Origin: Candidatus Magasanikbacteria bacterium RIFOXYC2_FULL_42_28
GTDB lineage: Bacteria; Patescibacteriota; Patescibacteriia; Magasanikbacterales; GWA2-37-8
NCBI GenBank assembly: GCA_001784435.1
Contig: MFQZ01000005.1
Span: 25,015 to 89,014 of the forward strand
Length of the DNA: 64,000 bases
Reading direction: 5' to 3'
This document shows positions 1 to 64,000 of the stretch, one piece after another. The position numbers were made by a program, and so were the translations under genes. The notes beneath the pieces are model-generated. The model was not told where the DNA came from, did no database searches, and saw only the letters and a list, made by a program, of their open reading frames with translations. The stretch's first letter is position 1, and each line of letters begins with the position of its first letter.

Positions 1-44
1 AAAAGGACCGCGCGCCATCAATGTCGCTCGCGCCTAATAATCGC

Positions 45-86
45 AAGTTAAAAAAATACCCTCTGGATTTTTCCAGAGGGTATTTT
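45..86. terminator. Bidirectional rho-independent terminator (ATACCCTCTGGA-TTTTT-CCAGAGGGTAT flanked by A-run and T-run)
   Basis: Perfect 12-bp inverted repeat with A7 upstream and T5 downstream, immediately 3' of the minus-strand ORF 95..748. Confidence 0.6.
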
Positions 87-94
87 TAATTCTT

Positions 95-748
95 TTACTT
101 TTTCTTCTTTTTTGTCACTTTTTTAGAAGCAACTTTTGTCTTTTCTTTTTTAGCCGGAGTATCGGCTTTAACTTCCGCTTCTACCGCTTTCACAGTAGCA
201 GTACTCGGCACCAAAATTTTCATTAATTTATCAAATTTGGCGTGCAATGCCTCTACTTGACGCAACAGTTCACCCGCGTCTTTGGCACCTGGTTTTTCAA
301 AACAATCATTGCAGAAAACCGGTTTGCCGGGCATGGGTTTAAATGGCACTTGGCATTCTTTACCGCATTTGGAACAGGTCGCGGTGTGAGGATCGGCCGC
401 ACCCAATCGGGCCGGGCGTTCGCGTCGGTCGTCGTTGAAACGCGGTCGGTCGCTACTAAATCGATTTGGTCGGGCATTACCCGGGCTGTCCTGCTGTTTA
501 CCAAAACAGGTATTACAAAATACCGGGCGTTCGCCAGTTGGCTTGAACGGCACTTGGCAATCATTGCCACATTCACTGCAAGTGGCGGAATGCATCATCG
601 GTCGGCCACCATCGCGACCACCTCCAAAAGAAGGTCGGCCACCAAACGATGGTTTACCTCCAAAACGACTGCCGCCACCGCCAAATGGTTTTCGGCCAAA
701 ACTGGGTTTGCCATGCGGACGGTCGCCGCCTCTGCTAAAATTTCCCAT
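95..748 (-). CDS. Hypothetical nucleic-acid-binding protein: Gly/Arg-rich (RGG/FGG) N-terminus, two tandem CxxC...CxxC zinc-ribbon modules, Lys-rich C-terminal tail
   Basis: Translation shows duplicated motif ATCSxCGxxCQVPFKPxxGxPVFCNxCF and a KKVTKKKKK tail. No family recognised with certainty. Confidence 0.5.
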   Translation of the reverse strand: MGNFSRGGDRPHGKPSFGRKPFGGGGSRFGGKPSFGGRPSFGGGRDGGRPMMHSATCSECGNDCQVPFKPTGERPVFCNTCFGKQQDSPGNARPNRFSSDRPRFNDDRRERPARLGAADPHTATCSKCGKECQVPFKPMPGKPVFCNDCFEKPGAKDAGELLRQVEALHAKFDKLMKILVPSTATVKAVEAEVKADTPAKKEKTKVASKKVTKKKKK

Positions 749-821
749 AGAGTTGTTAGTTATAGATTAGTTAAGACGCAAGTGTAGCACAGATTACGAT
801 AAAAATCAATAGCAGGGGCAT

Positions 822-2276
822 TTACAAATTCCCCAAATCCAATTCCGTCCCAAATTTAATTTTTTTCACAAAATCGGGCATGTGGCTGATTAGTATAATC
901 GCACCGTCAAATTCGTTGATGGCTTGGGCAATTATCGGAATGTGGCGAAAATTTATATGATTAGTTGGTTCATCTAACACCAGTAATCCCGGTTGCATGA
1001 GTACCAAACGCGCGAACGACAGCAGTCCCTTTTGTCCTTCGGACAAACTGCCGATTTTCAAACCCATCAGTTCACCGGTAATTAAAAATCCAGCCGCCAC
1101 CGAGCGCATTTCTTGTAAATCAAGGCCATCGGCCATCACACTTTGCAGTGAGTCAATCACCATTTGATTATAATCCAAAGTCGCAAAATCTTGGCTGTAA
1201 TATCCCACGCGTGTATCTTTTAAAATCACCGCGCCCTCGGACGCGCCACTAACAAGCGCGCGCAGAAGCGTACTTTTGCCAATACCGTTTGGTCCGGAAA
1301 TTAACAACCGGTCGCGTTGACGTAAAACAATATTCACTTCCTTATCAATCGGTTCGTGATTATGAATAATTTTTACAGAATTGATTTTTACCACATCACC
1401 AACAATTCCTTGAGAGGGGATGGTGAATCCGCGAATAGTTTTGTCTTCACGGCGCACCGCCACTTTATTTTCTTCCAATTCGGTAATTTCTTCTTTTAAT
1501 TTGCTCGCTAATTTTCGCATCTTACCACCTTTATTCGCGAAAAAGTTTACCTTTTCTTTGTTGTCCAAAATTTCTTTTTCCAATTGTGCATTCTTTTTTA
1601 TTTCTCTTTCAATTCGTAAATTTATTTCCTCGCACACGGAATAATAATCACCGACATAGGTCTCAATTTTTTTGGTAAACACGTCCAAATACACCACGCC
1701 CTCGGTAAAACAATTTAAAAAATCCGCATCATGCGAAATTACCATGACGGTTTTGTCATACATTACTAAAAATTGCACCAAGTGGTCAATGCCGGCTTTA
1801 TCCAAATTATTAGTCGGCTCATCCAAAAGTAAAATATCCGGGTTTTGGATTAAAGCGTACGCGAGCAAAATGCGCGCCTGTTGGCCACCGGATAAATCAC
1901 CAACTTTGCGATCAATCGGCACGGTTAAATTTACCGCGTTCAGGACTTTGTTGATTTGACTTTTGATATTGCCCGGGACTTCCAAAAACGCTTTGGAAAA
2001 ATATTCTTCCACGCTTAATCCTAAATCCGCTTTCGCGACCATTTGCGATGCCGTGGCGATGCTGGCACTATCGGTAATAAATACTTGCCCTTCGGTTGGT
2101 TTGTATTCACCGGTGATAAGTTTGAAAATAGTGGATTTGCCCGCGCCATTTTGCCCCATTAAAGTAATTTTAGAACCGCGCCGGACACCAAAACTAACCT
2201 CGTCTAAAACGGGCTTTCGTTCTTCATATTCAAATATTACATTGTCAAAACGGAGAATTACGTCGTCGTTGGGCAT
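822..2276 (-). CDS. ABC-F family ATPase (two ABC cassettes, no transmembrane domain; EttA/Uup-like translation factor)
   Basis: Two Walker A (GQNGAGKST, GPNGIGKST), two ABC signatures (LSGGQQ, LSEGQK) and two Walker B (LLLDEPTNNLD, LVLDEPTNHI) motifs in one 484-aa soluble protein. Confidence 0.85.
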   Translation of the reverse strand: MPNDDVILRFDNVIFEYEERKPVLDEVSFGVRRGSKITLMGQNGAGKSTIFKLITGEYKPTEGQVFITDSASIATASQMVAKADLGLSVEEYFSKAFLEVPGNIKSQINKVLNAVNLTVPIDRKVGDLSGGQQARILLAYALIQNPDILLLDEPTNNLDKAGIDHLVQFLVMYDKTVMVISHDADFLNCFTEGVVYLDVFTKKIETYVGDYYSVCEEINLRIEREIKKNAQLEKEILDNKEKVNFFANKGGKMRKLASKLKEEITELEENKVAVRREDKTIRGFTIPSQGIVGDVVKINSVKIIHNHEPIDKEVNIVLRQRDRLLISGPNGIGKSTLLRALVSGASEGAVILKDTRVGYYSQDFATLDYNQMVIDSLQSVMADGLDLQEMRSVAAGFLITGELMGLKIGSLSEGQKGLLSFARLVLMQPGLLVLDEPTNHINFRHIPIIAQAINEFDGAIILISHMPDFVKKIKFGTELDLGNL

Positions 2277-2286
2277 AGGGTGTTTT

Positions 2287-2380
2287 TGTCATTCCGACCG
2301 AGCCGCAGGCGAGTGGAGGAATCCCTTAAAGTTATTATTACGTAAAGGGATCCCTCGGCTACGCTCGGGATGACAATTGA
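2287..2380. repeat. Palindromic element family A copy (termini GTCATTCCGAC...CGGGATGACAA), intergenic
   Basis: Terminal inverted repeats plus internal GGAATCCCTT/AAGGGATCC inverted repeat. Homologous to copies at 15373, 16937, 20057, 24735, 31913 and 57424. Confidence 0.8.
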
Positions 2381-2449
2381 AAAATGAATTAAAACGAGCC
2401 CACGTGGGGTTCGTTATTTGCTATATTATAGCACGATTTTGGGGTTTTG

Positions 2450-2698
2450 TCAATGTTTGGCGCCAATAATTTTTTGTTTTTGAGCGCGCGACATTTTTTT
2501 TATTTTACTTTCCGCTTTAGTCGCGAGCGATCGATTTTTAATTTTTTTGGAATAAACTAATTTTACCGGCCGACGGGCGCGGGTATATTTCGCGCCTAAC
2601 TTTGAGGTGTTATGTTCATTTACTCTGCGCTCCAAATTTACGGTGATACCGGCATACAGTGTTTTGTCAGCGCATTCAAGGATATATAAAAAATACAT
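2450..2698 (-). CDS. GIY-YIG nuclease family protein (YhbQ/UPF0213-like)
   Basis: YILECADKTLYAGITVNLERRVNEHN matches the GIY-YIG core of small UPF0213 proteins. Confidence 0.8.
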   Translation of the reverse strand: MYFLYILECADKTLYAGITVNLERRVNEHNTSKLGAKYTRARRPVKLVYSKKIKNRSLATKAESKIKKMSRAQKQKIIGAKH

Positions 2699-2699
2699 A

Positions 2700-2818
2700 C
2701 TTTAATAATTTCAAAATCCAAATTTCCAATTTCCAAAATAATGTCAAAGTTCAAAATTTGGAATTTGTTATTTGAGCTTGATTGGAAATTGGATATTGGA
2801 AATTTGACATTTTGCCAT
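2700..2818. repeat. AT-rich palindromic intergenic repeat (TTTCCAATTTCCAA / TTGGAAATTGGA arms, TTGACATT motifs), copy R1
   Basis: Shares 5' arm AATTTCAAAATCCAAATTTCCAATTTCCAA with copies at 20845 and 22150. Arms are reverse complements. Confidence 0.7.
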
Positions 2819-2832
2819 AATTACAGGATTGA

Positions 2833-3231
2833 TTATTCTAACGAATGACGCAAAATTTTTAATCGTGAATGAATTTTCTTAGCTTCCAACCGTTTTATTT
2901 TCGAGCTGTAAGTCGGACGCGTCGGACGGCGTTTTTTGGGAATTTGTAAAGCGCGCGCGACCAAAGTTTGCAAACGCGCTACTGCCGTTGCCCGATTTTG
3001 CGGTTGTGACCGTTCTTCTTCGGCCATTATCACCACTTCGTCAAACCAATTTATTTTATTTTTTAATTTCGCGCGCACCCGTTCTTTTTGCTCGGCGCTT
3101 AAAACTTGCGATCGCCCCACCGACCAATGCAAAATTGCCTTAGTCGCGGTTTTATTAACATTTTGCCCACCCGCGCCGGATGAGCGCGCGTAGGTTATTT
3201 TGATTTCGTTTACAGGGATATGGACACCCAT
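2833..3231 (-). CDS. arfB: Peptidyl-tRNA hydrolase ArfB-like (class I release-factor GGQ domain protein)
   Basis: SSGAGGQNVNKTATKA GGQ motif plus basic C-terminal tail. Start moved to the internal Met (MGVHIP) because the upstream 44 codons overlap a promoter region and look spurious. Confidence 0.7.
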   Translation of the reverse strand: MGVHIPVNEIKITYARSSGAGGQNVNKTATKAILHWSVGRSQVLSAEQKERVRAKLKNKINWFDEVVIMAEEERSQPQNRATAVARLQTLVARALQIPKKRRPTRPTYSSKIKRLEAKKIHSRLKILRHSLE

Positions 3232-3547
3232 AAAAAAATACTTAAGGCAAATCCGTTTTCTTGCGCGTTCTTTTGCTCGCCCCCACCGGATCACGAAAAT
3301 TTCTTGGCGTCGCGCGCAATTTTTTCGCGTCAAAGCCTCGACCGCTCGCTGGTTTCGCCTCATCGGTTTTATCTTCTTTTGCTTTTGCGGATTTTTTAAT
3401 CTGATCTAATTGTTTTTTATACCATTTCATATAAATTTGGTTTATATCCAATTAAGTATAGCAGTTTTATGGTAAGTTTACAATTAAAGTGGCGTAAACT
3501 ACCAACCTCTGCTATAATATGGGCAAGTTAATTCACATAGATATACT

Positions 3548-4165
3548 ATGAACGAAAACATCAAGGAAATCCTAGAAAAAATAAGTAATCTTAATAAGGA
3601 ACTATCCGCCAAATACGCCCAGCTTGCTGAAAAATACGGCTTTCATTTTGCCAATAAAAAAGTGGTCTTTTTGGAAGAATTTCGTAAGCGCAATCTAAAA
3701 TTTAGAATTCCGGTATGGAAATATGTTTTTCCGCGCAATTTTCGGCATTTGTTATCTTTGCCGTTTATTTACATGATGATCGTGCCGGTGGTTATTCTTG
3801 ATATTTTTATTACTATTTATCATACGGTCGCGTTTCCGCTCTATCATATTCCCAAAGTCAAGCGCGGTGATTTTATTGTTTATGACCGGAAATTTTTGGA
3901 TTATTTAAATATTATTCAAAAAGTCCACTGCATCTATTGCACCTATGTCAACGGCCTATTCGCCTACGCGGTCGAAATCGCCGGTCGGACCGAACGCTAC
4001 TGGTGTCCGATAAAATCCGCCCACAAACCCAAATTCCACCACGGCTGGTATAGCGAATTTGCCGATTATGGCAGTCCGGAGGAGTGGAAGGAGAAGTTTA
4101 ATGATGAAAAGGCGTTTGCGGGGTTGTGCGAGAACGATAAAAATAATAAAGACACACAATCTTAA
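3548..4165 (+). CDS. Hypothetical membrane protein
   Basis: ORF with a hydrophobic segment LLSLPFIYMMIVPVVILDIFITIYHTVAF. No recognised domain. Confidence 0.4.
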   Translation: MNENIKEILEKISNLNKELSAKYAQLAEKYGFHFANKKVVFLEEFRKRNLKFRIPVWKYVFPRNFRHLLSLPFIYMMIVPVVILDIFITIYHTVAFPLYHIPKVKRGDFIVYDRKFLDYLNIIQKVHCIYCTYVNGLFAYAVEIAGRTERYWCPIKSAHKPKFHHGWYSEFADYGSPEEWKEKFNDEKAFAGLCENDKNNKDTQS

Positions 4166-5409
4166 TCGTCGTCAAAATCTGCTAAAATCGCCACCCCCGC
4201 CAACCGCCCCGTCGCCCAGGCGGCTTGTAAATTAAAGCCACCGGTAAAACCATCCACATTTAAAATTTCGCCGGCAAAAAATAAACCCTCGCATTTTTTT
4301 GATTCCATTGTTTTTGGGTCAATTTCGGTTAATTCCACGCCACCGGCCGTGACAAATTCTTCACCCGCGCCATAGCCGACCGCGTGTACCATCGTATTTT
4401 TTAAAATCTCGGCCGACAAACTAATTTCGGCTTTGGAAATCTCGGCGTTTTTTTTATTTATCGGCAAATTAAATTCCAGCGCCAAACTTTCTACTAATTT
4501 TAGCGGTACAAATTGATGCAAAGTGTTTTTAAAATTTTTCTTTAATTCCGCTCGACAAGAATTTTGAATGGTATTTTTTAAATCTTCTATTTTTATCTCC
4601 GGCAAAAAATCAATGAAAATTGGCAGGGGATTTTTTGGGCTAAATAAGGTCAGAGCCGATAGGGAAGAGACCGCGAACACGGCTGGGCCGCTAATGCCTT
4701 TGTGGGTAAACAAAAACGGGCCGGTGCGCGAATTTGGTTTGGAGCAGTCGGCGCTAATCGTGGCCTTGACAAATGACATCCCCGCGAGCGTGCCCATCCA
4801 CGCTTCTTTCAAGACAAACGAATGTAAACTCGGGGCTAATTTAGTAATCGTATGGCCAAGCGCTTCGGCCAAAGTGTAGCCATCGCCTGTGGAACCGGTA
4901 TGGCGATAGGCCTGCCCGCCAAGCGCCAGCACGACCGTGTCTGCCAAAATTTCTGAACCATCTTTAAAAAATATTTTAAAAGTATTATTTTCTTTTTCCA
5001 TTTTTACCACCGAGCGCCCCAACACCACTTGAATCCGAGAACGCGCAAATATTTTTTTAAAAGCCCCCACCACATCTTCGCCGTGATCTGAAACCGGAAA
5101 AACCCGTCCGTCGTCTTCGCATTTTAACGGCACATTATGATCCTCAAACCAGGCGCGCACGGCGCGCGGTCCAAACGCGAACATTGCCGAAATTAAAAAT
5201 TTATTTCCGCGCGGATAATTTAACAAAACCTCTTTGGGATTTTCGGTACCAGTCGTCACATTGCACCGTCCGCCTCCGGAAATAATCACCTTGCGTCCTA
5301 AATCACTATTTTTTTCAATCAAAATAACTTCGGCCTCCGGATTGCCTTCACAAATTGTCGCCGCTGCCATCATGCCGGCCGCGCCACCGCCGATTATTAT
5401 TGTTTTCAT
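4162..5409 (-). CDS. NAD(P)/FAD-dependent oxidoreductase, HI0933/BaiN-like flavoprotein
   Basis: N-terminal Rossmann IIIGGGAAGMMAA and an ISGGGRCN motif typical of the HI0933 family. Start set at Met27 (MKTIIIGGG) to avoid overlap with the upstream gene. Confidence 0.8.
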   Translation of the reverse strand: MKTIIIGGGAAGMMAAATICEGNPEAEVILIEKNSDLGRKVIISGGGRCNVTTGTENPKEVLLNYPRGNKFLISAMFAFGPRAVRAWFEDHNVPLKCEDDGRVFPVSDHGEDVVGAFKKIFARSRIQVVLGRSVVKMEKENNTFKIFFKDGSEILADTVVLALGGQAYRHTGSTGDGYTLAEALGHTITKLAPSLHSFVLKEAWMGTLAGMSFVKATISADCSKPNSRTGPFLFTHKGISGPAVFAVSSLSALTLFSPKNPLPIFIDFLPEIKIEDLKNTIQNSCRAELKKNFKNTLHQFVPLKLVESLALEFNLPINKKNAEISKAEISLSAEILKNTMVHAVGYGAGEEFVTAGGVELTEIDPKTMESKKCEGLFFAGEILNVDGFTGGFNLQAAWATGRLAGVAILADFDDD

Positions 5410-5425
5410 GGATTTAAATAATTTA

Positions 5426-6460
5426 CTATCGGCTTTTAAATTCTCCCACAATCGCTTCCAAGATATCGTGAAAACTAATAATTCCAACGACCTTATTTGA
5501 TATTTTTTCGGTGATGAGCGCGATACTAATTGACGATCCTTTTAGGCGTTCAATAGCCACAAGCGACGGCACATCCGCGTCAATGCGCATCACCGGTTGC
5601 ACAAGTGATTTTAAATTAATATTCTCCAAACCGCCATCAAACAAATGGGTCAAAATATCTTTGGCTTCTACTGCTCCCAAATTTTTATCAATCTCGCCCG
5701 CGCATACCGGAAAAACTGAGCGATCACTGCTGGTGATTTTTTTTCTGACAATCGCAATCGGGTCACCTATATCCAGCCAAACAACCTCGCCACTATTGGT
5801 CATAAAATCTTTGATCGGTCGATTGCCCAAATAGAAAATGCTTTCCACCATTTTTTGTTCCGATCTTTCAAAGACGCCATTTTCCGCACCCTCCGCTATC
5901 AAGAGTTTTATTTCTTCTTCGGTAACAAATTGCTCCGAGACCGGTTTTACTCGTAGTAATTTAAGCAATAGGGCGGTGGAATAAGTTAAAATTTTTACAA
6001 ACGGCGCGGCGATTTTCATTATTGTTTTTATGGGACCGGCTACTTTTAACGCTAATTTTTCCGGATTAGATAGGGCGATTTGTTTGGGAACAAGTTCGCC
6101 GATGATAAGGGACAAATAGGTGATAACAATGACAACTAAAATTACACTTAGCGATTCACTATAACCTGTAAAAAAATTAAATTGAGCAAAATAAATTTCC
6201 AAATGTTCAGCCACAGTCGCGCCCCCAAAAGCACCGGCGAATATTCCAATAATCGTAATGCCAATTTGAATAGCCGAGAGCATCTCCGGCGATTTACGCG
6301 TTAATGATAGGGCATTTTGCGCCTGCCTATTTCCTTGTTTTGCCAAATGGCGCAGGCGACTTTTTTTAACACTAAGCAGGGCGATTTCCGACAAAGAAAA
6401 ATAACCGTTTAGAATAATTAAGGCGATTATTAAAATTAGTTCAATGAGAATAGTGGGCAT
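5426..6460 (-). CDS. CNNM/CorC-family transporter (DUF21 transmembrane domain + CBS pair + CorC_HlyC)
   Basis: Four N-terminal TM helices followed by tandem CBS-like segments. Characteristic hemolysin/CorC family architecture. Confidence 0.8.
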   Translation of the reverse strand: MPTILIELILIIALIILNGYFSLSEIALLSVKKSRLRHLAKQGNRQAQNALSLTRKSPEMLSAIQIGITIIGIFAGAFGGATVAEHLEIYFAQFNFFTGYSESLSVILVVIVITYLSLIIGELVPKQIALSNPEKLALKVAGPIKTIMKIAAPFVKILTYSTALLLKLLRVKPVSEQFVTEEEIKLLIAEGAENGVFERSEQKMVESIFYLGNRPIKDFMTNSGEVVWLDIGDPIAIVRKKITSSDRSVFPVCAGEIDKNLGAVEAKDILTHLFDGGLENINLKSLVQPVMRIDADVPSLVAIERLKGSSISIALITEKISNKVVGIISFHDILEAIVGEFKSR

Positions 6461-6507
6461 AGCAAATTTACTTTTTGTTTAATTTTTTATCGTTTAAATA
6501 ATCATTT

Positions 6508-6864
6508 TTACTGAAATAATTTAAGCCAATTTACTACTTCCACATAAATTAACGCTAAAACAAAAAAAACACCAAGGCCGAGCAAAATTGCTTTGTGCGC
6601 GCCAATTTTAGATGAAAAATAAGCAACCGTGAGCATATATGGTATCCAAGAAATTATCGTGCCCCAAAGCACAAACCAGGCATGTTGTCCAACTGCCACG
6701 CCACCTTTGGATTCACCAATAAAAATGTATGCCACTAAAGTAAAAACCGGAATTAAAGTGGCAAATCCCGACAGTAGGCGGAAATTGTTCTCTTCCAGCA
6801 TTACAATAATAGTGGTAAAAATTCCGCCAGCGAGAAAATAAAACGTCAGATTAAATAAATTCAT
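6508..6864 (-). CDS. Hypothetical small integral membrane protein
   Basis: Four predicted TM helices, no motif. Confidence 0.4.
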   Translation of the reverse strand: MNLFNLTFYFLAGGIFTTIIVMLEENNFRLLSGFATLIPVFTLVAYIFIGESKGGVAVGQHAWFVLWGTIISWIPYMLTVAYFSSKIGAHKAILLGLGVFFVLALIYVEVVNWLKLFQ

Positions 6865-6869
6865 AAAAA

Positions 6870-7400
6870 CTAACTATTATTAAAAAACAACGAATAAACA
6901 AACGATGTAATTATATCCGCGTCCGGCCCGTGAGCGATTGCTCCACCCAGTGCTCCCGTAAAACTAAGTAATATCGCGCCCAGTATTGATAATAAAACAA
7001 GTATAGGTTGTTTCGTAATTATACCAACGATAGGGGATAGTATTTTTAAAATTTTCTGAACAAAAAAATTACTTTGCGCTAACGCCACTACCTTGGGCAA
7101 TTTTTCTAAAAATTGAATTGAAAACGCGCCGGCCAAGATTGCATAAACCCAAATTGTCGCTCCCGCGAAAGTGGCGTGCAGTTCCACTAAGGCGCGGTTA
7201 AATCTTCTGGTTTCTTCCAGACTATCGCCACTGGAAAATGCCAACAAAGCGCCGAGAACACCAATCACAAGCATTAAATATTTCCCAGCGTTAAGCTTTT
7301 CCCGATAACTTGGAAAAAATACCAAACCAAATTCTATTAAACTATAAACGACGAGTAGGCCAATAGGGATGTGGACTATGGCCGCGTGAAGTGGGCCCAT
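6870..7400 (-). CDS. Hypothetical integral membrane protein (DUF2231-like)
   Basis: Multiple TM helices and an AHGPDADI motif. Confidence 0.4.
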   Translation of the reverse strand: MGPLHAAIVHIPIGLLVVYSLIEFGLVFFPSYREKLNAGKYLMLVIGVLGALLAFSSGDSLEETRRFNRALVELHATFAGATIWVYAILAGAFSIQFLEKLPKVVALAQSNFFVQKILKILSPIVGIITKQPILVLLSILGAILLSFTGALGGAIAHGPDADIITSFVYSLFFNNS

Positions 7401-7428
7401 ATGATTTTATGTTTATTTTACCAATATA

Positions 7429-8622
7429 TTATCTTTTGGGGTCAAATAAATCAACACTCGCCGCTACACTCTCGGCACCTTCCATGCGGATTGTGTGACT
7501 TACATGACTTAAAAAATGTTTACCAAAAGATTGCTCAATCCTGTCCACTAATTCATCACGCGCTTCCGTTTTGGGTGTCGCAACGCCGTGTGCAGTTTCT
7601 GACTTATCCGAATTTTCAAAATATGCTCTCAAAAATAATTCTTCTGGTACATACTGTAATAATCTGGCAAATATTTGCCTCTCACTTGTATATGATCCCA
7701 CGTTATACCGCCTGTTACTGGGATGATCCATATCTTGGGCGATTTGTTCGGTTACCGCTTCATCCAACGAATCAAAATCTGCTAGCAAATTCAAACCTTG
7801 TTTATAATACACAAACGTGTTCGCTCGAGTTTTACTGATTACCCTTCCTGCGAGCACGTGAACCATCTCGTGATTAAAAATTTCCCCGCCATAATCCCAA
7901 GCTCGACTGGTAGTTGATGGTCTATCATATAAAAGACGAGCCACATTTGCTTGTAAATTATAATCGCCAATTTTTTCTCTATCTTTAACCAACACCAACG
8001 GATCGGCGATTACAACCGCTGGCTCCGACAATCTTCTGTTGACATATTCCTCACCGTCAGGGAACATATCTAATGATAGCGGATGCGCCTTGTCGTCTAA
8101 TAATCGTTGAAATTTTTTTCTAAAATCTGCAAACCTTTCTGGCATTTTAGCTTCACCTTCTTTGGACTTTTGCCTAAAAATTTCTTGGTGTCTTTTGAGT
8201 ATTGTGGCAATTACATCGTGGGGTAGTGCTTGATTTTCTAATGCTTCTAGTAATAATATCGGCGCATTAGGGTGGCCCGGCATATTACGGGTAATTTCGA
8301 GTATAACTGGATTATTGATAATTGCACGGTCGGTTAAAGCTTCTATAAATAATGAGCGTATTTCTTGCCGTCCAATTTGCCCACCTCTTGCGGCAATATT
8401 TTCTAAATCGTAAATTAATCTACGTAATTGTTCGTCGTTAACTTCGCCCGCTTCGTTAAAAACACCATTTCCCAGAACGCGATTGTCACGCATGGCCGAT
8501 TCTTTTTTAATTCGTCTATCTTCAATATAACATGGATCCAACTCAGAAATTATTTGAATTTCTTTTTGGTTAATGTGGAGATCAGAGGGTGGAATCCCAG
8601 CGTCAATATTTCTTCTGCGCAT
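7429..8622 (-). CDS. Hypothetical HExxH zinc-metallopeptidase-like protein with atypical codon usage
   Basis: HEMVHVLAG motif. AGA/AGG/ATA codons frequent, unlike neighbouring genes (CGC/ATT). Lies in the islet next to tRNA-Asn. Confidence 0.5.
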   Translation of the reverse strand: MRRRNIDAGIPPSDLHINQKEIQIISELDPCYIEDRRIKKESAMRDNRVLGNGVFNEAGEVNDEQLRRLIYDLENIAARGGQIGRQEIRSLFIEALTDRAIINNPVILEITRNMPGHPNAPILLLEALENQALPHDVIATILKRHQEIFRQKSKEGEAKMPERFADFRKKFQRLLDDKAHPLSLDMFPDGEEYVNRRLSEPAVVIADPLVLVKDREKIGDYNLQANVARLLYDRPSTTSRAWDYGGEIFNHEMVHVLAGRVISKTRANTFVYYKQGLNLLADFDSLDEAVTEQIAQDMDHPSNRRYNVGSYTSERQIFARLLQYVPEELFLRAYFENSDKSETAHGVATPKTEARDELVDRIEQSFGKHFLSHVSHTIRMEGAESVAASVDLFDPKR

Positions 8623-8706
8623 ATATAATTCAATTATTTAAATTTTTTTAGTGCTATGTTATTCTATCATAGTTTTTAGAGTTTGGGAATCGTAATTTGT
8701 GTATAA

Positions 8707-8747
8707 AAAAATTCCGCTTACTTTAGCGAAATTTTTTGACCGCTCGT
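8707..8747. repeat. 41-bp direct repeat copy 1 (AAAAAATTCCGCTTACTTTAGCGAAATTTTTTGACCGCTC)
   Basis: Near-identical copy at 9393..9435 (2 mismatches). Contains a small hairpin CGCT..AGCG plus T-run. Confidence 0.7.
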
Positions 8748-8877
8748 CGTATAGAACAATGCTGGAACGTTTTAAGAAGGCAGAACAGCACTATATTTAT
8801 AATATTGACTTTTTACAATAAAGATGTAATATAGTAATTGTATTCCAACCCCAACAAAAAGTGAAAGGTAGGTCTCA

Positions 8878-9156
8878 ATGCCTCGAGCGAAAACACATTG
8901 CCCAAGGCCGATGTGGCATGGAAGACGTAAGCCGAGAGGGTGGCGGAAACACGTTCGCACGTTGAAAGCCATGGCGAAGGGGATGGTGGTAAAAATCACT
9001 CCACCACCGCCTCCGCCTCCGCAGTGGAGATGTACCAACGTTGTCTACGGCTGGCGTAATGGATGGCAACCGTGTGGCCATTCCAACCCCAATAGCACCA
9101 ACTGCTGTGAGGAGTGCGGTGATTACCACGCACACACAGTAGCGCCGCGACACTGA
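8878..9156 (+). CDS. Hypothetical Cys/Pro/Trp-rich small protein (92 aa) in tRNA-adjacent islet
   Basis: Preceded by a sigma70-like promoter TTGACT-16-TAATAT (8803..8830) and AAAGG RBS. GC-rich, compositionally atypical. Confidence 0.3.
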   Translation: MPRAKTHCPRPMWHGRRKPRGWRKHVRTLKAMAKGMVVKITPPPPPPPQWRCTNVVYGWRNGWQPCGHSNPNSTNCCEECGDYHAHTVAPRH

Positions 9157-9179
9157 CAAAAAATGTAATCGGAGGAACC

Positions 9180-9281
9180 ATGAAACGCAAGGGAGATGGT
9201 AGTCTCCCACGTAGTATGGAGGGACGAATACAAATACATACCTCTCGGTTCGTCACTCCCTATGTTTATTATAATTTTTAG
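9180..9281 (+). CDS. Hypothetical 33-aa peptide (MKRKGDGSLPRSMEGRIQIHTSRFVTPYVYYNF) with strong RBS
   Basis: GGAGG 4 nt upstream of ATG. Followed by hairpin CGGTTCGTCACTCCCTAT...ATAGGGAACGAACCG (9246..9300). Not in the supplied ORF track (too short). Confidence 0.25.
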   Translation: MKRKGDGSLPRSMEGRIQIHTSRFVTPYVYYNF

Positions 9282-9392
9282 TAGATATAGGGAACGAACC
9301 GATGGATAATTAAAAAACGCTGATATATTATCGGTGTTTTTTGTTGAAATAATTTTTATAAAGAAGTTCGGAAACCATAATTTAGTAATAAA

Positions 9393-9451
9393 AAAATCCG
9401 CTTGTTTTAGCGAAATTTTTTGACCGCTCCCAGGGTCGGATTTACCCCTAC
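9393..9451. repeat. 41-bp direct repeat copy 2 fused to a 17-bp duplicate of the tRNA-Asn 3' end (GCTCCCAGGGTCGGATT)
   Basis: GCTCCCAGGGTCGGATT recurs at 9534..9550, which is the 3' end of the tRNA gene. Looks like an att-site duplication. Confidence 0.6.
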
Positions 9452-9534
9452 GCTACGCTTCGGGGCATAAACTTCTCATCCGTCTCACGGAATATAATTA
9501 AAAACAGGACAAAATGCCCTGTTTTTTAATTATG

Positions 9535-9606
9535 CTCCCAGGGTCGGATTCGAACCGACGACCAACTCGTTAACAGCGAGCTGCGCTACCGCTGCGCTAC
9601 CTGGGA
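9535..9606 (-). tRNA. tRNA-Asn (anticodon GTT)
   Basis: Cloverleaf deduced by hand: acceptor TCCCAGG/CCTGGGA, D-arm GCGC-AGCGGTA-GCGC, anticodon loop CTGTTAA, T-arm GTCGG-TTCGAAT-CCGAC, discriminator G. CCA not encoded. Confidence 0.85.
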
Positions 9607-9684
9607 ATAAAATGGGAATTTAAATTGTCTAAAGAACGTGGATATTATATTTAAAAAAAGGTATAATGTCAATAGGTTATACAC

Positions 9685-9948
9685 ATGATTATGAAAAAAG
9701 CGACTTTTAAAGAAAAAATACATAAAATCGTCGCCAAAATCCCCTCAGGCCAGGTTTTAACATACGCCGAAGTGGCCAAACGTGCCGGACGACCTAAGGC
9801 CTATCGCGCGGTGGGGAATATTTTGAACAAAAATTATGATCTAAAAATTCCTTGTCATCGGGTGATTCGTTCGGACGGGCAAAGCGGGGGATATAATCGC
9901 GGGGCAAAAGAAAAGGTTAGGAGATTAAAGGCCGAAAAGGCGATTTGA
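9685..9948 (+). CDS. MGMT-family protein (methylated-DNA-protein-cysteine methyltransferase DNA-binding/active-site domain only)
   Basis: IPCHRVIRSDG active-site motif and helix-turn-helix YAEVAKRAGRPKAYRAVG, typical of the Ogt C-terminal domain. Confidence 0.75.
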   Translation: MIMKKATFKEKIHKIVAKIPSGQVLTYAEVAKRAGRPKAYRAVGNILNKNYDLKIPCHRVIRSDGQSGGYNRGAKEKVRRLKAEKAI

Positions 9949-10012
9949 TTAATATGATTGCCAAAATTAAAAATATCGTATAAAATATAATTGTTAATTT
10001 AATAGACGTAGT

Positions 10013-10288
10013 ATGTCAACGCTAGGACCAAAAGAAAGACCGCTGTCAGGTGTATCATCAGCAACACCAGATGGGGAAATGCGACGCAAAAAACGATTAA
10101 CAAGCCGTGAAGTAGATCCTATCATACAGAAATTAAGGACCGTAGTCGCAAACCCCAATACTGGTAGGACTAGTTTGCAGTCAGAGGTTCAAGCCCTATA
10201 CAGAGAAGGATATGTGATTGATGATATTATAAATGCTTTGCCTGATGGTTTAGAAGAGGAATTTTTGGAAGCAATGGGGTTGAGTTAA
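10013..10288 (+). CDS. Hypothetical protein, atypical (AGA/ATA-rich) codon usage
   Basis: ORF only. Composition resembles the other suspected foreign genes (7429, 28265, 47729). Confidence 0.3.
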   Translation: MSTLGPKERPLSGVSSATPDGEMRRKKRLTSREVDPIIQKLRTVVANPNTGRTSLQSEVQALYREGYVIDDIINALPDGLEEEFLEAMGLS

Positions 10289-10402
10289 TAAACACAAACG
10301 ACAGAATGGCGATTTTTTACAAATCCTCCAACCGGGGGATTTTTTGTGATAAAGCATTGACTTTTTTTAAAATATGTGATATTTATTATATAGATTTTTT
10401 TA

Positions 10403-10714
10403 GTGCCATCAACCTTGTCTTTTTGGAGGACGCACATGGAAGTGGCAAAGTTGCCAACGATGGCAGAGATTAGAGTAGAGATCTCTGCCGATGAGAAAGT
10501 CACCGAGAAACCCAACAGGATCGCCAGGATGCGTCTGGCGATGTTGGAAGTGTACCTCATCAACGACGGGTGCAAAGAGCCAAGCAACGATTATCCTCGA
10601 CATGGTGCAAAAATCCGCGAAATCAGGGCAGCGCTAACCCAAAAACCAGCGCCTCGCCCCACCGTATCGCGTCGATTGCCGACGCGATCAATCGTGGCCA
10701 GAGACCCGAGGTGA
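10403..10714 (+). CDS. Hypothetical protein in GC-rich patch
   Basis: ORF only. Local GC about 50% versus ~38% background. True start may be Met at 10436. Confidence 0.25.
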   Translation: MPSTLSFWRTHMEVAKLPTMAEIRVEISADEKVTEKPNRIARMRLAMLEVYLINDGCKEPSNDYPRHGAKIREIRAALTQKPAPRPTVSRRLPTRSIVARDPR

Positions 10715-10838
10715 TTCTCCGGTCCGCGCCCGAACCCACCACAATAGCCCGCCGTGTGTTTCACCGGTGGGCTTCTCTATTTATCGCTACAAAATTGCTT
10801 ATTAAATTACTTTATGATAAAATATATTCACTTATTGT

Positions 10839-11657
10839 ATGTTTTACGCTATAATTTTAGGTATTGTCGAAGGCTTCACCGAATTTTTGCCAATTTCTTC
10901 TACTGGGCATATGATTTTGGTTGGGATGTGGCTCGGCACGGTTAATTCAGAATTTTGGAAAAGTTTTGAGATTGCGATTCAGCTCGGCGCAATTTTGGCC
11001 GTGGTCGTTTTATATTGGAAAAAAATTTGGGATGTAAAAAATGTTTGGCCGAAATTGTTGGTGGCGTTTTTGCCGACGGCGGTAATTGGGCTGGCGCTTT
11101 ATAAAATTGTTAAGCATTATTTATTGGGGAATGGTATGGTGGTGTTGGGGGCTTTGTTTATCGGCGGTGTCGTGATTATTTTGTTTGAGAGATATTATGA
11201 GAAAAAACACGCTTCGGAGGCAAATCAAACTTTAAGGGATTCCTCGACTTCGCTCGGAATGACAATTGATAGTTTTGAAAAAATTACTTATCGCCAAGCA
11301 TTTTACATCGGCCTATTTCAATCGATCGCGATTATCCCGGGCGTATCGCGCAGTGCGGCGACGATTATCGGTGGGCTCGCTTTAGGATTATCACGGCCGT
11401 TAATTATAGAATTTTCTTTTTTATTAGCCGTGCCAACTATGGCCGCGGCCACCGGACTGGATTTATTAAAAAGTGGCTTTAATTTTTCCGGCACAGAGTG
11501 GGGGATAATGGCTGTAGGATTTACCACTGCCTTTTTAACCGCTCTAGTTGCAATAAAATGGCTTTTGCGGTATATTACTAAGCACGACTTTACTATTTTT
11601 GGATGGTATAGGATCGCATTGGTCATGCTATGGCTAATTGTAATTTTAACTTTTTAA
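10839..11657 (+). CDS. uppP: Undecaprenyl-diphosphate phosphatase UppP/BacA, carrying an in-frame half-copy of palindromic element A
   Basis: EGFTEFLPISSTGHM signature. Residues DSSTSLGMTIDS are encoded by 11237..11272, which matches the right arm of family A. Confidence 0.9.
   Translation: MFYAIILGIVEGFTEFLPISSTGHMILVGMWLGTVNSEFWKSFEIAIQLGAILAVVVLYWKKIWDVKNVWPKLLVAFLPTAVIGLALYKIVKHYLLGNGMVVLGALFIGGVVIILFERYYEKKHASEANQTLRDSSTSLGMTIDSFEKITYRQAFYIGLFQSIAIIPGVSRSAATIIGGLALGLSRPLIIEFSFLLAVPTMAAATGLDLLKSGFNFSGTEWGIMAVGFTTAFLTALVAIKWLLRYITKHDFTIFGWYRIALVMLWLIVILTF
11237..11272. repeat. Family A half-element (GGGATTCCTCGACTTCGCTCGGAATGACAATTG) inside uppP, in-frame
   Basis: Identical right terminus CGCTCGGAATGACAA as the full copies. 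Translated as SLGMT. Confidence 0.75.
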
Positions 11658-11659
11658 AA

Positions 11660-11725
11660 ATCGAAGAATAAAGATTAAAGATTGAATTAAAAAAAATCTT
11701 TAATCTTAAATCTTTAATCTTTCAC
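11660..11725. terminator. AAGATT-repeat hairpin (AAGATTAAAGATTGAATT-A8-TCTTTAATCTTAAATCTTTAATCTTT)
   Basis: Long imperfect inverted repeat built from AAGATT units with an A8 loop, between uppP and proS. Sister copy at 21745..21808. Confidence 0.55.
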
Positions 11726-11727
11726 TT

Positions 11728-12957
11728 ATGAAACAATCCCAACTATTCACCAAAACCACCAAGCAAATTTCCAAAGAAGAAGTTAGCTTAAACGCGCAAC
11801 TTTTACAGCGCGCCGGATTTGTAGAAAAACTAATGGCGGGTGCCTATACCTATTCACCGCTCGGCCTTAGGGTATTACGAAAAATTGAAAATATCGTGCG
11901 TGAAGAAATGAATAAAATCGGCGGGCAGGAAGTTTTGATGCCGATGCTCCACCCTAAAGAAAATTGGGTGACTACCGGTGGTTGGGATAGCATTGACATT
12001 TTATTTAAAGTGCCAAGCCGAACCGAAAAAGAATATGCTTTGGGCCAAAGCGAAGAAGAAATCGTAACGCCATTTGTAATGAAGCGGGTGAATACCTACA
12101 GAGAATTACCACTTGCCGTCTATCAAATTCATTGGAAATTTCGTGATGAATTACGCGCTAAATCAGGGCTGTTGCGCGGCCGCGAATTTCTGATGAAAGA
12201 CATGTATAGTTTTAATGAAGATCAAGCTGATTTTGATAGATTTTATGCTATTGCTAAACAAGCATATTTGGCCATATTCAAACGAATGGGGCTGACTGCC
12301 AAAGTTACCGAGGCCTCCGGCGGATCATTTAGTGAAAAAATTTCTTACGAATTCATGGTTTTAACAGACGCGGGTGAGGACGATATTTTATATTGTAGTG
12401 ATTGTGACTTTTGCGTGAACGTCGAAATTTCTAAACAAAAAATCGGTGAGACATGCTCGCGTTGTAATAAAGGTAAAATGGAGCGCGCGACCGCATCTGA
12501 AGTAGGCAATGTCTTTGACTTGGGCCAAAAGTATGGCAAGGCCTTTGATTTGGGTTTTATAGGGCGCGATGGCAAGAAACAATTTCCAGTAATGGGTTGC
12601 TATGGAATCGGAATTTCGCGCGCTATGGGTGTAATCGTTGAAAAAAATAATGACGCCAAAGGTATAATCTGGCCAGCATCGGTCGCGCCGTTTCAATATC
12701 ATTTAATTTGTTTGGGCGATGATGCGGAAGTTAAAGCGACAGCCGATAAATTATATGCCGATATGACCGCTCAAGGCAAAGAGGTTTTATATGATGACCG
12801 AGCCGACACAGGCGCCGGCGCGAAATTCGCGGACGCGGATTTGATTGGATTGCCGACGCGGTTAGTGATTTCAGCCAAGACATTAAAAGAAAATGCGGTG
12901 GAGGTCAAAAATAGAAATGAAGAAAAGGCGGAGTTATTGCCATTAAGCCAATTTTAA
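11728..12957 (+). CDS. proS: Prolyl-tRNA synthetase (short form, no editing domain)
   Basis: Class II aaRS motifs and ProRS-typical N-terminus MKQSQLFTKTTKQ...AGF. Confidence 0.85.
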   Translation: MKQSQLFTKTTKQISKEEVSLNAQLLQRAGFVEKLMAGAYTYSPLGLRVLRKIENIVREEMNKIGGQEVLMPMLHPKENWVTTGGWDSIDILFKVPSRTEKEYALGQSEEEIVTPFVMKRVNTYRELPLAVYQIHWKFRDELRAKSGLLRGREFLMKDMYSFNEDQADFDRFYAIAKQAYLAIFKRMGLTAKVTEASGGSFSEKISYEFMVLTDAGEDDILYCSDCDFCVNVEISKQKIGETCSRCNKGKMERATASEVGNVFDLGQKYGKAFDLGFIGRDGKKQFPVMGCYGIGISRAMGVIVEKNNDAKGIIWPASVAPFQYHLICLGDDAEVKATADKLYADMTAQGKEVLYDDRADTGAGAKFADADLIGLPTRLVISAKTLKENAVEVKNRNEEKAELLPLSQF

Positions 12958-12959
12958 TT

Positions 12960-13075
12960 TCAAATTTCCAATATCCAATGTCAAATCAATGTCAAAGCCA
13001 AAATATCAAATTTGATATTGGGATTTTGGATTTGGTTGGAAATTGGGAATTTTGATTTTGACATGATTAATATTT
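12960..13075. repeat. AT-rich palindromic intergenic repeat, copy R2 (inverted, diverged)
   Basis: TTTCCAATATCCAATGTCAAA...TTGGAAATTGGGAATTTTGATTTTGACATG shares motifs with R1, R3 and R4. Confidence 0.6.
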
Positions 13076-13146
13076 ACAGCAGCAAACACTTGACAGGATT
13101 TTAATTATATCATACTATATAAGTATAGATTGGAATAATAATCATT

Positions 13147-13725
13147 ATGCCCTACGAAATTGTCTTTGATATTGAGACCCAAAATACCTTTGCCGACGTC
13201 AATAACGACTTTAAAAAATTATTAATTTCCTGCGTTTCTATTTATCGTTCGGATACGGACAGTTACCACAGTTTTGAAGAGAAAGAACTAGGCCAGTTGT
13301 GGCCGATTTTGGAAAAATGTGATCGGTTAATCGGATTTAACAGCGGACATTTTGATATTCCGGTTTTAAATAATTATTATTCCGGCGATTTAAGTAAATT
13401 CCCGCATTTGGATATTATGGATTCGGTTAAGGAAGCGCTCGGGATTCGGCTTAAACTGGCCGACATCGCGGCCGCGACTTTGGATAATGTTACCAAAAGC
13501 GCCGATGGCTTGCAGGCGATTCGCTGGTGGAAAGAGGGAAAAATTGAGGAAATAAAAAAATATTGCGAGCAGGATGTGCGCGTGACGAAAGAATTATACG
13601 ATTTTGGATTAGCCAACAACCAATTATTTTACAAAAGTTTTAAAGGAGAAGTTTTGCCGTTTGCGGTAAATTTTAAACCTCCCGCCACTGTGGCACAGGC
13701 GATAAATTATACGTTACCATTTTGA
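13147..13725 (+). CDS. DEDDh-type 3'-5' exonuclease family protein
   Basis: FDIET (Exo I), GFN.GHFDIPVL (Exo II) and YCEQD (Exo III) motifs. Confidence 0.6.
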   Translation: MPYEIVFDIETQNTFADVNNDFKKLLISCVSIYRSDTDSYHSFEEKELGQLWPILEKCDRLIGFNSGHFDIPVLNNYYSGDLSKFPHLDIMDSVKEALGIRLKLADIAAATLDNVTKSADGLQAIRWWKEGKIEEIKKYCEQDVRVTKELYDFGLANNQLFYKSFKGEVLPFAVNFKPPATVAQAINYTLPF

Positions 13726-13726
13726 T

Positions 13727-14116
13727 ATGTTTTCTCTCCGCCGCGAAACCGACTATGCCCTGCGTTTATTAAAAACGCTTTCCACCGCGCCCAAAGGCCG
13801 CGCCAGTTTGATGACTGTTTCTAACCAAACCGGCATTTCATTTTTATTTTTACAAAAAATCGCCCGCAAATTACGGATCGCCGGGTTAATTAAATCTACC
13901 AAAGGTGTGAGCGGTGGTTATGAATTAAAAATCAAACCCAATAAATTAAGTTTAAAAAATATTATTTCGGTAGTGGAGGGTGGTTGTGCGCTGTGGTCGT
14001 GTTGCGAAGGTGGTGGCGGGTGCGCGCAGGAAAAATGCGGTATTCGTAAACGCGCGAAAACGGTTAATAAAAAAGTATTGAAATTTTTAACGGATGTGAA
14101 GTTGAGTGATTTTTAA
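13727..14116 (+). CDS. iscR: Rrf2-family transcriptional regulator (IscR-like) with Cys-rich C-terminus
   Basis: Rrf2 signature STKGVSGGYEL and cysteines CALWSCCEGGGGC. Immediately upstream of the iscS homolog. Confidence 0.8.
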   Translation: MFSLRRETDYALRLLKTLSTAPKGRASLMTVSNQTGISFLFLQKIARKLRIAGLIKSTKGVSGGYELKIKPNKLSLKNIISVVEGGCALWSCCEGGGGCAQEKCGIRKRAKTVNKKVLKFLTDVKLSDF

Positions 14117-14118
14117 TT

Positions 14119-15363
14119 ATGCCCTTACCAAAACTTAAAAAAGTTCGCGACGTTTATCTTGACCATGCGGCCACGACTTATGTAATTCCCGCAGTGGCCA
14201 AAGCGATGGCGCCGTACATTGAAACCAATTACGCCAATCCGTCTTCTTTGTATAGATTAGGACGAATTAACAACGGCGCGATTAATGACGCGCGCCGAAC
14301 GATTGCCCAAGGCCTTGGCACAATGCCAGACACGATTGTGTTTACGGCTGGCGGAACAGAATCTGACAACCTGGCGATTTTTGGTGTCGCCAAGGCCAAC
14401 GCTGACCGAGGCAAGCATATTGTTTCTATTGGCATTGAACATCACGCTGTCCTGCATTCTTTGCGCGAATTAAAAAAAGACGGTTATGAAATTACTTTTG
14501 TGCCGGTGGATGGCGAAGGGATAGTTAAAGTAGAAGATATTGTCGCCGCGATTCGTCCGGACACAATTTTAATTACGGTAATGTTCGCCAACAACGAAGT
14601 GGGCACAATTGAACCGATTGCCGACATCGGCCGTGCTATTCTAAAATATCGTCAAACCAATAAAACTATTTACCCATATTTCCACTCAGACGCCTGCCAA
14701 GCGGCTGGCTATTTAGATTTAGATGTTGAGAAATTGCACGTTGATTTATTAACAATTAACGGTGGAAAAATTTACGGACCCAAAGGCGTTGGCGCACTAT
14801 ACATTCGTCGCGGGGTAAAAATTCGCCCGATGATTTGGGGCGGAGGACAGGAACGCGCTATGCGCTCGGGCACGGAAAATATTTCTGGCATAGTTGGTTT
14901 CGCTAAAGCATTTGAGTTGGCACAAACGTCTCGTGAAAAAGAGTGGAAACGCGTTTTGGAAATTGCTAAATATCTGTGGGAACGAGTACAAAAAGAAATT
15001 CCCAAAGTGCGCCTGAATGGGCCACCTTTTGGCGTTAATCGTTTGCCCAACAATGTCAATATTACTTTTATGGATGTGGAAGGCGAGGCGATGCTACTCT
15101 ATTTAGATGAATACGGCATTATGGCCTCAACCGGCTCAGCTTGCACCTCAACTTCCTTGGAACCATCGCACGTAATCACCGGCATGGGCTTACCTTACGA
15201 ATACGCCCACGGCTCAATGCGTTTCACCTTTGGCAAACGCAATACCAAAGCGGACGTAGATTATTTAATGAAAGTTTTTCCGGAAATTGTACGGGTACTG
15301 CGCGAAATTTCGCCAGTGGTGTTGGAAGAGGGAAAAAAGCACGCGAAGATTCATCAAAGATAA
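14119..15363 (+). CDS. iscS: Cysteine desulfurase (class V aminotransferase, IscS/NifS)
   Basis: PLP lysine region SGHKIYGPKG-like (INGGKIYGPKG) and active-site Cys loop SGSACTS. Confidence 0.9.
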   Translation: MPLPKLKKVRDVYLDHAATTYVIPAVAKAMAPYIETNYANPSSLYRLGRINNGAINDARRTIAQGLGTMPDTIVFTAGGTESDNLAIFGVAKANADRGKHIVSIGIEHHAVLHSLRELKKDGYEITFVPVDGEGIVKVEDIVAAIRPDTILITVMFANNEVGTIEPIADIGRAILKYRQTNKTIYPYFHSDACQAAGYLDLDVEKLHVDLLTINGGKIYGPKGVGALYIRRGVKIRPMIWGGGQERAMRSGTENISGIVGFAKAFELAQTSREKEWKRVLEIAKYLWERVQKEIPKVRLNGPPFGVNRLPNNVNITFMDVEGEAMLLYLDEYGIMASTGSACTSTSLEPSHVITGMGLPYEYAHGSMRFTFGKRNTKADVDYLMKVFPEIVRVLREISPVVLEEGKKHAKIHQR

Positions 15364-15372
15364 AATTCACAT

Positions 15373-15472
15373 TGTCATTCCGACGACGAAGGAGGAATCT
15401 CTATCCCGTTAGTGATTTTACAGCCAAATGGAGATCTCCCGTCGGATGCGAATCCTCGCTCGGGATGACAAA
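15373..15472. repeat. Palindromic element family A copy, intergenic (iscS-nifU)
   Basis: TTGTCATTCCGACGACG...CGCTCGGGATGACAAATG termini. Internal GGAGGAATCTCTATCCC / GGAGATCTCC arms. Confidence 0.85.
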
Positions 15473-15498
15473 TGAATTGTTTAATTAATTAAAATATT

Positions 15499-16209
15499 AT
15501 GCCTACCAAAACAAAATCCAAAATAAAAATCACCAACAAAAAAGTGGTCCAAAAGAAAAATTTAAAAGAAGAAGTGGATGTGCGCACGCCCGATGGTGGC
15601 GGTTGGCTTTATTCTGATATTGTCAAAGACCACTTTTTTAATCCCCGCAATTTTATGCAATATGGGGAAGAAGAAAAGTTCAAATTTAATGGTATCGGGC
15701 GTGTCGGCAGTCCGGCTTGTGGCGATGAAATGGTTTTGTGGGTGCAAATTGATCCGAAAACTGAAAAAATCAGTCAGTGCCGTTGGCGCACCTTTGGTTG
15801 TGGCAGTGCAATTGCTTCCACGAGCGCATTGTCGGAAATGATTGTAGAAAATAGCGGAATGAAAATTGATGAGGCGTTAAAATTAAAACCACAAAATATT
15901 TTGGAGCGTTTGGGTGGTTTGCCTAACCGCAAAGTTCACTGCTCGGTGTTGGGTGACAAGGCCTTACAGTCGGCGATCAACGACTTTTTTCGTAATACCG
16001 CCCAACACAGCCGCGTTCAAACCGCTGGCGCGAAAGTAATTGATAAAGAATTAAATGTTACCGACCACGATATTGAAGAGGCGGTTTTGGAAGGCGCGCA
16101 AAATTTGGAGGACTTACAACATAAATTAAAAGTGGGGGTATTTAATAAAGAAGTAATCCCGCAATTGGAAGATTTACTTCGCTTTTACAATGAAAAATAT
16201 TATGGCTAA
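15499..16209 (+). CDS. nifU: NifU/IscU-type Fe-S cluster assembly scaffold with C-terminal extension
   Basis: IscU motifs GSPACGDEM, FGCGSAIASTS and HCSVLGDKAL. Confidence 0.85.
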   Translation: MPTKTKSKIKITNKKVVQKKNLKEEVDVRTPDGGGWLYSDIVKDHFFNPRNFMQYGEEEKFKFNGIGRVGSPACGDEMVLWVQIDPKTEKISQCRWRTFGCGSAIASTSALSEMIVENSGMKIDEALKLKPQNILERLGGLPNRKVHCSVLGDKALQSAINDFFRNTAQHSRVQTAGAKVIDKELNVTDHDIEEAVLEGAQNLEDLQHKLKVGVFNKEVIPQLEDLLRFYNEKYYG

Positions 16210-16525
16210 AAATATTGTACGTGTCTGTTGCGGTATGACCTGTGGTATTACCGGCTCCAGAAAAATAATGTCAAAATTAGAAGAATCAATGGGCTTAAAA
16301 GCCGGCGAACAGAACGAAGAAAATGACCTGGGTTTTTGCGGTTGCACGGGTTATTGCCATATGGCGCCCAATGTCGTGATTAATGATAACGAAATCCACC
16401 ATGTTAACCCTGATACCGTGACCAAGGATGTAGAGGAAGAAAAAAAGAAACCAGCCGGTTCGGAAAAACCGCCCGAAGCCACGGCCGAGGAAATTATGAA
16501 TTTGGATTTTTTGGGGGACCTTTAA
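16190..16525 (+). CDS. Thioredoxin-like [2Fe-2S] ferredoxin (NuoE-like fold)
   Basis: Cys pattern VCCGMTCG ... FCGCTGYCHMAPNVVIND resembles the NuoE-type 2Fe-2S motif. Overlaps the nifU 3' end by 20 nt. Confidence 0.6.
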   Translation: MKNIMAKNIVRVCCGMTCGITGSRKIMSKLEESMGLKAGEQNEENDLGFCGCTGYCHMAPNVVINDNEIHHVNPDTVTKDVEEEKKKPAGSEKPPEATAEEIMNLDFLGDL

Positions 16526-16561
16526 TTTTAAATTTCAGATTTATAATCTCAGAATTGCGAA

Positions 16562-16590
16562 CCTCAGCCTTCACTGGCTGAGGTTTTATT
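16562..16590 (+). terminator. Rho-independent terminator (CCTCAGCC-ttcactg-GCTGAGG + TTTTATT)
   Basis: 8-bp perfect stem followed by a T-run downstream of the isc cluster. Confidence 0.7.
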
Positions 16591-16633
16591 ATGATTATTT
16601 GCTTTTTAGCTTTCTTTTTGCTAAAATATACCC

Positions 16634-17395
16634 ATGGAAAAAGGCAAATTATACATCGTCGCCACGCCCATTGGGAATTTGGACGACATTACTTTACGCG
16701 CTTTAGCGACTTTAAAGAGCGTTGATTTTATTTTGTGCGAAGATACGCGCGTGACGAAAAATTTATTAGACCGGTATGAGATTGTGAAACCGACGATTTC
16801 GTATCATCAACATAGCGACGCGCGCAAGACCAAAGAAATTATTGAATTGTTAGAAAACGGTAAAAATTTGGCGTTAGTAACGGACGCGGGCACGCCGGGA
16901 ATTTCTGATCCGGGGAATTTGTTGATTGCCACCCTACTGTCATTTCGAACCCACGCAGTGGGTGAGAAATCTCCATCCCGTTCGCCCAACGACAATGGAG
17001 ATTCCTCGTCGCTTCGCTCGCTCGGAATGACAAATGACGACAAAGTACAAATTGTCCCCATTCCTGGCCCCTGCGCCGCTATCGCCGCCCTCTCTATTTC
17101 CGGCTTCCCAACTGACAAATATTTTTTCATGGGATTTCCGCCCCATAAAAATAAACGGCATAAATTTTTTCAAGAAGTTGCCACTGCCAAATACACTGTC
17201 GTATTTTACGAATCCGGCCATCGTATTACCAAATGCCTGACTGAATTACAAAAATTTTTAAAACCGGAACAAAAAATAATTATCGCCCGCGAACTTACCA
17301 AAAAATTTGAAACAATTTATCGCGGTACGGCTGGTGATATTGGTAATATGCAGGTGGAAGAACGAGGGGAGTTTACCGTGATAATTTCTAATTAA
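16634..17395 (+). CDS. rsmI: 16S rRNA (cytidine1402-2'-O)-methyltransferase RsmI, carrying a full in-frame copy of palindromic element A
   Basis: Tetrapyrrole-methylase fold motifs LYIVATPIGNLDDIT and DAGTPGISDPG. A ~33-aa insert TLLSFRTHAVGEKSPSRSPNDNGDSSSLRSLGMTNDD is encoded by element 16937..17037. Confidence 0.85.
   Translation: MEKGKLYIVATPIGNLDDITLRALATLKSVDFILCEDTRVTKNLLDRYEIVKPTISYHQHSDARKTKEIIELLENGKNLALVTDAGTPGISDPGNLLIATLLSFRTHAVGEKSPSRSPNDNGDSSSLRSLGMTNDDKVQIVPIPGPCAAIAALSISGFPTDKYFFMGFPPHKNKRHKFFQEVATAKYTVVFYESGHRITKCLTELQKFLKPEQKIIIARELTKKFETIYRGTAGDIGNMQVEERGEFTVIISN
16937..17037. repeat. Family A full-length element inside rsmI, in-frame
   Basis: CTGTCATTTCGAACCC...CGCTCGGAATGACAAATG. 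The reading frame is maintained through the element with no stop. Confidence 0.85.
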
Positions 17396-17495
17396 CTAAT
17401 TCACTAATTTCTAATAAAATACTAAATTCAAAAGATACTTAAAGCATTGGTAATTTTATTAGTTAATTAGCGAATTAGGCCTTAGCGAATTTTAA
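17396..17495. repeat. Palindromic intergenic repeat family C (arms TAATTCACTAATTTCTAATAAAAT / ATTTTATTAGTTAATTAGCGAATTAG)
   Basis: Second copy at 63268..63395 shares AATTAGTGAATTAGCGAATTAG and its reverse complement. Confidence 0.65.
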
Positions 17496-17504
17496 AATAT
17501 TTTT

Positions 17505-19046
17505 ATGTCACAAAAGCAAAAATATTACCTCACCACCGCCATACCCTACGCCAATGCCGACCCGCACATCGGCTTTGCTTTGGAATTATTATACACCGAC
17601 ATCATGGCACGCTACCAACGTTTGCTTGGCAAAGACGTATATTTTTTAACCGGCACGGACGAACACGGCCAAAAAATGTACCGCACAGCTACGGCGCTGG
17701 GCGTAAAAGTGGAAGATTTTGCCGCGGAAAAATCCGCGCGATATTTAAAATTAGCCGACGAATGGAATGTTACTAATAACGATTTTATCCGTACAACCGA
17801 ACCGCGCCACGAGCAAAGCGTACAAAAATTTTGGAACGCATCGTTGAAATCCGGTGATATTTACAAAAAATCTTATACCGGATTATATTGCACCGGCTGT
17901 GAATCATTTAAAACCGAAAAAGATTTGGTAGACGGCAAATGTAGCGACCACAATAAAGAACCGGAGGAATTATCCGAAGAAAATTATTTTTTTCGCTTAT
18001 CAAAATATCAAGAACCCTTAAAATTTTTATTTGAGGAAGCCAATCCGGATTTTGTTTACCCCCCCAGTCGCGGTAAAGAAATGTATAATATTTTGAAAAA
18101 CGGATTAGACGATATTAGTATTTCTCGATCCAAAGAAAAATTAACTTGGGGAGTGCCGGTGCCTGACGACGACACGCAGGTGATGTATGTTTGGTTTGAC
18201 GCGCTTACCAATTATATTACGGCCTTAGGGTGGGGGAGCGACGACGAAACTTTATTCAAAAAATACTGGCCGGCAGACGCGCATGTAATTGGCAAAGAAA
18301 TTAATCGCTTCCATAGTTTACTTTGGCCGGCGATGTTAATGTCAGCCGGTGTGGAATTGCCCAAACAAATCGCGGTGCATGGTTGGATGACGGTGGACGG
18401 ACAAAAAATGAGCAAAACTATCGGCAATGTCATTGACCCGTTAAAATTAATTGAACAATATCCGTTAGAAGCGGTGCGTTATTTTTTGGCGCGCGAAATT
18501 CCGTTTAATAATGATGGTGATTTTTCCGATACCAAATTCCGCGACCGCTATGCCGGCGACTTGGCTAATGGTTTGGGAAATTTTACCAGTCGAGTATTAT
18601 CAATGATTGAAAAATATGCCGAGGGGGTCGTGCCGAAAGTGGAAAATATAAATACTGATTTAAATAAGTATTTAAATCATGATATCTGGCCGGCTTATAC
18701 GAGCGCGATGGATAAATGGGATTTTTGCACCGCTCTCACCATTACCAATAAATTTATCACCCATTGCGACCAGATGATTTCCGATCAGCAACCATGGGCA
18801 ATGGCGAAAGCGGGTAAAATGACCGAGGTAAGTGATTTACTCTACCATTTGGCCGAGGCCTTACGCCACATCGCGATTATGATTTGGCCGGTGATGCCGG
18901 AGACATCAGAAAAAATTATCACGCAATTGGGATTAGATACCGCGATTGAATTTGCGAAACCGCTTGACGAATTAAATCAATGGGTGGATTTAACCGTTGG
19001 TAATAAAATTAACAAGGGGGAAATTTTATTTCCTCGTTTAACATAA
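17505..19046 (+). CDS. metG: Methionyl-tRNA synthetase
   Basis: HIGH-like motif PHIGFAL and KMSKTIGNV (KMSKS), plus Cys4 zinc knuckle CTGCESFKTEKDLVDGKCSDH. Confidence 0.9.
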   Translation: MSQKQKYYLTTAIPYANADPHIGFALELLYTDIMARYQRLLGKDVYFLTGTDEHGQKMYRTATALGVKVEDFAAEKSARYLKLADEWNVTNNDFIRTTEPRHEQSVQKFWNASLKSGDIYKKSYTGLYCTGCESFKTEKDLVDGKCSDHNKEPEELSEENYFFRLSKYQEPLKFLFEEANPDFVYPPSRGKEMYNILKNGLDDISISRSKEKLTWGVPVPDDDTQVMYVWFDALTNYITALGWGSDDETLFKKYWPADAHVIGKEINRFHSLLWPAMLMSAGVELPKQIAVHGWMTVDGQKMSKTIGNVIDPLKLIEQYPLEAVRYFLAREIPFNNDGDFSDTKFRDRYAGDLANGLGNFTSRVLSMIEKYAEGVVPKVENINTDLNKYLNHDIWPAYTSAMDKWDFCTALTITNKFITHCDQMISDQQPWAMAKAGKMTEVSDLLYHLAEALRHIAIMIWPVMPETSEKIITQLGLDTAIEFAKPLDELNQWVDLTVGNKINKGEILFPRLT

Positions 19047-19055
19047 TTTTGTCAT

Positions 19056-19580
19056 ATGCCATATTTTGACATTGGTCTTATTATCATAATCGGAATTTTT
19101 GGATTAATTGGCCTTGCTTTTGGCCTTGTCCAGACCCTAGGCTCTCTATTGGGCATGATCTTGGGCGTATTTATTGCGGCGCGTTACTACGAGGTCGGCG
19201 CCGAGTGGATTACGAGTTTTACCGGCTGGGGAGGGAATTTCCCCAAAGTACTTATTTTTATCATTGCTTTTGTCATCATAAACCGATTAGTTGGTTTGGT
19301 ATTTTGGCTGATCAATAAAATACTTTCTATCGTAACCAGACTCCCATTTATTTCCAGCATCAATCGTCTTTTGGGGTTGGTGTTCGGAGTATTAGAGGGT
19401 GCCATCGGCCTCGGCATTATTTTATATTTTGTCGCCCGTTTTCCACTTGGAGAAACTTTTATGGGTGCGCTCGGTGCGAGCAGAATCGTGCCAATACTCG
19501 TGCATATGGCCGGAGTGTTAATGCCACTTGTACCGGAGGGCTTGCGAATTTTGCAAAGTACGATTGAGAGTTTGAGGTAA
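19056..19580 (+). CDS. cvpA: CvpA-family membrane protein (colicin V production protein homolog)
   Basis: Four TM helices. N-terminal DIGLIIIIGIFGLIG and LGLVFGVLEGAIGLGII match the CvpA pattern. Confidence 0.7.
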   Translation: MPYFDIGLIIIIGIFGLIGLAFGLVQTLGSLLGMILGVFIAARYYEVGAEWITSFTGWGGNFPKVLIFIIAFVIINRLVGLVFWLINKILSIVTRLPFISSINRLLGLVFGVLEGAIGLGIILYFVARFPLGETFMGALGASRIVPILVHMAGVLMPLVPEGLRILQSTIESLR

Positions 19581-19582
19581 TT

Positions 19583-20515
19583 ATGATTATTGACACGCAC
19601 TGCCATATTCAATTTCGTGGTTATGATAACGACCGCGCCGAGGTTATTAAACGTTGTCGCGAAAAAGACGTAATAATGAACGCCGTCGGCACGCAAATTG
19701 ATACTAGTCGCGCCGCCGTGGAGTTGGCCGAAGCCAATCCGGATATTTACGCTACCATTGGTTTGCACCCCATTCATTTATTTACGACACGCGTGGACGA
19801 AGAAGAATCATCTTTCTTAAGTCGCGAAGAAAATTTTGATTACGACGCGTATAAAAAATTAGGGCAAAGCGAAAAAGTAATCGCAGTGGGGGAGTGCGGT
19901 TTGGAATTATTTCATATTCCGCCCGAAGCCGACCGGGAAGCGATTTTAAAAAAACAAAAAAACGTTTTTTTGTTACAAGTTAAACTGGCCCAAGAATTAA
20001 ATGTACCACTAGTCATCCATGTCAGAGATGCCTATGACGAGATGCTGGAATTGCTATTGTCATTGCGAGGAGCGCAGCGACGCGGCAATCCCACCGTTAA
20101 ATTGCCACCCTACGGGTGGTCTGCCGTAGGCATGACTTCGCCTTTGGCTCGCAATGACATTAAAGGCGTCGTCCACTGCTATTCCGGCAACTGGCGCCTG
20201 GCGCAAGGATTTTTGGACTTGGGATTATATTTAGGGTTTACTGGTGTGATCACTTTTCCACCCCGCAAAACCAACCCACAATCAACTTTGGATTTGCTGG
20301 AAGTCGTCAAAAATGCTCCACTGGATAGAATTTTAATAGAAACTGACTCACCCTATTTAGCCCCTCAAGCATATCGTGGTCAAAGAGCCGAACCGTGGAT
20401 GGCTATTGAAAATTTGCGTAAAATCGCGGAGATTAAAGGATTGGATATGGCCGAAGTAACTGAAGCTGTCTTAAATAACACAAAAAAAATATTTACAAAA
20501 ATCAAAAACTGTTAA
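19583..20515 (+). CDS. tatD: TatD-family metal-dependent hydrolase, carrying a full in-frame copy of palindromic element A (TGCGAG variant)
   Basis: DTHCHIQF, GLHPIH, VGECGLE, IHVRDA, HCYSG and ETDSPYL motifs. A 34-aa insert LSLRGAQRRGNPTVKLPPYGWSAVGMTSPLARND sits between the IHVRDA and HCYSG motifs. Confidence 0.85.
   Translation: MIIDTHCHIQFRGYDNDRAEVIKRCREKDVIMNAVGTQIDTSRAAVELAEANPDIYATIGLHPIHLFTTRVDEEESSFLSREENFDYDAYKKLGQSEKVIAVGECGLELFHIPPEADREAILKKQKNVFLLQVKLAQELNVPLVIHVRDAYDEMLELLLSLRGAQRRGNPTVKLPPYGWSAVGMTSPLARNDIKGVVHCYSGNWRLAQGFLDLGLYLGFTGVITFPPRKTNPQSTLDLLEVVKNAPLDRILIETDSPYLAPQAYRGQRAEPWMAIENLRKIAEIKGLDMAEVTEAVLNNTKKIFTKIKNC
20057..20160. repeat. Family A full-length element inside tatD, in-frame (termini TGTCATTGCGAG...CTCGCAATGACA)
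   Basis: Perfect 12-bp terminal inverted repeat. Internal CCACCCTACGGGTGG hairpin. 104-105 nt, so the frame is preserved. Confidence 0.85.
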
Positions 20516-20592
20516 TAACCTCCCCAAAAATCCCTTGACTAAATAGGGATTTTTTAGTAAAATATGGGCGTCTTTAAAAATTCCATTTTTCT

Positions 20593-20841
20593 ATGGAAAA
20601 TAAGCCAAAAACAAGCGACCGCGCTTATTATCTCTTTGCTTTGCGCATAGTTGGCGATTTTGGCGCATCCATTGCCGTGCCGGCGGTTTTAGCCGCTTTG
20701 GTTGGCAATTGGATTGATGAAAAATTTAGCACCTATCCGTTATTTGTCGCGTTATTTTTACTTGTCGCTGGTTTACTGACAGCTAAATCCATAATGAAAA
20801 AGGCGAAAAAATACGGAGAAGAATACGACCAATTAAAATAA
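20593..20841 (+). CDS. atpZ: AtpZ/AtpI-like small membrane protein preceding the ATP synthase genes
   Basis: Two TM helices. Position immediately upstream of atpB. Confidence 0.55.
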   Translation: MENKPKTSDRAYYLFALRIVGDFGASIAVPAVLAALVGNWIDEKFSTYPLFVALFLLVAGLLTAKSIMKKAKKYGEEYDQLK

Positions 20842-20844
20842 TTT

Positions 20845-20955
20845 CAAAATCCAAATTTCCAATTTCCAATCAAATCCAAAATCCCAATATCAAATTTGAC
20901 ATTTTGGCTTTGACATTTATTTGACATTGGATATTGAAAATTTGACATTTCGTTC
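20845..20955. repeat. AT-rich palindromic intergenic repeat, copy R3 (four TTGACATT iterations)
   Basis: AATTTCAAAATCCAAATTTCCAATTTCCAATCAAATCCAAAATCCCAATATCAAATTTGACATTTTGGCTTTGACATTTATTTGACATTGGATATTGAAAATTTGACATT, about 95% identical to R4. Confidence 0.8.
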
Positions 20956-20959
20956 AACT

Positions 20960-21736
20960 ATGCATATTCCAACATTAGCACCGGAAATACTATTTTATCT
21001 ATACGGCTGGCCGATAACCAATACTATTATCAACGCCTGGCTCGCGATACTGATTTTTTTGGCGCTGGGAATTTTTATCAAACGAACGATTAAACTCCGC
21101 CCGGGCACTTTGCAAAATGGCGCGGAATATTTTTTAGAAATTTTATTGGGATATTTTGACCAAGTGACCGGCGACCGCAAACGCACTCTGAAATTTTTAC
21201 CAATTGTCGGTTCGGTCTTCTTTTTTATTTTACTTTCTAACTGGCTCGGTCTGATTCCCGGCACCGGCAGTATCACTTATAAGCACGAATTTTTATTGCG
21301 TCCGGCCAACACGGATTTAAATTTGACAGTGGCAATGGCGCTCGTGGCCGTGGTGTCTTCGCATTTGTTTGGTTTGTTTACCGTCGGAATTTTCACGCAT
21401 TTAAATAAATTTATTCAAATTGGCACGTTTTTTAAAAGTTTAACGAAAGGCCCAGTGGCTATTCTCACCGCGATAATTGAATTGGGTGTGGGATTGATTG
21501 AGATAGTATCGGAAATTGCTAAAGTGGTTTCATTGTCCTTGCGGTTATTTGGAAATATTTTTGCCGGCGAAGTTTTGATGACGGTAATGGCGAGCTTAGT
21601 TGGGCTATTATTACCGACACCATTTATGTTATTGGAGTTATTGGTCGGATTAATTCAAGCCGCGGTATTTACGATGTTAACGCTGGTTTATTTGACCGTG
21701 GCGACGACCGATCCGCACGCCGAAGAAGCGCACTAA
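20960..21736 (+). CDS. atpB: F0F1 ATP synthase subunit a
   Basis: LRLFGNIFAGEVLM motif with the essential Arg. Start moved to the Met downstream of repeat R3 (the track ORF start lies inside the repeat). Confidence 0.9.
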   Translation: MHIPTLAPEILFYLYGWPITNTIINAWLAILIFLALGIFIKRTIKLRPGTLQNGAEYFLEILLGYFDQVTGDRKRTLKFLPIVGSVFFFILLSNWLGLIPGTGSITYKHEFLLRPANTDLNLTVAMALVAVVSSHLFGLFTVGIFTHLNKFIQIGTFFKSLTKGPVAILTAIIELGVGLIEIVSEIAKVVSLSLRLFGNIFAGEVLMTVMASLVGLLLPTPFMLLELLVGLIQAAVFTMLTLVYLTVATTDPHAEEAH

Positions 21737-21744
21737 AAATTGAA

Positions 21745-21808
21745 GACTGAAGATTGAAGATTAAAAAAAATACTTACACCAATCTTCAATCTTCGATCTT
21801 TAATTTAT
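21745..21808. terminator. AAGATT-repeat hairpin (TTGAAGACTGAAGATTGAAGATT-A8TACTTACACC-AATCTTCAATCTTCGATCTTTAA)
   Basis: Inverted repeat of GAAGATT units between atpB and atpE. Likely an attenuator or stability element. Confidence 0.5.
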
Positions 21809-21883
21809 AAATTTCGATCAAACCCCGAATTAAAAATAATCCAAACAAATTCGGAGGTGAAAATCGAGGAAAGATAATATAAT

Positions 21884-22105
21884 ATGGAACACGAATCAAT
21901 CGTGGCGATGTCAAAAGCATTCGCTATGGCAGTGGGTGGCATGTTTCCGGCGTTGGCCATTGGCCGACTGGTAGCAAAGGCCATGGAGTCAATCGGACGC
22001 AACCCAGAATCAGCTGGTAAGTTGTTTGTCCCGATGTTGCTCGGCGCCGCGTTTGCCGAAGCGATTGCGATTTACTCGCTGGTGGTCGTATTTACTCTCA
22101 AGTAA
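21884..22105 (+). CDS. atpE: F0F1 ATP synthase subunit c
   Basis: Two-helix proteolipid. GAAFAEAIAIYSLVVVF contains the conserved carboxylate (E). Confidence 0.9.
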   Translation: MEHESIVAMSKAFAMAVGGMFPALAIGRLVAKAMESIGRNPESAGKLFVPMLLGAAFAEAIAIYSLVVVFTLK

Positions 22106-22149
22106 TTCTACTCATCGGATTTATTTTTTTAAGTCCGATGGGATAGGAT

Positions 22150-22268
22150 TGTTTAAAATTTCAAAATCCAAATTTCCAATTTCCAATCAAATCCAAAATC
22201 CCAATTACAAATTTGACATTTTGGCTTTGACATTGATTTGACATTGGAAATTGGAAATTTAACATTAA
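22150..22268. repeat. AT-rich palindromic intergenic repeat, copy R4
   Basis: Near-identical to R3. Overlaps the track-predicted atpF start. Confidence 0.8.
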
Positions 22269-22279
22269 TCACTAAAACT

Positions 22280-22822
22280 ATGTCTCAAAATCTCACTACT
22301 GAAACCGTCGAGGAAACAACCGCTGATGCCGGCGTCCTCGCTTCGCTCGGCCTAAATGGCCAACAATTTACTTACCAACTTATCAACTTCGCCGTCGTAG
22401 CCGTAATTATTTGGTATTTAATTTTAAAGCCTTTAACCAAAAAATTATCCGAACGTCAAAAAATGATTGACGACAGTATTGAAAATTCCAAAAAAGTTCA
22501 GGAAAATTTAACTAAGGCCGAACGCGATTATCAAAAGAAAATTGATGATGCCAAAGCGGCCGCCGGGAAAATTTTAGACGATGCTAATTCCGAAGGTAAA
22601 AAATTAGGCGCGGATTTAAAAGATCAAGCAAAAAAAGAAATTGAAAATTTGGTCGTACAGGCCAAACGCAATATCCAAATTGAACAACAAGAAATGGTGG
22701 TAAAACTAAAAGGGGAAACAGCGAATTTAATTATTGCCGCGCTTGAGAAAATTTTGGAAGAAAAAATGGATGATAAAAAAGATAAACAGTTGATAGAGAA
22801 TGCAATCAAAAAATTGCAGTAA
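22280..22822 (+). CDS. atpF: F0F1 ATP synthase subunit b
   Basis: Single N-terminal TM helix then a long charged coiled coil. Start moved to Met15, downstream of repeat R4. Confidence 0.8.
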   Translation: MSQNLTTETVEETTADAGVLASLGLNGQQFTYQLINFAVVAVIIWYLILKPLTKKLSERQKMIDDSIENSKKVQENLTKAERDYQKKIDDAKAAAGKILDDANSEGKKLGADLKDQAKKEIENLVVQAKRNIQIEQQEMVVKLKGETANLIIAALEKILEEKMDDKKDKQLIENAIKKLQ

Positions 22823-22828
22823 TTTTTT

Positions 22829-23221
22829 ATGAAAAAAAAACGCAGCGCCAAACAATACGCCGTTGCCCTCCACGAATTAACTGAGGGAGCCAGCGGTAAA
22901 AAATTAGACGCAACTTTAAAAAAGTTCGTGGAAATTTTGGCGCGCGATCGTAAATTAAAAAAAGCGGAAAATATAATGAAAGAATTTGAAAAATACGCGC
23001 AGAAAAAAGCGGGGACTACGGCACTGACAGTTTACTCCGCGCGCGCGCTCGCAAAATCGAGTTTAGATAAGATAAATGATGCTTTCGGAGGAAAAACAGC
23101 GATCACGACCGAAGTGACACCGGAAATTCTCGGAGGCATAAGAATAAAAACAGAAGATAAAATTTTAGACGCCAGTTTACTAAAACAATTACAAATTTTA
23201 AAACAAAAAATTACCAAATAA
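22829..23221 (+). CDS. atpH: F0F1 ATP synthase subunit delta (OSCP), short form
   Basis: Position between atpF and atpA. Alpha-helical 130-aa protein. Confidence 0.65.
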   Translation: MKKKRSAKQYAVALHELTEGASGKKLDATLKKFVEILARDRKLKKAENIMKEFEKYAQKKAGTTALTVYSARALAKSSLDKINDAFGGKTAITTEVTPEILGGIRIKTEDKILDASLLKQLQILKQKITK

Positions 23222-23229
23222 ATAATTAA

Positions 23230-24726
23230 ATGAATATGTCCAATAACCAAATTGTCAACGAACTAAAAAAACACATTGCCGAATTTGAAAAAACCGTTGA
23301 AGTCGAAGAAGTCGGAACCGTAATTGAAATTGGCGATGGTATCGCGCGCATGAGCGGTTTGACCAAATGCCAATCCCAAGAAATGTTGGAATTTCCCGGT
23401 GGCGTATTTGGCGTCGCTTTGAACTTGGAAGAAGAAACCATCGGCGCGGTGGTATTGGGTGAATACAAAAAAATTAAAGAAGGGGATACGGTCAAACGCA
23501 CCGGTCGCATTTTGTCCGTACCGGTTGCCGACAGTATTATCGGTCGCGTGGTTGACGCGCTCGGTGAACCAATTGATGACAAAGGCCCAATTAAAGCGGA
23601 GAAGTATTATCCTTTGGAAAAAATCGCTCCGGGCGTAATGGCGCGCCACCCGGTGCATGAGCCGGTACAAACCGGCATCAAAGCGATTGACGCCATGATT
23701 CCAATCGGTCGAGGTCAGCGCGAACTTATCATTGGCGACCGTCAAACTGGTAAAACCGCGATTGCCGTGGACGCGATTATCAATCAAAAAGGCCAAAACA
23801 TGAAATGCGTGTATGTCGCAATTGGTCAAAAAGAATCCAAAGTTGCCCGTATTTATGCCAAACTGCAAGAAGCGGGCGCCATGGAATATACTACTATCGT
23901 AGTAGCGGGCGCGTCTGATCCGGCGGCGATGTCATTTATCGCGCCTTACGCGGGCGTGGCGATTGCGGAATATTTTGCTGATAAAGGTGAGGATGTTTTG
24001 GTAATTTATGATGATTTGACCAAACAGGCCTGGGCCTATCGCGAAATTTCTTTATTACTTCGCCGTCCACCCGGTCGCGAGGCGTATCCGGGCGATGTTT
24101 TCTATTTACATTCTCGTTTACTGGAACGCGCTTGCAAATTAAATGAAGAAAATGGCGGAGGATCAATTACGGCCTTACCAATTATCGAAACTCAAGCCGG
24201 CGATGTTACCGCTTACATTCCCACGAACGTAATTTCCATTACCGATGGTCAAATTTTCTTGGAGACCGATTTATTTTATCGCGGTATTCGCCCAGCATTA
24301 AACGTTGGTATTTCCGTATCTCGCGTCGGTGGCTCCGCCCAATTGAAACCAATGAAAAAAGTGGCCGGTAAATTAAAATTGGCCATGGCACAGTTCCGCG
24401 AGCTGGAAGCGTTCGCGCAATTTGCTTCGGACTTGGATCCGGAAACAAAAAAACAAATTGATTTGGGTCAACGCATGACTGAATTATTAAAACAACCGCA
24501 ATACAGTCCGATGGCGGTAGATGAACAGGTGGCAGTAATTTATGCCGTGAGTAATGGTTATTTCAATCACATTGAAGTAAAAAATGTCAGCGAAGCTGAA
24601 ACGAAATTTTTGGTAATGATGAGATCTGGTGAACGCGCTTTACTTTCTAAGATTGCAAAAGGGGATTGGGATGATGCGATTGAGGGTGAATTGAAAATTG
24701 CTTGCGAAAAATTTAGTAAGAATTAA
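23230..24726 (+). CDS. atpA: F0F1 ATP synthase subunit alpha
   Basis: Walker [10 protein letters not shown] and extensive alpha-subunit similarity. Confidence 0.95.
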
Positions 24727-24734
24727 TTTTTATT

Positions 24735-24858
24735 GTCATTCCGAACGAATGTGAGGAATCTCCATCCCAATCACAAACCGAATGGAGATCCCTCGCTCGC
24801 CTTGGCGAAGCCTATCGGCGAAGCCAGGTCGACGCGAGTCTCGCTCGGGATGACAGTT
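24735..24858. repeat. Palindromic element family A copy, intergenic (atpA-atpG)
   Basis: TTGTCATTCCGAACGAATG...TCGCTCGGGATGACAGTTG. Internal GGAATCTCCATCC / GGAGATCCC arms. Confidence 0.85.
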
Positions 24859-24874
24859 GAGTATATAATACACT

Positions 24875-25840
24875 ATGGCCGTAAACACCAAAGCCATCAA
24901 ACGCCGCATCAAATCTGTTGGTAATACTAAAAAAATTACCAAAGCCATGGAAATGGTCGCGGGCGCAAAAATGAGAAAAGCCGTGGAAAGCGCGATTAAT
25001 ACTCGCACCTATGCCACGCTGGCTTGGGATTTGCTTGTGAAATTATCCAAACAACAAAAAGTAAAATTACCATTATTGCAAGTACGTCAAGTAAAAAAAT
25101 TATTAGTTGTATTGATTACTTCCAACCGCGGTTTGTGCGGAAGTTTTAACGCCAATATTATTCGCAAAACTGCTGAACAATTAAATAATCCGGTAAATAT
25201 CGGCCGTCAACGCGCCAAAAACGGCCATTTGGAACCGGTAAAAGATTTAGCAATTGATGTTATTGGTGTTGGTAAAAAAGGCGCGGACTTTGCTCGCAAA
25301 ATGAAATATAACTTAATTGCATCATTTTCTGAATTTTCCGATACGCCAAAATTGGATGATATTTGGCCGATTAGCAAAATGGTTTTGGAAGAATACGAAA
25401 AGAAAAATTATGACAAAGTAATTGTCGCTTATACCGATTTTAAATCAGCCATTACTCAAACCGCGAAATTGCGTCAGGTTTTGCCGATTTCCGAAGTGGA
25501 TTTGGAAAAAATGTTGCGCGACTTAGGAGAGCATGGAGATGACGCGACCGATATTGCTGTCGTTGAACCAAAACTGGAAATTGATGAATATTTATTTGAA
25601 CCAAACGCACAAACGGTGCTGTCAATAATTTTACCAAAATTAGTAGAAACGCAAATTTATCAAGCGACTTTGGAATCCGCCGCGTCCGAACATAGCGCTC
25701 GGATGATGGCAATGAGAAACGCTTCCGATGCCGCGCGCGATATGATTAAAGAATTAAATTTGAATTTTAATAAAGCTCGCCAAGCCGCGATTACGCAAGA
25801 AATTGCGGAGATTGCGGGTGGAGCGGCGGCGTTAGGATAA
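24875..25840 (+). CDS. atpG: F0F1 ATP synthase subunit gamma
   Basis: N-terminal IKRRIKSVGNTKKITKAMEMVAGAKMRKA and C-terminal ITQEIAEIAGGAAAL. Confidence 0.9.
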   Translation: MAVNTKAIKRRIKSVGNTKKITKAMEMVAGAKMRKAVESAINTRTYATLAWDLLVKLSKQQKVKLPLLQVRQVKKLLVVLITSNRGLCGSFNANIIRKTAEQLNNPVNIGRQRAKNGHLEPVKDLAIDVIGVGKKGADFARKMKYNLIASFSEFSDTPKLDDIWPISKMVLEEYEKKNYDKVIVAYTDFKSAITQTAKLRQVLPISEVDLEKMLRDLGEHGDDATDIAVVEPKLEIDEYLFEPNAQTVLSIILPKLVETQIYQATLESAASEHSARMMAMRNASDAARDMIKELNLNFNKARQAAITQEIAEIAGGAAALG

Positions 25841-25878
25841 AAATATTTATAAATTTTTAAAAAAATATTAAACATTGA

Positions 25879-27258
<1,380 letters not shown>

Positions 27259-27284
27259 ATTTAAATTTGGTAGTTTACACGCGA

Positions 27285-27535
27285 CGTATGGGTTTGCCTC
27301 TCGCCACCGGTGTCGTCCCGACCTCGGTCGGAACGCACCTACCGCTCAGATTTATGCGAATAAATCTTCCGCGAGTTGACTCAAGGCAAACCCATACGCC
27401 GCGTTAGCTGGTCTATAAAATAACTAGCAGATATATTGGCTTACCTTGAAGCAACTCGCGGAGCCGAGGCGAGCGGTAGGTGCGGCCGGTCGCAGGGACG
27501 ACACCGGTGCTGAAAGGTAAGCCAATATAGCTGCG
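27285..27535. repeat. Large (~250 bp) composite palindrome: two inverted copies of a ~110-nt hairpin-forming element in the atpD-atpC spacer
   Basis: Copy 1 is 27285..27398 (closing stem CGTATGGGTTTGCCT / AGGCAAACCCATACG). Copy 2 is 27436..27525 in opposite orientation (closing stem TTGGCTTACCTT / AAGGTAAGCCAA). Both share CACCGGTGTCGTCCC, GCACCTACCGCTC and TCCGCGAGTTG. GC is about 55%. Confidence 0.7.
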
Positions 27536-27550
27536 TAAAATAATCACGCT

Positions 27551-27988
27551 ATGGGAACATTACACTTCAAAATCGCCACACCGGAAAAAGTTGTCTATGA
27601 AAAAGATATTTTTCAGGTTTCTATTCCAACCACGATGGGGGAGATAACAATTTTACCTCACCACATTCCGTTAGTATCGGTTTTACAAACCGGGGAAATG
27701 CGCGTAAAAGATGCCGAAGGTGAACACTTAATTGCGATTGCGGGTGGGTTTATGGAAGTGCGCGGTAAAAATGAAGTTGTTGTTTTAGCAAGTAATGCGG
27801 AATTGGAGACTGAAATTGATTTGGACCGAGCGGAAAAGGCGCGCCAAGCGGCCATTGACCAAATGGCGAGAGCAAAAGCAGGCGAAGATATTGATTTTGC
27901 GCGACTTCAAGCCACGGTTGACCGCGAAATGAACCGCTTAAAAATCGCCCGAAAATACCGCAAATTACCCCCACCTAAAGAAAATTAA
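27551..27988 (+). CDS. atpC: F0F1 ATP synthase subunit epsilon
   Basis: Typical N-terminal beta-sandwich (ATPEKVVYEKDIFQVSIPTTMGEITILPHH) plus helical C-terminus. Confidence 0.9.
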   Translation: MGTLHFKIATPEKVVYEKDIFQVSIPTTMGEITILPHHIPLVSVLQTGEMRVKDAEGEHLIAIAGGFMEVRGKNEVVVLASNAELETEIDLDRAEKARQAAIDQMARAKAGEDIDFARLQATVDREMNRLKIARKYRKLPPPKEN

Positions 27989-28016
27989 AACTGGGGATAA
28001 GTGCTTGACAAATCCA

Positions 28017-28043
28017 AACCGGCTGTTCCAGCCGGTTTTTTAT
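28017..28043 (+). terminator. Rho-independent terminator of the atp operon (CCGGCTG-ttcc-AGCCGG + TTTTTTATT)
   Basis: 7-bp GC stem with a T-run. Confidence 0.75.
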
Positions 28044-28056
28044 TATGGTATAATAA
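28044..28056 (+). promoter_or_regulatory. Extended -10 promoter element (TGGTATAAT)
   Basis: TGnTATAAT consensus 20 nt upstream of the ATG of the Cys-rich peptide. Confidence 0.45.
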
Positions 28057-28076
28057 CAGTGTTTAATAACATCAAT

Positions 28077-28208
28077 ATGGATGAAAAATGCACTTCTTGC
28101 GCCATCACCATGGATGACCAAGAACAAACTTGCTCCTGCAACGATTCTTTGTGTCGGCGTTGTTGTGATTGTGAGAATGGGTGCGGATGTGAATGTAAAG
28201 CCAAGTGA
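28077..28208 (+). CDS. Cysteine-rich 43-aa peptide (12 Cys: MDEKCTSCAITMDDQEQTCSCNDSLCRRCCDCENGCGCECKAK)
   Basis: Start moved to the Met downstream of the terminator hairpin. CxxC, CxC, CC and CxCxC clusters suggest a metallothionein-like or metal-binding peptide. Confidence 0.4.
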   Translation: MDEKCTSCAITMDDQEQTCSCNDSLCRRCCDCENGCGCECKAK

Positions 28209-28264
28209 AAACAAAGGAAATCCGCGATTGTGCCTAAGCGGTAGTTAAGTTTACACTTTTAATT

Positions 28265-30037
28265 ATGCGAATTGACCAAGGACAATTCCTACAAGTGGGA
28301 GAACGGGCTGGAGTCAAAAATCATGACATCGCTAAAATCTTAGCGGATATAGAAGGTGAAACGGGAGAGAAAGTAAAGCCGGAAGTTGCCCGCGCGATTT
28401 TGAGAATGTTATCTGGCAAAGAATTGAAAGGCGATGACGCCAAAACTCTTCTCAGAGAAATCAACGCTGAATTGTATGATGTTGGAGTTAGATCAGCATC
28501 GCAAAACCCAGACCAAAATGCCGAAGTGTCCTGGACAAAAGATAAAAGAGATAGTGTTAAAATATTGGTGGCCGCTTTAGAAGGATGTTTATTTGACGGC
28601 CAAATACTTAATATCAAACCGGAGCACTACTCCTTGTTTGCTTTTTTGGTTAATCGCTTGGCTAAAATCGGCGAAACTCAAGTCCGGGCTGGCGGCGAAC
28701 TACTAGTGGCCGATTATAATAAAGAAAAATTAGAATCCTTTGTACGCGACGTAGAACAATTCGCCCAACAATTCCTTACTCCAGATAATCTGGAAACCGA
28801 AGAACAAAATTGTAAAATAAACATAGAAGAAAATAACCGTCAAAGCTACGCGTTGGCAGAGACAGTAAAAAATAAAGAACTTCAAGCCCGACAAAAAGAT
28901 GATGCTAATCCTCAACTGACAAAGCAACGTAAAAAAACAGAGGAAAGTCGACGGTATTTTTATGATTATAAAAATGATAACGAACGGGCCCTACACAACG
29001 AGCTCGGTGAGATCATTAACGAAATAATTGAAAGATTGGAACAAATGAAAGAAGAGTATACTCCCGCCAGAGAAGAATTGGGGCGAGATACTCGACATAA
29101 TTATAAATCAGCAGTCCAGACGATGTTGGCAACATTAATAAAAAAAAGAAAAGATATCATTGATAAAATAATCAACAATATCGCCGGGGGTGAATGGAAT
29201 AAATTTTCTTTGGGGACAGTTCTAGAAGATGATCACTTCGCGTTAGAGGGAGAAGAGCGGGGAACTCATCATGCCTTGTCAGTTTTGTTGTGGGAACTGG
29301 AGCGTAGGCATCAAGCCGCCACTTCAAAAGCTGTTCAACCAAAAAAAATGGCGACGCCAAAAGCAGTGCCTAAAACAACACCAAAAATACAGGGTAAAGG
29401 TTTCGGGGCATTAGCTCAATTGAAGGATGCCTTACCAGATAACCCGACAAAAAAGCCACAAGAAAAATCGCTCTTAAGTTTGTTATCAGAGGATCTACCG
29501 GAAGGAACGCACATGCAAACTTTGCTTAGATTGAGAGACAACCTTATAGCCGACAAAAGACACGGGGAAGCGATGGCCACAAAAGTAGACACGGAACAAG
29601 AAAGAAAACAGCGCTACCAACTTGAAACAGAGCGAAGAGTATTATCTATACAATTAGGAAGCATAGAACGCCTAAAACAAGCATCGCCCCAATTAATTAT
29701 CGATAGTGGCAGTAGAATCAGGGCGAGTATTAAAACTAATCCGGGATCAGGACTATATTTGTTAAAAAGCATGATAGTGGCGTTAAAAGTTATGTTGGAT
29801 GAATATAATCTTCAAGATAATCAAAAACCAAGTGCCTCCATTGCTATTGATCTGGCTTTAAAAAAACGGCCGAGTAATGGACAAAAAACAGGACAAATCT
29901 TCATGGGACCTCGTGGTGGATTTGACAGCAGAAACCCAGCCGGTAATAATTATGAAACTGTCCATTTTCCTCCTGAACATCTGCCTTTTGCATTGGCGGC
30001 GGTTGCTTACGCCTTAAAACAAAAAGACGCGGAGTGA
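28265..30037 (+). CDS. Hypothetical 590-aa soluble protein, no recognisable domain, atypical codon usage (AGA/AGG/ATA-rich), charged coiled-coil-rich
   Basis: Long uninterrupted ORF. Local GC about 43% with Arg/Ile codon preference unlike the housekeeping genes. No TM segment or signal peptide seen. Confidence 0.6.
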   Translation: MRIDQGQFLQVGERAGVKNHDIAKILADIEGETGEKVKPEVARAILRMLSGKELKGDDAKTLLREINAELYDVGVRSASQNPDQNAEVSWTKDKRDSVKILVAALEGCLFDGQILNIKPEHYSLFAFLVNRLAKIGETQVRAGGELLVADYNKEKLESFVRDVEQFAQQFLTPDNLETEEQNCKINIEENNRQSYALAETVKNKELQARQKDDANPQLTKQRKKTEESRRYFYDYKNDNERALHNELGEIINEIIERLEQMKEEYTPAREELGRDTRHNYKSAVQTMLATLIKKRKDIIDKIINNIAGGEWNKFSLGTVLEDDHFALEGEERGTHHALSVLLWELERRHQAATSKAVQPKKMATPKAVPKTTPKIQGKGFGALAQLKDALPDNPTKKPQEKSLLSLLSEDLPEGTHMQTLLRLRDNLIADKRHGEAMATKVDTEQERKQRYQLETERRVLSIQLGSIERLKQASPQLIIDSGSRIRASIKTNPGSGLYLLKSMIVALKVMLDEYNLQDNQKPSASIAIDLALKKRPSNGQKTGQIFMGPRGGFDSRNPAGNNYETVHFPPEHLPFALAAVAYALKQKDAE

Positions 30038-30127
30038 GCCGTATAAAATGTAACATTTCCCCATATTTTACGTCTACTACCATATAACCCCCCCATTTGG
30101 GGGCAATTTGCGTATTTTGGGATATTT

Positions 30128-31900
30128 ATGAAAACGGAATTAAAAAATTACACTAAAACGACTTTAAAAATATACTGGAAATTTACCAAAAAATATCCGG
30201 TGCTTTTGACGTTGATGATTTTAGGCGTAGTAGTTGGCGCCGCCACAAACGCTATTATCCCGCTTTACTTCAAGCGGTTGTTTGATGCTTTAACCACCCT
30301 ACCGCAAAATTTGGAATCAGCCGCATTTCTGGTTGAGATTCTAATACTTATCGCTATTGTTGAATTGATACATTGGTTTGCCTGGCGCGTTTCCGAATTT
30401 TCCGCTTCGCTGTCTGTCTCCAGAATTATTAAAGAATTATCCGACTACTGTTTTGCTTACTTGCACAAACACTCTTTAACTTTTTTTAACAATAACTTCG
30501 GGGGCTCTTTGACCAAGCGCGTTAATCGCTTTTCTCGATCTTACGAATCTATCACCGACCGCGTTCAATACGATTATATCCCTTTGGTTGTCAATGTAAT
30601 TTTAATAGTGGCAATTTTGATGGCGCGTAATGTCTATATTGGTCTGGGAATGATGCTGTGGGTGCTAATATTCACCACCATCAATATAATCTTCAGCCGT
30701 TACAAATTGCCATATGATCTGGAACGCAGTAACGCCGACACGGCCACCACCGGCATTTTGGCCGACACTATTACCAACCACAATAACGTTAAATTGTTTG
30801 GTGGATATGAAAGGGAAATAAAAAACTATGGGCACGCGACGGATAAATTACGCCGCCTACGTTTATTAACCTGGATAATGGGTTCGGGATTTTTCGCCTT
30901 CCAAGGACTATTCATTACGGCACTCGAAATCGCTTTATTTTACTTCGCCATCAAACTTTGGGTAATGGGGCAATTTACCATCGGTGATTTTGTTCTTATT
31001 CAATCATATATTATTATCGTTATCGGCAAGGTGTGGGATTTCGGCCGCGTGATTCAGCGCACTTACGAAGATTTGAGCGATGCCAATGAAATGACGGAGA
31101 TTTTAGAAACACCACACGAAATTGCTGACATTCCCGGAGCCAAAATGATAAAAATAAAAAATGGAGAAATTAAATTTGACAATGTTAAATTTTGCTACAA
31201 CGAAACGCGAACGGTGTTGGATAAATTTAATTTAACCGTAACGCCGCAAGAAAAAATCGCATTGGTTGGCCCTTCGGGCGCTGGAAAATCCACCATCGTG
31301 CGTTTAATTTTACGCCAGCACGAATTAACCGCCGGAAAAATTTTAATTGATGACCAGCCCATTGAAAAAATCACTTTGGAAAGCTTATGGAGCGCGGTGT
31401 CGCTGGTGCCACAAGACCCGATTTTATTTCACCGCACTTTGGCGGAAAATATCAGCTACGGCAAACCGAATGCCACCAAAGCCGAGATTGCGAAAGCGGC
31501 AAAATTGGCGCATTGTGATGAATTTATCAAGGACTTGTCCAAGGGCTACGACACTTATGTGGGCGAACGCGGGGTCAAATTATCTGGTGGCGAACGCCAG
31601 CGCGTGGCCATCGCGCGCGCTATTTTGCACAACGCGCCGATATTGGTGTTGGATGAAGCCACTTCCAGTTTAGATTCGGAATCCGAACGCTTGATTCAAG
31701 ATGCTCTTGGCAAATTGATTGAGGGAAAAACCGTGATAGTGGTGGCGCACCGCTTGTCCACGATTATGAAGATGGACCGCATTATCGTAATTGATGCCGG
31801 TAAAATCGCGGAGCAGGGGAGCCACAGCGAGCTTCTCAAAAAACCAAATGGTCTTTATCGGAAATTATGGCAGGTGCAAGCGGGAGGGTTTATTGGGTAA
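30128..31900 (+). CDS. ABC exporter, fused permease + ATPase (MsbA/MdlB-type)
   Basis: Six N-terminal TM helices, then Walker A GPSGAGKST, signature LSGGERQR and Walker B LVLDEATSSLD. Confidence 0.85.
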   Translation: MKTELKNYTKTTLKIYWKFTKKYPVLLTLMILGVVVGAATNAIIPLYFKRLFDALTTLPQNLESAAFLVEILILIAIVELIHWFAWRVSEFSASLSVSRIIKELSDYCFAYLHKHSLTFFNNNFGGSLTKRVNRFSRSYESITDRVQYDYIPLVVNVILIVAILMARNVYIGLGMMLWVLIFTTINIIFSRYKLPYDLERSNADTATTGILADTITNHNNVKLFGGYEREIKNYGHATDKLRRLRLLTWIMGSGFFAFQGLFITALEIALFYFAIKLWVMGQFTIGDFVLIQSYIIIVIGKVWDFGRVIQRTYEDLSDANEMTEILETPHEIADIPGAKMIKIKNGEIKFDNVKFCYNETRTVLDKFNLTVTPQEKIALVGPSGAGKSTIVRLILRQHELTAGKILIDDQPIEKITLESLWSAVSLVPQDPILFHRTLAENISYGKPNATKAEIAKAAKLAHCDEFIKDLSKGYDTYVGERGVKLSGGERQRVAIARAILHNAPILVLDEATSSLDSESERLIQDALGKLIEGKTVIVVAHRLSTIMKMDRIIVIDAGKIAEQGSHSELLKKPNGLYRKLWQVQAGGFIG

Positions 31901-31912
31901 AGGCAGGGCGAT

Positions 31913-32042
31913 TTGTCATTGCAAGCGAAGCGATCTCTCGTCAATTGTCATTTCGAATCCCCGTCGCAGGGGTGAGAAATCTCTGTCTTAAATAATTTTA
32001 CTAACCGGACAGAGATTCCTTCTTCGTCGTCGGAATGACAAC
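31913..32042. repeat. Palindromic element family A copy, intergenic, with duplicated left terminus
   Basis: TTGTCATTGCAAGCGAAGCG...TTGTCATTTCGAATCC...CGTCGGAATGACAAC. The internal pair GAGAAATCTCTGTC / GACAGAGATTCC is reverse-complementary. Confidence 0.8.
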
Positions 32043-32051
32043 AAAATAAAA

Positions 32052-32082
32052 ATATCACGAAATTAATCGTGATATTTTTTTA
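32052..32082 (+). terminator. Rho-independent terminator (ATATCACGA-aatta-TCGTGATAT + T7)
   Basis: Perfect 9-bp stem. A near-identical terminator sequence sits at 40895..40925 after greA. Confidence 0.7.
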
Positions 32083-32105
32083 CCAATGGTTACCACATAG
32101 CACAT

Positions 32106-32134
32106 TTTTGCCTTTTTGTCAATGGTGAGATATA
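32106..32134 (+). promoter_or_regulatory. Sigma70-like promoter TTGCCT-17-TATAAT for the helicase gene
   Basis: Hexamer match and spacing. ATG 20 nt downstream. Confidence 0.45.
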
Positions 32135-32154
32135 ATACCTGTCATTAACAAAAT

Positions 32155-35100
32155 ATGCTTAATAATACCCTCAACCCCGCCCAACTCGAAGCCATAAAAC
32201 ACACCACCGGCCCACTTTTGATTGTCGCCGGGGCTGGTACTGGCAAAACTACCGTGATTGCGGAAAAAATCGCTTATCTTGTTAATACCCAAAAAATTCC
32301 AGCCAAAAATATTTTAGCTGTTACTTTTACCGAAAAAGCCACTGCCGAGATGTCCGACCGCGTGAGCGCCTTATTGCCGGACGGGGGATTGGACGCGACG
32401 GTTTGCACCTTTCATTCTTTGGGACGTAGAATTTTGGAAACGCATGGATTGGAAGTGGGGTTGCCGAATAATTTTAAAGTGTTAAACGATATTGAAGCGT
32501 GGTTGCTTGTACGCCAAAATTTAGAAAGATTTAATTTGGATTATTATCGACCGCTGGGTAATCCGGCAAAATTTATTCACGCGCTTTTAAAACATTTTGG
32601 CCGGTGTAAAGATGAGTTGATTACACCGGAGAAATATTTAGCGCATGCGGAAAATTTACAGTTGGATGGAGATTCCTCGTCGCTCCCGCTCGCTCGGAAT
32701 GACAATGACGGTGAAAGCGATGCGCTTATCCAAAAACGCACAGCCGAACTATCCTCGGCTTACCACTTGTATAATCAAATCTTATTAGAAAACGACTGCT
32801 TGGATTTTTCCGATTTAATTTTCTATACAGTTAAACTTTTACGCGAACGGCCAAATATTTTAAAAATTTATCAAAACATTTGGCCGAATATTTTGGTAGA
32901 TGAATTTCAAGACACCAACTGGGCACAATATGAATTAATAAAATTATTGGCCAAAGGGCGCGAAGATACGGTTGGCCTAACGGTGGTAGGTGATGATGAC
33001 CAAAGTATTTATAAATTCCGCGGTGCTAGCGTCGCCAATATTTTACAATTTTCAACTGACTTTCCAAAATCCAAACAAGTGGTGCTGACCGAAAATTACC
33101 GCTCTGGCCAAACAATTTTGGACTATGCGCATAATTTTATTACCTTAAATAATCCGGACCGACTGGAAGCAAAATTAGGGTTAGATAAAAAATTAATTTC
33201 CGCTACTAAAAAATTTGCCACCGTAGAATTTAGCAATCCAACGAGTGCTAGTGCTGAGGGTGAGGAGATTGCCAAAAATATTCTGGCACTAAAAAAGAAA
33301 AACGATTTGGGGTGGTCGGACTTCGCCGTTTTATGTCGCACCCACCAGATCGTTGACCAAATTTTGCCATCTTTAACCAGTCGCGGTATCCCAACGGTAA
33401 GCGCGGGCGCATCCGGTTATTTACGCACTGGCGCGGCCTTAAACTGCTTGGCGGCTTTTAAATTGGCGGATAATTATCACGAATCACCGGCCGTCTATCG
33501 CTTATTAAATTCCGTGATTTACGATTTACCTTATGAAGACGCGTCTAAATTGGCATTGTTTGTTAAAAGAAAATCAGTATCACTTTACCAAGCGGTTAAA
33601 GCCGGAGTAAATGGAGAAATAAAATTAAGTACCGCTGGACAAATTTGCACTGCTAAATTTTTGGCCGATACTGCTAAATTATCCGTGGACGCTAAAACCG
33701 AACCGGCAATTAAGGTGTTGTATAATTTCTTAGAAAATTCCGGTTATTTAAAAAAGTTGGCGGACGCGCCGGAAAAAAATTATCGCGATATTATGGCTTT
33801 GCAAGCGCTGTTTGATTATTTGGAAAAATTCCAAAGTGATAATCCGGATACAGGCGTCGGCGCGTGGCTTAAATATTATGAATACGCGCTGGAGGCCGGG
33901 GAAACAGGGGAGGCCGAAGCCGATAGCGCCGATGGCGTGCCAGTTTTGACTATCCACAGCGCCAAGGGACTGGAATTTGAATATGTCTTTATTCCGTCAC
34001 TCGTGGATTTGCGTTTTCCAGCGGTGAATCGTTCGGAAGCGATTGAATTGCCGAGCGAATTAGTTAATGAAAAAGTTTTGCCAGAAGACGACGCGCATTT
34101 GGAAGAAGAGCGACGTTTGTTTTATGTGGCACTAACACGCGCCAAAAGCGGGGTATTTTTATCCGGCGCCAAGGACTACGGCGGGGCGCGCGAGAAAAAA
34201 TTATCACGATTTGTTTCCGAATTGGAAAAAACGAATAAGGTAAAATTGAACGACCACTCCCTCACCCCCTCCTCCGAGAGGCGGGGGAAGGCGACGATTT
34301 CCCCTCCTGCCCGAGGAGGGGACGAAGGGGCGGTAAGAGCAATTACCACCCCTCAAACATTTTCCTTTTCTCAGATCTCAACCTACCAATCCTGCCCCTG
34401 GCAATATCGCTATAAATTCATTTTGCATATTCCCACTTTGGGCAAAGGCGTGTTTAGTTTTGGCCACACCTTGCATCTTACCTTACAAAAATTTTACGAA
34501 CGACTAATCGCGTTAAATTCCGCGCGCCAAGGCGAACTGTTCGACGCGCCTCACATTTCTCCCCCTGCCCGAGGGGGAGACGAAGAGGGGGTGGGAGCAA
34601 TCACAGTTGCCAGTTTAGAAGAACTACTGGAATTATATCGCGCTAACTGGCAAGATGATTGGTTTTATAGTGCGGAAAATAAAGCCCGCTACCGTGCCGA
34701 AGGGGAAACAATCTTAAAAAACTTTTACGCAATAAACACAAAAGCCGGCTGGACAATACCGCTGGGTTTAGAAACCGGTTTTCGATTTAAAGTGGCTGGC
34801 GCTGATTTCAAAGGTCAAATTGATCGCATTGACCGCCAAGCCGATGGAAAAATCCGCTTAATTGACTACAAAACCGGCCGACCAAAAACTACGCTTACTT
34901 TTAACGATAAATTACAGTTATTAGTTTACCAATGGGCCGCCACGAGTATTTCGGCGTTAGCTCAAATGGGGGAAATCGGCACACTTTCGTATTTTTATTT
35001 AAATGATGGCACCGAGATGGATTTTATCGGCGCAGAAAAAGATTTAGCCAAAACCGCTGCGACTGTGGAAGAAATAATTAAAAAAATTCAAGCGCGCGAT

Positions 35101-35172
35101 TTTACATCCACGCCCGATAAAGAAACCTGCGCGAATTGTGATTTTCGCGATATTTGTGAATTTAGAAAATGA
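32155..35172 (+). CDS. UvrD/PcrA-family SF1 helicase fused to a C-terminal PD-(D/E)XK Cas4/AddB-like nuclease with Fe-S cysteines. Carries three in-frame repeat insertions
   Basis: Helicase motifs I AGAGTGKTT, II LVDEFQDTN and VI ALTRAK. C-terminal CPWQY...IDRID...IDYKTG...CANCDFRDIC (C-x(n)-CxxC-x5-C). Inserts at 32664..32712 (family A half) plus 34262..34350 and 34554..34603 (GC-rich family). Confidence 0.85.
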   Translation: MLNNTLNPAQLEAIKHTTGPLLIVAGAGTGKTTVIAEKIAYLVNTQKIPAKNILAVTFTEKATAEMSDRVSALLPDGGLDATVCTFHSLGRRILETHGLEVGLPNNFKVLNDIEAWLLVRQNLERFNLDYYRPLGNPAKFIHALLKHFGRCKDELITPEKYLAHAENLQLDGDSSSLPLARNDNDGESDALIQKRTAELSSAYHLYNQILLENDCLDFSDLIFYTVKLLRERPNILKIYQNIWPNILVDEFQDTNWAQYELIKLLAKGREDTVGLTVVGDDDQSIYKFRGASVANILQFSTDFPKSKQVVLTENYRSGQTILDYAHNFITLNNPDRLEAKLGLDKKLISATKKFATVEFSNPTSASAEGEEIAKNILALKKKNDLGWSDFAVLCRTHQIVDQILPSLTSRGIPTVSAGASGYLRTGAALNCLAAFKLADNYHESPAVYRLLNSVIYDLPYEDASKLALFVKRKSVSLYQAVKAGVNGEIKLSTAGQICTAKFLADTAKLSVDAKTEPAIKVLYNFLENSGYLKKLADAPEKNYRDIMALQALFDYLEKFQSDNPDTGVGAWLKYYEYALEAGETGEAEADSADGVPVLTIHSAKGLEFEYVFIPSLVDLRFPAVNRSEAIELPSELVNEKVLPEDDAHLEEERRLFYVALTRAKSGVFLSGAKDYGGAREKKLSRFVSELEKTNKVKLNDHSLTPSSERRGKATISPPARGGDEGAVRAITTPQTFSFSQISTYQSCPWQYRYKFILHIPTLGKGVFSFGHTLHLTLQKFYERLIALNSARQGELFDAPHISPPARGGDEEGVGAITVASLEELLELYRANWQDDWFYSAENKARYRAEGETILKNFYAINTKAGWTIPLGLETGFRFKVAGADFKGQIDRIDRQADGKIRLIDYKTGRPKTTLTFNDKLQLLVYQWAATSISALAQMGEIGTLSYFYLNDGTEMDFIGAEKDLAKTAATVEEIIKKIQARDFTSTPDKETCANCDFRDICEFRK
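32664..32712. repeat. Family A half-element inside the helicase gene, in-frame (encodes DSSSLPLARNDNDG)
   Basis: ATGGAGATTCCTCGTCGCTCCCGCTCGCTCGGAATGACAATGACG is nearly identical to the right half of the rsmI copy. Confidence 0.8.
34262..34350. repeat. GC-rich palindromic element (family GC), about 1.5 tandem copies, in-frame in the helicase (encodes TPSSERRGKATISPPARGGDEGAVRAIT)
   Basis: CCCCTCCTGCCCGAGGAGGGG hairpin. About 70% GC in an AT-rich gene. Homolog at 34554 and in grpE (55546). Confidence 0.75.
34554..34603. repeat. GC-rich palindromic element (family GC) copy 2, in-frame in the helicase (encodes ISPPARGGDEEGVGAIT)
   Basis: ATTTCTCCCCCTGCCCGAGGGGGAGACGAAGAGGGGGTGGGAGCAATCAC. Confidence 0.75.
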
Positions 35173-35173
35173 T

Positions 35174-35464
35174 ATGCAAACCCTTGGCTCACTCTTAAAC
35201 CGTCCCAATCAAAACCGTCCGCTTTTAAAACAGGTGCGTGCGGCGATGGTGGTGGAAGCGGCCAATGAATTTATCAGTAAGACATATGGCCAAGGCGCGG
35301 AAAATCAAGCGCGCGCTCTTTACTTAAAAAATGGAATTTTAACCATCGCTTGTTTAAGTTCGGTGTTGGCCCAAGAAATGCGCTTACGAGAAAAGGAATT
35401 ATTGCGAGCGGTTAGTGCTAAATTTAGTCCAGATACCATAAAAAAAGTCCGTTATTTGGCTTAA
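35174..35464 (+). CDS. DUF721-family protein (DciA-like, putative replicative-helicase loader)
   Basis: MQTLGSLL...VRAAMVVEAANEFI...GILTIACLSSVLAQEMRLREKELL matches the DUF721 pattern. Start moved to Met13 to avoid overlap with the helicase gene. Confidence 0.55.
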   Translation: MQTLGSLLNRPNQNRPLLKQVRAAMVVEAANEFISKTYGQGAENQARALYLKNGILTIACLSSVLAQEMRLREKELLRAVSAKFSPDTIKKVRYLA

Positions 35465-35526
35465 AATCAACAGTTGCCAAACTCCAAAAAATAGAGTAAA
35501 ATACCGTCATAATACTCATTTCAAAT

Positions 35527-35913
35527 ATGACTTTAAAACAGTACTTAATTTTGATGTCCGTCGCCACGGCTGTTTGTTGGCTCGCGTGGCTGTTTGTAAT
35601 TTTTAATCTTGACCCAACTACCGCCGGCGCTTTGGGGTTATCATTTTTTTATTTTACTTCATTTTTTGCTCTGATTGGAACTTTCGCCACACTGGGATTT
35701 TGGATGCGAGAATTATTTTCTAAAACCGACGAGGTAGAATTCCGAATTGTTAAAAAAACTTTTCGACAGGGGATAGTGCTGTCGGGATTTATTATACTCA
35801 TGTTATTTTTACAACAAAAAGAAATGTTAAATTGGTGGACCGGAACAATTATTTTATTAATGTTATTTATTACCGAAGGTCTGGTGTTTCAATTTAAATC
35901 GCACGCTCAATAA
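35527..35913 (+). CDS. Hypothetical membrane protein (4 TM)
   Basis: ORF with hydrophobic helices only. Confidence 0.4.
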   Translation: MTLKQYLILMSVATAVCWLAWLFVIFNLDPTTAGALGLSFFYFTSFFALIGTFATLGFWMRELFSKTDEVEFRIVKKTFRQGIVLSGFIILMLFLQQKEMLNWWTGTIILLMLFITEGLVFQFKSHAQ

Positions 35914-35917
35914 CAAA

Positions 35918-35990
35918 CTGTCACCCTGAGCTTGTTTCAGGATCTCCTGGATAACACGGGATGCTGAAATATATTCAGCATGACGATTAA
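35918..35990. repeat. Possible diverged family A-like element (GTCACCCTGAGC ... GCATGACGA)
   Basis: Termini resemble GTCATTCCGAGC/…GAATGACA. Internal AATATATTCAGCAT palindrome. Weak. Confidence 0.3.
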
Positions 35991-35996
35991 TTAATT

Positions 35997-37037
35997 ATGT
36001 TTGACAATATTTTAAACAGATTTCGCAAAGGGCTGGGAATTGATCTTGGCACGGCTAACACGCTAATTTACGTCAAAGGCCACGGTATCGTAATTAACGA
36101 ACCGTCGGTGGTGGCGGTCAATACTAAAACCGAACAAATTTTAGCAGTTGGCAATGAAGCGCGTGAAATGTTGGGTAAAACTCCGCCCCACATCCTAACC
36201 ACTCGTCCACTGTCCGGTGGCATTATTTCGGACTTTGAGGTGGCGGAAAAAATGTTACGCTATTTTTTTGATAAAATTAACGAAAGCGAACGACAGAAAT
36301 TCGCCCGCCCGACGGTTATTATCGGCGCGCCACTGGAAATTACCGAGGTGGAACGCAAGGCCATTTCGGACGCGGTAATCAGCGCCGGCGCGAAAAATGT
36401 TTGGGTAGTAGAAGAACCAATGGCAGCGGCGATTGGCGCCCGCATGCCGATTCGTGAACCGATTGGTAATATTATCGTCGAAATTGGCGGTGGTACTACC
36501 GAAATCGCGGTAATATCATTGAGCGGAATTGTTAAATGGCGATCAATTAAAATCGCGGGCGATGAACTAAATCGCAATATCATGCAATACGCGCGCGAGC
36601 ATTTTAATTTACTTTTAGGTGAAAAACAAGCCGAAGACATTAAAATTCAAATTGGTTCAGCCGTGGAAATTCCCCAAAGCGCTCAATACCCCATGCGTGG
36701 CCGCGACTTGGTAACCGGACTGCCCAAAGAAATTATGATTAGTGATAGCGAAGTGCGTGAATCAATGGTAAAATCATTACGCACAATTGTGGAAAATATT
36801 AAAGCCACCTTAGAAATATCACCACCGGAGTTAGTGGCCGACATTCACGAACGTGGCCTGCTTTTATCCGGCGGAGGAGCGCTACTTAAAGGACTGGACC
36901 AATTGATAGCGCGCGCGACGGAAATTCCCGTGCGTGTCGCGGACGATCCTCTAACTAGCGTAGTACGTGGGACCGGTATTTTACTGGATGAGCCGGAACT
37001 TTTATCCGAAGTAACCGTACTCACGACCAAACACTAA
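35997..37037 (+). CDS. mreB: Rod shape-determining protein MreB
   Basis: Actin-fold motifs GIDLGTANTLIYV and IGGGTTEIAV. Confidence 0.9.
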   Translation: MFDNILNRFRKGLGIDLGTANTLIYVKGHGIVINEPSVVAVNTKTEQILAVGNEAREMLGKTPPHILTTRPLSGGIISDFEVAEKMLRYFFDKINESERQKFARPTVIIGAPLEITEVERKAISDAVISAGAKNVWVVEEPMAAAIGARMPIREPIGNIIVEIGGGTTEIAVISLSGIVKWRSIKIAGDELNRNIMQYAREHFNLLLGEKQAEDIKIQIGSAVEIPQSAQYPMRGRDLVTGLPKEIMISDSEVRESMVKSLRTIVENIKATLEISPPELVADIHERGLLLSGGGALLKGLDQLIARATEIPVRVADDPLTSVVRGTGILLDEPELLSEVTVLTTKH

Positions 37038-37041
37038 ATCT

Positions 37042-37830
37042 ATGGCCAATAATCGTCGCTCCAATCGAAATATATTATCTTTCGCCTTTTTGGCGATAAT
37101 TTTTTTGGCTCATATTTTTGGCTTGTTAAAACCGATGGAATCAAAAATTCGCCTGCTATTGTCGCCACTGTTGGCTAAAATATACGGATCCACTAATCCT
37201 GAACTTTTTAAAATCAGCAAACAAGAACTTTACGGGCAGTACCAACAGTGCTTGGCTGTTCAAAATGAAACCGCGTATTTTCGCGCCCAAACAGAAATGT
37301 TAAAAATTGAAAATCAAAATTTGCGCCTTGCTTTAAAATTTTCCGAACGTGCGCCTTATAAATTAATAACCGCGCAAGTAATCGGACGCAGTATTGATTT
37401 GTCCGAACAAACGCTCTTAATTAACGTTGGACAAAATTCGGGTCTGACAGTAAACCAACCGGTAATTGTCGGCGAGGGGCAGTTAGTGGGAAAAATTACT
37501 AATTTAGACGCCAATTCCGCTTGGGTGCGCCTCCTCTCGGACAGTCGCAGTAAGATAGCGGCCCTAATTTTAAATGATGAAAAAAGCGGTGGCGTCGTTG
37601 AGGGTGGTTATGGATTAAGCATAAAAATGGAATTTATACCGCGCAATGAAACAGTTAAAATCGGTGACCAAGTGATTACCTCCGGACTGGAATCAAATGT
37701 ACCGAAAGGATTATTAATCGGAACAGTGGCGGCGCTTGAAAATGAGGCCTACAAACCATTTCAACAGGCGATTATTACCCCAGCCGGGAGTTTGGAAAAA
37801 ATTGATATTGTGAGTGTAATCATCAATTGA
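37042..37830 (+). CDS. mreC: Rod shape-determining protein MreC
   Basis: N-terminal TM helix, coiled coil and beta-rich C-terminus, directly after mreB. Confidence 0.8.
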   Translation: MANNRRSNRNILSFAFLAIIFLAHIFGLLKPMESKIRLLLSPLLAKIYGSTNPELFKISKQELYGQYQQCLAVQNETAYFRAQTEMLKIENQNLRLALKFSERAPYKLITAQVIGRSIDLSEQTLLINVGQNSGLTVNQPVIVGEGQLVGKITNLDANSAWVRLLSDSRSKIAALILNDEKSGGVVEGGYGLSIKMEFIPRNETVKIGDQVITSGLESNVPKGLLIGTVAALENEAYKPFQQAIITPAGSLEKIDIVSVIIN

Positions 37831-37836
37831 CAACCT

Positions 37837-38382
37837 ATGTCTTGGTATCATAAATTTTTAATATGGATCATCGCCCCCATCATTCTCGCCACTTTACAAA
37901 TTATTTGGCGCTGGTATTGGCCGGAACCGATTAACCACGCGCAAATAATTTTTGCCGGATTAACAATTTGGCTTTTGTACTCACCCACGAAAACTAACCT
38001 TTTTTGGATGATATTTTTGATATACTGGTTGCTTGACTTAGTATCAGCCCTGCCATTTGGCATAAATACCATTAGCGCGTTCTTAAGTTTTTTATTGCTT
38101 TATCGCTTGTCTACTCGAGTGTTTACCGGACACTCAATTTCAACCGCATTTTTATTAACCGCTATCGGCAGTGTCGCTTTTAGAATAATTTATCTTTTAA
38201 CGGCGCTACTCTGGGGATTTATTGACCTGACACAGATTGTCGGACAAAATAGTTCGCTAATGTCAATTATTTGGGAAATAACACTGACAGCAATCGTGGC
38301 GGTAATTATATTTTTGGCGTCAGTTTTTGGAACACGTCGTTTTAATCCGCGCTATATTTTAGTGGATAATATTAATAAATAA
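37837..38382 (+). CDS. mreD: Probable MreD (polytopic membrane protein following mreC)
   Basis: Five TM helices. Position in mreBCD-mrdA order. Confidence 0.5.
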   Translation: MSWYHKFLIWIIAPIILATLQIIWRWYWPEPINHAQIIFAGLTIWLLYSPTKTNLFWMIFLIYWLLDLVSALPFGINTISAFLSFLLLYRLSTRVFTGHSISTAFLLTAIGSVAFRIIYLLTALLWGFIDLTQIVGQNSSLMSIIWEITLTAIVAVIIFLASVFGTRRFNPRYILVDNINK

Positions 38383-38385
38383 AAT

Positions 38386-40350
38386 ATGGCGGATCTCTGG
38401 CGTAATATTAATGGGACTAGTGATGCTAATTTAACCGGAAAATACCGCCATAAATGGGTGGAGGAAAATTTTTTGCCACCCAATAAAGGCGCTGAAACAA
38501 TTTCAACTGGCACACGAAATTTTTTAGGGCGCGCCTTACCGGAAAGACGACTTAAAATTTTTGCCGGCATAATGATTTTGGGATTTCTAATCGTGATTGC
38601 AAAAACATCGTATTGGCAAATTTTTAACGGCGAAAAATATTTAGCGCTGTCTGAAAATAATCGCATTCGCATCAAACCTATTCCGGCCGAACGGGGCGTG
38701 ATAGTTGACAAATTTGGAAAACAACTTGTTCAAAATGTACCTAATTTTTCTTTAAATATCGTTCCCCAAGATGTGCCCCGCGAAGGGATAAAAAGGCGCG
38801 AAGTGGTAGAAAGCGTCGCTACTACTACCGGTTTATCTTATGAAGAAATCGAGGCCTTACTTTATAAATATCGTTTTCACCGCCTGGAATCAATTACTGT
38901 CAAAGACAATTTAGATTACAGCGCCGCTTTAAAACAATACATTAAAAATGCGGAATTGCCCGGGGTAAATATTGAGAGTGGTACTAGGCGCAACTATGAA
39001 TTCACTAATTTTGATAATCCAAACAAGGCCTTAAGCTTGTCCCATATTTTAGGGTATTTAGGTAAAATAAACGATGCCGAGTTGGAAAAACTAGGGGCGA
39101 ACGGTTATCTAATATCCGATAACATCGGACGCACCGGTTTGGAAAAAATTTATGAAAAAGAACTACGCGGAATTTATGGTAAGAAAAAAATTGAAGTGGA
39201 TGCTTACGGCCGAGAACAAAATATCGTTGCGCAGGAAGCACCCGTTCCCGGAAAAAATCTCTATTTGTCAATTGATTTAGAAGCGCAACAACAATTGGAA
39301 AAATTTATTTCCGCGGGCGCGACTAAAGAACACCCCCGTTTGGCCGCTGTCGCCTTAAATCCCCAAACCGGCGCGATTTTGGCAATGGTATCTTGGCCGG
39401 CGTATGACAACAATAAATTTGCCGGCGGTATTAGTCGCGATGATTACGCCACGTTATCAACTGACCCCGACCAACCGCTGTTTAATCGCGTTATTGCCGG
39501 CTCTTATCCATCGGGCTCTACTATTAAACCGGTAATGGTCGCGGCCGCGCTGGAAGAAGGAGTGATAACCAAAAATACCACCATTATGAGTGTGGGTGGA
39601 ATTTATGTGGGGGACAGATTTTTTAGGGACTGGCGCGTCGGCGGACACGGCGCCACTAACGCGCAGAAAGCGATCGCGCAATCTATTAATAGTTTTTTCT
39701 ACTATATTGGCGGTGGCTATCGCGATTTTGAAGGGCTGGGAGTAGAACGAATAGCGAAATATTTAAAAAAATTTGGACTGGGCGCGATAACCGGAATTGA
39801 TTTAACCGGAGAAGCGCCCGGGCTGGTACCCGATCCAACTTGGAAACAAGCGAATAAAAAGGAACAGTGGTATATTGGCGATACCTACAATCTATCAATT
39901 GGACAAGGTGATTTGCTCGTAACTCCGCTTCAAGTAGCCGTTTGGACAGCGGCCATTGCCAACGGAGGACGAGTGGTGCACCCGCATTTAGGAGAAAAAT
40001 TAGTCGATCCCGCCACCAACACGATAACTACATTAGGAAAAGAACCAACTGATCCGGTAATTTCCGCTCCGTCGGTTAATCTGGCCAAGCAAGGAATGGG
40101 GGAATGTGTAAAAACAGGTAGCTGTCACCTGTTAAGTTATTTGCCTTTTACTGCTGGTGGCAAAACCGGCACCGCTCAGTGGAGCGCGACCAAAAATACT
40201 CACGCCTGGTTTACGGCGTTTGCCCCTTATGAAAACCCGCAGGTGGTAATTACCGTCTTAATGGAGGAGGGCGGGGAGGGTGGCGTGGTGTCAATTCCAA
40301 TCGCGCGTGAATTTTTGGCCTGGTGGGGAAAAAAATATTTGACACAATAA
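38386..40350 (+). CDS. mrdA: Penicillin-binding protein 2 (elongasome transpeptidase)
   Basis: TM anchor, dimerisation domain and transpeptidase motifs SGSTIK (SxxK), SxN-like region and KTGTA. Confidence 0.85.
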   Translation: MADLWRNINGTSDANLTGKYRHKWVEENFLPPNKGAETISTGTRNFLGRALPERRLKIFAGIMILGFLIVIAKTSYWQIFNGEKYLALSENNRIRIKPIPAERGVIVDKFGKQLVQNVPNFSLNIVPQDVPREGIKRREVVESVATTTGLSYEEIEALLYKYRFHRLESITVKDNLDYSAALKQYIKNAELPGVNIESGTRRNYEFTNFDNPNKALSLSHILGYLGKINDAELEKLGANGYLISDNIGRTGLEKIYEKELRGIYGKKKIEVDAYGREQNIVAQEAPVPGKNLYLSIDLEAQQQLEKFISAGATKEHPRLAAVALNPQTGAILAMVSWPAYDNNKFAGGISRDDYATLSTDPDQPLFNRVIAGSYPSGSTIKPVMVAAALEEGVITKNTTIMSVGGIYVGDRFFRDWRVGGHGATNAQKAIAQSINSFFYYIGGGYRDFEGLGVERIAKYLKKFGLGAITGIDLTGEAPGLVPDPTWKQANKKEQWYIGDTYNLSIGQGDLLVTPLQVAVWTAAIANGGRVVHPHLGEKLVDPATNTITTLGKEPTDPVISAPSVNLAKQGMGECVKTGSCHLLSYLPFTAGGKTGTAQWSATKNTHAWFTAFAPYENPQVVITVLMEEGGEGGVVSIPIAREFLAWWGKKYLTQ

Positions 40351-40406
40351 AATATTACCGCTATAATTATTAGATTGAAAATTAGAAAAATTAAAAAACA
40401 TAATTT

Positions 40407-40877
40407 ATGATAGATGACCAACCAATCCACTACCTTACTCCCGCCAGTTTAGAGAATTTAAAAAAAGAAAAAGAAGAGGTCGAAAATATAAAAATTCCGG
40501 AGATTGCCAAACGCATTGACGAAGCCAAACAGCAGGGCGACTTATCGGAAAACGCCGAATATCACGCCGCGCGCGAAGAAATGTCCTGGGCGCAAGGACG
40601 TTTGGCCGAAATTGACCGAATTTTACAAAATTCCCAAATTTTTAACAAGTCAGCTAACAAAGATGAGGTTCAGCTCGGTTGTACGGTAGTTGTTAAAGTT
40701 AATGGTAAAGAAAAAGAATTTACGATTGTCGGACCCCAAGAGGTCAACCCGGCCAAAGGATACATTTCCAACGAGTCACCACTGGGAGAGGCCTTACTGG
40801 GGCATGCCAAGGGGGATAAAGTCACCATAACAACTCCAGCAGGCAAACAGGTGTATGAAATTGTGAAGATAAAATAA
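40407..40877 (+). CDS. greA: Transcription elongation factor GreA
   Basis: Coiled-coil N-terminus with DLSENAEYHAAREE and FKBP-like C-terminus. Confidence 0.85.
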   Translation: MIDDQPIHYLTPASLENLKKEKEEVENIKIPEIAKRIDEAKQQGDLSENAEYHAAREEMSWAQGRLAEIDRILQNSQIFNKSANKDEVQLGCTVVVKVNGKEKEFTIVGPQEVNPAKGYISNESPLGEALLGHAKGDKVTITTPAGKQVYEIVKIK

Positions 40878-40894
40878 ATAGCCAGACCAAAATA

Positions 40895-40925
40895 TCCCGA
40901 TTTAATCGTGATATTTTTTGTTTAA
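40895..40925 (+). terminator. Rho-independent terminator (ATATCCCGA-tttaa-TCGTGATAT + T6)
   Basis: Stem plus T-run. Sequence-related to the terminator at 32052. Confidence 0.65.
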
Positions 40926-40939
40926 TTAAATTTTGACGA

Positions 40940-40968
40940 TTTATTTGATTTAAGGTATAATATCTGGG
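40940..40968 (+). promoter_or_regulatory. Sigma70-like promoter TTGACG-17-TATAAT upstream of lysS
   Basis: Near-consensus hexamers with 17-nt spacer. Confidence 0.5.
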
Positions 40969-40994
40969 TCAATTTTCTTAAAAAATTAATTTTT

Positions 40995-42455
40995 ATGACG
41001 GAAAATTTAAACGAGGAAGCTGTGCGCTTAGAACACTTAAACGCCATTAAAACTGCCGGAACCAATCCCTATCCGGCCAAATCCGACCGCACCCACACCT
41101 TGGCGGTCGCACACGCGAGCGCCACTGATACCGCGGTAACAGTAGTCGGCCGAATTATGACTATGCGCACCATGGGCAAATTGTGTTTCGCTCATTTGCG
41201 TGATGATAGTGGAAAAATACAAATCGCGGTTTCGGAAAAAGAATTAGGCGCGGACAAATTTAAATTTTTTACCAAAAATTTGGAGATGGGGGATTTTGTG
41301 CAAACGGAAGGAACGATTTTTACCACACACAAAGGAGAAATTTCCGTGCTCGTAAAAAATTATACTGTTTTGGCCAAAACTCTTCTGCCATTGCCGGAAA
41401 AATTTCACGGGCTGTCTAATGTGGAAACACGCTATCGACAACGTTATTTAGATTTAATATCCAGTGACGAAGCGATGCGTATCGCCAAAGTCCGATCACT
41501 ACTGGTGCGCGAAATTCGTAATTATTTTGACGCTGAAGGATTTTTTGAGGTAGAAACGCCGATTTTACAAACACTTTATGGTGGCGCTTTGGCCAAGCCA
41601 TTTGTTACGCACCACAACGCGCTGGATATTCCTTTGTATTTGCGCATTGCACCGGAATTGTATTTAAAACGATTAATAGTTGGCGGTTTTGAAAAAGTTT
41701 ACGAAGTGGCACGCTGTTTTCGCAACGAAGGCATTGACCATAACCACAATCCGGAATTTACGCAAATTGAATTTTACTGGGCTTACGCCGATTACAATAA
41801 ATTAATGGATTTTGTGGAAAAGATGTTACCACATATTATTACGGCCGCCGATTTGCCTTTGAAATTTACGGCCGAAGGCCAAGAGGTTGATTTCACACCG
41901 CCATATCCGCGCGTTTCAATGCGAGAGTTAATAAAAAAATACGCAAAAATTGACATTGAAGATTATTCGGATCAAGCGAGTATGTTCGCGTTAGCGAAAA
42001 AATTAAATGTAGATGGTGTAGATCCGGGAACCGGACGCGGGAAATTGATTGATGAAATTTATAAAGCGTACGCTCGGACAAAAATTATTAATCCGATATT
42101 TATGATTGATCATCCGGTGGAATTATCACCTTTGGCCAAGAAAAAATCCGATGACCCGCGTTATGTGGAAAGATTTCAATTGCTGTGTGTAGGTGGTAAC
42201 GAATTGATGAACGCTTTTTCGGAATTAAACGACCCGATTGACCAAGAGGAACGACTTAAAGAACAAACGCGTTTGGCCGATGCCGGCGACGAGGAGTCAA
42301 TGCCCTATGATGAGGATTTTGTGACTGCTTTGAAACACGGGATGCCGCCGACGGCTGGCCTTGGTATGGGTATTGATCGGCTAGTCAAATTATTGGTTAA
42401 CGCCGATAATTTGAAAGAGGTGATTTTGTTTCCGACTTTGAAGCCGAAGGAGTAG
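40995..42455 (+). CDS. lysS: Lysyl-tRNA synthetase (class II)
   Basis: OB-fold N-terminus, class II motifs FRNEG and GMGIDRL. Confidence 0.9.
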   Translation: MTENLNEEAVRLEHLNAIKTAGTNPYPAKSDRTHTLAVAHASATDTAVTVVGRIMTMRTMGKLCFAHLRDDSGKIQIAVSEKELGADKFKFFTKNLEMGDFVQTEGTIFTTHKGEISVLVKNYTVLAKTLLPLPEKFHGLSNVETRYRQRYLDLISSDEAMRIAKVRSLLVREIRNYFDAEGFFEVETPILQTLYGGALAKPFVTHHNALDIPLYLRIAPELYLKRLIVGGFEKVYEVARCFRNEGIDHNHNPEFTQIEFYWAYADYNKLMDFVEKMLPHIITAADLPLKFTAEGQEVDFTPPYPRVSMRELIKKYAKIDIEDYSDQASMFALAKKLNVDGVDPGTGRGKLIDEIYKAYARTKIINPIFMIDHPVELSPLAKKKSDDPRYVERFQLLCVGGNELMNAFSELNDPIDQEERLKEQTRLADAGDEESMPYDEDFVTALKHGMPPTAGLGMGIDRLVKLLVNADNLKEVILFPTLKPKE

Positions 42456-42457
42456 TT

Positions 42458-42883
42458 ATGACAAAGGTAATGTTATTCGGCACCTTTGACATCCTGCACC
42501 CCGGACATGAATATGTCTTTAAGCAAGCGCGACGTTATGGTGACCATTTAACAGTGGTAATAGCACGCGACGCGACGGTTTTAAAAATAAAAAAACATTG
42601 TCCGGTAAATTCAGAAAAGGAGCGCGTTAAAAATTTAAAAAAGACCGGTTTGGTTAACAAAGTGGTTTTGGGAAATTTGGGCGATAAATTGGTGGTAGTA
42701 AAAAAAGCCAAACCAAACATAATTGTGCTCGGATACGACCAAAATAATTTTATTGACGAATTACGTGCCGAATTTCCCAAAATAAAAATCGTGCGTTTAA
42801 AATCTTATTACCCCAAAAAATACAAAAGTTCGCTAATGACGAATTATGAAAAAAATTCCGCTACTCATCGCCACCACCAATAA
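42458..42883 (+). CDS. HxGH nucleotidyltransferase (cytidylyl/adenylyltransferase family, RibL/FAD-synthase-like)
   Basis: GTFDILHPGH motif. 3' end overlaps the next gene in another frame. Confidence 0.55.
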   Translation: MTKVMLFGTFDILHPGHEYVFKQARRYGDHLTVVIARDATVLKIKKHCPVNSEKERVKNLKKTGLVNKVVLGNLGDKLVVVKKAKPNIIVLGYDQNNFIDELRAEFPKIKIVRLKSYYPKKYKSSLMTNYEKNSATHRHHQ

Positions 42884-43880
42884 ACACAAGGCCAAAGAAA
42901 TGCTAAGTTTCCTGGGCGATTTGCCGTTTAAATTTTTGACTTTAAATGATTTAAAAAATGTTCCCAAAGCCCCGGCTGAAGCCGGAAAAACATTAGAGGA
43001 AAACGCGATTTTAAAAGCACGCTATTACGGCGAAAAAACCGGACTGATCTGTTTGGCGAATGATACCGGGCTATTTATTAACGCTTTAAAGGGTTGGCCG
43101 GGTGTAATCAGCGCGCGCGTAGGCACCTCGGGAAAAGACCGAAGGGATAGGGTGCTAGCTAAAATGAAAAATACTAAAAACCGCCAAGCCGAATTTAGAG
43201 CTGTTTTGGCAATTTATGACCCCAATGCGGAAAGCTTGCATACTATGGGAGGTTCCACCAAGGGAAAAATAACGAAAGTACCGGGATTTGATAACGGCTT
43301 TGACTATGATATGATTTTTTCTGTATCAGAAAAAAATAAAATTTACTCTGAAATGACCGTAACGGAAAAAAATGCTGTTAGCCATCGTGGCAAAGCGTTA
43401 ATTAAAATTAAATATCTTTTGCAGAATATCTATTGCGCCAAACACATTGTAGTGCCGGTAGCAATTATAATAAAAAATGGTAAAATCTTAGTCACAAAGC
43501 GCAACGATCCTCACCGACCGGAATATCACGAAAGATGGGAATTCCCAGGCGGCTCAATGGAGATGGGCGAGACTATCGAAGAAAATTTAATCCGAGAAGC
43601 TAGCGAAGAAGCGGGTTATATAATTGAACCACTCGAACAATTAAAGCAGATCTACATAAAAGAGCAACGATACCCAACCTGGAGTTATCAGGTATATTTA
43701 ATACCGTATATTTGCTCAATATCTGGTGGGACTGGACGATATAACGATGCCGAAGTATTGGACGCGCGCTTCATAGAACCTGAAGAAATGGGAGAAATGA
43801 AATTTGTTGATAAAAATGAAGCAATGTTTAAAAAATTTTTACCAGAATTAAAACAATTGATTAAAAAATATCATTTATAG
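42846..43880 (+). CDS. Fusion protein: RdgB/Ham1 non-canonical purine NTP pyrophosphatase (N) + NUDIX hydrolase (C)
   Basis: N-terminal ATTNKHKAKE...NDTGLFINALKGWPGVISAR...VSHRGKAL (Ham1). C-terminal Nudix box GGSMEMGETIEENLIREASEEAGY. Confidence 0.75.
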   Translation: MKKIPLLIATTNKHKAKEMLSFLGDLPFKFLTLNDLKNVPKAPAEAGKTLEENAILKARYYGEKTGLICLANDTGLFINALKGWPGVISARVGTSGKDRRDRVLAKMKNTKNRQAEFRAVLAIYDPNAESLHTMGGSTKGKITKVPGFDNGFDYDMIFSVSEKNKIYSEMTVTEKNAVSHRGKALIKIKYLLQNIYCAKHIVVPVAIIIKNGKILVTKRNDPHRPEYHERWEFPGGSMEMGETIEENLIREASEEAGYIIEPLEQLKQIYIKEQRYPTWSYQVYLIPYICSISGGTGRYNDAEVLDARFIEPEEMGEMKFVDKNEAMFKKFLPELKQLIKKYHL

Positions 43881-43881
43881 T

Positions 43882-44301
43882 ATGACAGAAAAAAGAAAAT
43901 TCACACCAAAATCTGCAATAGCACTAGAGTCAGAAAATGAAATGACCCCAGAAGAATTGGCGGAACTTATAAAAGTTGAACTTATCCCCTTCTCAGATGA
44001 TGTCCATAGTGTAACAACCCAGAAAGAGGCTGCGGGAAGTTACATAGCATTCAATGGATTCAAATGGATGATTGATAAAAAAAATTACAATTTAAAAATT
44101 TGGCCTAGTAGTACGATACCACCTTTAGATCACGTGATGGTTGATCGTAAATTATATTTTGAGGGCACCTATGGAAATATATCTAGAAGTTCTGGCCTTG
44201 AATTTAGGCAGAGACAAAACTTCACAAGGACAGAGACTGCCGCAATTAAATTAGCACTGGAAAAATTTTTTGGGGTAGAAATTACTTACTTTATTAAATG
44301 A
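43882..44301 (+). CDS. Hypothetical protein
   Basis: ORF only, tightly packed between flanking genes. Confidence 0.4.
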   Translation: MTEKRKFTPKSAIALESENEMTPEELAELIKVELIPFSDDVHSVTTQKEAAGSYIAFNGFKWMIDKKNYNLKIWPSSTIPPLDHVMVDRKLYFEGTYGNISRSSGLEFRQRQNFTRTETAAIKLALEKFFGVEITYFIK

Positions 44302-44302
44302 T

Positions 44303-45556
44303 ATGTTAGACATAAAATTTATTCGCGAAAACGCGGAGTTAGTAAAAAATAACTGTTTAAAAAGACGAGTTAAAATAGATATTGACAAATTGCTTGCAAC
44401 AGATGAAGAACGTCGTTCAAATTTAAGAAGAGTAGAGGAATTACGTGCTTTACGCAATCAAAAATCCAAAGGCAAGCCAACCGAAGATGAAATTACCAAA
44501 ATGCGCACAATTGGAGATGAAATAAAAAGTTTAGAGAGCGAGTTGACGGAAATTGAAAATGAATATCATGCGCTTTTATTGGCCGTGCCAAACTTAACTA
44601 ACGAGGAGACACCAGTGGGGGGCGAAGAGGATTTTAAAGTCGTAAAAACCGTTGGTAAAATTCCCAAATTTGATTTTCCGGCTTTAAACCACGAAGAACT
44701 TTTGATTAAGAATGACCTGATTGATTTTGAACGCGGAACCAAAGTAGCAGGCGCGAAATTTTATTTTGTCAAAAATAATTTAGTACGGTTGAATCAGGCG
44801 CTTATAAATTATGGTATAGATGTCGTGACGGCTCACGGCTACACGCTCGTGGAAACGCCGGATTTGGCTAAAAATGAAATACTATCCGGTATTGGTTTTA
44901 ACCCGCGCGGTGAGGAAACCCAAGTGTATTCAATAGAAAATACCGATTTGAGTTTAATCGGCACAGCTGAAATAACCATGGGCGGGTATCATGCCAATGA
45001 GGTATTGGATTTATCAAAAGGCGCAAAAAAATATGTCGCTCTATCACATTGTTTCCGCACCGAAGCCGGTGCTTATGGCCGAGAGTCCAAAGGTTTATAC
45101 CGGGTCCACCAATTTGCAAAATTAGAAATGTTTATCTATTGCAAACCGGAAGAAAGCGAAAAATACCACGCCGAACTTTTGGAAATTGAAAAAGAAATTA
45201 TTGACGGCCTAGAATTGCCCTATCGCGTAATTGACATTGCCTCTAGTGATTTGGGTGGTCCGGCTTATCGCAAGTTTGATATTGAGGCCTGGATGACCAT
45301 GAAAGCGGGGGATGGTAAAACTGGCGACTATGGCGAAATTACCTCTACCAGTAATTGTACTGACTACCAAGCGCGCCGTTTAAATATAAAATACCGCAAA
45401 GAGGACGGTGGAACCGAGTATGTCCACACCTTAAACGGCACGGCAGTGGTGTTAAGCCGCTTCCCATTGGCAATTGTAGAAAATTACCAACAAGCCGACG
45501 GCACGATAGCAGTGCCAAAAATATTGCAAAAATATTGCGGATTAAAAAAACTTTAA
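44303..45556 (+). CDS. serS: Seryl-tRNA synthetase
   Basis: N-terminal coiled coil and class II core (FRTEAG, GTAVVLSR). Confidence 0.9.
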   Translation: MLDIKFIRENAELVKNNCLKRRVKIDIDKLLATDEERRSNLRRVEELRALRNQKSKGKPTEDEITKMRTIGDEIKSLESELTEIENEYHALLLAVPNLTNEETPVGGEEDFKVVKTVGKIPKFDFPALNHEELLIKNDLIDFERGTKVAGAKFYFVKNNLVRLNQALINYGIDVVTAHGYTLVETPDLAKNEILSGIGFNPRGEETQVYSIENTDLSLIGTAEITMGGYHANEVLDLSKGAKKYVALSHCFRTEAGAYGRESKGLYRVHQFAKLEMFIYCKPEESEKYHAELLEIEKEIIDGLELPYRVIDIASSDLGGPAYRKFDIEAWMTMKAGDGKTGDYGEITSTSNCTDYQARRLNIKYRKEDGGTEYVHTLNGTAVVLSRFPLAIVENYQQADGTIAVPKILQKYCGLKKL

Positions 45557-45559
45557 ATT

Positions 45560-46675
45560 ATGCACACTTGGGTAGAAGTTGATTCCAAAGCGATCAACTA
45601 CAATTTGGCGCAATTTAAAAAAAAAATTGGACCGGATAAATTACTGATGCCGGTTGTTAAAGCCAATGCTTATGGGCATGGCATAGTTGAAATTGCTAAA
45701 ATTTGCGATTCTAATAGGGGAGTGAACAGAATTTGTGTCGTGAATGACGACGAGGCATTTTTACTTGTAAAATCCAACATTAAAAAACCGATAATGATTT
45801 TAAGTTTTTATGATTGTAGTGATGAACACAAAATGTATTCACTGGCTAAAGCGGATGCAATATTCGCGGTTTATCGAGATGACCAAATTAAATTATTAAA
45901 TAAAGTAGGGGAGAAGGCTAATGTCAAAATCCGCGTTCATCTAAAAGTTGATTGCGGGACAGGGAGAATTGGGGTATTGCCAGTTGACGCTGTCAGAGTT
46001 GCCCAAAAAATTGTCGCACAGAAAAATTTACAATTGGAAGGGTTGTGGAGCCATTTTGCCAGCAGTGAAACAGATAAAATTTATACAAAAAAACAGCACG
46101 AAATTTTTCAAAAAACTGCTGCTCAAATTGAAAAAGCCGGAATTAAAATTCCAATTAAGCACATGGCCTGTTCGGCCTCGACCGTTCTATTCCCATTAAA
46201 CCAATACACCGCCGCGCGCGTAGGGTTGAGTACTTATGGTTTACATCCGAGCCAAAATACTAAGCCCAAAATTAACCTTAAACCGGCTTTATCTTGGCAC
46301 ACCCGCATAATTCAAGTCAAAACCCTCCCCAAGGGCTCTAAAATCAGCTACGGTGGCACTTACACGGCCAAAGCACCGATAACCTTGGCCGTACTGCCGG
46401 TAGGGTATTATGACGGTTATGACCGGAGTATGTCTAATGTCGCCGAAGTGCTTATTAAAGGCCAAAAATGCCCAATTCGTGGCCGAATTTGCATGAATTT
46501 ATGTATGGTAGATATTAGTAAAGTAAAAAATGTAAAAGTGGGAGATGTGGCAACATTAATTGGCACACAAGGCAAAAATAGCGTGTCAGCCGATCAGTTA
46601 GCCAAATGGGCAAATACTATTAACTACGAAATTGTAGACAGAATTAATCCGCTTATACCCAGAATTTATCGGTAA
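45560..46675 (+). CDS. alr: Alanine racemase
   Basis: PLP-lysine motif VVKANAYGHG. TIM-barrel plus beta C-terminal domain. Confidence 0.85.
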   Translation: MHTWVEVDSKAINYNLAQFKKKIGPDKLLMPVVKANAYGHGIVEIAKICDSNRGVNRICVVNDDEAFLLVKSNIKKPIMILSFYDCSDEHKMYSLAKADAIFAVYRDDQIKLLNKVGEKANVKIRVHLKVDCGTGRIGVLPVDAVRVAQKIVAQKNLQLEGLWSHFASSETDKIYTKKQHEIFQKTAAQIEKAGIKIPIKHMACSASTVLFPLNQYTAARVGLSTYGLHPSQNTKPKINLKPALSWHTRIIQVKTLPKGSKISYGGTYTAKAPITLAVLPVGYYDGYDRSMSNVAEVLIKGQKCPIRGRICMNLCMVDISKVKNVKVGDVATLIGTQGKNSVSADQLAKWANTINYEIVDRINPLIPRIYR

Positions 46676-46689
46676 CATACCAGGGAGGC

Positions 46690-47679
46690 ATGTCAAAATT
46701 TTTTTATTCGGAAAATAGCCACAAACAACATCAACCGCCAGACAGTTTTTGGCGGCGATTTTTAAAGTATCGCCAGAAAAAAAAAGCGCAAGCCGATCTA
46801 AACAACTACTCAAAATTAAGAAATCCATATCGTAAAGAACCAAAACAGCAGCGTAAATTTCATTTAGTGCCGATTGGGCTGGGCCTCTTATTTATCGTTT
46901 GGCTGGCAATTATGGTCTATTTGCCATTTTTCCAAATTTCAAAATTATCATTTACCGGACTCAAAACAATTAAACAGTCGAAAATTGAAAACACCGTATT
47001 GGCCGAACTTAATCAACGCCAATGGCTTCCTTCGGCTAACTATTTTTTGGTCTCCACAAATAAAATAACCTCAAAATTACAAGAAAATTTTCCTTTACAG
47101 TCAATTACCATTACCAAAATTTTTCCCAATGAATTAAAAATTGCGGTGGCAGAAAAAATTTCCAGCATTGTCTATGACAACAGTAAATATTATTACTTAT
47201 TGGACGAATCAGGGGCGGTAATGGAAATATTAGGGCCGGTCGGGGCAGGATCGTATATAAATCAACAGATGACCTCAACAACAGTCAGCTCAACGGCAAT
47301 TTCGACGACAACGGTGGCTATCCACCTACCGGAATATCAAAAAATAACAACTGACTTTGGCGCGTATCCAATTTTGTATGATTATACCGCGCCCGAAAAT
47401 ATCAATTTAAAACAAATTGTTTTAACCAAAGAAATCATCGCGACTACCATTGAAGCGAGTGAAGAACTCGAAAAACAGGGGATAGGGCATTTAAAGTATT
47501 TTGTCATGGAAAGCCAGACGGCCGGCCTAAAGGCCATCACTGACAAAAAATTCCAAGTTCTGTTAAGTTTCTTTAATCCGGTTAAAGATCAAATCGCAAA
47601 CGCCGCGACAATTTTACGGACAAACCGTCCGAACGAGTATGTTGATGTTCGTTTTGGCGAACGGGTGTTTTGGAAGTAG
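46690..47679 (+). CDS. FtsQ/DivIB-like cell-division protein (single TM + POTRA-like domain)
   Basis: Basic cytoplasmic N-terminus, one TM helix and a periplasmic beta-rich domain. Confidence 0.45.
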   Translation: MSKFFYSENSHKQHQPPDSFWRRFLKYRQKKKAQADLNNYSKLRNPYRKEPKQQRKFHLVPIGLGLLFIVWLAIMVYLPFFQISKLSFTGLKTIKQSKIENTVLAELNQRQWLPSANYFLVSTNKITSKLQENFPLQSITITKIFPNELKIAVAEKISSIVYDNSKYYYLLDESGAVMEILGPVGAGSYINQQMTSTTVSSTAISTTTVAIHLPEYQKITTDFGAYPILYDYTAPENINLKQIVLTKEIIATTIEASEELEKQGIGHLKYFVMESQTAGLKAITDKKFQVLLSFFNPVKDQIANAATILRTNRPNEYVDVRFGERVFWK

Positions 47680-47728
47680 GGGGTTGTGGATAAGTGGGGT
47701 TTGACATAATTTAAGTATTAATATATAA

Positions 47729-48493
47729 TTGAGTATAATAACTCTTACACTCAATTATAAATATCACATTATGCCCACAATTTCAAGATTAACCGCCGCC
47801 TCTATAATACTCCGCGAACCTGCTGAAAATTTGATATTTCAATTGCACAAAAATAAAGTGAGTCCAGAAAATATTGTTAATGAGATATACAAAAAAACTA
47901 AGATCCATATCAACCCGCGAACTATTCAAAAAATTCTCAAATTGCCAGTAACTGCCGGATCGCCAAACACTAATAATCAAAATTTGCTCTATAAAAAACC
48001 GATTGGCAAAGGCGAAGTCATATCGATAATACTTAATCAACCATTTAACGAATTACTAAAAAACCTATATATCTCGCAAAATATGACGGCGGCCGAAATA
48101 TCTGACGAGTTATTTAAAAAAACAAAAATACTAATTACAAATAGATCGATTGCTCGAAATTTAAAAAAACTGGGATTAATCAGGACACTAAGTGAAGCTT
48201 TTAATTTGGCAATTAAAACTGGGCGTAAATCCTACGTGCATCTACGAAGAACTAAGAAATCGATAGAACTACGCAAAGGTGTGCAGCTTAAAATGCGCTA
48301 TAACGTACTTCAAAGAGACAAATTTAGATGCGTATTATGCGGTAGAGACGCGAAAGATGATCGCCTTGAAATCGACCACATCGTCCCCGTCGTCGCCGGT
48401 GGTACGAATGACATAAAAAACCTTCGGACATTGTGCGCGGAATGTAATAAAGGCAAAATGTTGTTGGAGGAAAGACATATCATTGCACTATAA
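47729..48493 (+). CDS. HNH endonuclease with two N-terminal HTH-like repeats, atypical codon usage
   Basis: C-terminal CVLCGRD...EIDHIVPVVAGGTNDIKNLRTLCAECN HNH motif. Duplicated KKTKI(H/L)I(N/T)(P/N)R(T/S)I segments. Confidence 0.7.
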   Translation: MSIITLTLNYKYHIMPTISRLTAASIILREPAENLIFQLHKNKVSPENIVNEIYKKTKIHINPRTIQKILKLPVTAGSPNTNNQNLLYKKPIGKGEVISIILNQPFNELLKNLYISQNMTAAEISDELFKKTKILITNRSIARNLKKLGLIRTLSEAFNLAIKTGRKSYVHLRRTKKSIELRKGVQLKMRYNVLQRDKFRCVLCGRDAKDDRLEIDHIVPVVAGGTNDIKNLRTLCAECNKGKMLLEERHIIAL

Positions 48494-48498
48494 CTAAT

Positions 48499-49440
48499 AT
48501 GACCATAGAATTACCACACCTAGATGACTTTATCCTAAATCTAAAAGCCAACAACTTTTCCGATGAAACTGCCTATAACTATGAACGCGATCTAAATACT
48601 TTTGAAGATTTTTTAAGAGACGATATTAAGCAAAATTTTGAAAAAATTACAAAAACTGATATTTTGCGATACAAAGCATACCTGACCTCTACTGACAGAA
48701 AAACGGCAGAAAATCATAAATCTGAACAGAAATTAACGAGTTACTCAATAAACCGTGTTTTATCTGCTTTAAGATCATACCTAAAATTTTTGGAAGACAT
48801 GGATTATGACTCCCCTATTTCAGCTAATGCAATCAAGCTGTTAAAAACAGAAAAAAAACACGCTCGTGTACCGGAAATCAATGAAGTTTTAAAAATCTTA
48901 GAAGCACCGACAAAATACGAAGACAATTTGCAAGTTGGCATGCGTAATCGCGCCATGCTTGAAACTTTGTTTGCCACCGGTATGCGTATTTCAGAACTTT
49001 TATCACTTAAAGTTAATCAGATCGACAAAACCGGACGGGTATATGTGATGGGTAAAGGAAAAAAACAAAGATTTGTATATTTAACACCACGTGCTCTCAC
49101 TCACCTATCCAATTACCTAAAAATTCGCAACAGTACCTCTGAAATGCTATTTATCCCCTATCGCGGCAGAAATAACCAAGAAAAAAATAAAAGGATATCT
49201 ACAAATTATTTACAGTTTAAAATAAAAAGATATCGTGAATTATTAGATATCAATTTACCGGTAAGCGCGCATACTTTGCGCCATTGTTTTGCGACATATT
49301 TAGCCGAAAATGGTGCGAATCCGGCTGCTATTCAAATTTTATTGGGTCACGAGTCGCTTGATACCACCACGCGCTATGTTCACGCCTCTGATCGTTACGC
49401 TGAAAAAATTCACAATCAATTTCATCCTTTATTTAAATAA
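48499..49440 (+). CDS. Tyrosine site-specific recombinase (XerC/XerD / phage-integrase family)
   Basis: Catalytic R..HxxR..Y region: MRISEL, HTLRHCFATYL and LLGHESLDTTTRYVH. Confidence 0.8.
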   Translation: MTIELPHLDDFILNLKANNFSDETAYNYERDLNTFEDFLRDDIKQNFEKITKTDILRYKAYLTSTDRKTAENHKSEQKLTSYSINRVLSALRSYLKFLEDMDYDSPISANAIKLLKTEKKHARVPEINEVLKILEAPTKYEDNLQVGMRNRAMLETLFATGMRISELLSLKVNQIDKTGRVYVMGKGKKQRFVYLTPRALTHLSNYLKIRNSTSEMLFIPYRGRNNQEKNKRISTNYLQFKIKRYRELLDINLPVSAHTLRHCFATYLAENGANPAAIQILLGHESLDTTTRYVHASDRYAEKIHNQFHPLFK

Positions 49441-49472
49441 TAAACGAAAAAATAATCCGCCTCTTCGGCGGA

Positions 49473-50594
49473 TTAAATTTCACTTTTTAATTCTTCCAAC
49501 TTTTTCCGCGTCTCGCGCGAAATTTTTCTGGGCACGCGGATTTTTATTTTAACATAATGATCACCACGCGTGGTTCGACCTAAATGCGTGATGCCATGAC
49601 CTTTTATTTTTATTAATTGGCCGGATTCAACTCCTTCGGGAATCATTAAATTCACTGATCCGTCCAAGGTATTGACCGCGACTTTGTCACCCAATACGGC
49701 TTGGCTAAAATTTATTTCTAAATCAGTATAAACATCAAAACCCTCGCGATGAAAATTTTTCTGTTGGCGAATATGCGCGCGCACGTACAAATCCCCTGTT
49801 CCACCACCATGAGGAGCGGCTTCGCCATAACCGGTTAAACGAATAGATTCACCTTCGTCTATGCCAGCCGGAATTTTTACATTTATTGTCGAAGATTTTG
49901 CCAAAATTCCATCGCCACCGCAATGTTTGCAGGGCTTGCCGGGTTTTTGGCCACGGCCTTGGCAATTCGGACACGCAGCTACGGTTTGCATCACGCCCAA
50001 AAAAGTTCGCTGTTGTTGGACAACTTGGCCTTGGCCTTTACAAGTGGCACAAGTATCTAATTTACTACCCGGCTCGCTACCAGAACCATTACAAACATCG
50101 CAGGCGCTTTGTTTTCGTAAAGAAATTTCTTTTTCAATTCCAAACGCCGCTTCTTTTAAATCCAATTCAACATCAACTTGTATGTCACGACCACGTGCTT
50201 GCCCACCGCCACGACGAGAACGGCCACCGCCACCAAATCCAAACATATCGCCAAAAATATCACCGGCATCTTGTCCGCCAAAATTAAAAGAAAATCCGCT
50301 GTCGCCCCCGCCTTGACCGCCCCGACGAAACGCATTCATTATATCTTCCCAATTACCACCAGACGCGCCCCAACCACCTTGAGATTCAAAATCAGAACCA
50401 AATTGATCGTATTTGGTTCGTTTATCAGCATCGTTTAAAACTTGAAAGGCCTCGTTTATTTCTTTAAACTTTTTTTCATCACCACCCGGTCGGTCCGGAT
50501 GGTGCGTCATGGCCATTTTTTTAAACGCTTTTTTTATTTCATCGGCCGTGGCATTTTTTTCCAAGCCGAGTATTTTATAGTAATCTTTGGGCAC
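49473..50594 (-). CDS. dnaJ: Molecular chaperone DnaJ
   Basis: J-domain with HPD, Gly-rich linker and four CxxCxGxG repeats. Confidence 0.9.
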
Positions 50595-50629
50595 AAAAAT
50601 AAATCAAAAAACTGTAAAAAAAGTAACTA

Positions 50630-51055
50630 CTAAATGGACAGCTTACTTTCTAAATCACGAACCATATCAAGTGCTTCTTGTTTGTCACTATCTTCTTTCA
50701 GATTAAAACTTTCAAGCGCCAACGGAGTAGTTATTGCGTTATTCACCCAAGCATAAAAACTACCAACCCCATCTTTCATACCATTAACCGTGCTTACTGC
50801 TGTTACCAGAGTGTTCATGTGCACTATTAAAGCTGCGGAATTGCTAAGGTCAGCCGTATCAACCATAACCCTTAATTGGCGAACTACGCTCTTCATTTTT
50901 TGCCACATCAAATACTCTTTCGATGACAACTGATCCGGATCTATATGCGTAATATTTTTATTTTTACCAGCGGCAAAATCTTTCATAGCCTGAATTTCCA
51001 TACGAAAATTAGCCAGCTCCTGTTCGCTAATTTCACGAGGCTCTTGATCTGTCAT
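50630..51055 (-). CDS. Hypothetical protein inserted between dnaK and dnaJ
   Basis: ORF only. Is not GrpE (grpE lies at 55315). Confidence 0.4.
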   Translation of the reverse strand: MTDQEPREISEQELANFRMEIQAMKDFAAGKNKNITHIDPDQLSSKEYLMWQKMKSVVRQLRVMVDTADLSNSAALIVHMNTLVTAVSTVNGMKDGVGSFYAWVNNAITTPLALESFNLKEDSDKQEALDMVRDLESKLSI

Positions 51056-51072
51056 AAAATTATAATTATTTA

Positions 51073-51092
51073 TATCATGATTTAAATCATGA
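51073..51092. promoter_or_regulatory. Perfect 20-bp palindrome ATCATGATTTAAATCATGAT (candidate operator)
   Basis: Exact self-complementary sequence located 18 bp upstream of the 50630..51055 ORF start and just 3' of dnaK. Confidence 0.4.
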
Positions 51093-51113
51093 TATATTTT
51101 ACCACAAATTTAA

Positions 51114-53015
51114 TTATTTCACTACCTCGCCTTCGATTGGTCCATCGTCCTTCTTTGGCTCTTCACCACCTGGTTGCGCGCCCGGCTGACCACCTTGGGG
51201 TGGCTGTTGGGTTTGGTACATTTTCTGACCAACAACTTGCGCGGCCTTAGACAACGCCTCGGACGCTTTTTTAATCGCCTCCACATCATCCTTATCCTTT
51301 ACCTCTTTCACCGCCTTCAAACCCTCTTCCACATTTTTCTTTTCTTCATCGGTAATCGCAATTTTTTTCTCTTCCACTTCTTTCATCATTTTTTCCGAAG
51401 TGTACACCATCGTATCGGCCAAATTGCGGGTCTCAATTAATTCTTGCTTTTTCTTGTCTTCATCCGCATGCGTTTCTGCTTCTTTTTTCATTTTTTCAAT
51501 TTCTTCTTTTGATAATGCGGTTGAAGCAGTAATAGTAATTGACTGCTCTTTGTTAGTGGCTTTATCTTTGGCTTTTACCGATAAAATGCCATTAGCATCA
51601 ATATCAAAACTTACTTCAATTTGAGGCACACCACGCGGAGCTGGTGGAATACCATCTAACATAAATCGACCCAAAGTTTTGTTGTCAGTGGCCATCGGAC
51701 GCTCGCCTTGCAACACGTGAATTTCTACGCCCGGTTGATTATCAGCCGCGGTGGAAAATGTTTGCGTTTTGGAAGTTGGGATCGTGGTGTTGCGTTCAAT
51801 TAATCTGGTCATCACACTGCCCATTGTTTCCAAACCCAAAGACAACGGTGTCACATCTAACAACAAAATATCTTTGACATCGCCCCGCAAAACACCGCCT
51901 TGAACCGCCGCGCCAATCGCGACCACTTCGTCCGGATTCACACTGATGTTTGGTTTTTTATTGAAAAACTTTTCTACGGCCGCGAGTACCATTGGCATGC
52001 GTGTCATCCCGCCGACCATCACGACTTCGTGCAAGTCCCCTACTTTTAATTTGGCGTCATCCAATGCCTTTTGCACCGGACCCATAGTTTTGGCAACTAA
52101 ATCCCCTACTAATTCTTCTAATTTAGAACGGGATAATTTCATTACCAAATGTTTCGGACCATCTACGCCGGAAGTGATAAACGGCTGATTGATTTCGGTT
52201 TCTTGCGAAGTGGATAATTCAATTTTGGCTTTTTCGGCCGCTTCTTTTATCCGTTGTAAGGCCAAATTGTCTTTACCCAAATCAATTCCTTGATCTTTTT
52301 TAAATTCATCCAAAATCCAGCGAATTAAAATTTGGTCAAAATCATCACCGCCCAAATGCGTGTCGCCGTTGGTAGACAAAACCTGAACATTGTCCGGCGC
52401 TACTTCCAAAATGGAAATATCAAAAGTGCCGCCACCCAAATCATACACCGCGATTTTTTGTTCAATTTTTTTATCAAAACCATAAGCCAAAGCCGCCGCC
52501 GTTGGTTCGTTCACAATACGCAAAACATTCAAACCGGCAATCGCGCCCGCGTCTTTGGTGGCTTGGCGCTGGGCATCATCAAAATATGCTGGTACGGTGA
52601 TTACCGCATCAGTAATTTTTTCACCAATACGTTCTTCGGCATCAGCTTTCATCTTTTGCAAAATCATTGCAGAAATTTCTTGCGGGGAATGATCTTTGTC
52701 ACCCATTTTAATTTTTACCCCATCACCGGATTGAACAATTTTGTAAGGCATCAATTTTAAATCACGCTGAACTTCGGCATCGGTAAAACGACGGCCGATA
52801 AGACGTTTGATAGAATACAAAGTGTTTTCCGGATTGGTAACGGCCTGCCGTTTGGCTAATTGCCCAGCCAGTCGTTCGCCGGATTTGTTAATCGCAACCA
52901 TAGATGGCGTGGTGCGCGCGCCTTCTTTATTTTCCAACACCTTGGGCTGGCCACCTTCGATAATGGCCATGCAAGAGTTAGTGGTGCCGAGGTCGATGCC
53001 GAGTACTTTTGACAT
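51114..53015 (-). CDS. dnaK: Molecular chaperone DnaK (Hsp70)
   Basis: IDLGTTNS and DLGGGTFD motifs and the EEVD-less bacterial C-terminus. Confidence 0.95.
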
Positions 53016-53030
53016 ATGTGTTTATGTTAA

Positions 53031-53660
53031 TTAAATATTAATTAAATTATTTTTTTTAGTATTCAAAATTTTATGTTCTGTACGAATACTTAATAAGTTT
53101 AATGATCTATTAGTGCTAATGGAGTCTAACAAAATTAATAAAAATATTGGTAATAAATACAATGGATAAAATATTGAATAAAAACCTATTATAAATAATA
53201 AACCGTCCAAAAATATATAGTGGTAATTAAGTCTGTCTCTATGTGTTTGCAAAATTATATTATTTGATATGTATTCAAATTCATCACAAATAGTAATTTC
53301 ACTTTGTCTAGTTGTAATTATCGCAAATTCTTTATTTTTTACATAATAATTTCTCAATCTAACAAGAGTGCCTGGCCCCAATCGGACTAGAGCATCTAAT
53401 GAAATCACAAAACGCGAAATTTGACTACCAAATGCCGATGCTAATCTTCCAATAGAATAAGATATTGATATATAAAATATAGTGACTAAAAATGGCTGAA
53501 ATGGACTATCTTTAAATAATAAATAAACTAAATTACTAGGTAGCAAATTTAAAAATAACAGAGAAAAAATAATAACATTCCCTATAATAAAATACAAAAC
53601 ATCTATAAAAAAACCATGGGGTTTTAAATAGTTAGCCACATCTTTAATTTCTTGATTCAT
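53031..53660 (-). CDS. Hypothetical membrane protein in extremely AT-rich (~25% GC) segment
   Basis: ORF with five hydrophobic helices. Composition strongly atypical, suggesting recent acquisition. Confidence 0.4.
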   Translation of the reverse strand: MNQEIKDVANYLKPHGFFIDVLYFIIGNVIIFSLLFLNLLPSNLVYLLFKDSPFQPFLVTIFYISISYSIGRLASAFGSQISRFVISLDALVRLGPGTLVRLRNYYVKNKEFAIITTRQSEITICDEFEYISNNIILQTHRDRLNYHYIFLDGLLFIIGFYSIFYPLYLLPIFLLILLDSISTNRSLNLLSIRTEHKILNTKKNNLINI

Positions 53661-53664
53661 AAAA

Positions 53665-53901
53665 TCATTTTTTATTTTTATTCATCCCGAAACTAAAACC
53701 AGTTATTAAAGCAAAGTATGTAAAAAATAACCACCCCCAGTAATCTGTATCGCCCCAATATAAAATATCAGAATTGCGCGATAAACTCTGAAAAACTCCA
53801 GCCCAAATTGCGGATGCCAAGTAAAATCCACCCCATTCTTTCAAGTGGTGTTTGAATACCGCCCAGATGGCAACCAATATATCTATAAAAGTTTTAAACA
53901 T
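53665..53901 (-). CDS. Hypothetical small membrane protein (Trp-rich)
   Basis: Two TM helices. ORF only. Confidence 0.35.
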   Translation of the reverse strand: MFKTFIDILVAIWAVFKHHLKEWGGFYLASAIWAGVFQSLSRNSDILYWGDTDYWGWLFFTYFALITGFSFGMNKNKK

Positions 53902-53927
53902 ATACTAATAAATTTCTCCAATTTAAC

Positions 53928-53975
53928 CACTTTAAGGGATTCCTCGTCGGCGCGAGCCTCGCTCGGAATGACAGT
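53928..53975. repeat. Family A half-element, intergenic (GGGATTCCTCGTCGGCGCGAGCCTCGCTCGGAATGACAGTCG)
   Basis: Right-arm terminus identical to the other copies. Confidence 0.75.
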
Positions 53976-54019
53976 CGCCACCCCCTTAACAAACCTTCTT
54001 TTTCTTGATATACTATATT

Positions 54020-54130
54020 TATCACGATGAGAGGAGGTTCATAAGGTTTCGTCCTTATGTAATTGCCTCTCCAATCGAATTATCATCATAAGAGGACCAC
54101 CAAAGGGTTTTATCCCGCGGGAATGCCTCT
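54020..54130 (+). other. Structured GC-rich hairpin cluster ending in a T-run (candidate small RNA or plus-strand terminator) convergent with queF
   Basis: Nested stems GAGAGG...CCTCTC and CATAAGG-tttcgt-CCTTATG, then AAGAGG...CCCGCGGG...CCTCTT followed by TTTTTTATTTTT. Confidence 0.35.
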
Positions 54131-54133
54131 TTT

Positions 54134-54631
54134 TTATTTTTCTTCTCTTCCATTAACATACGCCCTGATTATACCTGAATCATCCTTGGTAAAATAAGTT
54201 TCATCGTCATCAAATCCTTCGCTGTTTGTCGCTTTATTTCCCATCTTCCACCGCGCGCTAATTGCAATCCCACCGCGCGTATTAAATATCACTTCCACTT
54301 CGCATTTTTTTGGTTTTACAAACTTTACAAAATCATTGCCAATGTCCACGGCCAAATGTTCGTGGAACACGCCCACTTCGCGAAATGTTTCCAGATATAA
54401 TTTCATTGACTTTGATTCTACCACATATTTATTCGGCACATAGGTAATCAAAATTTCGGCGTAATCTGGCTGACCCGTCAAAGGACAACGACAGGTAAAT
54501 TCGGTGCAGTGCAATTCCACTTCCAAATTTTGCCCGGAGTGATTGGGAAAAACTTCGAGCGTCCGTGCCGGTTTGGCACTGCCTTTGCCTAATTGAGTTA
54601 ATTTTTTTAAATCTTCTTTGGTTGTTGGCAT
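54134..54631 (-). CDS. queF: NADPH-dependent 7-cyano-7-deazaguanine (preQ0) reductase QueF, type I
   Basis: Active-site CPLTGQPDYAEILITYVP and ESKSMKLYLETFR motifs. Confidence 0.85.
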   Translation of the reverse strand: MPTTKEDLKKLTQLGKGSAKPARTLEVFPNHSGQNLEVELHCTEFTCRCPLTGQPDYAEILITYVPNKYVVESKSMKLYLETFREVGVFHEHLAVDIGNDFVKFVKPKKCEVEVIFNTRGGIAISARWKMGNKATNSEGFDDDETYFTKDDSGIIRAYVNGREEK

Positions 54632-54634
54632 ATT

Positions 54635-55300
54635 TTAAAGTGCTAACGGATTAAATTTAGTTTCAGTGTCGTAAACATCAACACCTTCTTTTTTCTTTAG
54701 CAAGCTGACAAAATAATAAGTGAACGGCGTGGAGACTGTTTCAAATAAAACTTTAAAAATCCATTGCGTCAAAATCAAACCGCCCAAAACTCCGACCGGC
54801 ATCACGCCCCAAAAAGCCAAACTGATAAAAATCAAAGAATCCAAACCTTCACCCACGACAGTAGAACCAATCGTGCGCGCCCACAAATGTTTACCTTGGG
54901 TTTTAATTTTCATTTTGGATAGCAACATTGAATTGACAAATTGGCCGACTAAATAGGCGCTAAACGAAGCGACGAGTAAGCGCGGAGTAAATCCTAAAAT
55001 TTGCTCAAAGGCGGTCTGATTAGCGAAAAACGGCGCGGACGGAATTTTAATACTGATATAAATGGCGACGACCGCGAGTAAATTACAGGCAAAACCGGTC
55101 CAAATGGCGCGCCGCGCGGCCGCGTAGCCATACACTTCGGTTAAAATATCACCAATTATATAGGTAATGGGGAATAAAATTACGGCCACCGGTAAAAAAT
55201 AACTGCCGAACGCGCCGATTTTAACGGCGATGATGTTGGAAATAATTAGACAGGTAACAAAGAGCGCGGAAATTAACTGATAAAATTTTGAATTGGACAT
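54635..55300 (-). CDS. yhhQ: Queuosine-precursor transporter (YhhQ/DUF165 family)
   Basis: Six TM helices. N-terminal LISALFVTCLIISNIIAVKI...ITYIIGDILTEVYGY matches the YhhQ family. Sits directly upstream of queF. Confidence 0.8.
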   Translation of the reverse strand: MSNSKFYQLISALFVTCLIISNIIAVKIGAFGSYFLPVAVILFPITYIIGDILTEVYGYAAARRAIWTGFACNLLAVVAIYISIKIPSAPFFANQTAFEQILGFTPRLLVASFSAYLVGQFVNSMLLSKMKIKTQGKHLWARTIGSTVVGEGLDSLIFISLAFWGVMPVGVLGGLILTQWIFKVLFETVSTPFTYYFVSLLKKKEGVDVYDTETKFNPLAL

Positions 55301-55314
55301 AGATTATTAATAAA

Positions 55315-55905
55315 TTATTTAGTAATAATTACTCTAGCGACTTTCAATACTTTGCCGCCGATTATATAGCCACCATCTACTTCTCTTAAAATTTCACCAT
55401 GTTCTTTGTCCTCAATTTCTTCATCACCCACGGCTTCATGTTTAGTCGGATCAAATTTTTCACCGACTGTTTTTATTTCTTCCACACCGTGCGCGGATAA
55501 AACATCCCCAAATTGTTTTTTGATATATTCAATTCCTTGCGCCCAACTCTCCCACCCCCTCTTTATCTCCCCCTCGGGCAGTGGGAGAGAGCCACTGACC
55601 GCGAACGCTTTTTTAAAATTATCGTAAACCGGAATAAACTCTTCCAAAATTTGCGCTTCGCTCATTCGCACCCATTCACCGCGACGCTTTTCCGTTTCAG
55701 TTTGTAAATTTTTGTAATCAGCCAAAGCGCGTTGCCAACCGAATTTATATTCGTCGCGCTCTTTTTCTAATCCTTCGCAATTTTGGCATTTTTTATGAAA
55801 AAAAGATTTTTTGATTGGCTCTGGTTCGGCCACAGCTTCGTCTTGAACTATATCAATTTGTTCTGCTTGTTCTTCATCTTTTTCGATTTTTGGTTCGTCA
55901 GACAT
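55315..55905 (-). CDS. grpE: Nucleotide exchange factor GrpE, with an in-frame GC-rich element insertion
   Basis: C-terminal GrpE beta domain (HEAVGDEEIEDKEHGEILREVDGGYIIGGKVLKVARV). Insert PLPEGEIKRGWES is encoded by 55546..55595. Confidence 0.85.
   Translation of the reverse strand: MSDEPKIEKDEEQAEQIDIVQDEAVAEPEPIKKSFFHKKCQNCEGLEKERDEYKFGWQRALADYKNLQTETEKRRGEWVRMSEAQILEEFIPVYDNFKKAFAVSGSLPLPEGEIKRGWESWAQGIEYIKKQFGDVLSAHGVEEIKTVGEKFDPTKHEAVGDEEIEDKEHGEILREVDGGYIIGGKVLKVARVIITK
55546..55595. repeat. GC-rich palindromic element (family GC) inside grpE, in-frame but read in a different frame than in the helicase
   Basis: Reverse complement GGCTCTCTCCCACTGCCCGAGGGGGAGATAAAGAGGGGGTGGGAGAG matches helicase copy 2 (CTGCCCGAGGGGGAGACGAAGAGGGGGTGGGAGC). 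Confidence 0.8.
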
Positions 55906-55908
55906 ACA

Positions 55909-56589
55909 TTAAATTAATTCCTTAATTTTATTCATTAACGCGTAATTGCGGGCGTAATCCATGCGCATGGGCCCGAGTAGTATCAATAAGCTTTCATCAC
56001 CAAAGCGAAACGCCGCCACGGACAATAAATTACCAAAACCATGCTCGGGGCCAAAAAAATATTTTATTTCGGTGGTTACTTCGTCCGAAAAATTTTCCAA
56101 ACAATCTTCACAGTGGTCAAAAATTTGCGTTACGTCAGCAACAAGCGCCAACTCGGAAAATTCCGGCTGAGAAAATAAATTGGAGAGACCGGTATAATAC
56201 ACCTGATCGGGAGAAAATGCCAATATCGCCGTAGCGTTGGAAAGCGCTGTTAAATTTTTTACTAAAACTTTTTGCGCGTTTTCTTTATCCGTGTCCGCCG
56301 AAACGCTCATCCCAAAAACATCGTTGTCTTTTTTGGTTAATTTTGCGCGTGCTAAATCCAAATTTTTCAAATAATAGCGATAGCCCTTTTCGGTTGGGAT
56401 TCGGCCGGCTGAAGTATGGGGATGTCTTAGATACCCCTGCTCTTCTAACTCGCGTAGTTCGTTGCGCACGGTGGCCTCTCCCCTGCCTAAATCACACTTT
56501 TCTACCAAAAAACGCGAGCCAATTGGTTCGGCCGTTTTAATATGGGTTTTAATGACGAGGTTTAAGAGTTCAGAGAGACGTTTTTCCAT
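55909..56589 (-). CDS. hrcA: Heat-inducible transcription repressor HrcA (short form)
   Basis: N-terminal winged helix (LNLVIKTHIKTAEPIGSRFL) typical of HrcA. Followed by grpE. Confidence 0.8.
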   Translation of the reverse strand: MEKRLSELLNLVIKTHIKTAEPIGSRFLVEKCDLGRGEATVRNELRELEEQGYLRHPHTSAGRIPTEKGYRYYLKNLDLARAKLTKKDNDVFGMSVSADTDKENAQKVLVKNLTALSNATAILAFSPDQVYYTGLSNLFSQPEFSELALVADVTQIFDHCEDCLENFSDEVTTEIKYFFGPEHGFGNLLSVAAFRFGDESLLILLGPMRMDYARNYALMNKIKELI

Positions 56590-56615
56590 ATTATCAGCGC
56601 ATTTTCGCTAAAAAA

Positions 56616-56642
56616 TTATCACTCATACTGTATGAGTGATAA
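56616..56642. promoter_or_regulatory. CIRCE-like inverted repeat TTATCACTCAT-actgt-ATGAGTGATAA upstream of hrcA
   Basis: 11-bp perfect arms separated by 5 nt. Arms share the CACTC/GAGTG core of the CIRCE consensus (TTAGCACTC-N9-GAGTGCTAA). 27 bp upstream of the hrcA ATG. Confidence 0.6.
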
Positions 56643-56837
56643 TATATACCTATTTAAATTTTTCGTCAAGAAGGAAGTTATCCACAGCGCTTCGCCTTCG
56701 GCTACGCCCTGTAAACTTTACTCTATATTTAATTTATTAGTAGTATGGTTTACCGGGCGCAACGCAGTGAAGCCGGGCCCTGTAAACTTTATATTCCAAA
56801 CAAAAAATTTATGGTGCGTAGCGTAGCGAAGAATCCA

Positions 56838-57413
56838 TTAATTCATCGCAATCTGCGAAATCTCGCTTAACAAGCAGTTTTCAACATAAATACCGCGCGC
56901 GTAAAAAATGCGTTCTAACTCGTTTTTTAATTCGGTTTCTACCGCGTCACGTTTTGGGCCGATAATATCAGTGTAATCAAACCGTGAAAATACCATGCGC
57001 ATACGACTTCTGATTGTCGGACGGACAATTTTGGCCACAAAATCTTCGCCAATAGTTTGCCAAATACTCGGAATCTGGTGCACATCTAAACGCAATAAAA
57101 TTGTGCCTTCCACGGCCACGCGCTTGCCATCTTGCGTAACAGCCGCGGTTGGAATATCACCCAAAGCCCGTTCATTTTCCGGTTTAAATTGGCGGTTAAT
57201 GCCGTATTCCAAGGTCTGGACATTAAACAATTTGGCCTTTTGCCAAAATGGAATTTTTAAATGCAACCCGGGGGTCAAAACCTTTTTTAGCACTCCTCTG
57301 CCCATATCATAAACACAGGCCACATAGCCCGGCGGGACGTAAATAAAAAAACCTTTTAAAACATCTTCGACGACGAAAGAATACATTAATTTGTCAAGAG
57401 AATCACCGGCCAT
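56838..57413 (-). CDS. SPFH/Band-7 (prohibitin-like) domain protein, short soluble form
   Basis: GYVACVYDMGRGVLKKVLTPGLHLKIPFWQKAKLFNVQTLEY resembles the SPFH core. Confidence 0.6.
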   Translation of the reverse strand: MAGDSLDKLMYSFVVEDVLKGFFIYVPPGYVACVYDMGRGVLKKVLTPGLHLKIPFWQKAKLFNVQTLEYGINRQFKPENERALGDIPTAAVTQDGKRVAVEGTILLRLDVHQIPSIWQTIGEDFVAKIVRPTIRSRMRMVFSRFDYTDIIGPKRDAVETELKNELERIFYARGIYVENCLLSEISQIAMN

Positions 57414-57423
57414 ATATAAAATA

Positions 57424-57510
57424 TTTATTTACTGTCATTCCGATGAAAATCGGAATCTCTGTTGACTTACAAATTGGACAGGGATCCCGATTTTCATCGG
57501 GATGACAATT
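57424..57510. repeat. Palindromic element family A copy, intergenic, near-perfect palindrome
   Basis: CTGTCATTCCGATGAAAATCGGAATC...GGGATCCCGATTTTCATCGGGATGACAATT. Confidence 0.85.
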
Positions 57511-57520
57511 AATTGGATTA

Positions 57521-58228
57521 TTAATGATGTGATTTGGCTTCTTTTTTACCGGAAAAAAACAAACGGACGATTATCTCTATTATACTCGAAAACACCATTG
57601 ATGTCAAAATGAAAAGCGATTTGACCATTGGCAAGATCCACAAAATGTAGAAAGTGAAAAGGGGAAATAAAAACAAAAATATCGCTTCGCCGGGTGTCCA
57701 TTTTTTACCGCGCTGTTCCAAAATAATGGTGGCAAATAAATATAACGCACAAATGCCAGCCCATAAAGTATCATAACGCGCGCCAATATCAAATCCGTAA
57801 AAAATCACATTAATTTGACCTGGTAACTCAATAAATGGATACAAAATATGCGCAATACGTTCACCGGTAATTCCTCGAACGAACACCTGATAAAGTAAAA
57901 CTAATACGAGCAATTGAATAACGAGCGTCGCCACTTTTGCCCATGGAGAAATTTTGTGCTTTTTCATTATTTTACGAAACGCGTCTTTCATTAATACCGG
58001 ATCACCACGAAATGCCTGCGATTTTTCCTCAGCTTCGGCTTCAGCTCGTTCTTCACGGATTATATTGCGCTCGGAAATAATAGAAAGTGGCAAAAGTAAG
58101 ATACGCAAAAATACGGTGAGCCAAATAACGGCCCAGCCCAAGTTAAAATCAGCCACATTGGAATAAATCCAAACTAAGGCATTAAATAACGGCTGGTATA
58201 AAAAAGTAAGCCAAAAATACGAGAACAT
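57521..58228 (-). CDS. yidC: YidC/Oxa1-family membrane protein insertase (short form)
   Basis: Five TM helices. LTVFLRILLLPLSI and KIMKKHKISPW motifs match the YidC core. Confidence 0.65.
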   Translation of the reverse strand: MFSYFWLTFLYQPLFNALVWIYSNVADFNLGWAVIWLTVFLRILLLPLSIISERNIIREERAEAEAEEKSQAFRGDPVLMKDAFRKIMKKHKISPWAKVATLVIQLLVLVLLYQVFVRGITGERIAHILYPFIELPGQINVIFYGFDIGARYDTLWAGICALYLFATIILEQRGKKWTPGEAIFLFLFPLFTFYILWILPMVKSLFILTSMVFSSIIEIIVRLFFSGKKEAKSHH

Positions 58229-58280
58229 ATATTATACGTAGTATAACACAAATTCAAGCAAAAAACAACGGCTATTCACA

Positions 58281-58985
58281 CTATTTTCTAGTCATCCAAT
58301 GTTTACGCCTTTTTAAAGGCATTTTTTCAATAGAATACCGCAACATTGTGCGAGGCATTTTGGCTACATTTCCACGCAAAAAATCTTCTAAAATCTTGAC
58401 CGAACACCTCTTCCCTACCTCACGCAACATCCAACCAACCGCTTTATGAATTAAATCGTGTTTATCTTTTAATAAAATTTTGGCAATTTTTATAGTGTCT
58501 GCTGATTGACCATTATAGATGAAAGCAAAAGTCGCGAGTATGGCAATTCGCCGTTCCCACAAATTTTTTGACTTTGCTAACTGATACAAAATCTTTCTTG
58601 ATTTATCTAATAAATACACGCCCACCACTCTCGGTACGGTCACATCCACCAAATCCCAATTATTTATATAACGAATATTTTTTAAAAAAATATTATACAC
58701 GCGGGTTTTATCCGCCTTACTCCCCTCTTCGAATTTTTTTACCAAAATTAATAACGCAACCATCCGCTCTTCGTGCCACGGTGAATGCAATAATTTTTCC
58801 GTATCCGCAAAACTCAGATCTTCCCAATATTTTTCCACAACTGAACGTGTCTCAGGCATCGTTAACCCCAAAAATTTATCCCCCTCGCCGTACTGCCCCG
58901 GGCCAGTTTTAAAAAAACGCAAAGAAAGCTTAGCTCTCGTCGGATTAGCCAAGCTACGAATTTCTTTTTTAATTTTATTTAACAT
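58281..58985 (-). CDS. DNA alkylation repair enzyme (AlkD/AlkC-like HEAT-repeat glycosylase family)
   Basis: LANPTRAKLSLRFFKTGPGQYGEGDKFLG N-terminus characteristic of the PF08713 family. Confidence 0.7.
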   Translation of the reverse strand: MLNKIKKEIRSLANPTRAKLSLRFFKTGPGQYGEGDKFLGLTMPETRSVVEKYWEDLSFADTEKLLHSPWHEERMVALLILVKKFEEGSKADKTRVYNIFLKNIRYINNWDLVDVTVPRVVGVYLLDKSRKILYQLAKSKNLWERRIAILATFAFIYNGQSADTIKIAKILLKDKHDLIHKAVGWMLREVGKRCSVKILEDFLRGNVAKMPRTMLRYSIEKMPLKRRKHWMTRK

Positions 58986-58990
58986 GAAAA

Positions 58991-60934
58991 CTAAATTTTC
59001 AAAATCCTCTCAATATCTTCCACGGTAAAATAATTCTCCCCACGTAAAACCGTGGCGCGCCAGTCATTTTTTTTGCCAAATAAAACACAGTAATCATTAT
59101 CCGCCACCTGATCATAAATTTTCCGTATTTCTTTACAGGTGTCAAAATACAAAAAATGTTCGCTGGAAGAAACGTTATCCAAATAAGAAAAAAATAAACT
59201 GCCCATTGTGTCAAATTTAAAACGTAATTGGGTTTCCAAATCCCGGCCCACTTCCACTAAAACCGGTAATTTAAATGTCCGGCCATCAATGTTTACACTT
59301 TTGTTTGAAACACTGCTTAAAGCAAACTGCTCAATTTTAGGAAATTTCCAAAGCCCAGTCACTTCCGCCCGCCACTTACGAACATTATCACGAATAAATT
59401 TTGTTTCGGTGGCCGTTGAAGTAGCGTCGGACAATAAATTCCGCCCCAAACCAATATCACCGGAAAAACCTAAAAACGGCAACACCGTCGAGCCGGTATC
59501 CAAAGTTGACCCGGGCACGCCAATCTCTTGTGGTAAGGCGGACGGAGGCAAAATCATCAACCGATTGGTCCGTTTTTGTTTTTCCAACAGTTTCGTAGCC
59601 ATATTTTCCAGACCCAAATGATCAGACGCGAGCACAATCACAGTGTTAGCGCCATAAGGCGACGCGCGTAATTTTTTTACAAATTCTCCCACTAAATAAT
59701 CAGAACAATTAACCGCGTTTAACATCGGATTTTTGCCATCAGTATAAACCCGACCGGCGCAAGCCCGATTAACATGGCCTTTGGGATGGTGAGTATCGAG
59801 CGTAATTAAAAATAATCCAAAATTATTCGTGCCAGCAGACAACTGTTCAAACCGATCATAAGCCATTGGTAAAAAACTGTCGTCATAAATTCCCCACCCG
59901 CTCACATAATTTTTATCAGCCAAACGCGGACGCAAATCTTCATATCCCAAAAATTCATCAAAGCCGTGGGATTTATAAAACAAATCTTTACCGGCAAATT
60001 CCGCACGTGCCCCGCCATAATATGACAAATAATATCCTTGCTCATGTAATAAATCACCCAAACAACGCGCGCCAACAAAAAATTTATCCATACCAGACAT
60101 AGAATTACCGCCCGACGGCGTCATGAGCGGTATACCACATTGGCTCGCCACCATCCCGCCCATCGTAAAGCCAGTGCTATACACCTGGGTAATGTCATTA
60201 AAAACAATCGCTTCATTTTTTAATTTATTCAATTCCGGCGTTAGCCCGGGAAAAGTTTTGCCATCAGAATAAGTTTGTTCAAATCCTTCCAAATAAATAA
60301 AAACTAAATTAGGGTGAGTCTCGCTGATTGGAACAAGCGATGAATTGTGGTATAGCGCTTCGAAACTAAACGGATCAAGAGGAATAATTTCCGTGGTCGT
60401 AGCGGTGGTAATAAAATTCGTTTCCGGCTTGTTGGTAAAAGCTACGGCCGCAGGCATGATGCCGGCGAGATATTCTTCTTGAGTTATTTGATACCACGAC
60501 AACGATGACGGATTGGAAATAATTGAAAGAGTAAATAATAACAACGACAAAAGAGAATATGAAAATCGTGGTTCATTTTTACGCGAGGCACGGATAATAA
60601 AACCTAAAATAATAAAACAAGCCACTAAAAACAACGCGCTCCCAACAATCAAATACCGATATTCAAAAAATCCGGCGCCAGCCAAACCGTATTTAAGATG
60701 ATACACCACGGCTTCGGTAATGCCTTCTCCGGTAAAACGATCAGCGATATAATATGACAGGGATAGAATTACGATCACCAAAAATATCAAACCAAAAAAA
60801 ATATTCCCCAACCAAGTGGACTTACTTTTAGTAAAAAAATATAGGCCGAGCAAAAATAAAGGTACGGCCAATAAAAACGATGAAATCTCCGGCATGTTGA
60901 TATACACAAAAAGGGGGAACGCTAAGCGTCCCAT
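58991..60934 (-). CDS. LTA-synthase/sulfatase-family membrane protein (phosphoglycerol or phosphoethanolamine transferase-like)
   Basis: Five N-terminal TM helices plus an extracellular alkaline-phosphatase-superfamily domain (VFIYLEGFEQ, metal-ligand region LASDHLG). Confidence 0.7.
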   Translation of the reverse strand: MGRLAFPLFVYINMPEISSFLLAVPLFLLGLYFFTKSKSTWLGNIFFGLIFLVIVILSLSYYIADRFTGEGITEAVVYHLKYGLAGAGFFEYRYLIVGSALFLVACFIILGFIIRASRKNEPRFSYSLLSLLLFTLSIISNPSSLSWYQITQEEYLAGIMPAAVAFTNKPETNFITTATTTEIIPLDPFSFEALYHNSSLVPISETHPNLVFIYLEGFEQTYSDGKTFPGLTPELNKLKNEAIVFNDITQVYSTGFTMGGMVASQCGIPLMTPSGGNSMSGMDKFFVGARCLGDLLHEQGYYLSYYGGARAEFAGKDLFYKSHGFDEFLGYEDLRPRLADKNYVSGWGIYDDSFLPMAYDRFEQLSAGTNNFGLFLITLDTHHPKGHVNRACAGRVYTDGKNPMLNAVNCSDYLVGEFVKKLRASPYGANTVIVLASDHLGLENMATKLLEKQKRTNRLMILPPSALPQEIGVPGSTLDTGSTVLPFLGFSGDIGLGRNLLSDATSTATETKFIRDNVRKWRAEVTGLWKFPKIEQFALSSVSNKSVNIDGRTFKLPVLVEVGRDLETQLRFKFDTMGSLFFSYLDNVSSSEHFLYFDTCKEIRKIYDQVADNDYCVLFGKKNDWRATVLRGENYFTVEDIERILKI

Positions 60935-61022
60935 AACCCACGCTTAGCGTGGGGGTTGAAATATATAACCAATAGGTATATAATATCATAAATTACACTT
61001 ATCCACAATTTAAGATGTATTT

Positions 61023-63266
61023 ATGGCATATAACATTTTAGAAAAAAATGACTGGGAAAAGCTAAAAACCGCCGAACCGGCGCGTTTTGAAAATCAGATG
61101 GCGGGCGGAGAGTATTTAAATTTACAAAAATTGGATTTAGCCGTTTTACCCGGAATTGATACCGATAAACTCAATGATTTAGCCCGCATTATGCGTGGTT
61201 TTATTTTTGCTATGGTTGAGGCGGCGCGCTCTGGTCACCCGGGGTCAAGCGCCAAAGCGGAGATGCTGTTGGCAATGGTCCTATCCGGCGTGATGGGATT
61301 TAATCCGCTTGATCCAAAAAATAATGGGCGCGATCGATTGATTTGGTCAGCCGGACATTGTACCCCCGCTCTCTACGCGATTTTGACGGTAATTTACGAA
61401 TCCTTAAAATTAACCGGTCAAAATTTTGACGAGGATAAATTACACGCGGTCTTGGCCAAACATTTACACCGTTTCCGCCGACCGGACGGCCCGCAAGGAC
61501 ATGTTGAGGCGTACAGTCCTCTAGCTGACTTTGGAACTGGCCCGTCCGGGCATGGTTTATCCGGCGCGTCTGGTATGGCCGCGGTGCATAAGTCCTGTGG
61601 ATTAGACACTAAAGTTTTTGTAATCATGGGCGACGCCGAAAGCGAAGAAGGGATGAGTTATGAAGCGCGCAACGTGGCCGTGTCTTTGGGGCAAGATAAT
61701 CTGATTGTCAATTTGGATTATAACCATTTTGGCATTGACGGCGACATCAACGAAGTAATCGCCACGCCTTATATTAATCATTGGTTAGGATTGGGTTGGA
61801 ATGTAATTGAAGTAAATGGTCACGATGTTTTGGAATTAGTTTATGCCTATCGCAAAGCATCGGAAGGTTTTGGCAACAAACGCCCAACCTGCGTATTAGC
61901 GCACGCTTTCAAAGGTAAGGGTTATGGCAAAATGGAAAACACAGCCGAATCACACGGCACACCAGCTAAATTTCCGGACTATGTGGAAATAATGAAAAAA
62001 TTGGGCTTTGATATTCCAGGTGTAGAAAAAGAAACTACCAAAGATATCGAGGTGGTGCTAAAACAATTAACGCCCGAATTAGCGCAATATGTTTGTGAGC
62101 GTTTAAAAATTACTACTGCCAAAATTAAACCAGAAAGCGAATTAATAACAAAAATGACAACGGCTTTAACCGGTCGGGCCATCGTTAATCCGACTGACAT
62201 CAAACGACCGGAAACTTTGCCGACGGAATTAGTATTTGAACAGGGTGCCAATGTCGCTACCCGCAAAGCCACTCAGGCCTGGTTTGACTGGCTGATGAAA
62301 CAAACCGCATTTTTTTATGCTGGCGCCGGTGATTTGGCCAAATCAGTTTTAACTGCCAAAGCAGAAAATGTTTACGGGGTGATTACTCCTAATAATCCGT
62401 TGGGACGAGGTGTGCGTTTTGGCATTGCTGAACAAAATATGGCAATGTTTGGCACGGCGATTACGACCGACCGCTTGCCGGGTGGATTCGCACCCGTATC
62501 TGTTTTTGCTTCTTACGGCGTGTTCACCTCCATGATGACGAACTGCGTGCGTCTGACTTTGATCAACAATCATTTATATCCCGAACACAAAGGATTTTTT
62601 ATCGTACTCGCCGCGCATGATGGCCCGGAAACCGGCGAGGATGGTCCAACTCACCAAGGCATGTTTTGGATGAGCATGTATAACGCTTACCCGGGCATAA
62701 AAGTTTACAAACCAATGGACGCGAACGAAACGATTGAAATGTTATTTTACGCTTTGGAAAAAGGCGAGCCGATTGCGTTGTCGGTGGCGCGACCGGATAC
62801 GGTGGTATTTAAACGTGGCAATGGCGTGCCCGAAGCGCGCGAGGCGGTAAATGGCGCGTATGTATTTAAAAATTATTCGGAAAATGGCGGACGAAAAATT
62901 GCATTGGCGATTTGTGGGGCGCAGGTGCTGGCCAATACCTTGGAAATTGTACCGGAATTAGAAGCGGGCGGATTGGATGTAAAAATTATTGCCGTCACAT
63001 CGCCGGAATTATACGAGGACTTACGCAAAACTAATCCGACCAAGGCCAATGAAATTTGTTCGGACGAAGACCGCGCTCGCGTGGTCGCGATGCACAATGG
63101 CTGGAAAGGATTTTTATATCCATTTTTATTGCCGAGCGATTATGATAAACGAACGATTGCGATTGATACTTATTTGACTTCAGGAAATCCGAAAGAGGTG
63201 TATGAGGTGGCTGGGTTTACGGCCAAGGATTTATTGAAAAAAATTATAAATTCAAATTTAAAATAA
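61023..63266 (+). CDS. tkt: Transketolase (single-chain, divergent)
   Basis: ThDP motif SGHPGSS, GDAESEEGMSYEA...LDYNHFGIDG and a C-terminal transketolase domain. Confidence 0.8.
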   Translation: MAYNILEKNDWEKLKTAEPARFENQMAGGEYLNLQKLDLAVLPGIDTDKLNDLARIMRGFIFAMVEAARSGHPGSSAKAEMLLAMVLSGVMGFNPLDPKNNGRDRLIWSAGHCTPALYAILTVIYESLKLTGQNFDEDKLHAVLAKHLHRFRRPDGPQGHVEAYSPLADFGTGPSGHGLSGASGMAAVHKSCGLDTKVFVIMGDAESEEGMSYEARNVAVSLGQDNLIVNLDYNHFGIDGDINEVIATPYINHWLGLGWNVIEVNGHDVLELVYAYRKASEGFGNKRPTCVLAHAFKGKGYGKMENTAESHGTPAKFPDYVEIMKKLGFDIPGVEKETTKDIEVVLKQLTPELAQYVCERLKITTAKIKPESELITKMTTALTGRAIVNPTDIKRPETLPTELVFEQGANVATRKATQAWFDWLMKQTAFFYAGAGDLAKSVLTAKAENVYGVITPNNPLGRGVRFGIAEQNMAMFGTAITTDRLPGGFAPVSVFASYGVFTSMMTNCVRLTLINNHLYPEHKGFFIVLAAHDGPETGEDGPTHQGMFWMSMYNAYPGIKVYKPMDANETIEMLFYALEKGEPIALSVARPDTVVFKRGNGVPEAREAVNGAYVFKNYSENGGRKIALAICGAQVLANTLEIVPELEAGGLDVKIIAVTSPELYEDLRKTNPTKANEICSDEDRARVVAMHNGWKGFLYPFLLPSDYDKRTIAIDTYLTSGNPKEVYEVAGFTAKDLLKKIINSNLK

Positions 63267-63267
63267 T

Positions 63268-63395
63268 TAATTAATACTAATAATTCTCAAATTAACTAAG
63301 TCCTAATTCGCTAATAAAATTCCCAATACTCAAAATATTTTATAATTGAGTATTTTATTAGAAATTAGTGAATTAGCGAATTAGTTAATTTACAA
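63268..63395. repeat. Palindromic intergenic repeat family C, copy 2 (AACTAAGTCCTAATTCGCTAATAAAAT ... ATTTTATTAGAAATTAGTGAATTAGCGAATTAG)
   Basis: Arms are reverse complementary. Includes the AATACTCAAAATATTTTATAATTGAGTATT sub-palindrome, similar to 47735..47775. Confidence 0.65.
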
Positions 63396-63399
63396 CTCT

Positions 63400-64000
63400 A
63401 TGTCCCTCCCAAAATTTCTTACCGACAAAAATTTAATTCCCAATGTTACGATTAACCCGGCTTTAAATTACCTCGGCACAGAAAGTGCTTTTGATTTCGG
63501 CGCCAAAGTAATGGAAGTAGAAAAATCGGGAAAATTTCCCCAGATTTATAAATTTCATGTTGGTGATACTGGACCAAAAACTCCCCAGCCGATTATTGAT
63601 GTCGCGATTAAAGCCCTGCAAGACAAACAGACCAAATACGGACACTTTGCCGGTTATCCACAGGTGCGCGAGAACATTGCCAAACACTGGAACAAAACCC
63701 GCGGAATTAACATTACTAAAGATAATGTTTTGTTACAACCAGGCGGAAAACCGGCGATTGAAATGAGTATTCAGGCACTCGTAGCGCCGGGCGACAAAAT
63801 AATTGTCCAAAACCCGGGCTATCCGATTTATGACTCGCTCGCTAATTTTTATAATCACGGTAATGTTTTAAATTGGAGCGCGCGCCGCGATGAAATCAAA
63901 AACACTTTAGAATTTGATGTAGAAGATTTGAAAAAATTATTGGAAGAAAATACCCAAGTAAAATTATTGATGTTAAACACTCCTCAAAACCCGACCGGCA
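63400..64000 (+). CDS. PLP-dependent aminotransferase, class I/II (N-terminal part; runs off the window)
   Basis: Frame open from the ATG at 63400 to the window end. KFHVGDTGPKTP...NPGYPIY pattern matches aspartate/LL-DAP aminotransferases. Confidence 0.65.
   Translation, partial: MSLPKFLTDKNLIPNVTINPALNYLGTESAFDFGAKVMEVEKSGKFPQIYKFHVGDTGPKTPQPIIDVAIKALQDKQTKYGHFAGYPQVRENIAKHWNKTRGINITKDNVLLQPGGKPAIEMSIQALVAPGDKIIVQNPGYPIYDSLANFYNHGNVLNWSARRDEIKNTLEFDVEDLKKLLEENTQVKLLMLNTPQNPTG

Follow-up and report, generated by a model that had tools for sequence, protein, structure and literature searches.

A short GC-rich repeat, probably of the intrastrand triplex kind, inside a helicase-nuclease gene and grpE of a Magasanikbacteria genome

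Three copies of a short GC-rich repeat are found inside two genes of a 64-kb stretch of DNA from a Magasanikbacteria genome. These copies probably belong to a widespread repeat family of the intrastrand triplex (BoxC/PIT/TMECO) kind, which would spread at the DNA level and be translated as passenger loops. The repeat is not private to this genome; its family crosses phyla and has a kind of structure that is already on record. It is an intragenic variant, with a different sequence, of the known BoxC/PIT kind of repeat.

Copies of the repeat in the window

The window, which is the whole 64-kb stretch analysed, comes from a tiny groundwater bacterium. A covariance model trained exclusively on copies from other genomes was run on it. 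The results are summarized in Table 1. The model detects three significant copies, c1, c2 and c3, and no other significant match in the 64 kb, so that the copy density is low, with three units and one half-unit. The first-pass annotation had reported copies in the helicase and grpE genes that are read in different frames. These copies are present, they are translated as claimed to ISPPARGGDEGAVRAIT and ISPPARGGDEEGVGAIT in the helicase-nuclease and to PLPEGEIKRGWES in GrpE, and the frames of the helicase copies and the GrpE copy do differ. The 36-nt core matches positions 34562-34597 (+) without mismatches and positions 55549-55584 (-) with one mismatch. When the window is searched for repeats, 34558-34597 and 55549-55588 are 93% identical over 40 nt, and 34297-34346 and 34555-34604 are 82% identical over 50 nt. 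What had been counted as about 1.5 copies at 34262-34350 is instead one doublet, composed of the inverted half-unit c0 and the forward unit c1. Strand-by-strand reading indicates that c0 is without a proper third strand. The tail-outward layout of this doublet is also seen in loci L013, L041 and L134 of other genomes. The element is alien in composition to its background, as had been noticed, with a GC content of 0.61-0.65 versus 0.37-0.47 for the window.

Chance similarity of low-complexity sequences, or an assembly artefact, has next to no probability as an explanation of these copies. Runs of G and C only are low in complexity, and some pattern matches without the tail in very GC-rich genomes are probably due to chance, but the 36-nt core is not found in any of 100 shuffles, and the model built from other genomes gives E-values of 1e-12 to 1e-8 for the window copies, in agreement with the earlier judgement that a chance match is unlikely. 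An assembly artefact is excluded, because the independent ENA, JGI and Logan assemblies have the identical sequence. Both explanations are refuted by these results.

Table 1. Repeat units and host genes in the window (Y, C-rich strand; R, first G-rich strand)
Feature	Position	Strand	Parts	Covariance-model match	Basis
c0, inverted degenerate half-unit, left half of doublet	34253..34294	-	minus-strand reading: Y CCCCCGCCT 34287-34279; loop CTCGG; R AGGAGGGGG 34273-34265; then TGAGGGAG	34251-34292 (-), 8.8 bits, E 1.7	covariance match
c1, forward unit, right half of doublet	34297..34339	+	Y TCCCCTCCT 34300-34308; loop GCCCG 34309-34313; R AGGAGGGGA 34314-34322; linker CGA; third strand AGGGGCGGT 34326-34334, 8/9 triads valid; degenerate tail AAGAG	34295-34345 (+), 39.4 bits, E 9.5e-9	covariance model, triad reading
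c2, intact singlet unit	34555..34597	+	Y TCTCCCCCT 34558-34566; loop GCCCG 34567-34571; R AGGGGGAGA 34572-34580; linker CGA 34581-34583; third strand AGAGGGGGT 34584-34592, 9/9 triads valid; GGGAG 34593-34597	34553-34603 (+), 53.5 bits, E 1.4e-12	covariance model, pair and triad reading
c3, intact singlet unit	55549..55588	-	Y TCTCCCACT 55588-55580 (one A mismatch); loop GCCCG 55579-55575; R AGGGGGAGA 55574-55566; linker TAA 55565-55563; third strand AGAGGGGGT 55562-55554, 9/9 triads by direct reading; GGGAG 55553-55549	55543-55593 (-), 41.0 bits, E 3.4e-9	covariance model, 93% identity to c2
UvrD-type helicase fused to PD-(D/E)XK (AddB/Cas4-like) nuclease, 1005 aa	32155..35172	+			ORF, Pfam
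grpE, 196 aa	55315..55905	-			ORF/translation, Pfam GrpE

Architecture of the unit

The unit consists of a 9-nt C-rich strand, a 5-nt loop and a 9-nt G-rich strand, followed after a linker by another G-rich strand of 9 nt, the mirror of the first, and by GGGAG. The linker is at least 3 nt long; it is 3 nt in the window and up to about 30 nt elsewhere, often with a small hairpin of its own. Units are found as singlets or inverted doublets, and one doublet (L134) is perfect. The 5' flank is conserved merely as YT, with T at -1 in 34 of 43 cases. Among the matches listed, the core and the GGGAG tail hardly vary between distant phyla, and the tail is present in 105 of the 129 hairpin matches listed, though the search pattern did not demand it.

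The self-pairing of CCCCTCC with GGAGGGG that had been noticed earlier is a real hairpin, but it represents just two of three co-varying strands. In the family alignment, 100% of the hairpin cells are paired and two positions show C-G to T-A double changes; none of 500 shuffles gives a hairpin as good, and every slid register is worse. Nine of nine Watson-Crick pairs are formed in c1 and c2, and eight of nine in c3. The three strands co-vary exactly as an antiparallel purine-motif triplex demands (G·G-C, A·A-T and T·A-T). Four subtypes are present among the matches listed, each of which obeys this code: CCCCTCC/GGAGGGG/GGGG(T or A)GG, CTCCCCC/GGGGGAG/GAGGGGG, CCCCCCC/GGGGGGG/GGGGGGG and CTCCTCC/GGAGGAG/GAGGTGG, given as strand/strand/third strand. 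Eight to nine consecutive valid triads are in register in 93 of the 104 distinct units among these matches, while the eight shifted registers give at most six, mostly three to four.

An intrastrand triplex motif of this class (ITxF) is defined by a pyrimidine-rich 5' block that forms Watson-Crick pairs with a purine-rich block after it, over 6-15 nt and with at most one mismatch, by a third 3' block antiparallel to the purine block, and by two loops of 1-6 nt each (PMC4666352). The loops of the window copies, 5 nt and 3 nt, are inside this limit and, judged from their sequences, c1-c3 would be assigned to the class II purine motif. The second loop is 12-32 nt long in many copies from other genomes, and those copies are therefore outside the definition. 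The folding energies of the window copies as single strands are merely 1.5-2.6 sd better than those of shuffles.

It is very unlikely that the element functions as an mRNA hairpin with an effect on how host transcripts are translated, paused on or degraded. The sense orientation of all three window copies relative to their host genes, the compensatory changes in the stem, and the GNRA- or UUCG-like loops that often close the variable inserts are consistent with such a role, but in other CPR genomes among the matches listed, antisense copies within ORFs are no rarer than sense ones, and the covariation of the third strand is that of the purine motif, which reportedly does not form in RNA (PMC4666352). 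No family in Rfam matches the element.

Sites of the copies in the host proteins

The helicase-nuclease is called as one gene in public assemblies and contains the Pfam domains UvrD-helicase (6-304), UvrD_C (309-672) and PDDEXK_1 (735-1002). The c0-c1 doublet corresponds to approximately aa 700-729, which are part of the linker that joins UvrD_C to the nuclease domain. This linker is variable in the alignment of helicase orthologues; in the 77% sister species it is just 5 aa shorter, versus the approximately 30 aa of the doublet. The c2 copy is read as ISPPARGGDEEGVG, aa 801-814 of the protein, and these residues lie in a variable loop within the nuclease domain. Orthologues that are at most 59% identical are approximately 9 aa shorter at this site, and in the 77% sister species the copy there is decayed.

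The grpE gene is located in an hrcA-grpE-...-dnaK-dnaJ neighbourhood, and its product has the PDB homologues 4ANI and 1DKG. The c3 copy encodes LPLPEGEIKRGWE (L107-E119). In the AlphaFold2 model, residues 103-114 form a loop between helices 83-102 and 115-138, in which pLDDT drops to 60-67. The idea that the copies coincide with linkers is borne out at the GrpE helix-helix loop, the helicase-nuclease linker and the variable nuclease loop. The element DNA is 88-98% identical among GrpE orthologues, while the flanking codons are 60-78% identical, and the synonymous positions of the element are kept more strongly than the flanking codons. The GrpE orthologues with the element are scattered over at least five clades, and the same site is also occupied by a different subtype or by decayed copies (P0006 and P0009). 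The end of the element is always exactly 3 nt ahead of a conserved Trp codon. This constant spacing calls for a preferred site, unless an ancient copy has stayed unusually constant.

The repeat had been regarded as a tolerated coding insertion. It is tolerated in coding sequences, but the case for insertion is not clean: c1-c3 show no target-site duplication, and none of the GrpE and helicase relatives compared provides a clean empty site. Likewise, most orthologues are without the element, as had been anticipated, but their sites are not cleanly empty. In relatives without the element, the site is occupied by other sequence of almost equal length; the GrpE relatives have 18 nt there, versus 48 nt in the window. 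Replacement or decay of older copies fits these data as well as fresh insertion does.

Distribution in other genomes

A public genome collection was scanned with the hairpin pattern, and at least 119 stretches were obtained. The matches listed include Magasanik-, Andersen-, Buchanan-, Kerfeld-, Uhr-, Doudna- and Saccharibacteria and Cerribacteria and, outside CPR, Burkholderiales, Gammaproteobacteria, Acidobacteria and a Bacteroides. In many classes of Patescibacteria (CPR), the unit is located inside housekeeping genes (PheT, LeuRS, PolA, PGM, EngA and GrpE). Among the matches listed, Pfam confirms PheT as a host in three genomes, and likewise LeuRS, PolA, AcrB, PGM, a beta-CASP RNase and an RlmI-like methyltransferase. 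In GC-rich proteobacteria the unit forms intergenic clusters, one of which, a gammaproteobacterial one (L019), is located just past a stop codon.

Approximately 13 sense and 15 antisense copies are found in long ORFs among the matches listed, and five of the six reading frames are used, in both orientations. Since the unit is read in five frames inside many housekeeping genes, it acts as a DNA-level passenger sequence that becomes protein loops. This agrees with the first-pass annotation, which had proposed spread at the DNA level with tolerance in coding sequences, and not a conserved protein module. Flexible Pro/Gly-rich loops selected as protein modules, by convergence or domain shuffling, would explain why the peptides are located in loops or linkers; moreover, the sense frame SPCPRG... 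is never seen among the matches listed and SPPARGG is over-represented, suggesting that the translated product is under some selection. However, five frames and both strands give unrelated peptides, conservation is stronger at synonymous positions than in flanking codons, and the unit is intergenic in proteobacteria. Selected protein modules are largely refuted by this many-frame use and are highly improbable.

No transposase or other recurring protein family is detected near the copies in the 119 listed loci of up to 8 kb. The two inverted copies of one locus (L027) flank ORFs for a calcineurin-type phosphoesterase-like and an FMN-dependent dehydrogenase-like protein, which look ordinary as judged from translations only. 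A MITE has terminal inverted repeats and a target-site duplication; the doublets have inverted ends, and no such duplication is seen at c1-c3.

The repeat might alternatively be a DNA signal useful to the host, such as a hotspot of recombination, a site where replication or repair pauses, a tag for DNA uptake or a site for nucleoid proteins, that is kept by selection even inside genes. This is unlikely: the density in the window is low, copies decay freely (c0 and c1 in the window, the c2 orthologue in L151, and the GrpE copies P0006 and P0009), the element is absent from most orthologues, and one sequence occurs in very different phyla, whereas uptake or Chi-like tags are species-specific. 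The near-invariance of the core and GGGAG among the matches listed, the conservation of the element beyond that of its flanking codons and its identical nucleotide position in GrpE of many lineages would be expected of such a signal, and REP and BoxC-type repeats bind host proteins or affect genome stability (PMC4690160, PMC4666352).

Comparison with known repeats

BoxC/PIT-type intrastrand triplex repeats of E. coli and other Proteobacteria were reportedly described by Hoyne et al. in 2000. According to Holder et al. (2015; PMC4666352), class II purine-motif repeats have 9-nt stems, a first loop of 3-6 nt and a 3-nt second loop, either TTA or CCG, and also occur as inverted doublets. A stable triplex is shown in vitro, by CD, NMR and DMS protection, for TMECO only; its triplex was not detected in vivo, and TMECO is 'always intergenic' in E. 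coli (PMC4666352). The present family resembles BoxC/PIT/TMECO in the order of its parts (5' C-rich strand, loop, G-rich strand, short second loop and second G-rich strand), in these stem and loop lengths, with TTA and CCG also among its second loops, and in T or A of the third strand opposite an A-T pair. Both have many near-identical copies without orientation bias, inverted doublets and no known transposase. In contrast, the present unit is TCTCCCCCT-GCCCG-AGGGGGAGA-N3-AGAGGGGGT-GGGAG, whereas TMECO is CCCTCNCCC-N3-6-GGGNGAGGG-N3-GGGNGAGGG. Direct reading shows that c1-c3 do not fit the BoxC/TMECO consensus, and they are not members of that sequence family; blastn of the family consensus against 5,426 complete E. 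coli genomes, with the low-complexity filter on, gives no match. The present family further differs in the GGGAG extension, in a second loop that can reach about 30 nt and contain a hairpin, and in its occurrence in Patescibacteria, Acidobacteria and beta/gammaproteobacterial MAGs. Unlike the intergenic TMECO, all window copies are inside ORFs, and CPR copies are in Pfam-verified genes.

The palindromic elements of Rickettsia (RPEs; Ogata et al. 2000, via PMC10969869) are AT-rich elements of ~100-150 bp that occur as RPE-1 to RPE-10 in Rickettsia only, each family encoding one conserved peptide. Like RPEs, the present repeat is palindromic and in frame in unrelated housekeeping genes, at tolerant protein sites of a small, gene-dense, AT-rich genome; unlike them, its unit is 40 nt (~90 nt for the doublet), GC-rich, read in five frames and cross-phylum. 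The family shares with REP/REPIN/BIME the GC-rich imperfect palindromes that occur as singlets, inverted doublets (c0-c1 and L134) and mosaic intergenic clusters (L019). It has been proposed that non-B structures serve in the recognition of REP single strands, and the hallmark of REP is a palindrome preceded on its 5' side by the tetranucleotide GTAG or GTGG (PMC4690160). Neither tetranucleotide precedes the hairpin in c1-c3, which sets them apart from REP/REPIN; GTGG occurs solely within the 3' third strand of one subtype. Unlike the RAYT-mobilised (TnpA-REP) repeats, CPR copies are intragenic. A genome with REP/REPIN has a gene for RAYT, a Y1 HUH tyrosine transposase, which the repeats typically flank; no adjoining RAYT gene is seen in the 119 listed loci.

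Discussion

The family would multiply and stay uniform at the DNA level, and the repeat may be mobile. When single-stranded, the G-rich strand would fold into a hairpin whose major groove accepts the third strand, and such a triplex may form in the cell. The likeliest candidate agents are a trans-acting enzyme that works on the folded single strand, or gene conversion from copy to copy. Because intergenic space is scant in the gene-dense, AT-rich Patescibacteria, copies would come to lie inside genes, where those that survive would keep the frame, be free of stops and lie in loops at the protein surface or in linkers between domains. The intact ORFs and the bias in frame use suggest that the copies are translated. 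The products would be passenger loops rich in Pro, Gly, Arg and Glu, ISPPARGG... in the case of the helicase-nuclease and LPLPEGE..RGWE in that of GrpE, and these peptides may be neutral.

It is possible, though doubtful, that the repeat is an active cross-phylum element of single-stranded DNA, mobile or gene-converting, whose machinery reads the triple-helical fold and GGGAG and prefers sites such as the GrpE loop. If so, the same new loops would be written repeatedly into essential proteins of Patescibacteria, and the three-way covariation would be evolutionary evidence for the DNA triplex as a selected structure.

Copies of the repeat in the window

The GC-rich sequences that the first-pass annotation had reported from two genes exist at their window positions, and its translations are correct as written. 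The 36-nt core matches the window exactly at 34562-34597 (+) and with one mismatch at 55549-55584 (-), and has no match in 100 shuffles. A repeat search of the window pairs 34558-34597 with 55549-55588 (93% over 40 nt) and 34297-34346 with 34555-34604 (82% over 50 nt). A covariance model of the unit, for which only copies from other genomes were used in training, scores three copies in the 64 kb as significant and no more (53.5, 41.0 and 39.4 bits), besides a weak inverted half-unit at 34251-34292. The DNA, from a Candidatus Magasanikbacteria (Patescibacteria/CPR) population of the Rifle aquifer, is identical in independent assemblies (ENA, JGI and Logan). The probability that the family reflects chance or an artefact is negligible. 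Another candidate unit (11.3 bits, E 0.37) was taken as a chance match or a very decayed copy.

The first helicase site had been described as containing about 1.5 copies. It is actually a doublet, in which the half-unit c0 faces c1 with the tails outward. This layout is shared with six loci of other genomes (L013, L041, L014, L080, L106 and L121), and a perfect doublet is present in L134.

Repeat units, host genes and other repeats of the window
Feature	Position	Strand	Description
Host gene 1	32155-35172	+	UvrD helicase and PD-(D/E)XK nuclease fusion, 1005 aa
Host gene 2	55315-55905	-	GrpE
c0	34253-34294	-	inverted degenerate half-unit
c1	34297-34339	+	CCCCTCC subtype; 1 bad triad; tail degraded
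c2	34558-34597	+	TCTCCCCCT GCCCG AGGGGGAGA CGA AGAGGGGGT GGGAG
c3	55549-55588	-	layout as c2; linker TAA; single C-to-A change in Y
Rejected candidate	8993-9035	-	CTCC-ACTGC-GGAG then GCGGAGGCGGTGGTGGAG
AT-rich palindromic family	2702-2813, 12946-13070, 20837-20950, 22154-22268		~110 nt, AAATTTCCAATTTCCAA...TTGGAAATTGGAAATTT
Third repeat family	2340-2380, 11229-11269, 15372-15420, 17003-17032, 24705-24760, 31993-32069, 53929-53973, 57427-57513		TTGTCATTCCGA...TCGGAATGACAA hairpins
AT-rich inverted repeat pair	17388-17498, 63283-63384		~110 nt, CTAATTAACTAATTCACTAATTTC...
GC-rich inverted repeat	27287-27319, 27495-27527		33-nt arms, 175-nt spacer
Direct repeat	8678-8745, 9362-9429		68 nt
tRNA gene	9535-9606	-	

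Hairpin and third strand

The layout of the unit is 5'-Y(9)-loop(5)-R(9)-linker-H(9)-GGGAG, where Y is the pyrimidine 5' strand, R the complementary purine strand and H a third strand that mirrors R. The GGGAG tail is an invariant part of the unit and is present in 105 of the 129 hairpin matches listed, which were collected with a pattern that made no demand for a tail. In the family alignment, 100% of the hairpin cells are paired, and two positions show double changes from C-G to T-A; none of 500 shuffles pairs as well, and every slid register is worse.

Among the matches listed, the third block covaries with the stem and mirrors it. The third strand is GGGGTGG (58 copies) or GGGGAGG (7) for the CCCCTCC/GGAGGGG subtype, GAGGGGG (15) for CTCCCCC/GGGGGAG, GGGGGGG (6) for CCCCCCC/GGGGGGG and GAGGTGG (4) for CTCCTCC/GGAGGAG. 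The antiparallel purine-motif triplex code (G*G-C, A*A-T, T*A-T) is such a mirror relation, with A or T opposite an A-T pair (PMC4666352). When triads are counted outward from the loop-closing T-A pair, 93 of the 104 distinct units among the matches listed have 8-9 consecutive valid triads, as against 6 or fewer, mostly 3-4, for the same units in eight shifted registers. Ordinary Watson-Crick alternatives fail to account for the third block. A Watson-Crick pairing between tail and 5' arm works in c3 alone, where it is created by the C-to-A change, and the other subtypes do not fit it. Nearest-neighbour folding, which cannot model triplexes, recovers the hairpin alone (-9.6 kcal/mol, z -1.5 to -2.6). 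The four co-varying subtypes provide comparative evidence of constraint on the three-stranded fold itself, beyond the hairpin. We know of no such comparative evidence so far for BoxC of E. coli.

Distribution across genomes

Across GTDB, with one genome taken per species, a degenerate hairpin pattern matched at least 119 stretches. The matches listed span many Patescibacteria classes and also include Burkholderiales, Gammaproteobacteria and Acidobacteria MAGs of high GC content, and one Bacteroides. One gammaproteobacterium has the units in a mosaic cluster immediately 3' of a stop codon. In low-GC genomes, the units among the matches listed lie within long ORFs, about 13 in sense and about 15 in antisense orientation. 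A role of the repeat as an mRNA structure is very improbable: the purine motif and these antisense copies both contradict it. Nine of ten host ORFs checked against Pfam match known families, namely PheT (three genomes, one with two copies), LeuRS, DNA polymerase I, an AcrB-type pump, a beta-CASP RNase, an RlmI-like methyltransferase with two opposed copies, and phosphoglucomutase; the tenth, of 497 aa, has no Pfam match.

A metagenome scan for the c2/c3 subfamily gave 14 loci, mostly encoding ISPPARGGD(K/E)EGVG within ORFs, and the window's own population is absent among them. Among viral contigs, only three have the hairpin. A blastn search of PLSDB plasmids and of E. coli genomes, with the low-complexity filter on, finds no match. 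For the window and 18 loci, no Rfam family reaches the gathering threshold, and a permissive scan of 34150-34700 yields nothing beyond eukaryotic miRNA and lncRNA noise below threshold. Literature searches by sequence string returned no relevant paper carrying the element sequence, and those on CPR plus REP/RAYT returned nothing about it.

Reading frames and translation

Five of the six reading frames are in use across the intragenic copies among the matches listed and the metagenome loci: SPPARGG and LPLPEGE/PLLPEEG in sense, and LPLGQGE, PSSGRRG and PPRAGGE in antisense. The encoded peptides include ISPPARGGDEEGVGAITVASLEELLELYR-type and SLPLPEGEIK-type sequences. A conserved protein module is highly unlikely, being contradicted both by the use of five frames and by synonymous-site conservation. 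SPPARGG is the dominant sense frame in the CPR loci L013-L128 and L137-L150, and the third sense frame (SPCPRG...) is absent among their more than 20 sense-oriented intragenic copies. The translated peptide is evidently filtered by selection. This frame bias shows selection acting on the peptides, and so speaks for translation and against bypass. That the GC-rich segments are spliced out or bypassed during translation was rejected, because the copies are in frame and stop-free, with one frame avoided and another favoured.

Protein sites and history of the copies

A check for coincidence with linkers had been proposed, and the copies do fall in loops or a linker. The GrpE element encodes L107-E119. 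An AlphaFold2 model of this protein (pLDDT 74.9) has helices at 83-102 and 115-138, with a loop between them where pLDDT falls to 60-67, and alignment to 4ANI gives the same variable loop. The c0/c1 doublet corresponds to about aa 700-729, between UvrD_C (309-672) and PDDEXK_1 (735-1002), and c2 to aa 801-814, within a nuclease-domain loop that is rich in gaps.

Element-peptide patterns are found in 8 of the 120 GrpE homologues listed, to which a loop-masked tree adds P0085 (another subtype, PLLPEEG) and the decayed P0006 and P0009 (LPLPERExAEGRREWE). All of these use one site and one frame, and in the loop-masked NJ tree the element-bearing proteins are spread over at least five clades. In all element-bearing lineages among the GrpE orthologues P0001-P0120 and the loci L005, L006, L008 and L010, the element stops precisely one codon short of the invariant Trp-121 codon, which points to a preferred site or else to an ancient copy that has changed unusually little. 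The element DNA is much more alike than its flanks: between the grpE genes of L006 and L010, it is identical at 48 of 49 positions and the flanks at 52 of 86. Relatives without the element hold other sequence at the site, EGKTAD in L130 and mostly an 18-aa HHPxLxADNEEHKQxKN loop; L130 and L131 show replacement-like differences and no precise gap. Many close relatives (including P0002, P0004, P0005, P0006 and P0009) have a NUDIX hydrolase domain N-terminal to GrpE (PF00293 + PF01025, ~300-330 aa); the window GrpE is without it.

Both helicase copies are absent from orthologues of 59% identity or less. In the sister species L151 (77%), the c2 site holds a decayed copy that reads ACTCCCCCTACCCCCTCTTATCAAGAGGGGG, in which the complement of the third strand stands in place of the purine arm, leaving a plain hairpin. 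This change looks like a template-switch (quasi-palindrome) conversion. The doublet site of L151 has no recognisable element, yet the linker is just 5 aa shorter. Thus, the orthologue comparison proposed earlier shows clear presence and absence, but does not recover a clean insertion event: neither an empty site nor a target duplication was found at GrpE (L130, L131) or the helicase (L151), the closest pairs at hand, and sites with and without the element show a replacement-like length balance.

All-against-all clustering of the 2,955 ORFs of the 119 loci listed reveals housekeeping families only and no mobilising enzyme. In L027, the 2.6 kb between two inverted copies contain phosphoesterase-like and FMN-dependent dehydrogenase-like ORFs, as judged from their translations alone. 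The earlier proposal that the repeat spreads at the DNA level and is tolerated in coding sequence, rather than being a protein module, is supported by its presence in many genomes and five frames and by the greater identity of element DNA than of flanks. The repeat is quite probably a DNA-level intrastrand-triplex repeat, which would multiply or be homogenised as DNA; in gene-dense CPR genomes, in-frame copies would persist at permissive protein sites and be translated as passenger loops. A DNA signal useful to the host is an unlikely alternative to this passenger repeat.

Other repeats in the window

The copies of the AT-rich palindromic family are 91-95% alike. The two copies checked lie immediately beyond ORF ends and are thus intergenic, in contrast to the GC-rich repeat; the family is probably the one that the first-pass annotation listed first. 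The third family has variable GC-rich inner stems, and its last member is a perfect local hairpin. The AT-rich inverted repeats are 79-89% complementary and 46 kb apart. The arms of the GC-rich inverted repeat are 82% complementary and lie in the 2-kb bin where the window's GC content peaks; Rfam gives nothing at threshold for it. The direct repeats are 78% identical, 684 nt apart and just upstream of the tRNA gene.

Relation to known repeats

The BoxC/PIT/TMECO repeats of E. coli have a class II purine motif with 9-nt stems, a first loop of 3-6 nt and a second loop of 3 nt (TTA or CCG) (Holder et al. 2015, PMC4666352). They form inverted doublets, have no orientation bias or linked transposase, and are associated with local genome instability; their triplex is stable in vitro and undetected in vivo (PMC4666352). 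The present repeat has the same architecture, but differs from TMECO in sequence and in location, because TMECO is 'always intergenic' in E. coli (PMC4666352), whereas the CPR copies are intragenic. Like Rickettsia palindromic elements (PMC10969869), the present copies lie in frame within genes and, as their frames suggest, are translated. The unit does not fit the definition of REP, which has 5' GTAG or GTGG ahead of the palindrome (PMC4690160).

The repeat is an intragenic, cross-phylum form of a known repeat kind, and is new as such. Two separately described phenomena, intrastrand-triplex repeats (BoxC/PIT) and palindromic repeats translated inside genes, meet in it, and BoxC-type repeats are thereby linked to the origin of protein loops. 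To our knowledge, neither the function of intrastrand-triplex repeats nor their mode of spread has been established since the 1990s. Orthologous CPR genes with filled, decayed or remodelled sites are natural experiments on the arrival, homogenisation and decay of such a repeat. The element segments make lineage-specific insertions in CPR proteins look more extensive than they are, and alignments or gene trees that include them can be misled. The repeat would also be a source of new surface loops in proteins as essential as GrpE, Pol I and the aminoacyl-tRNA synthetases.
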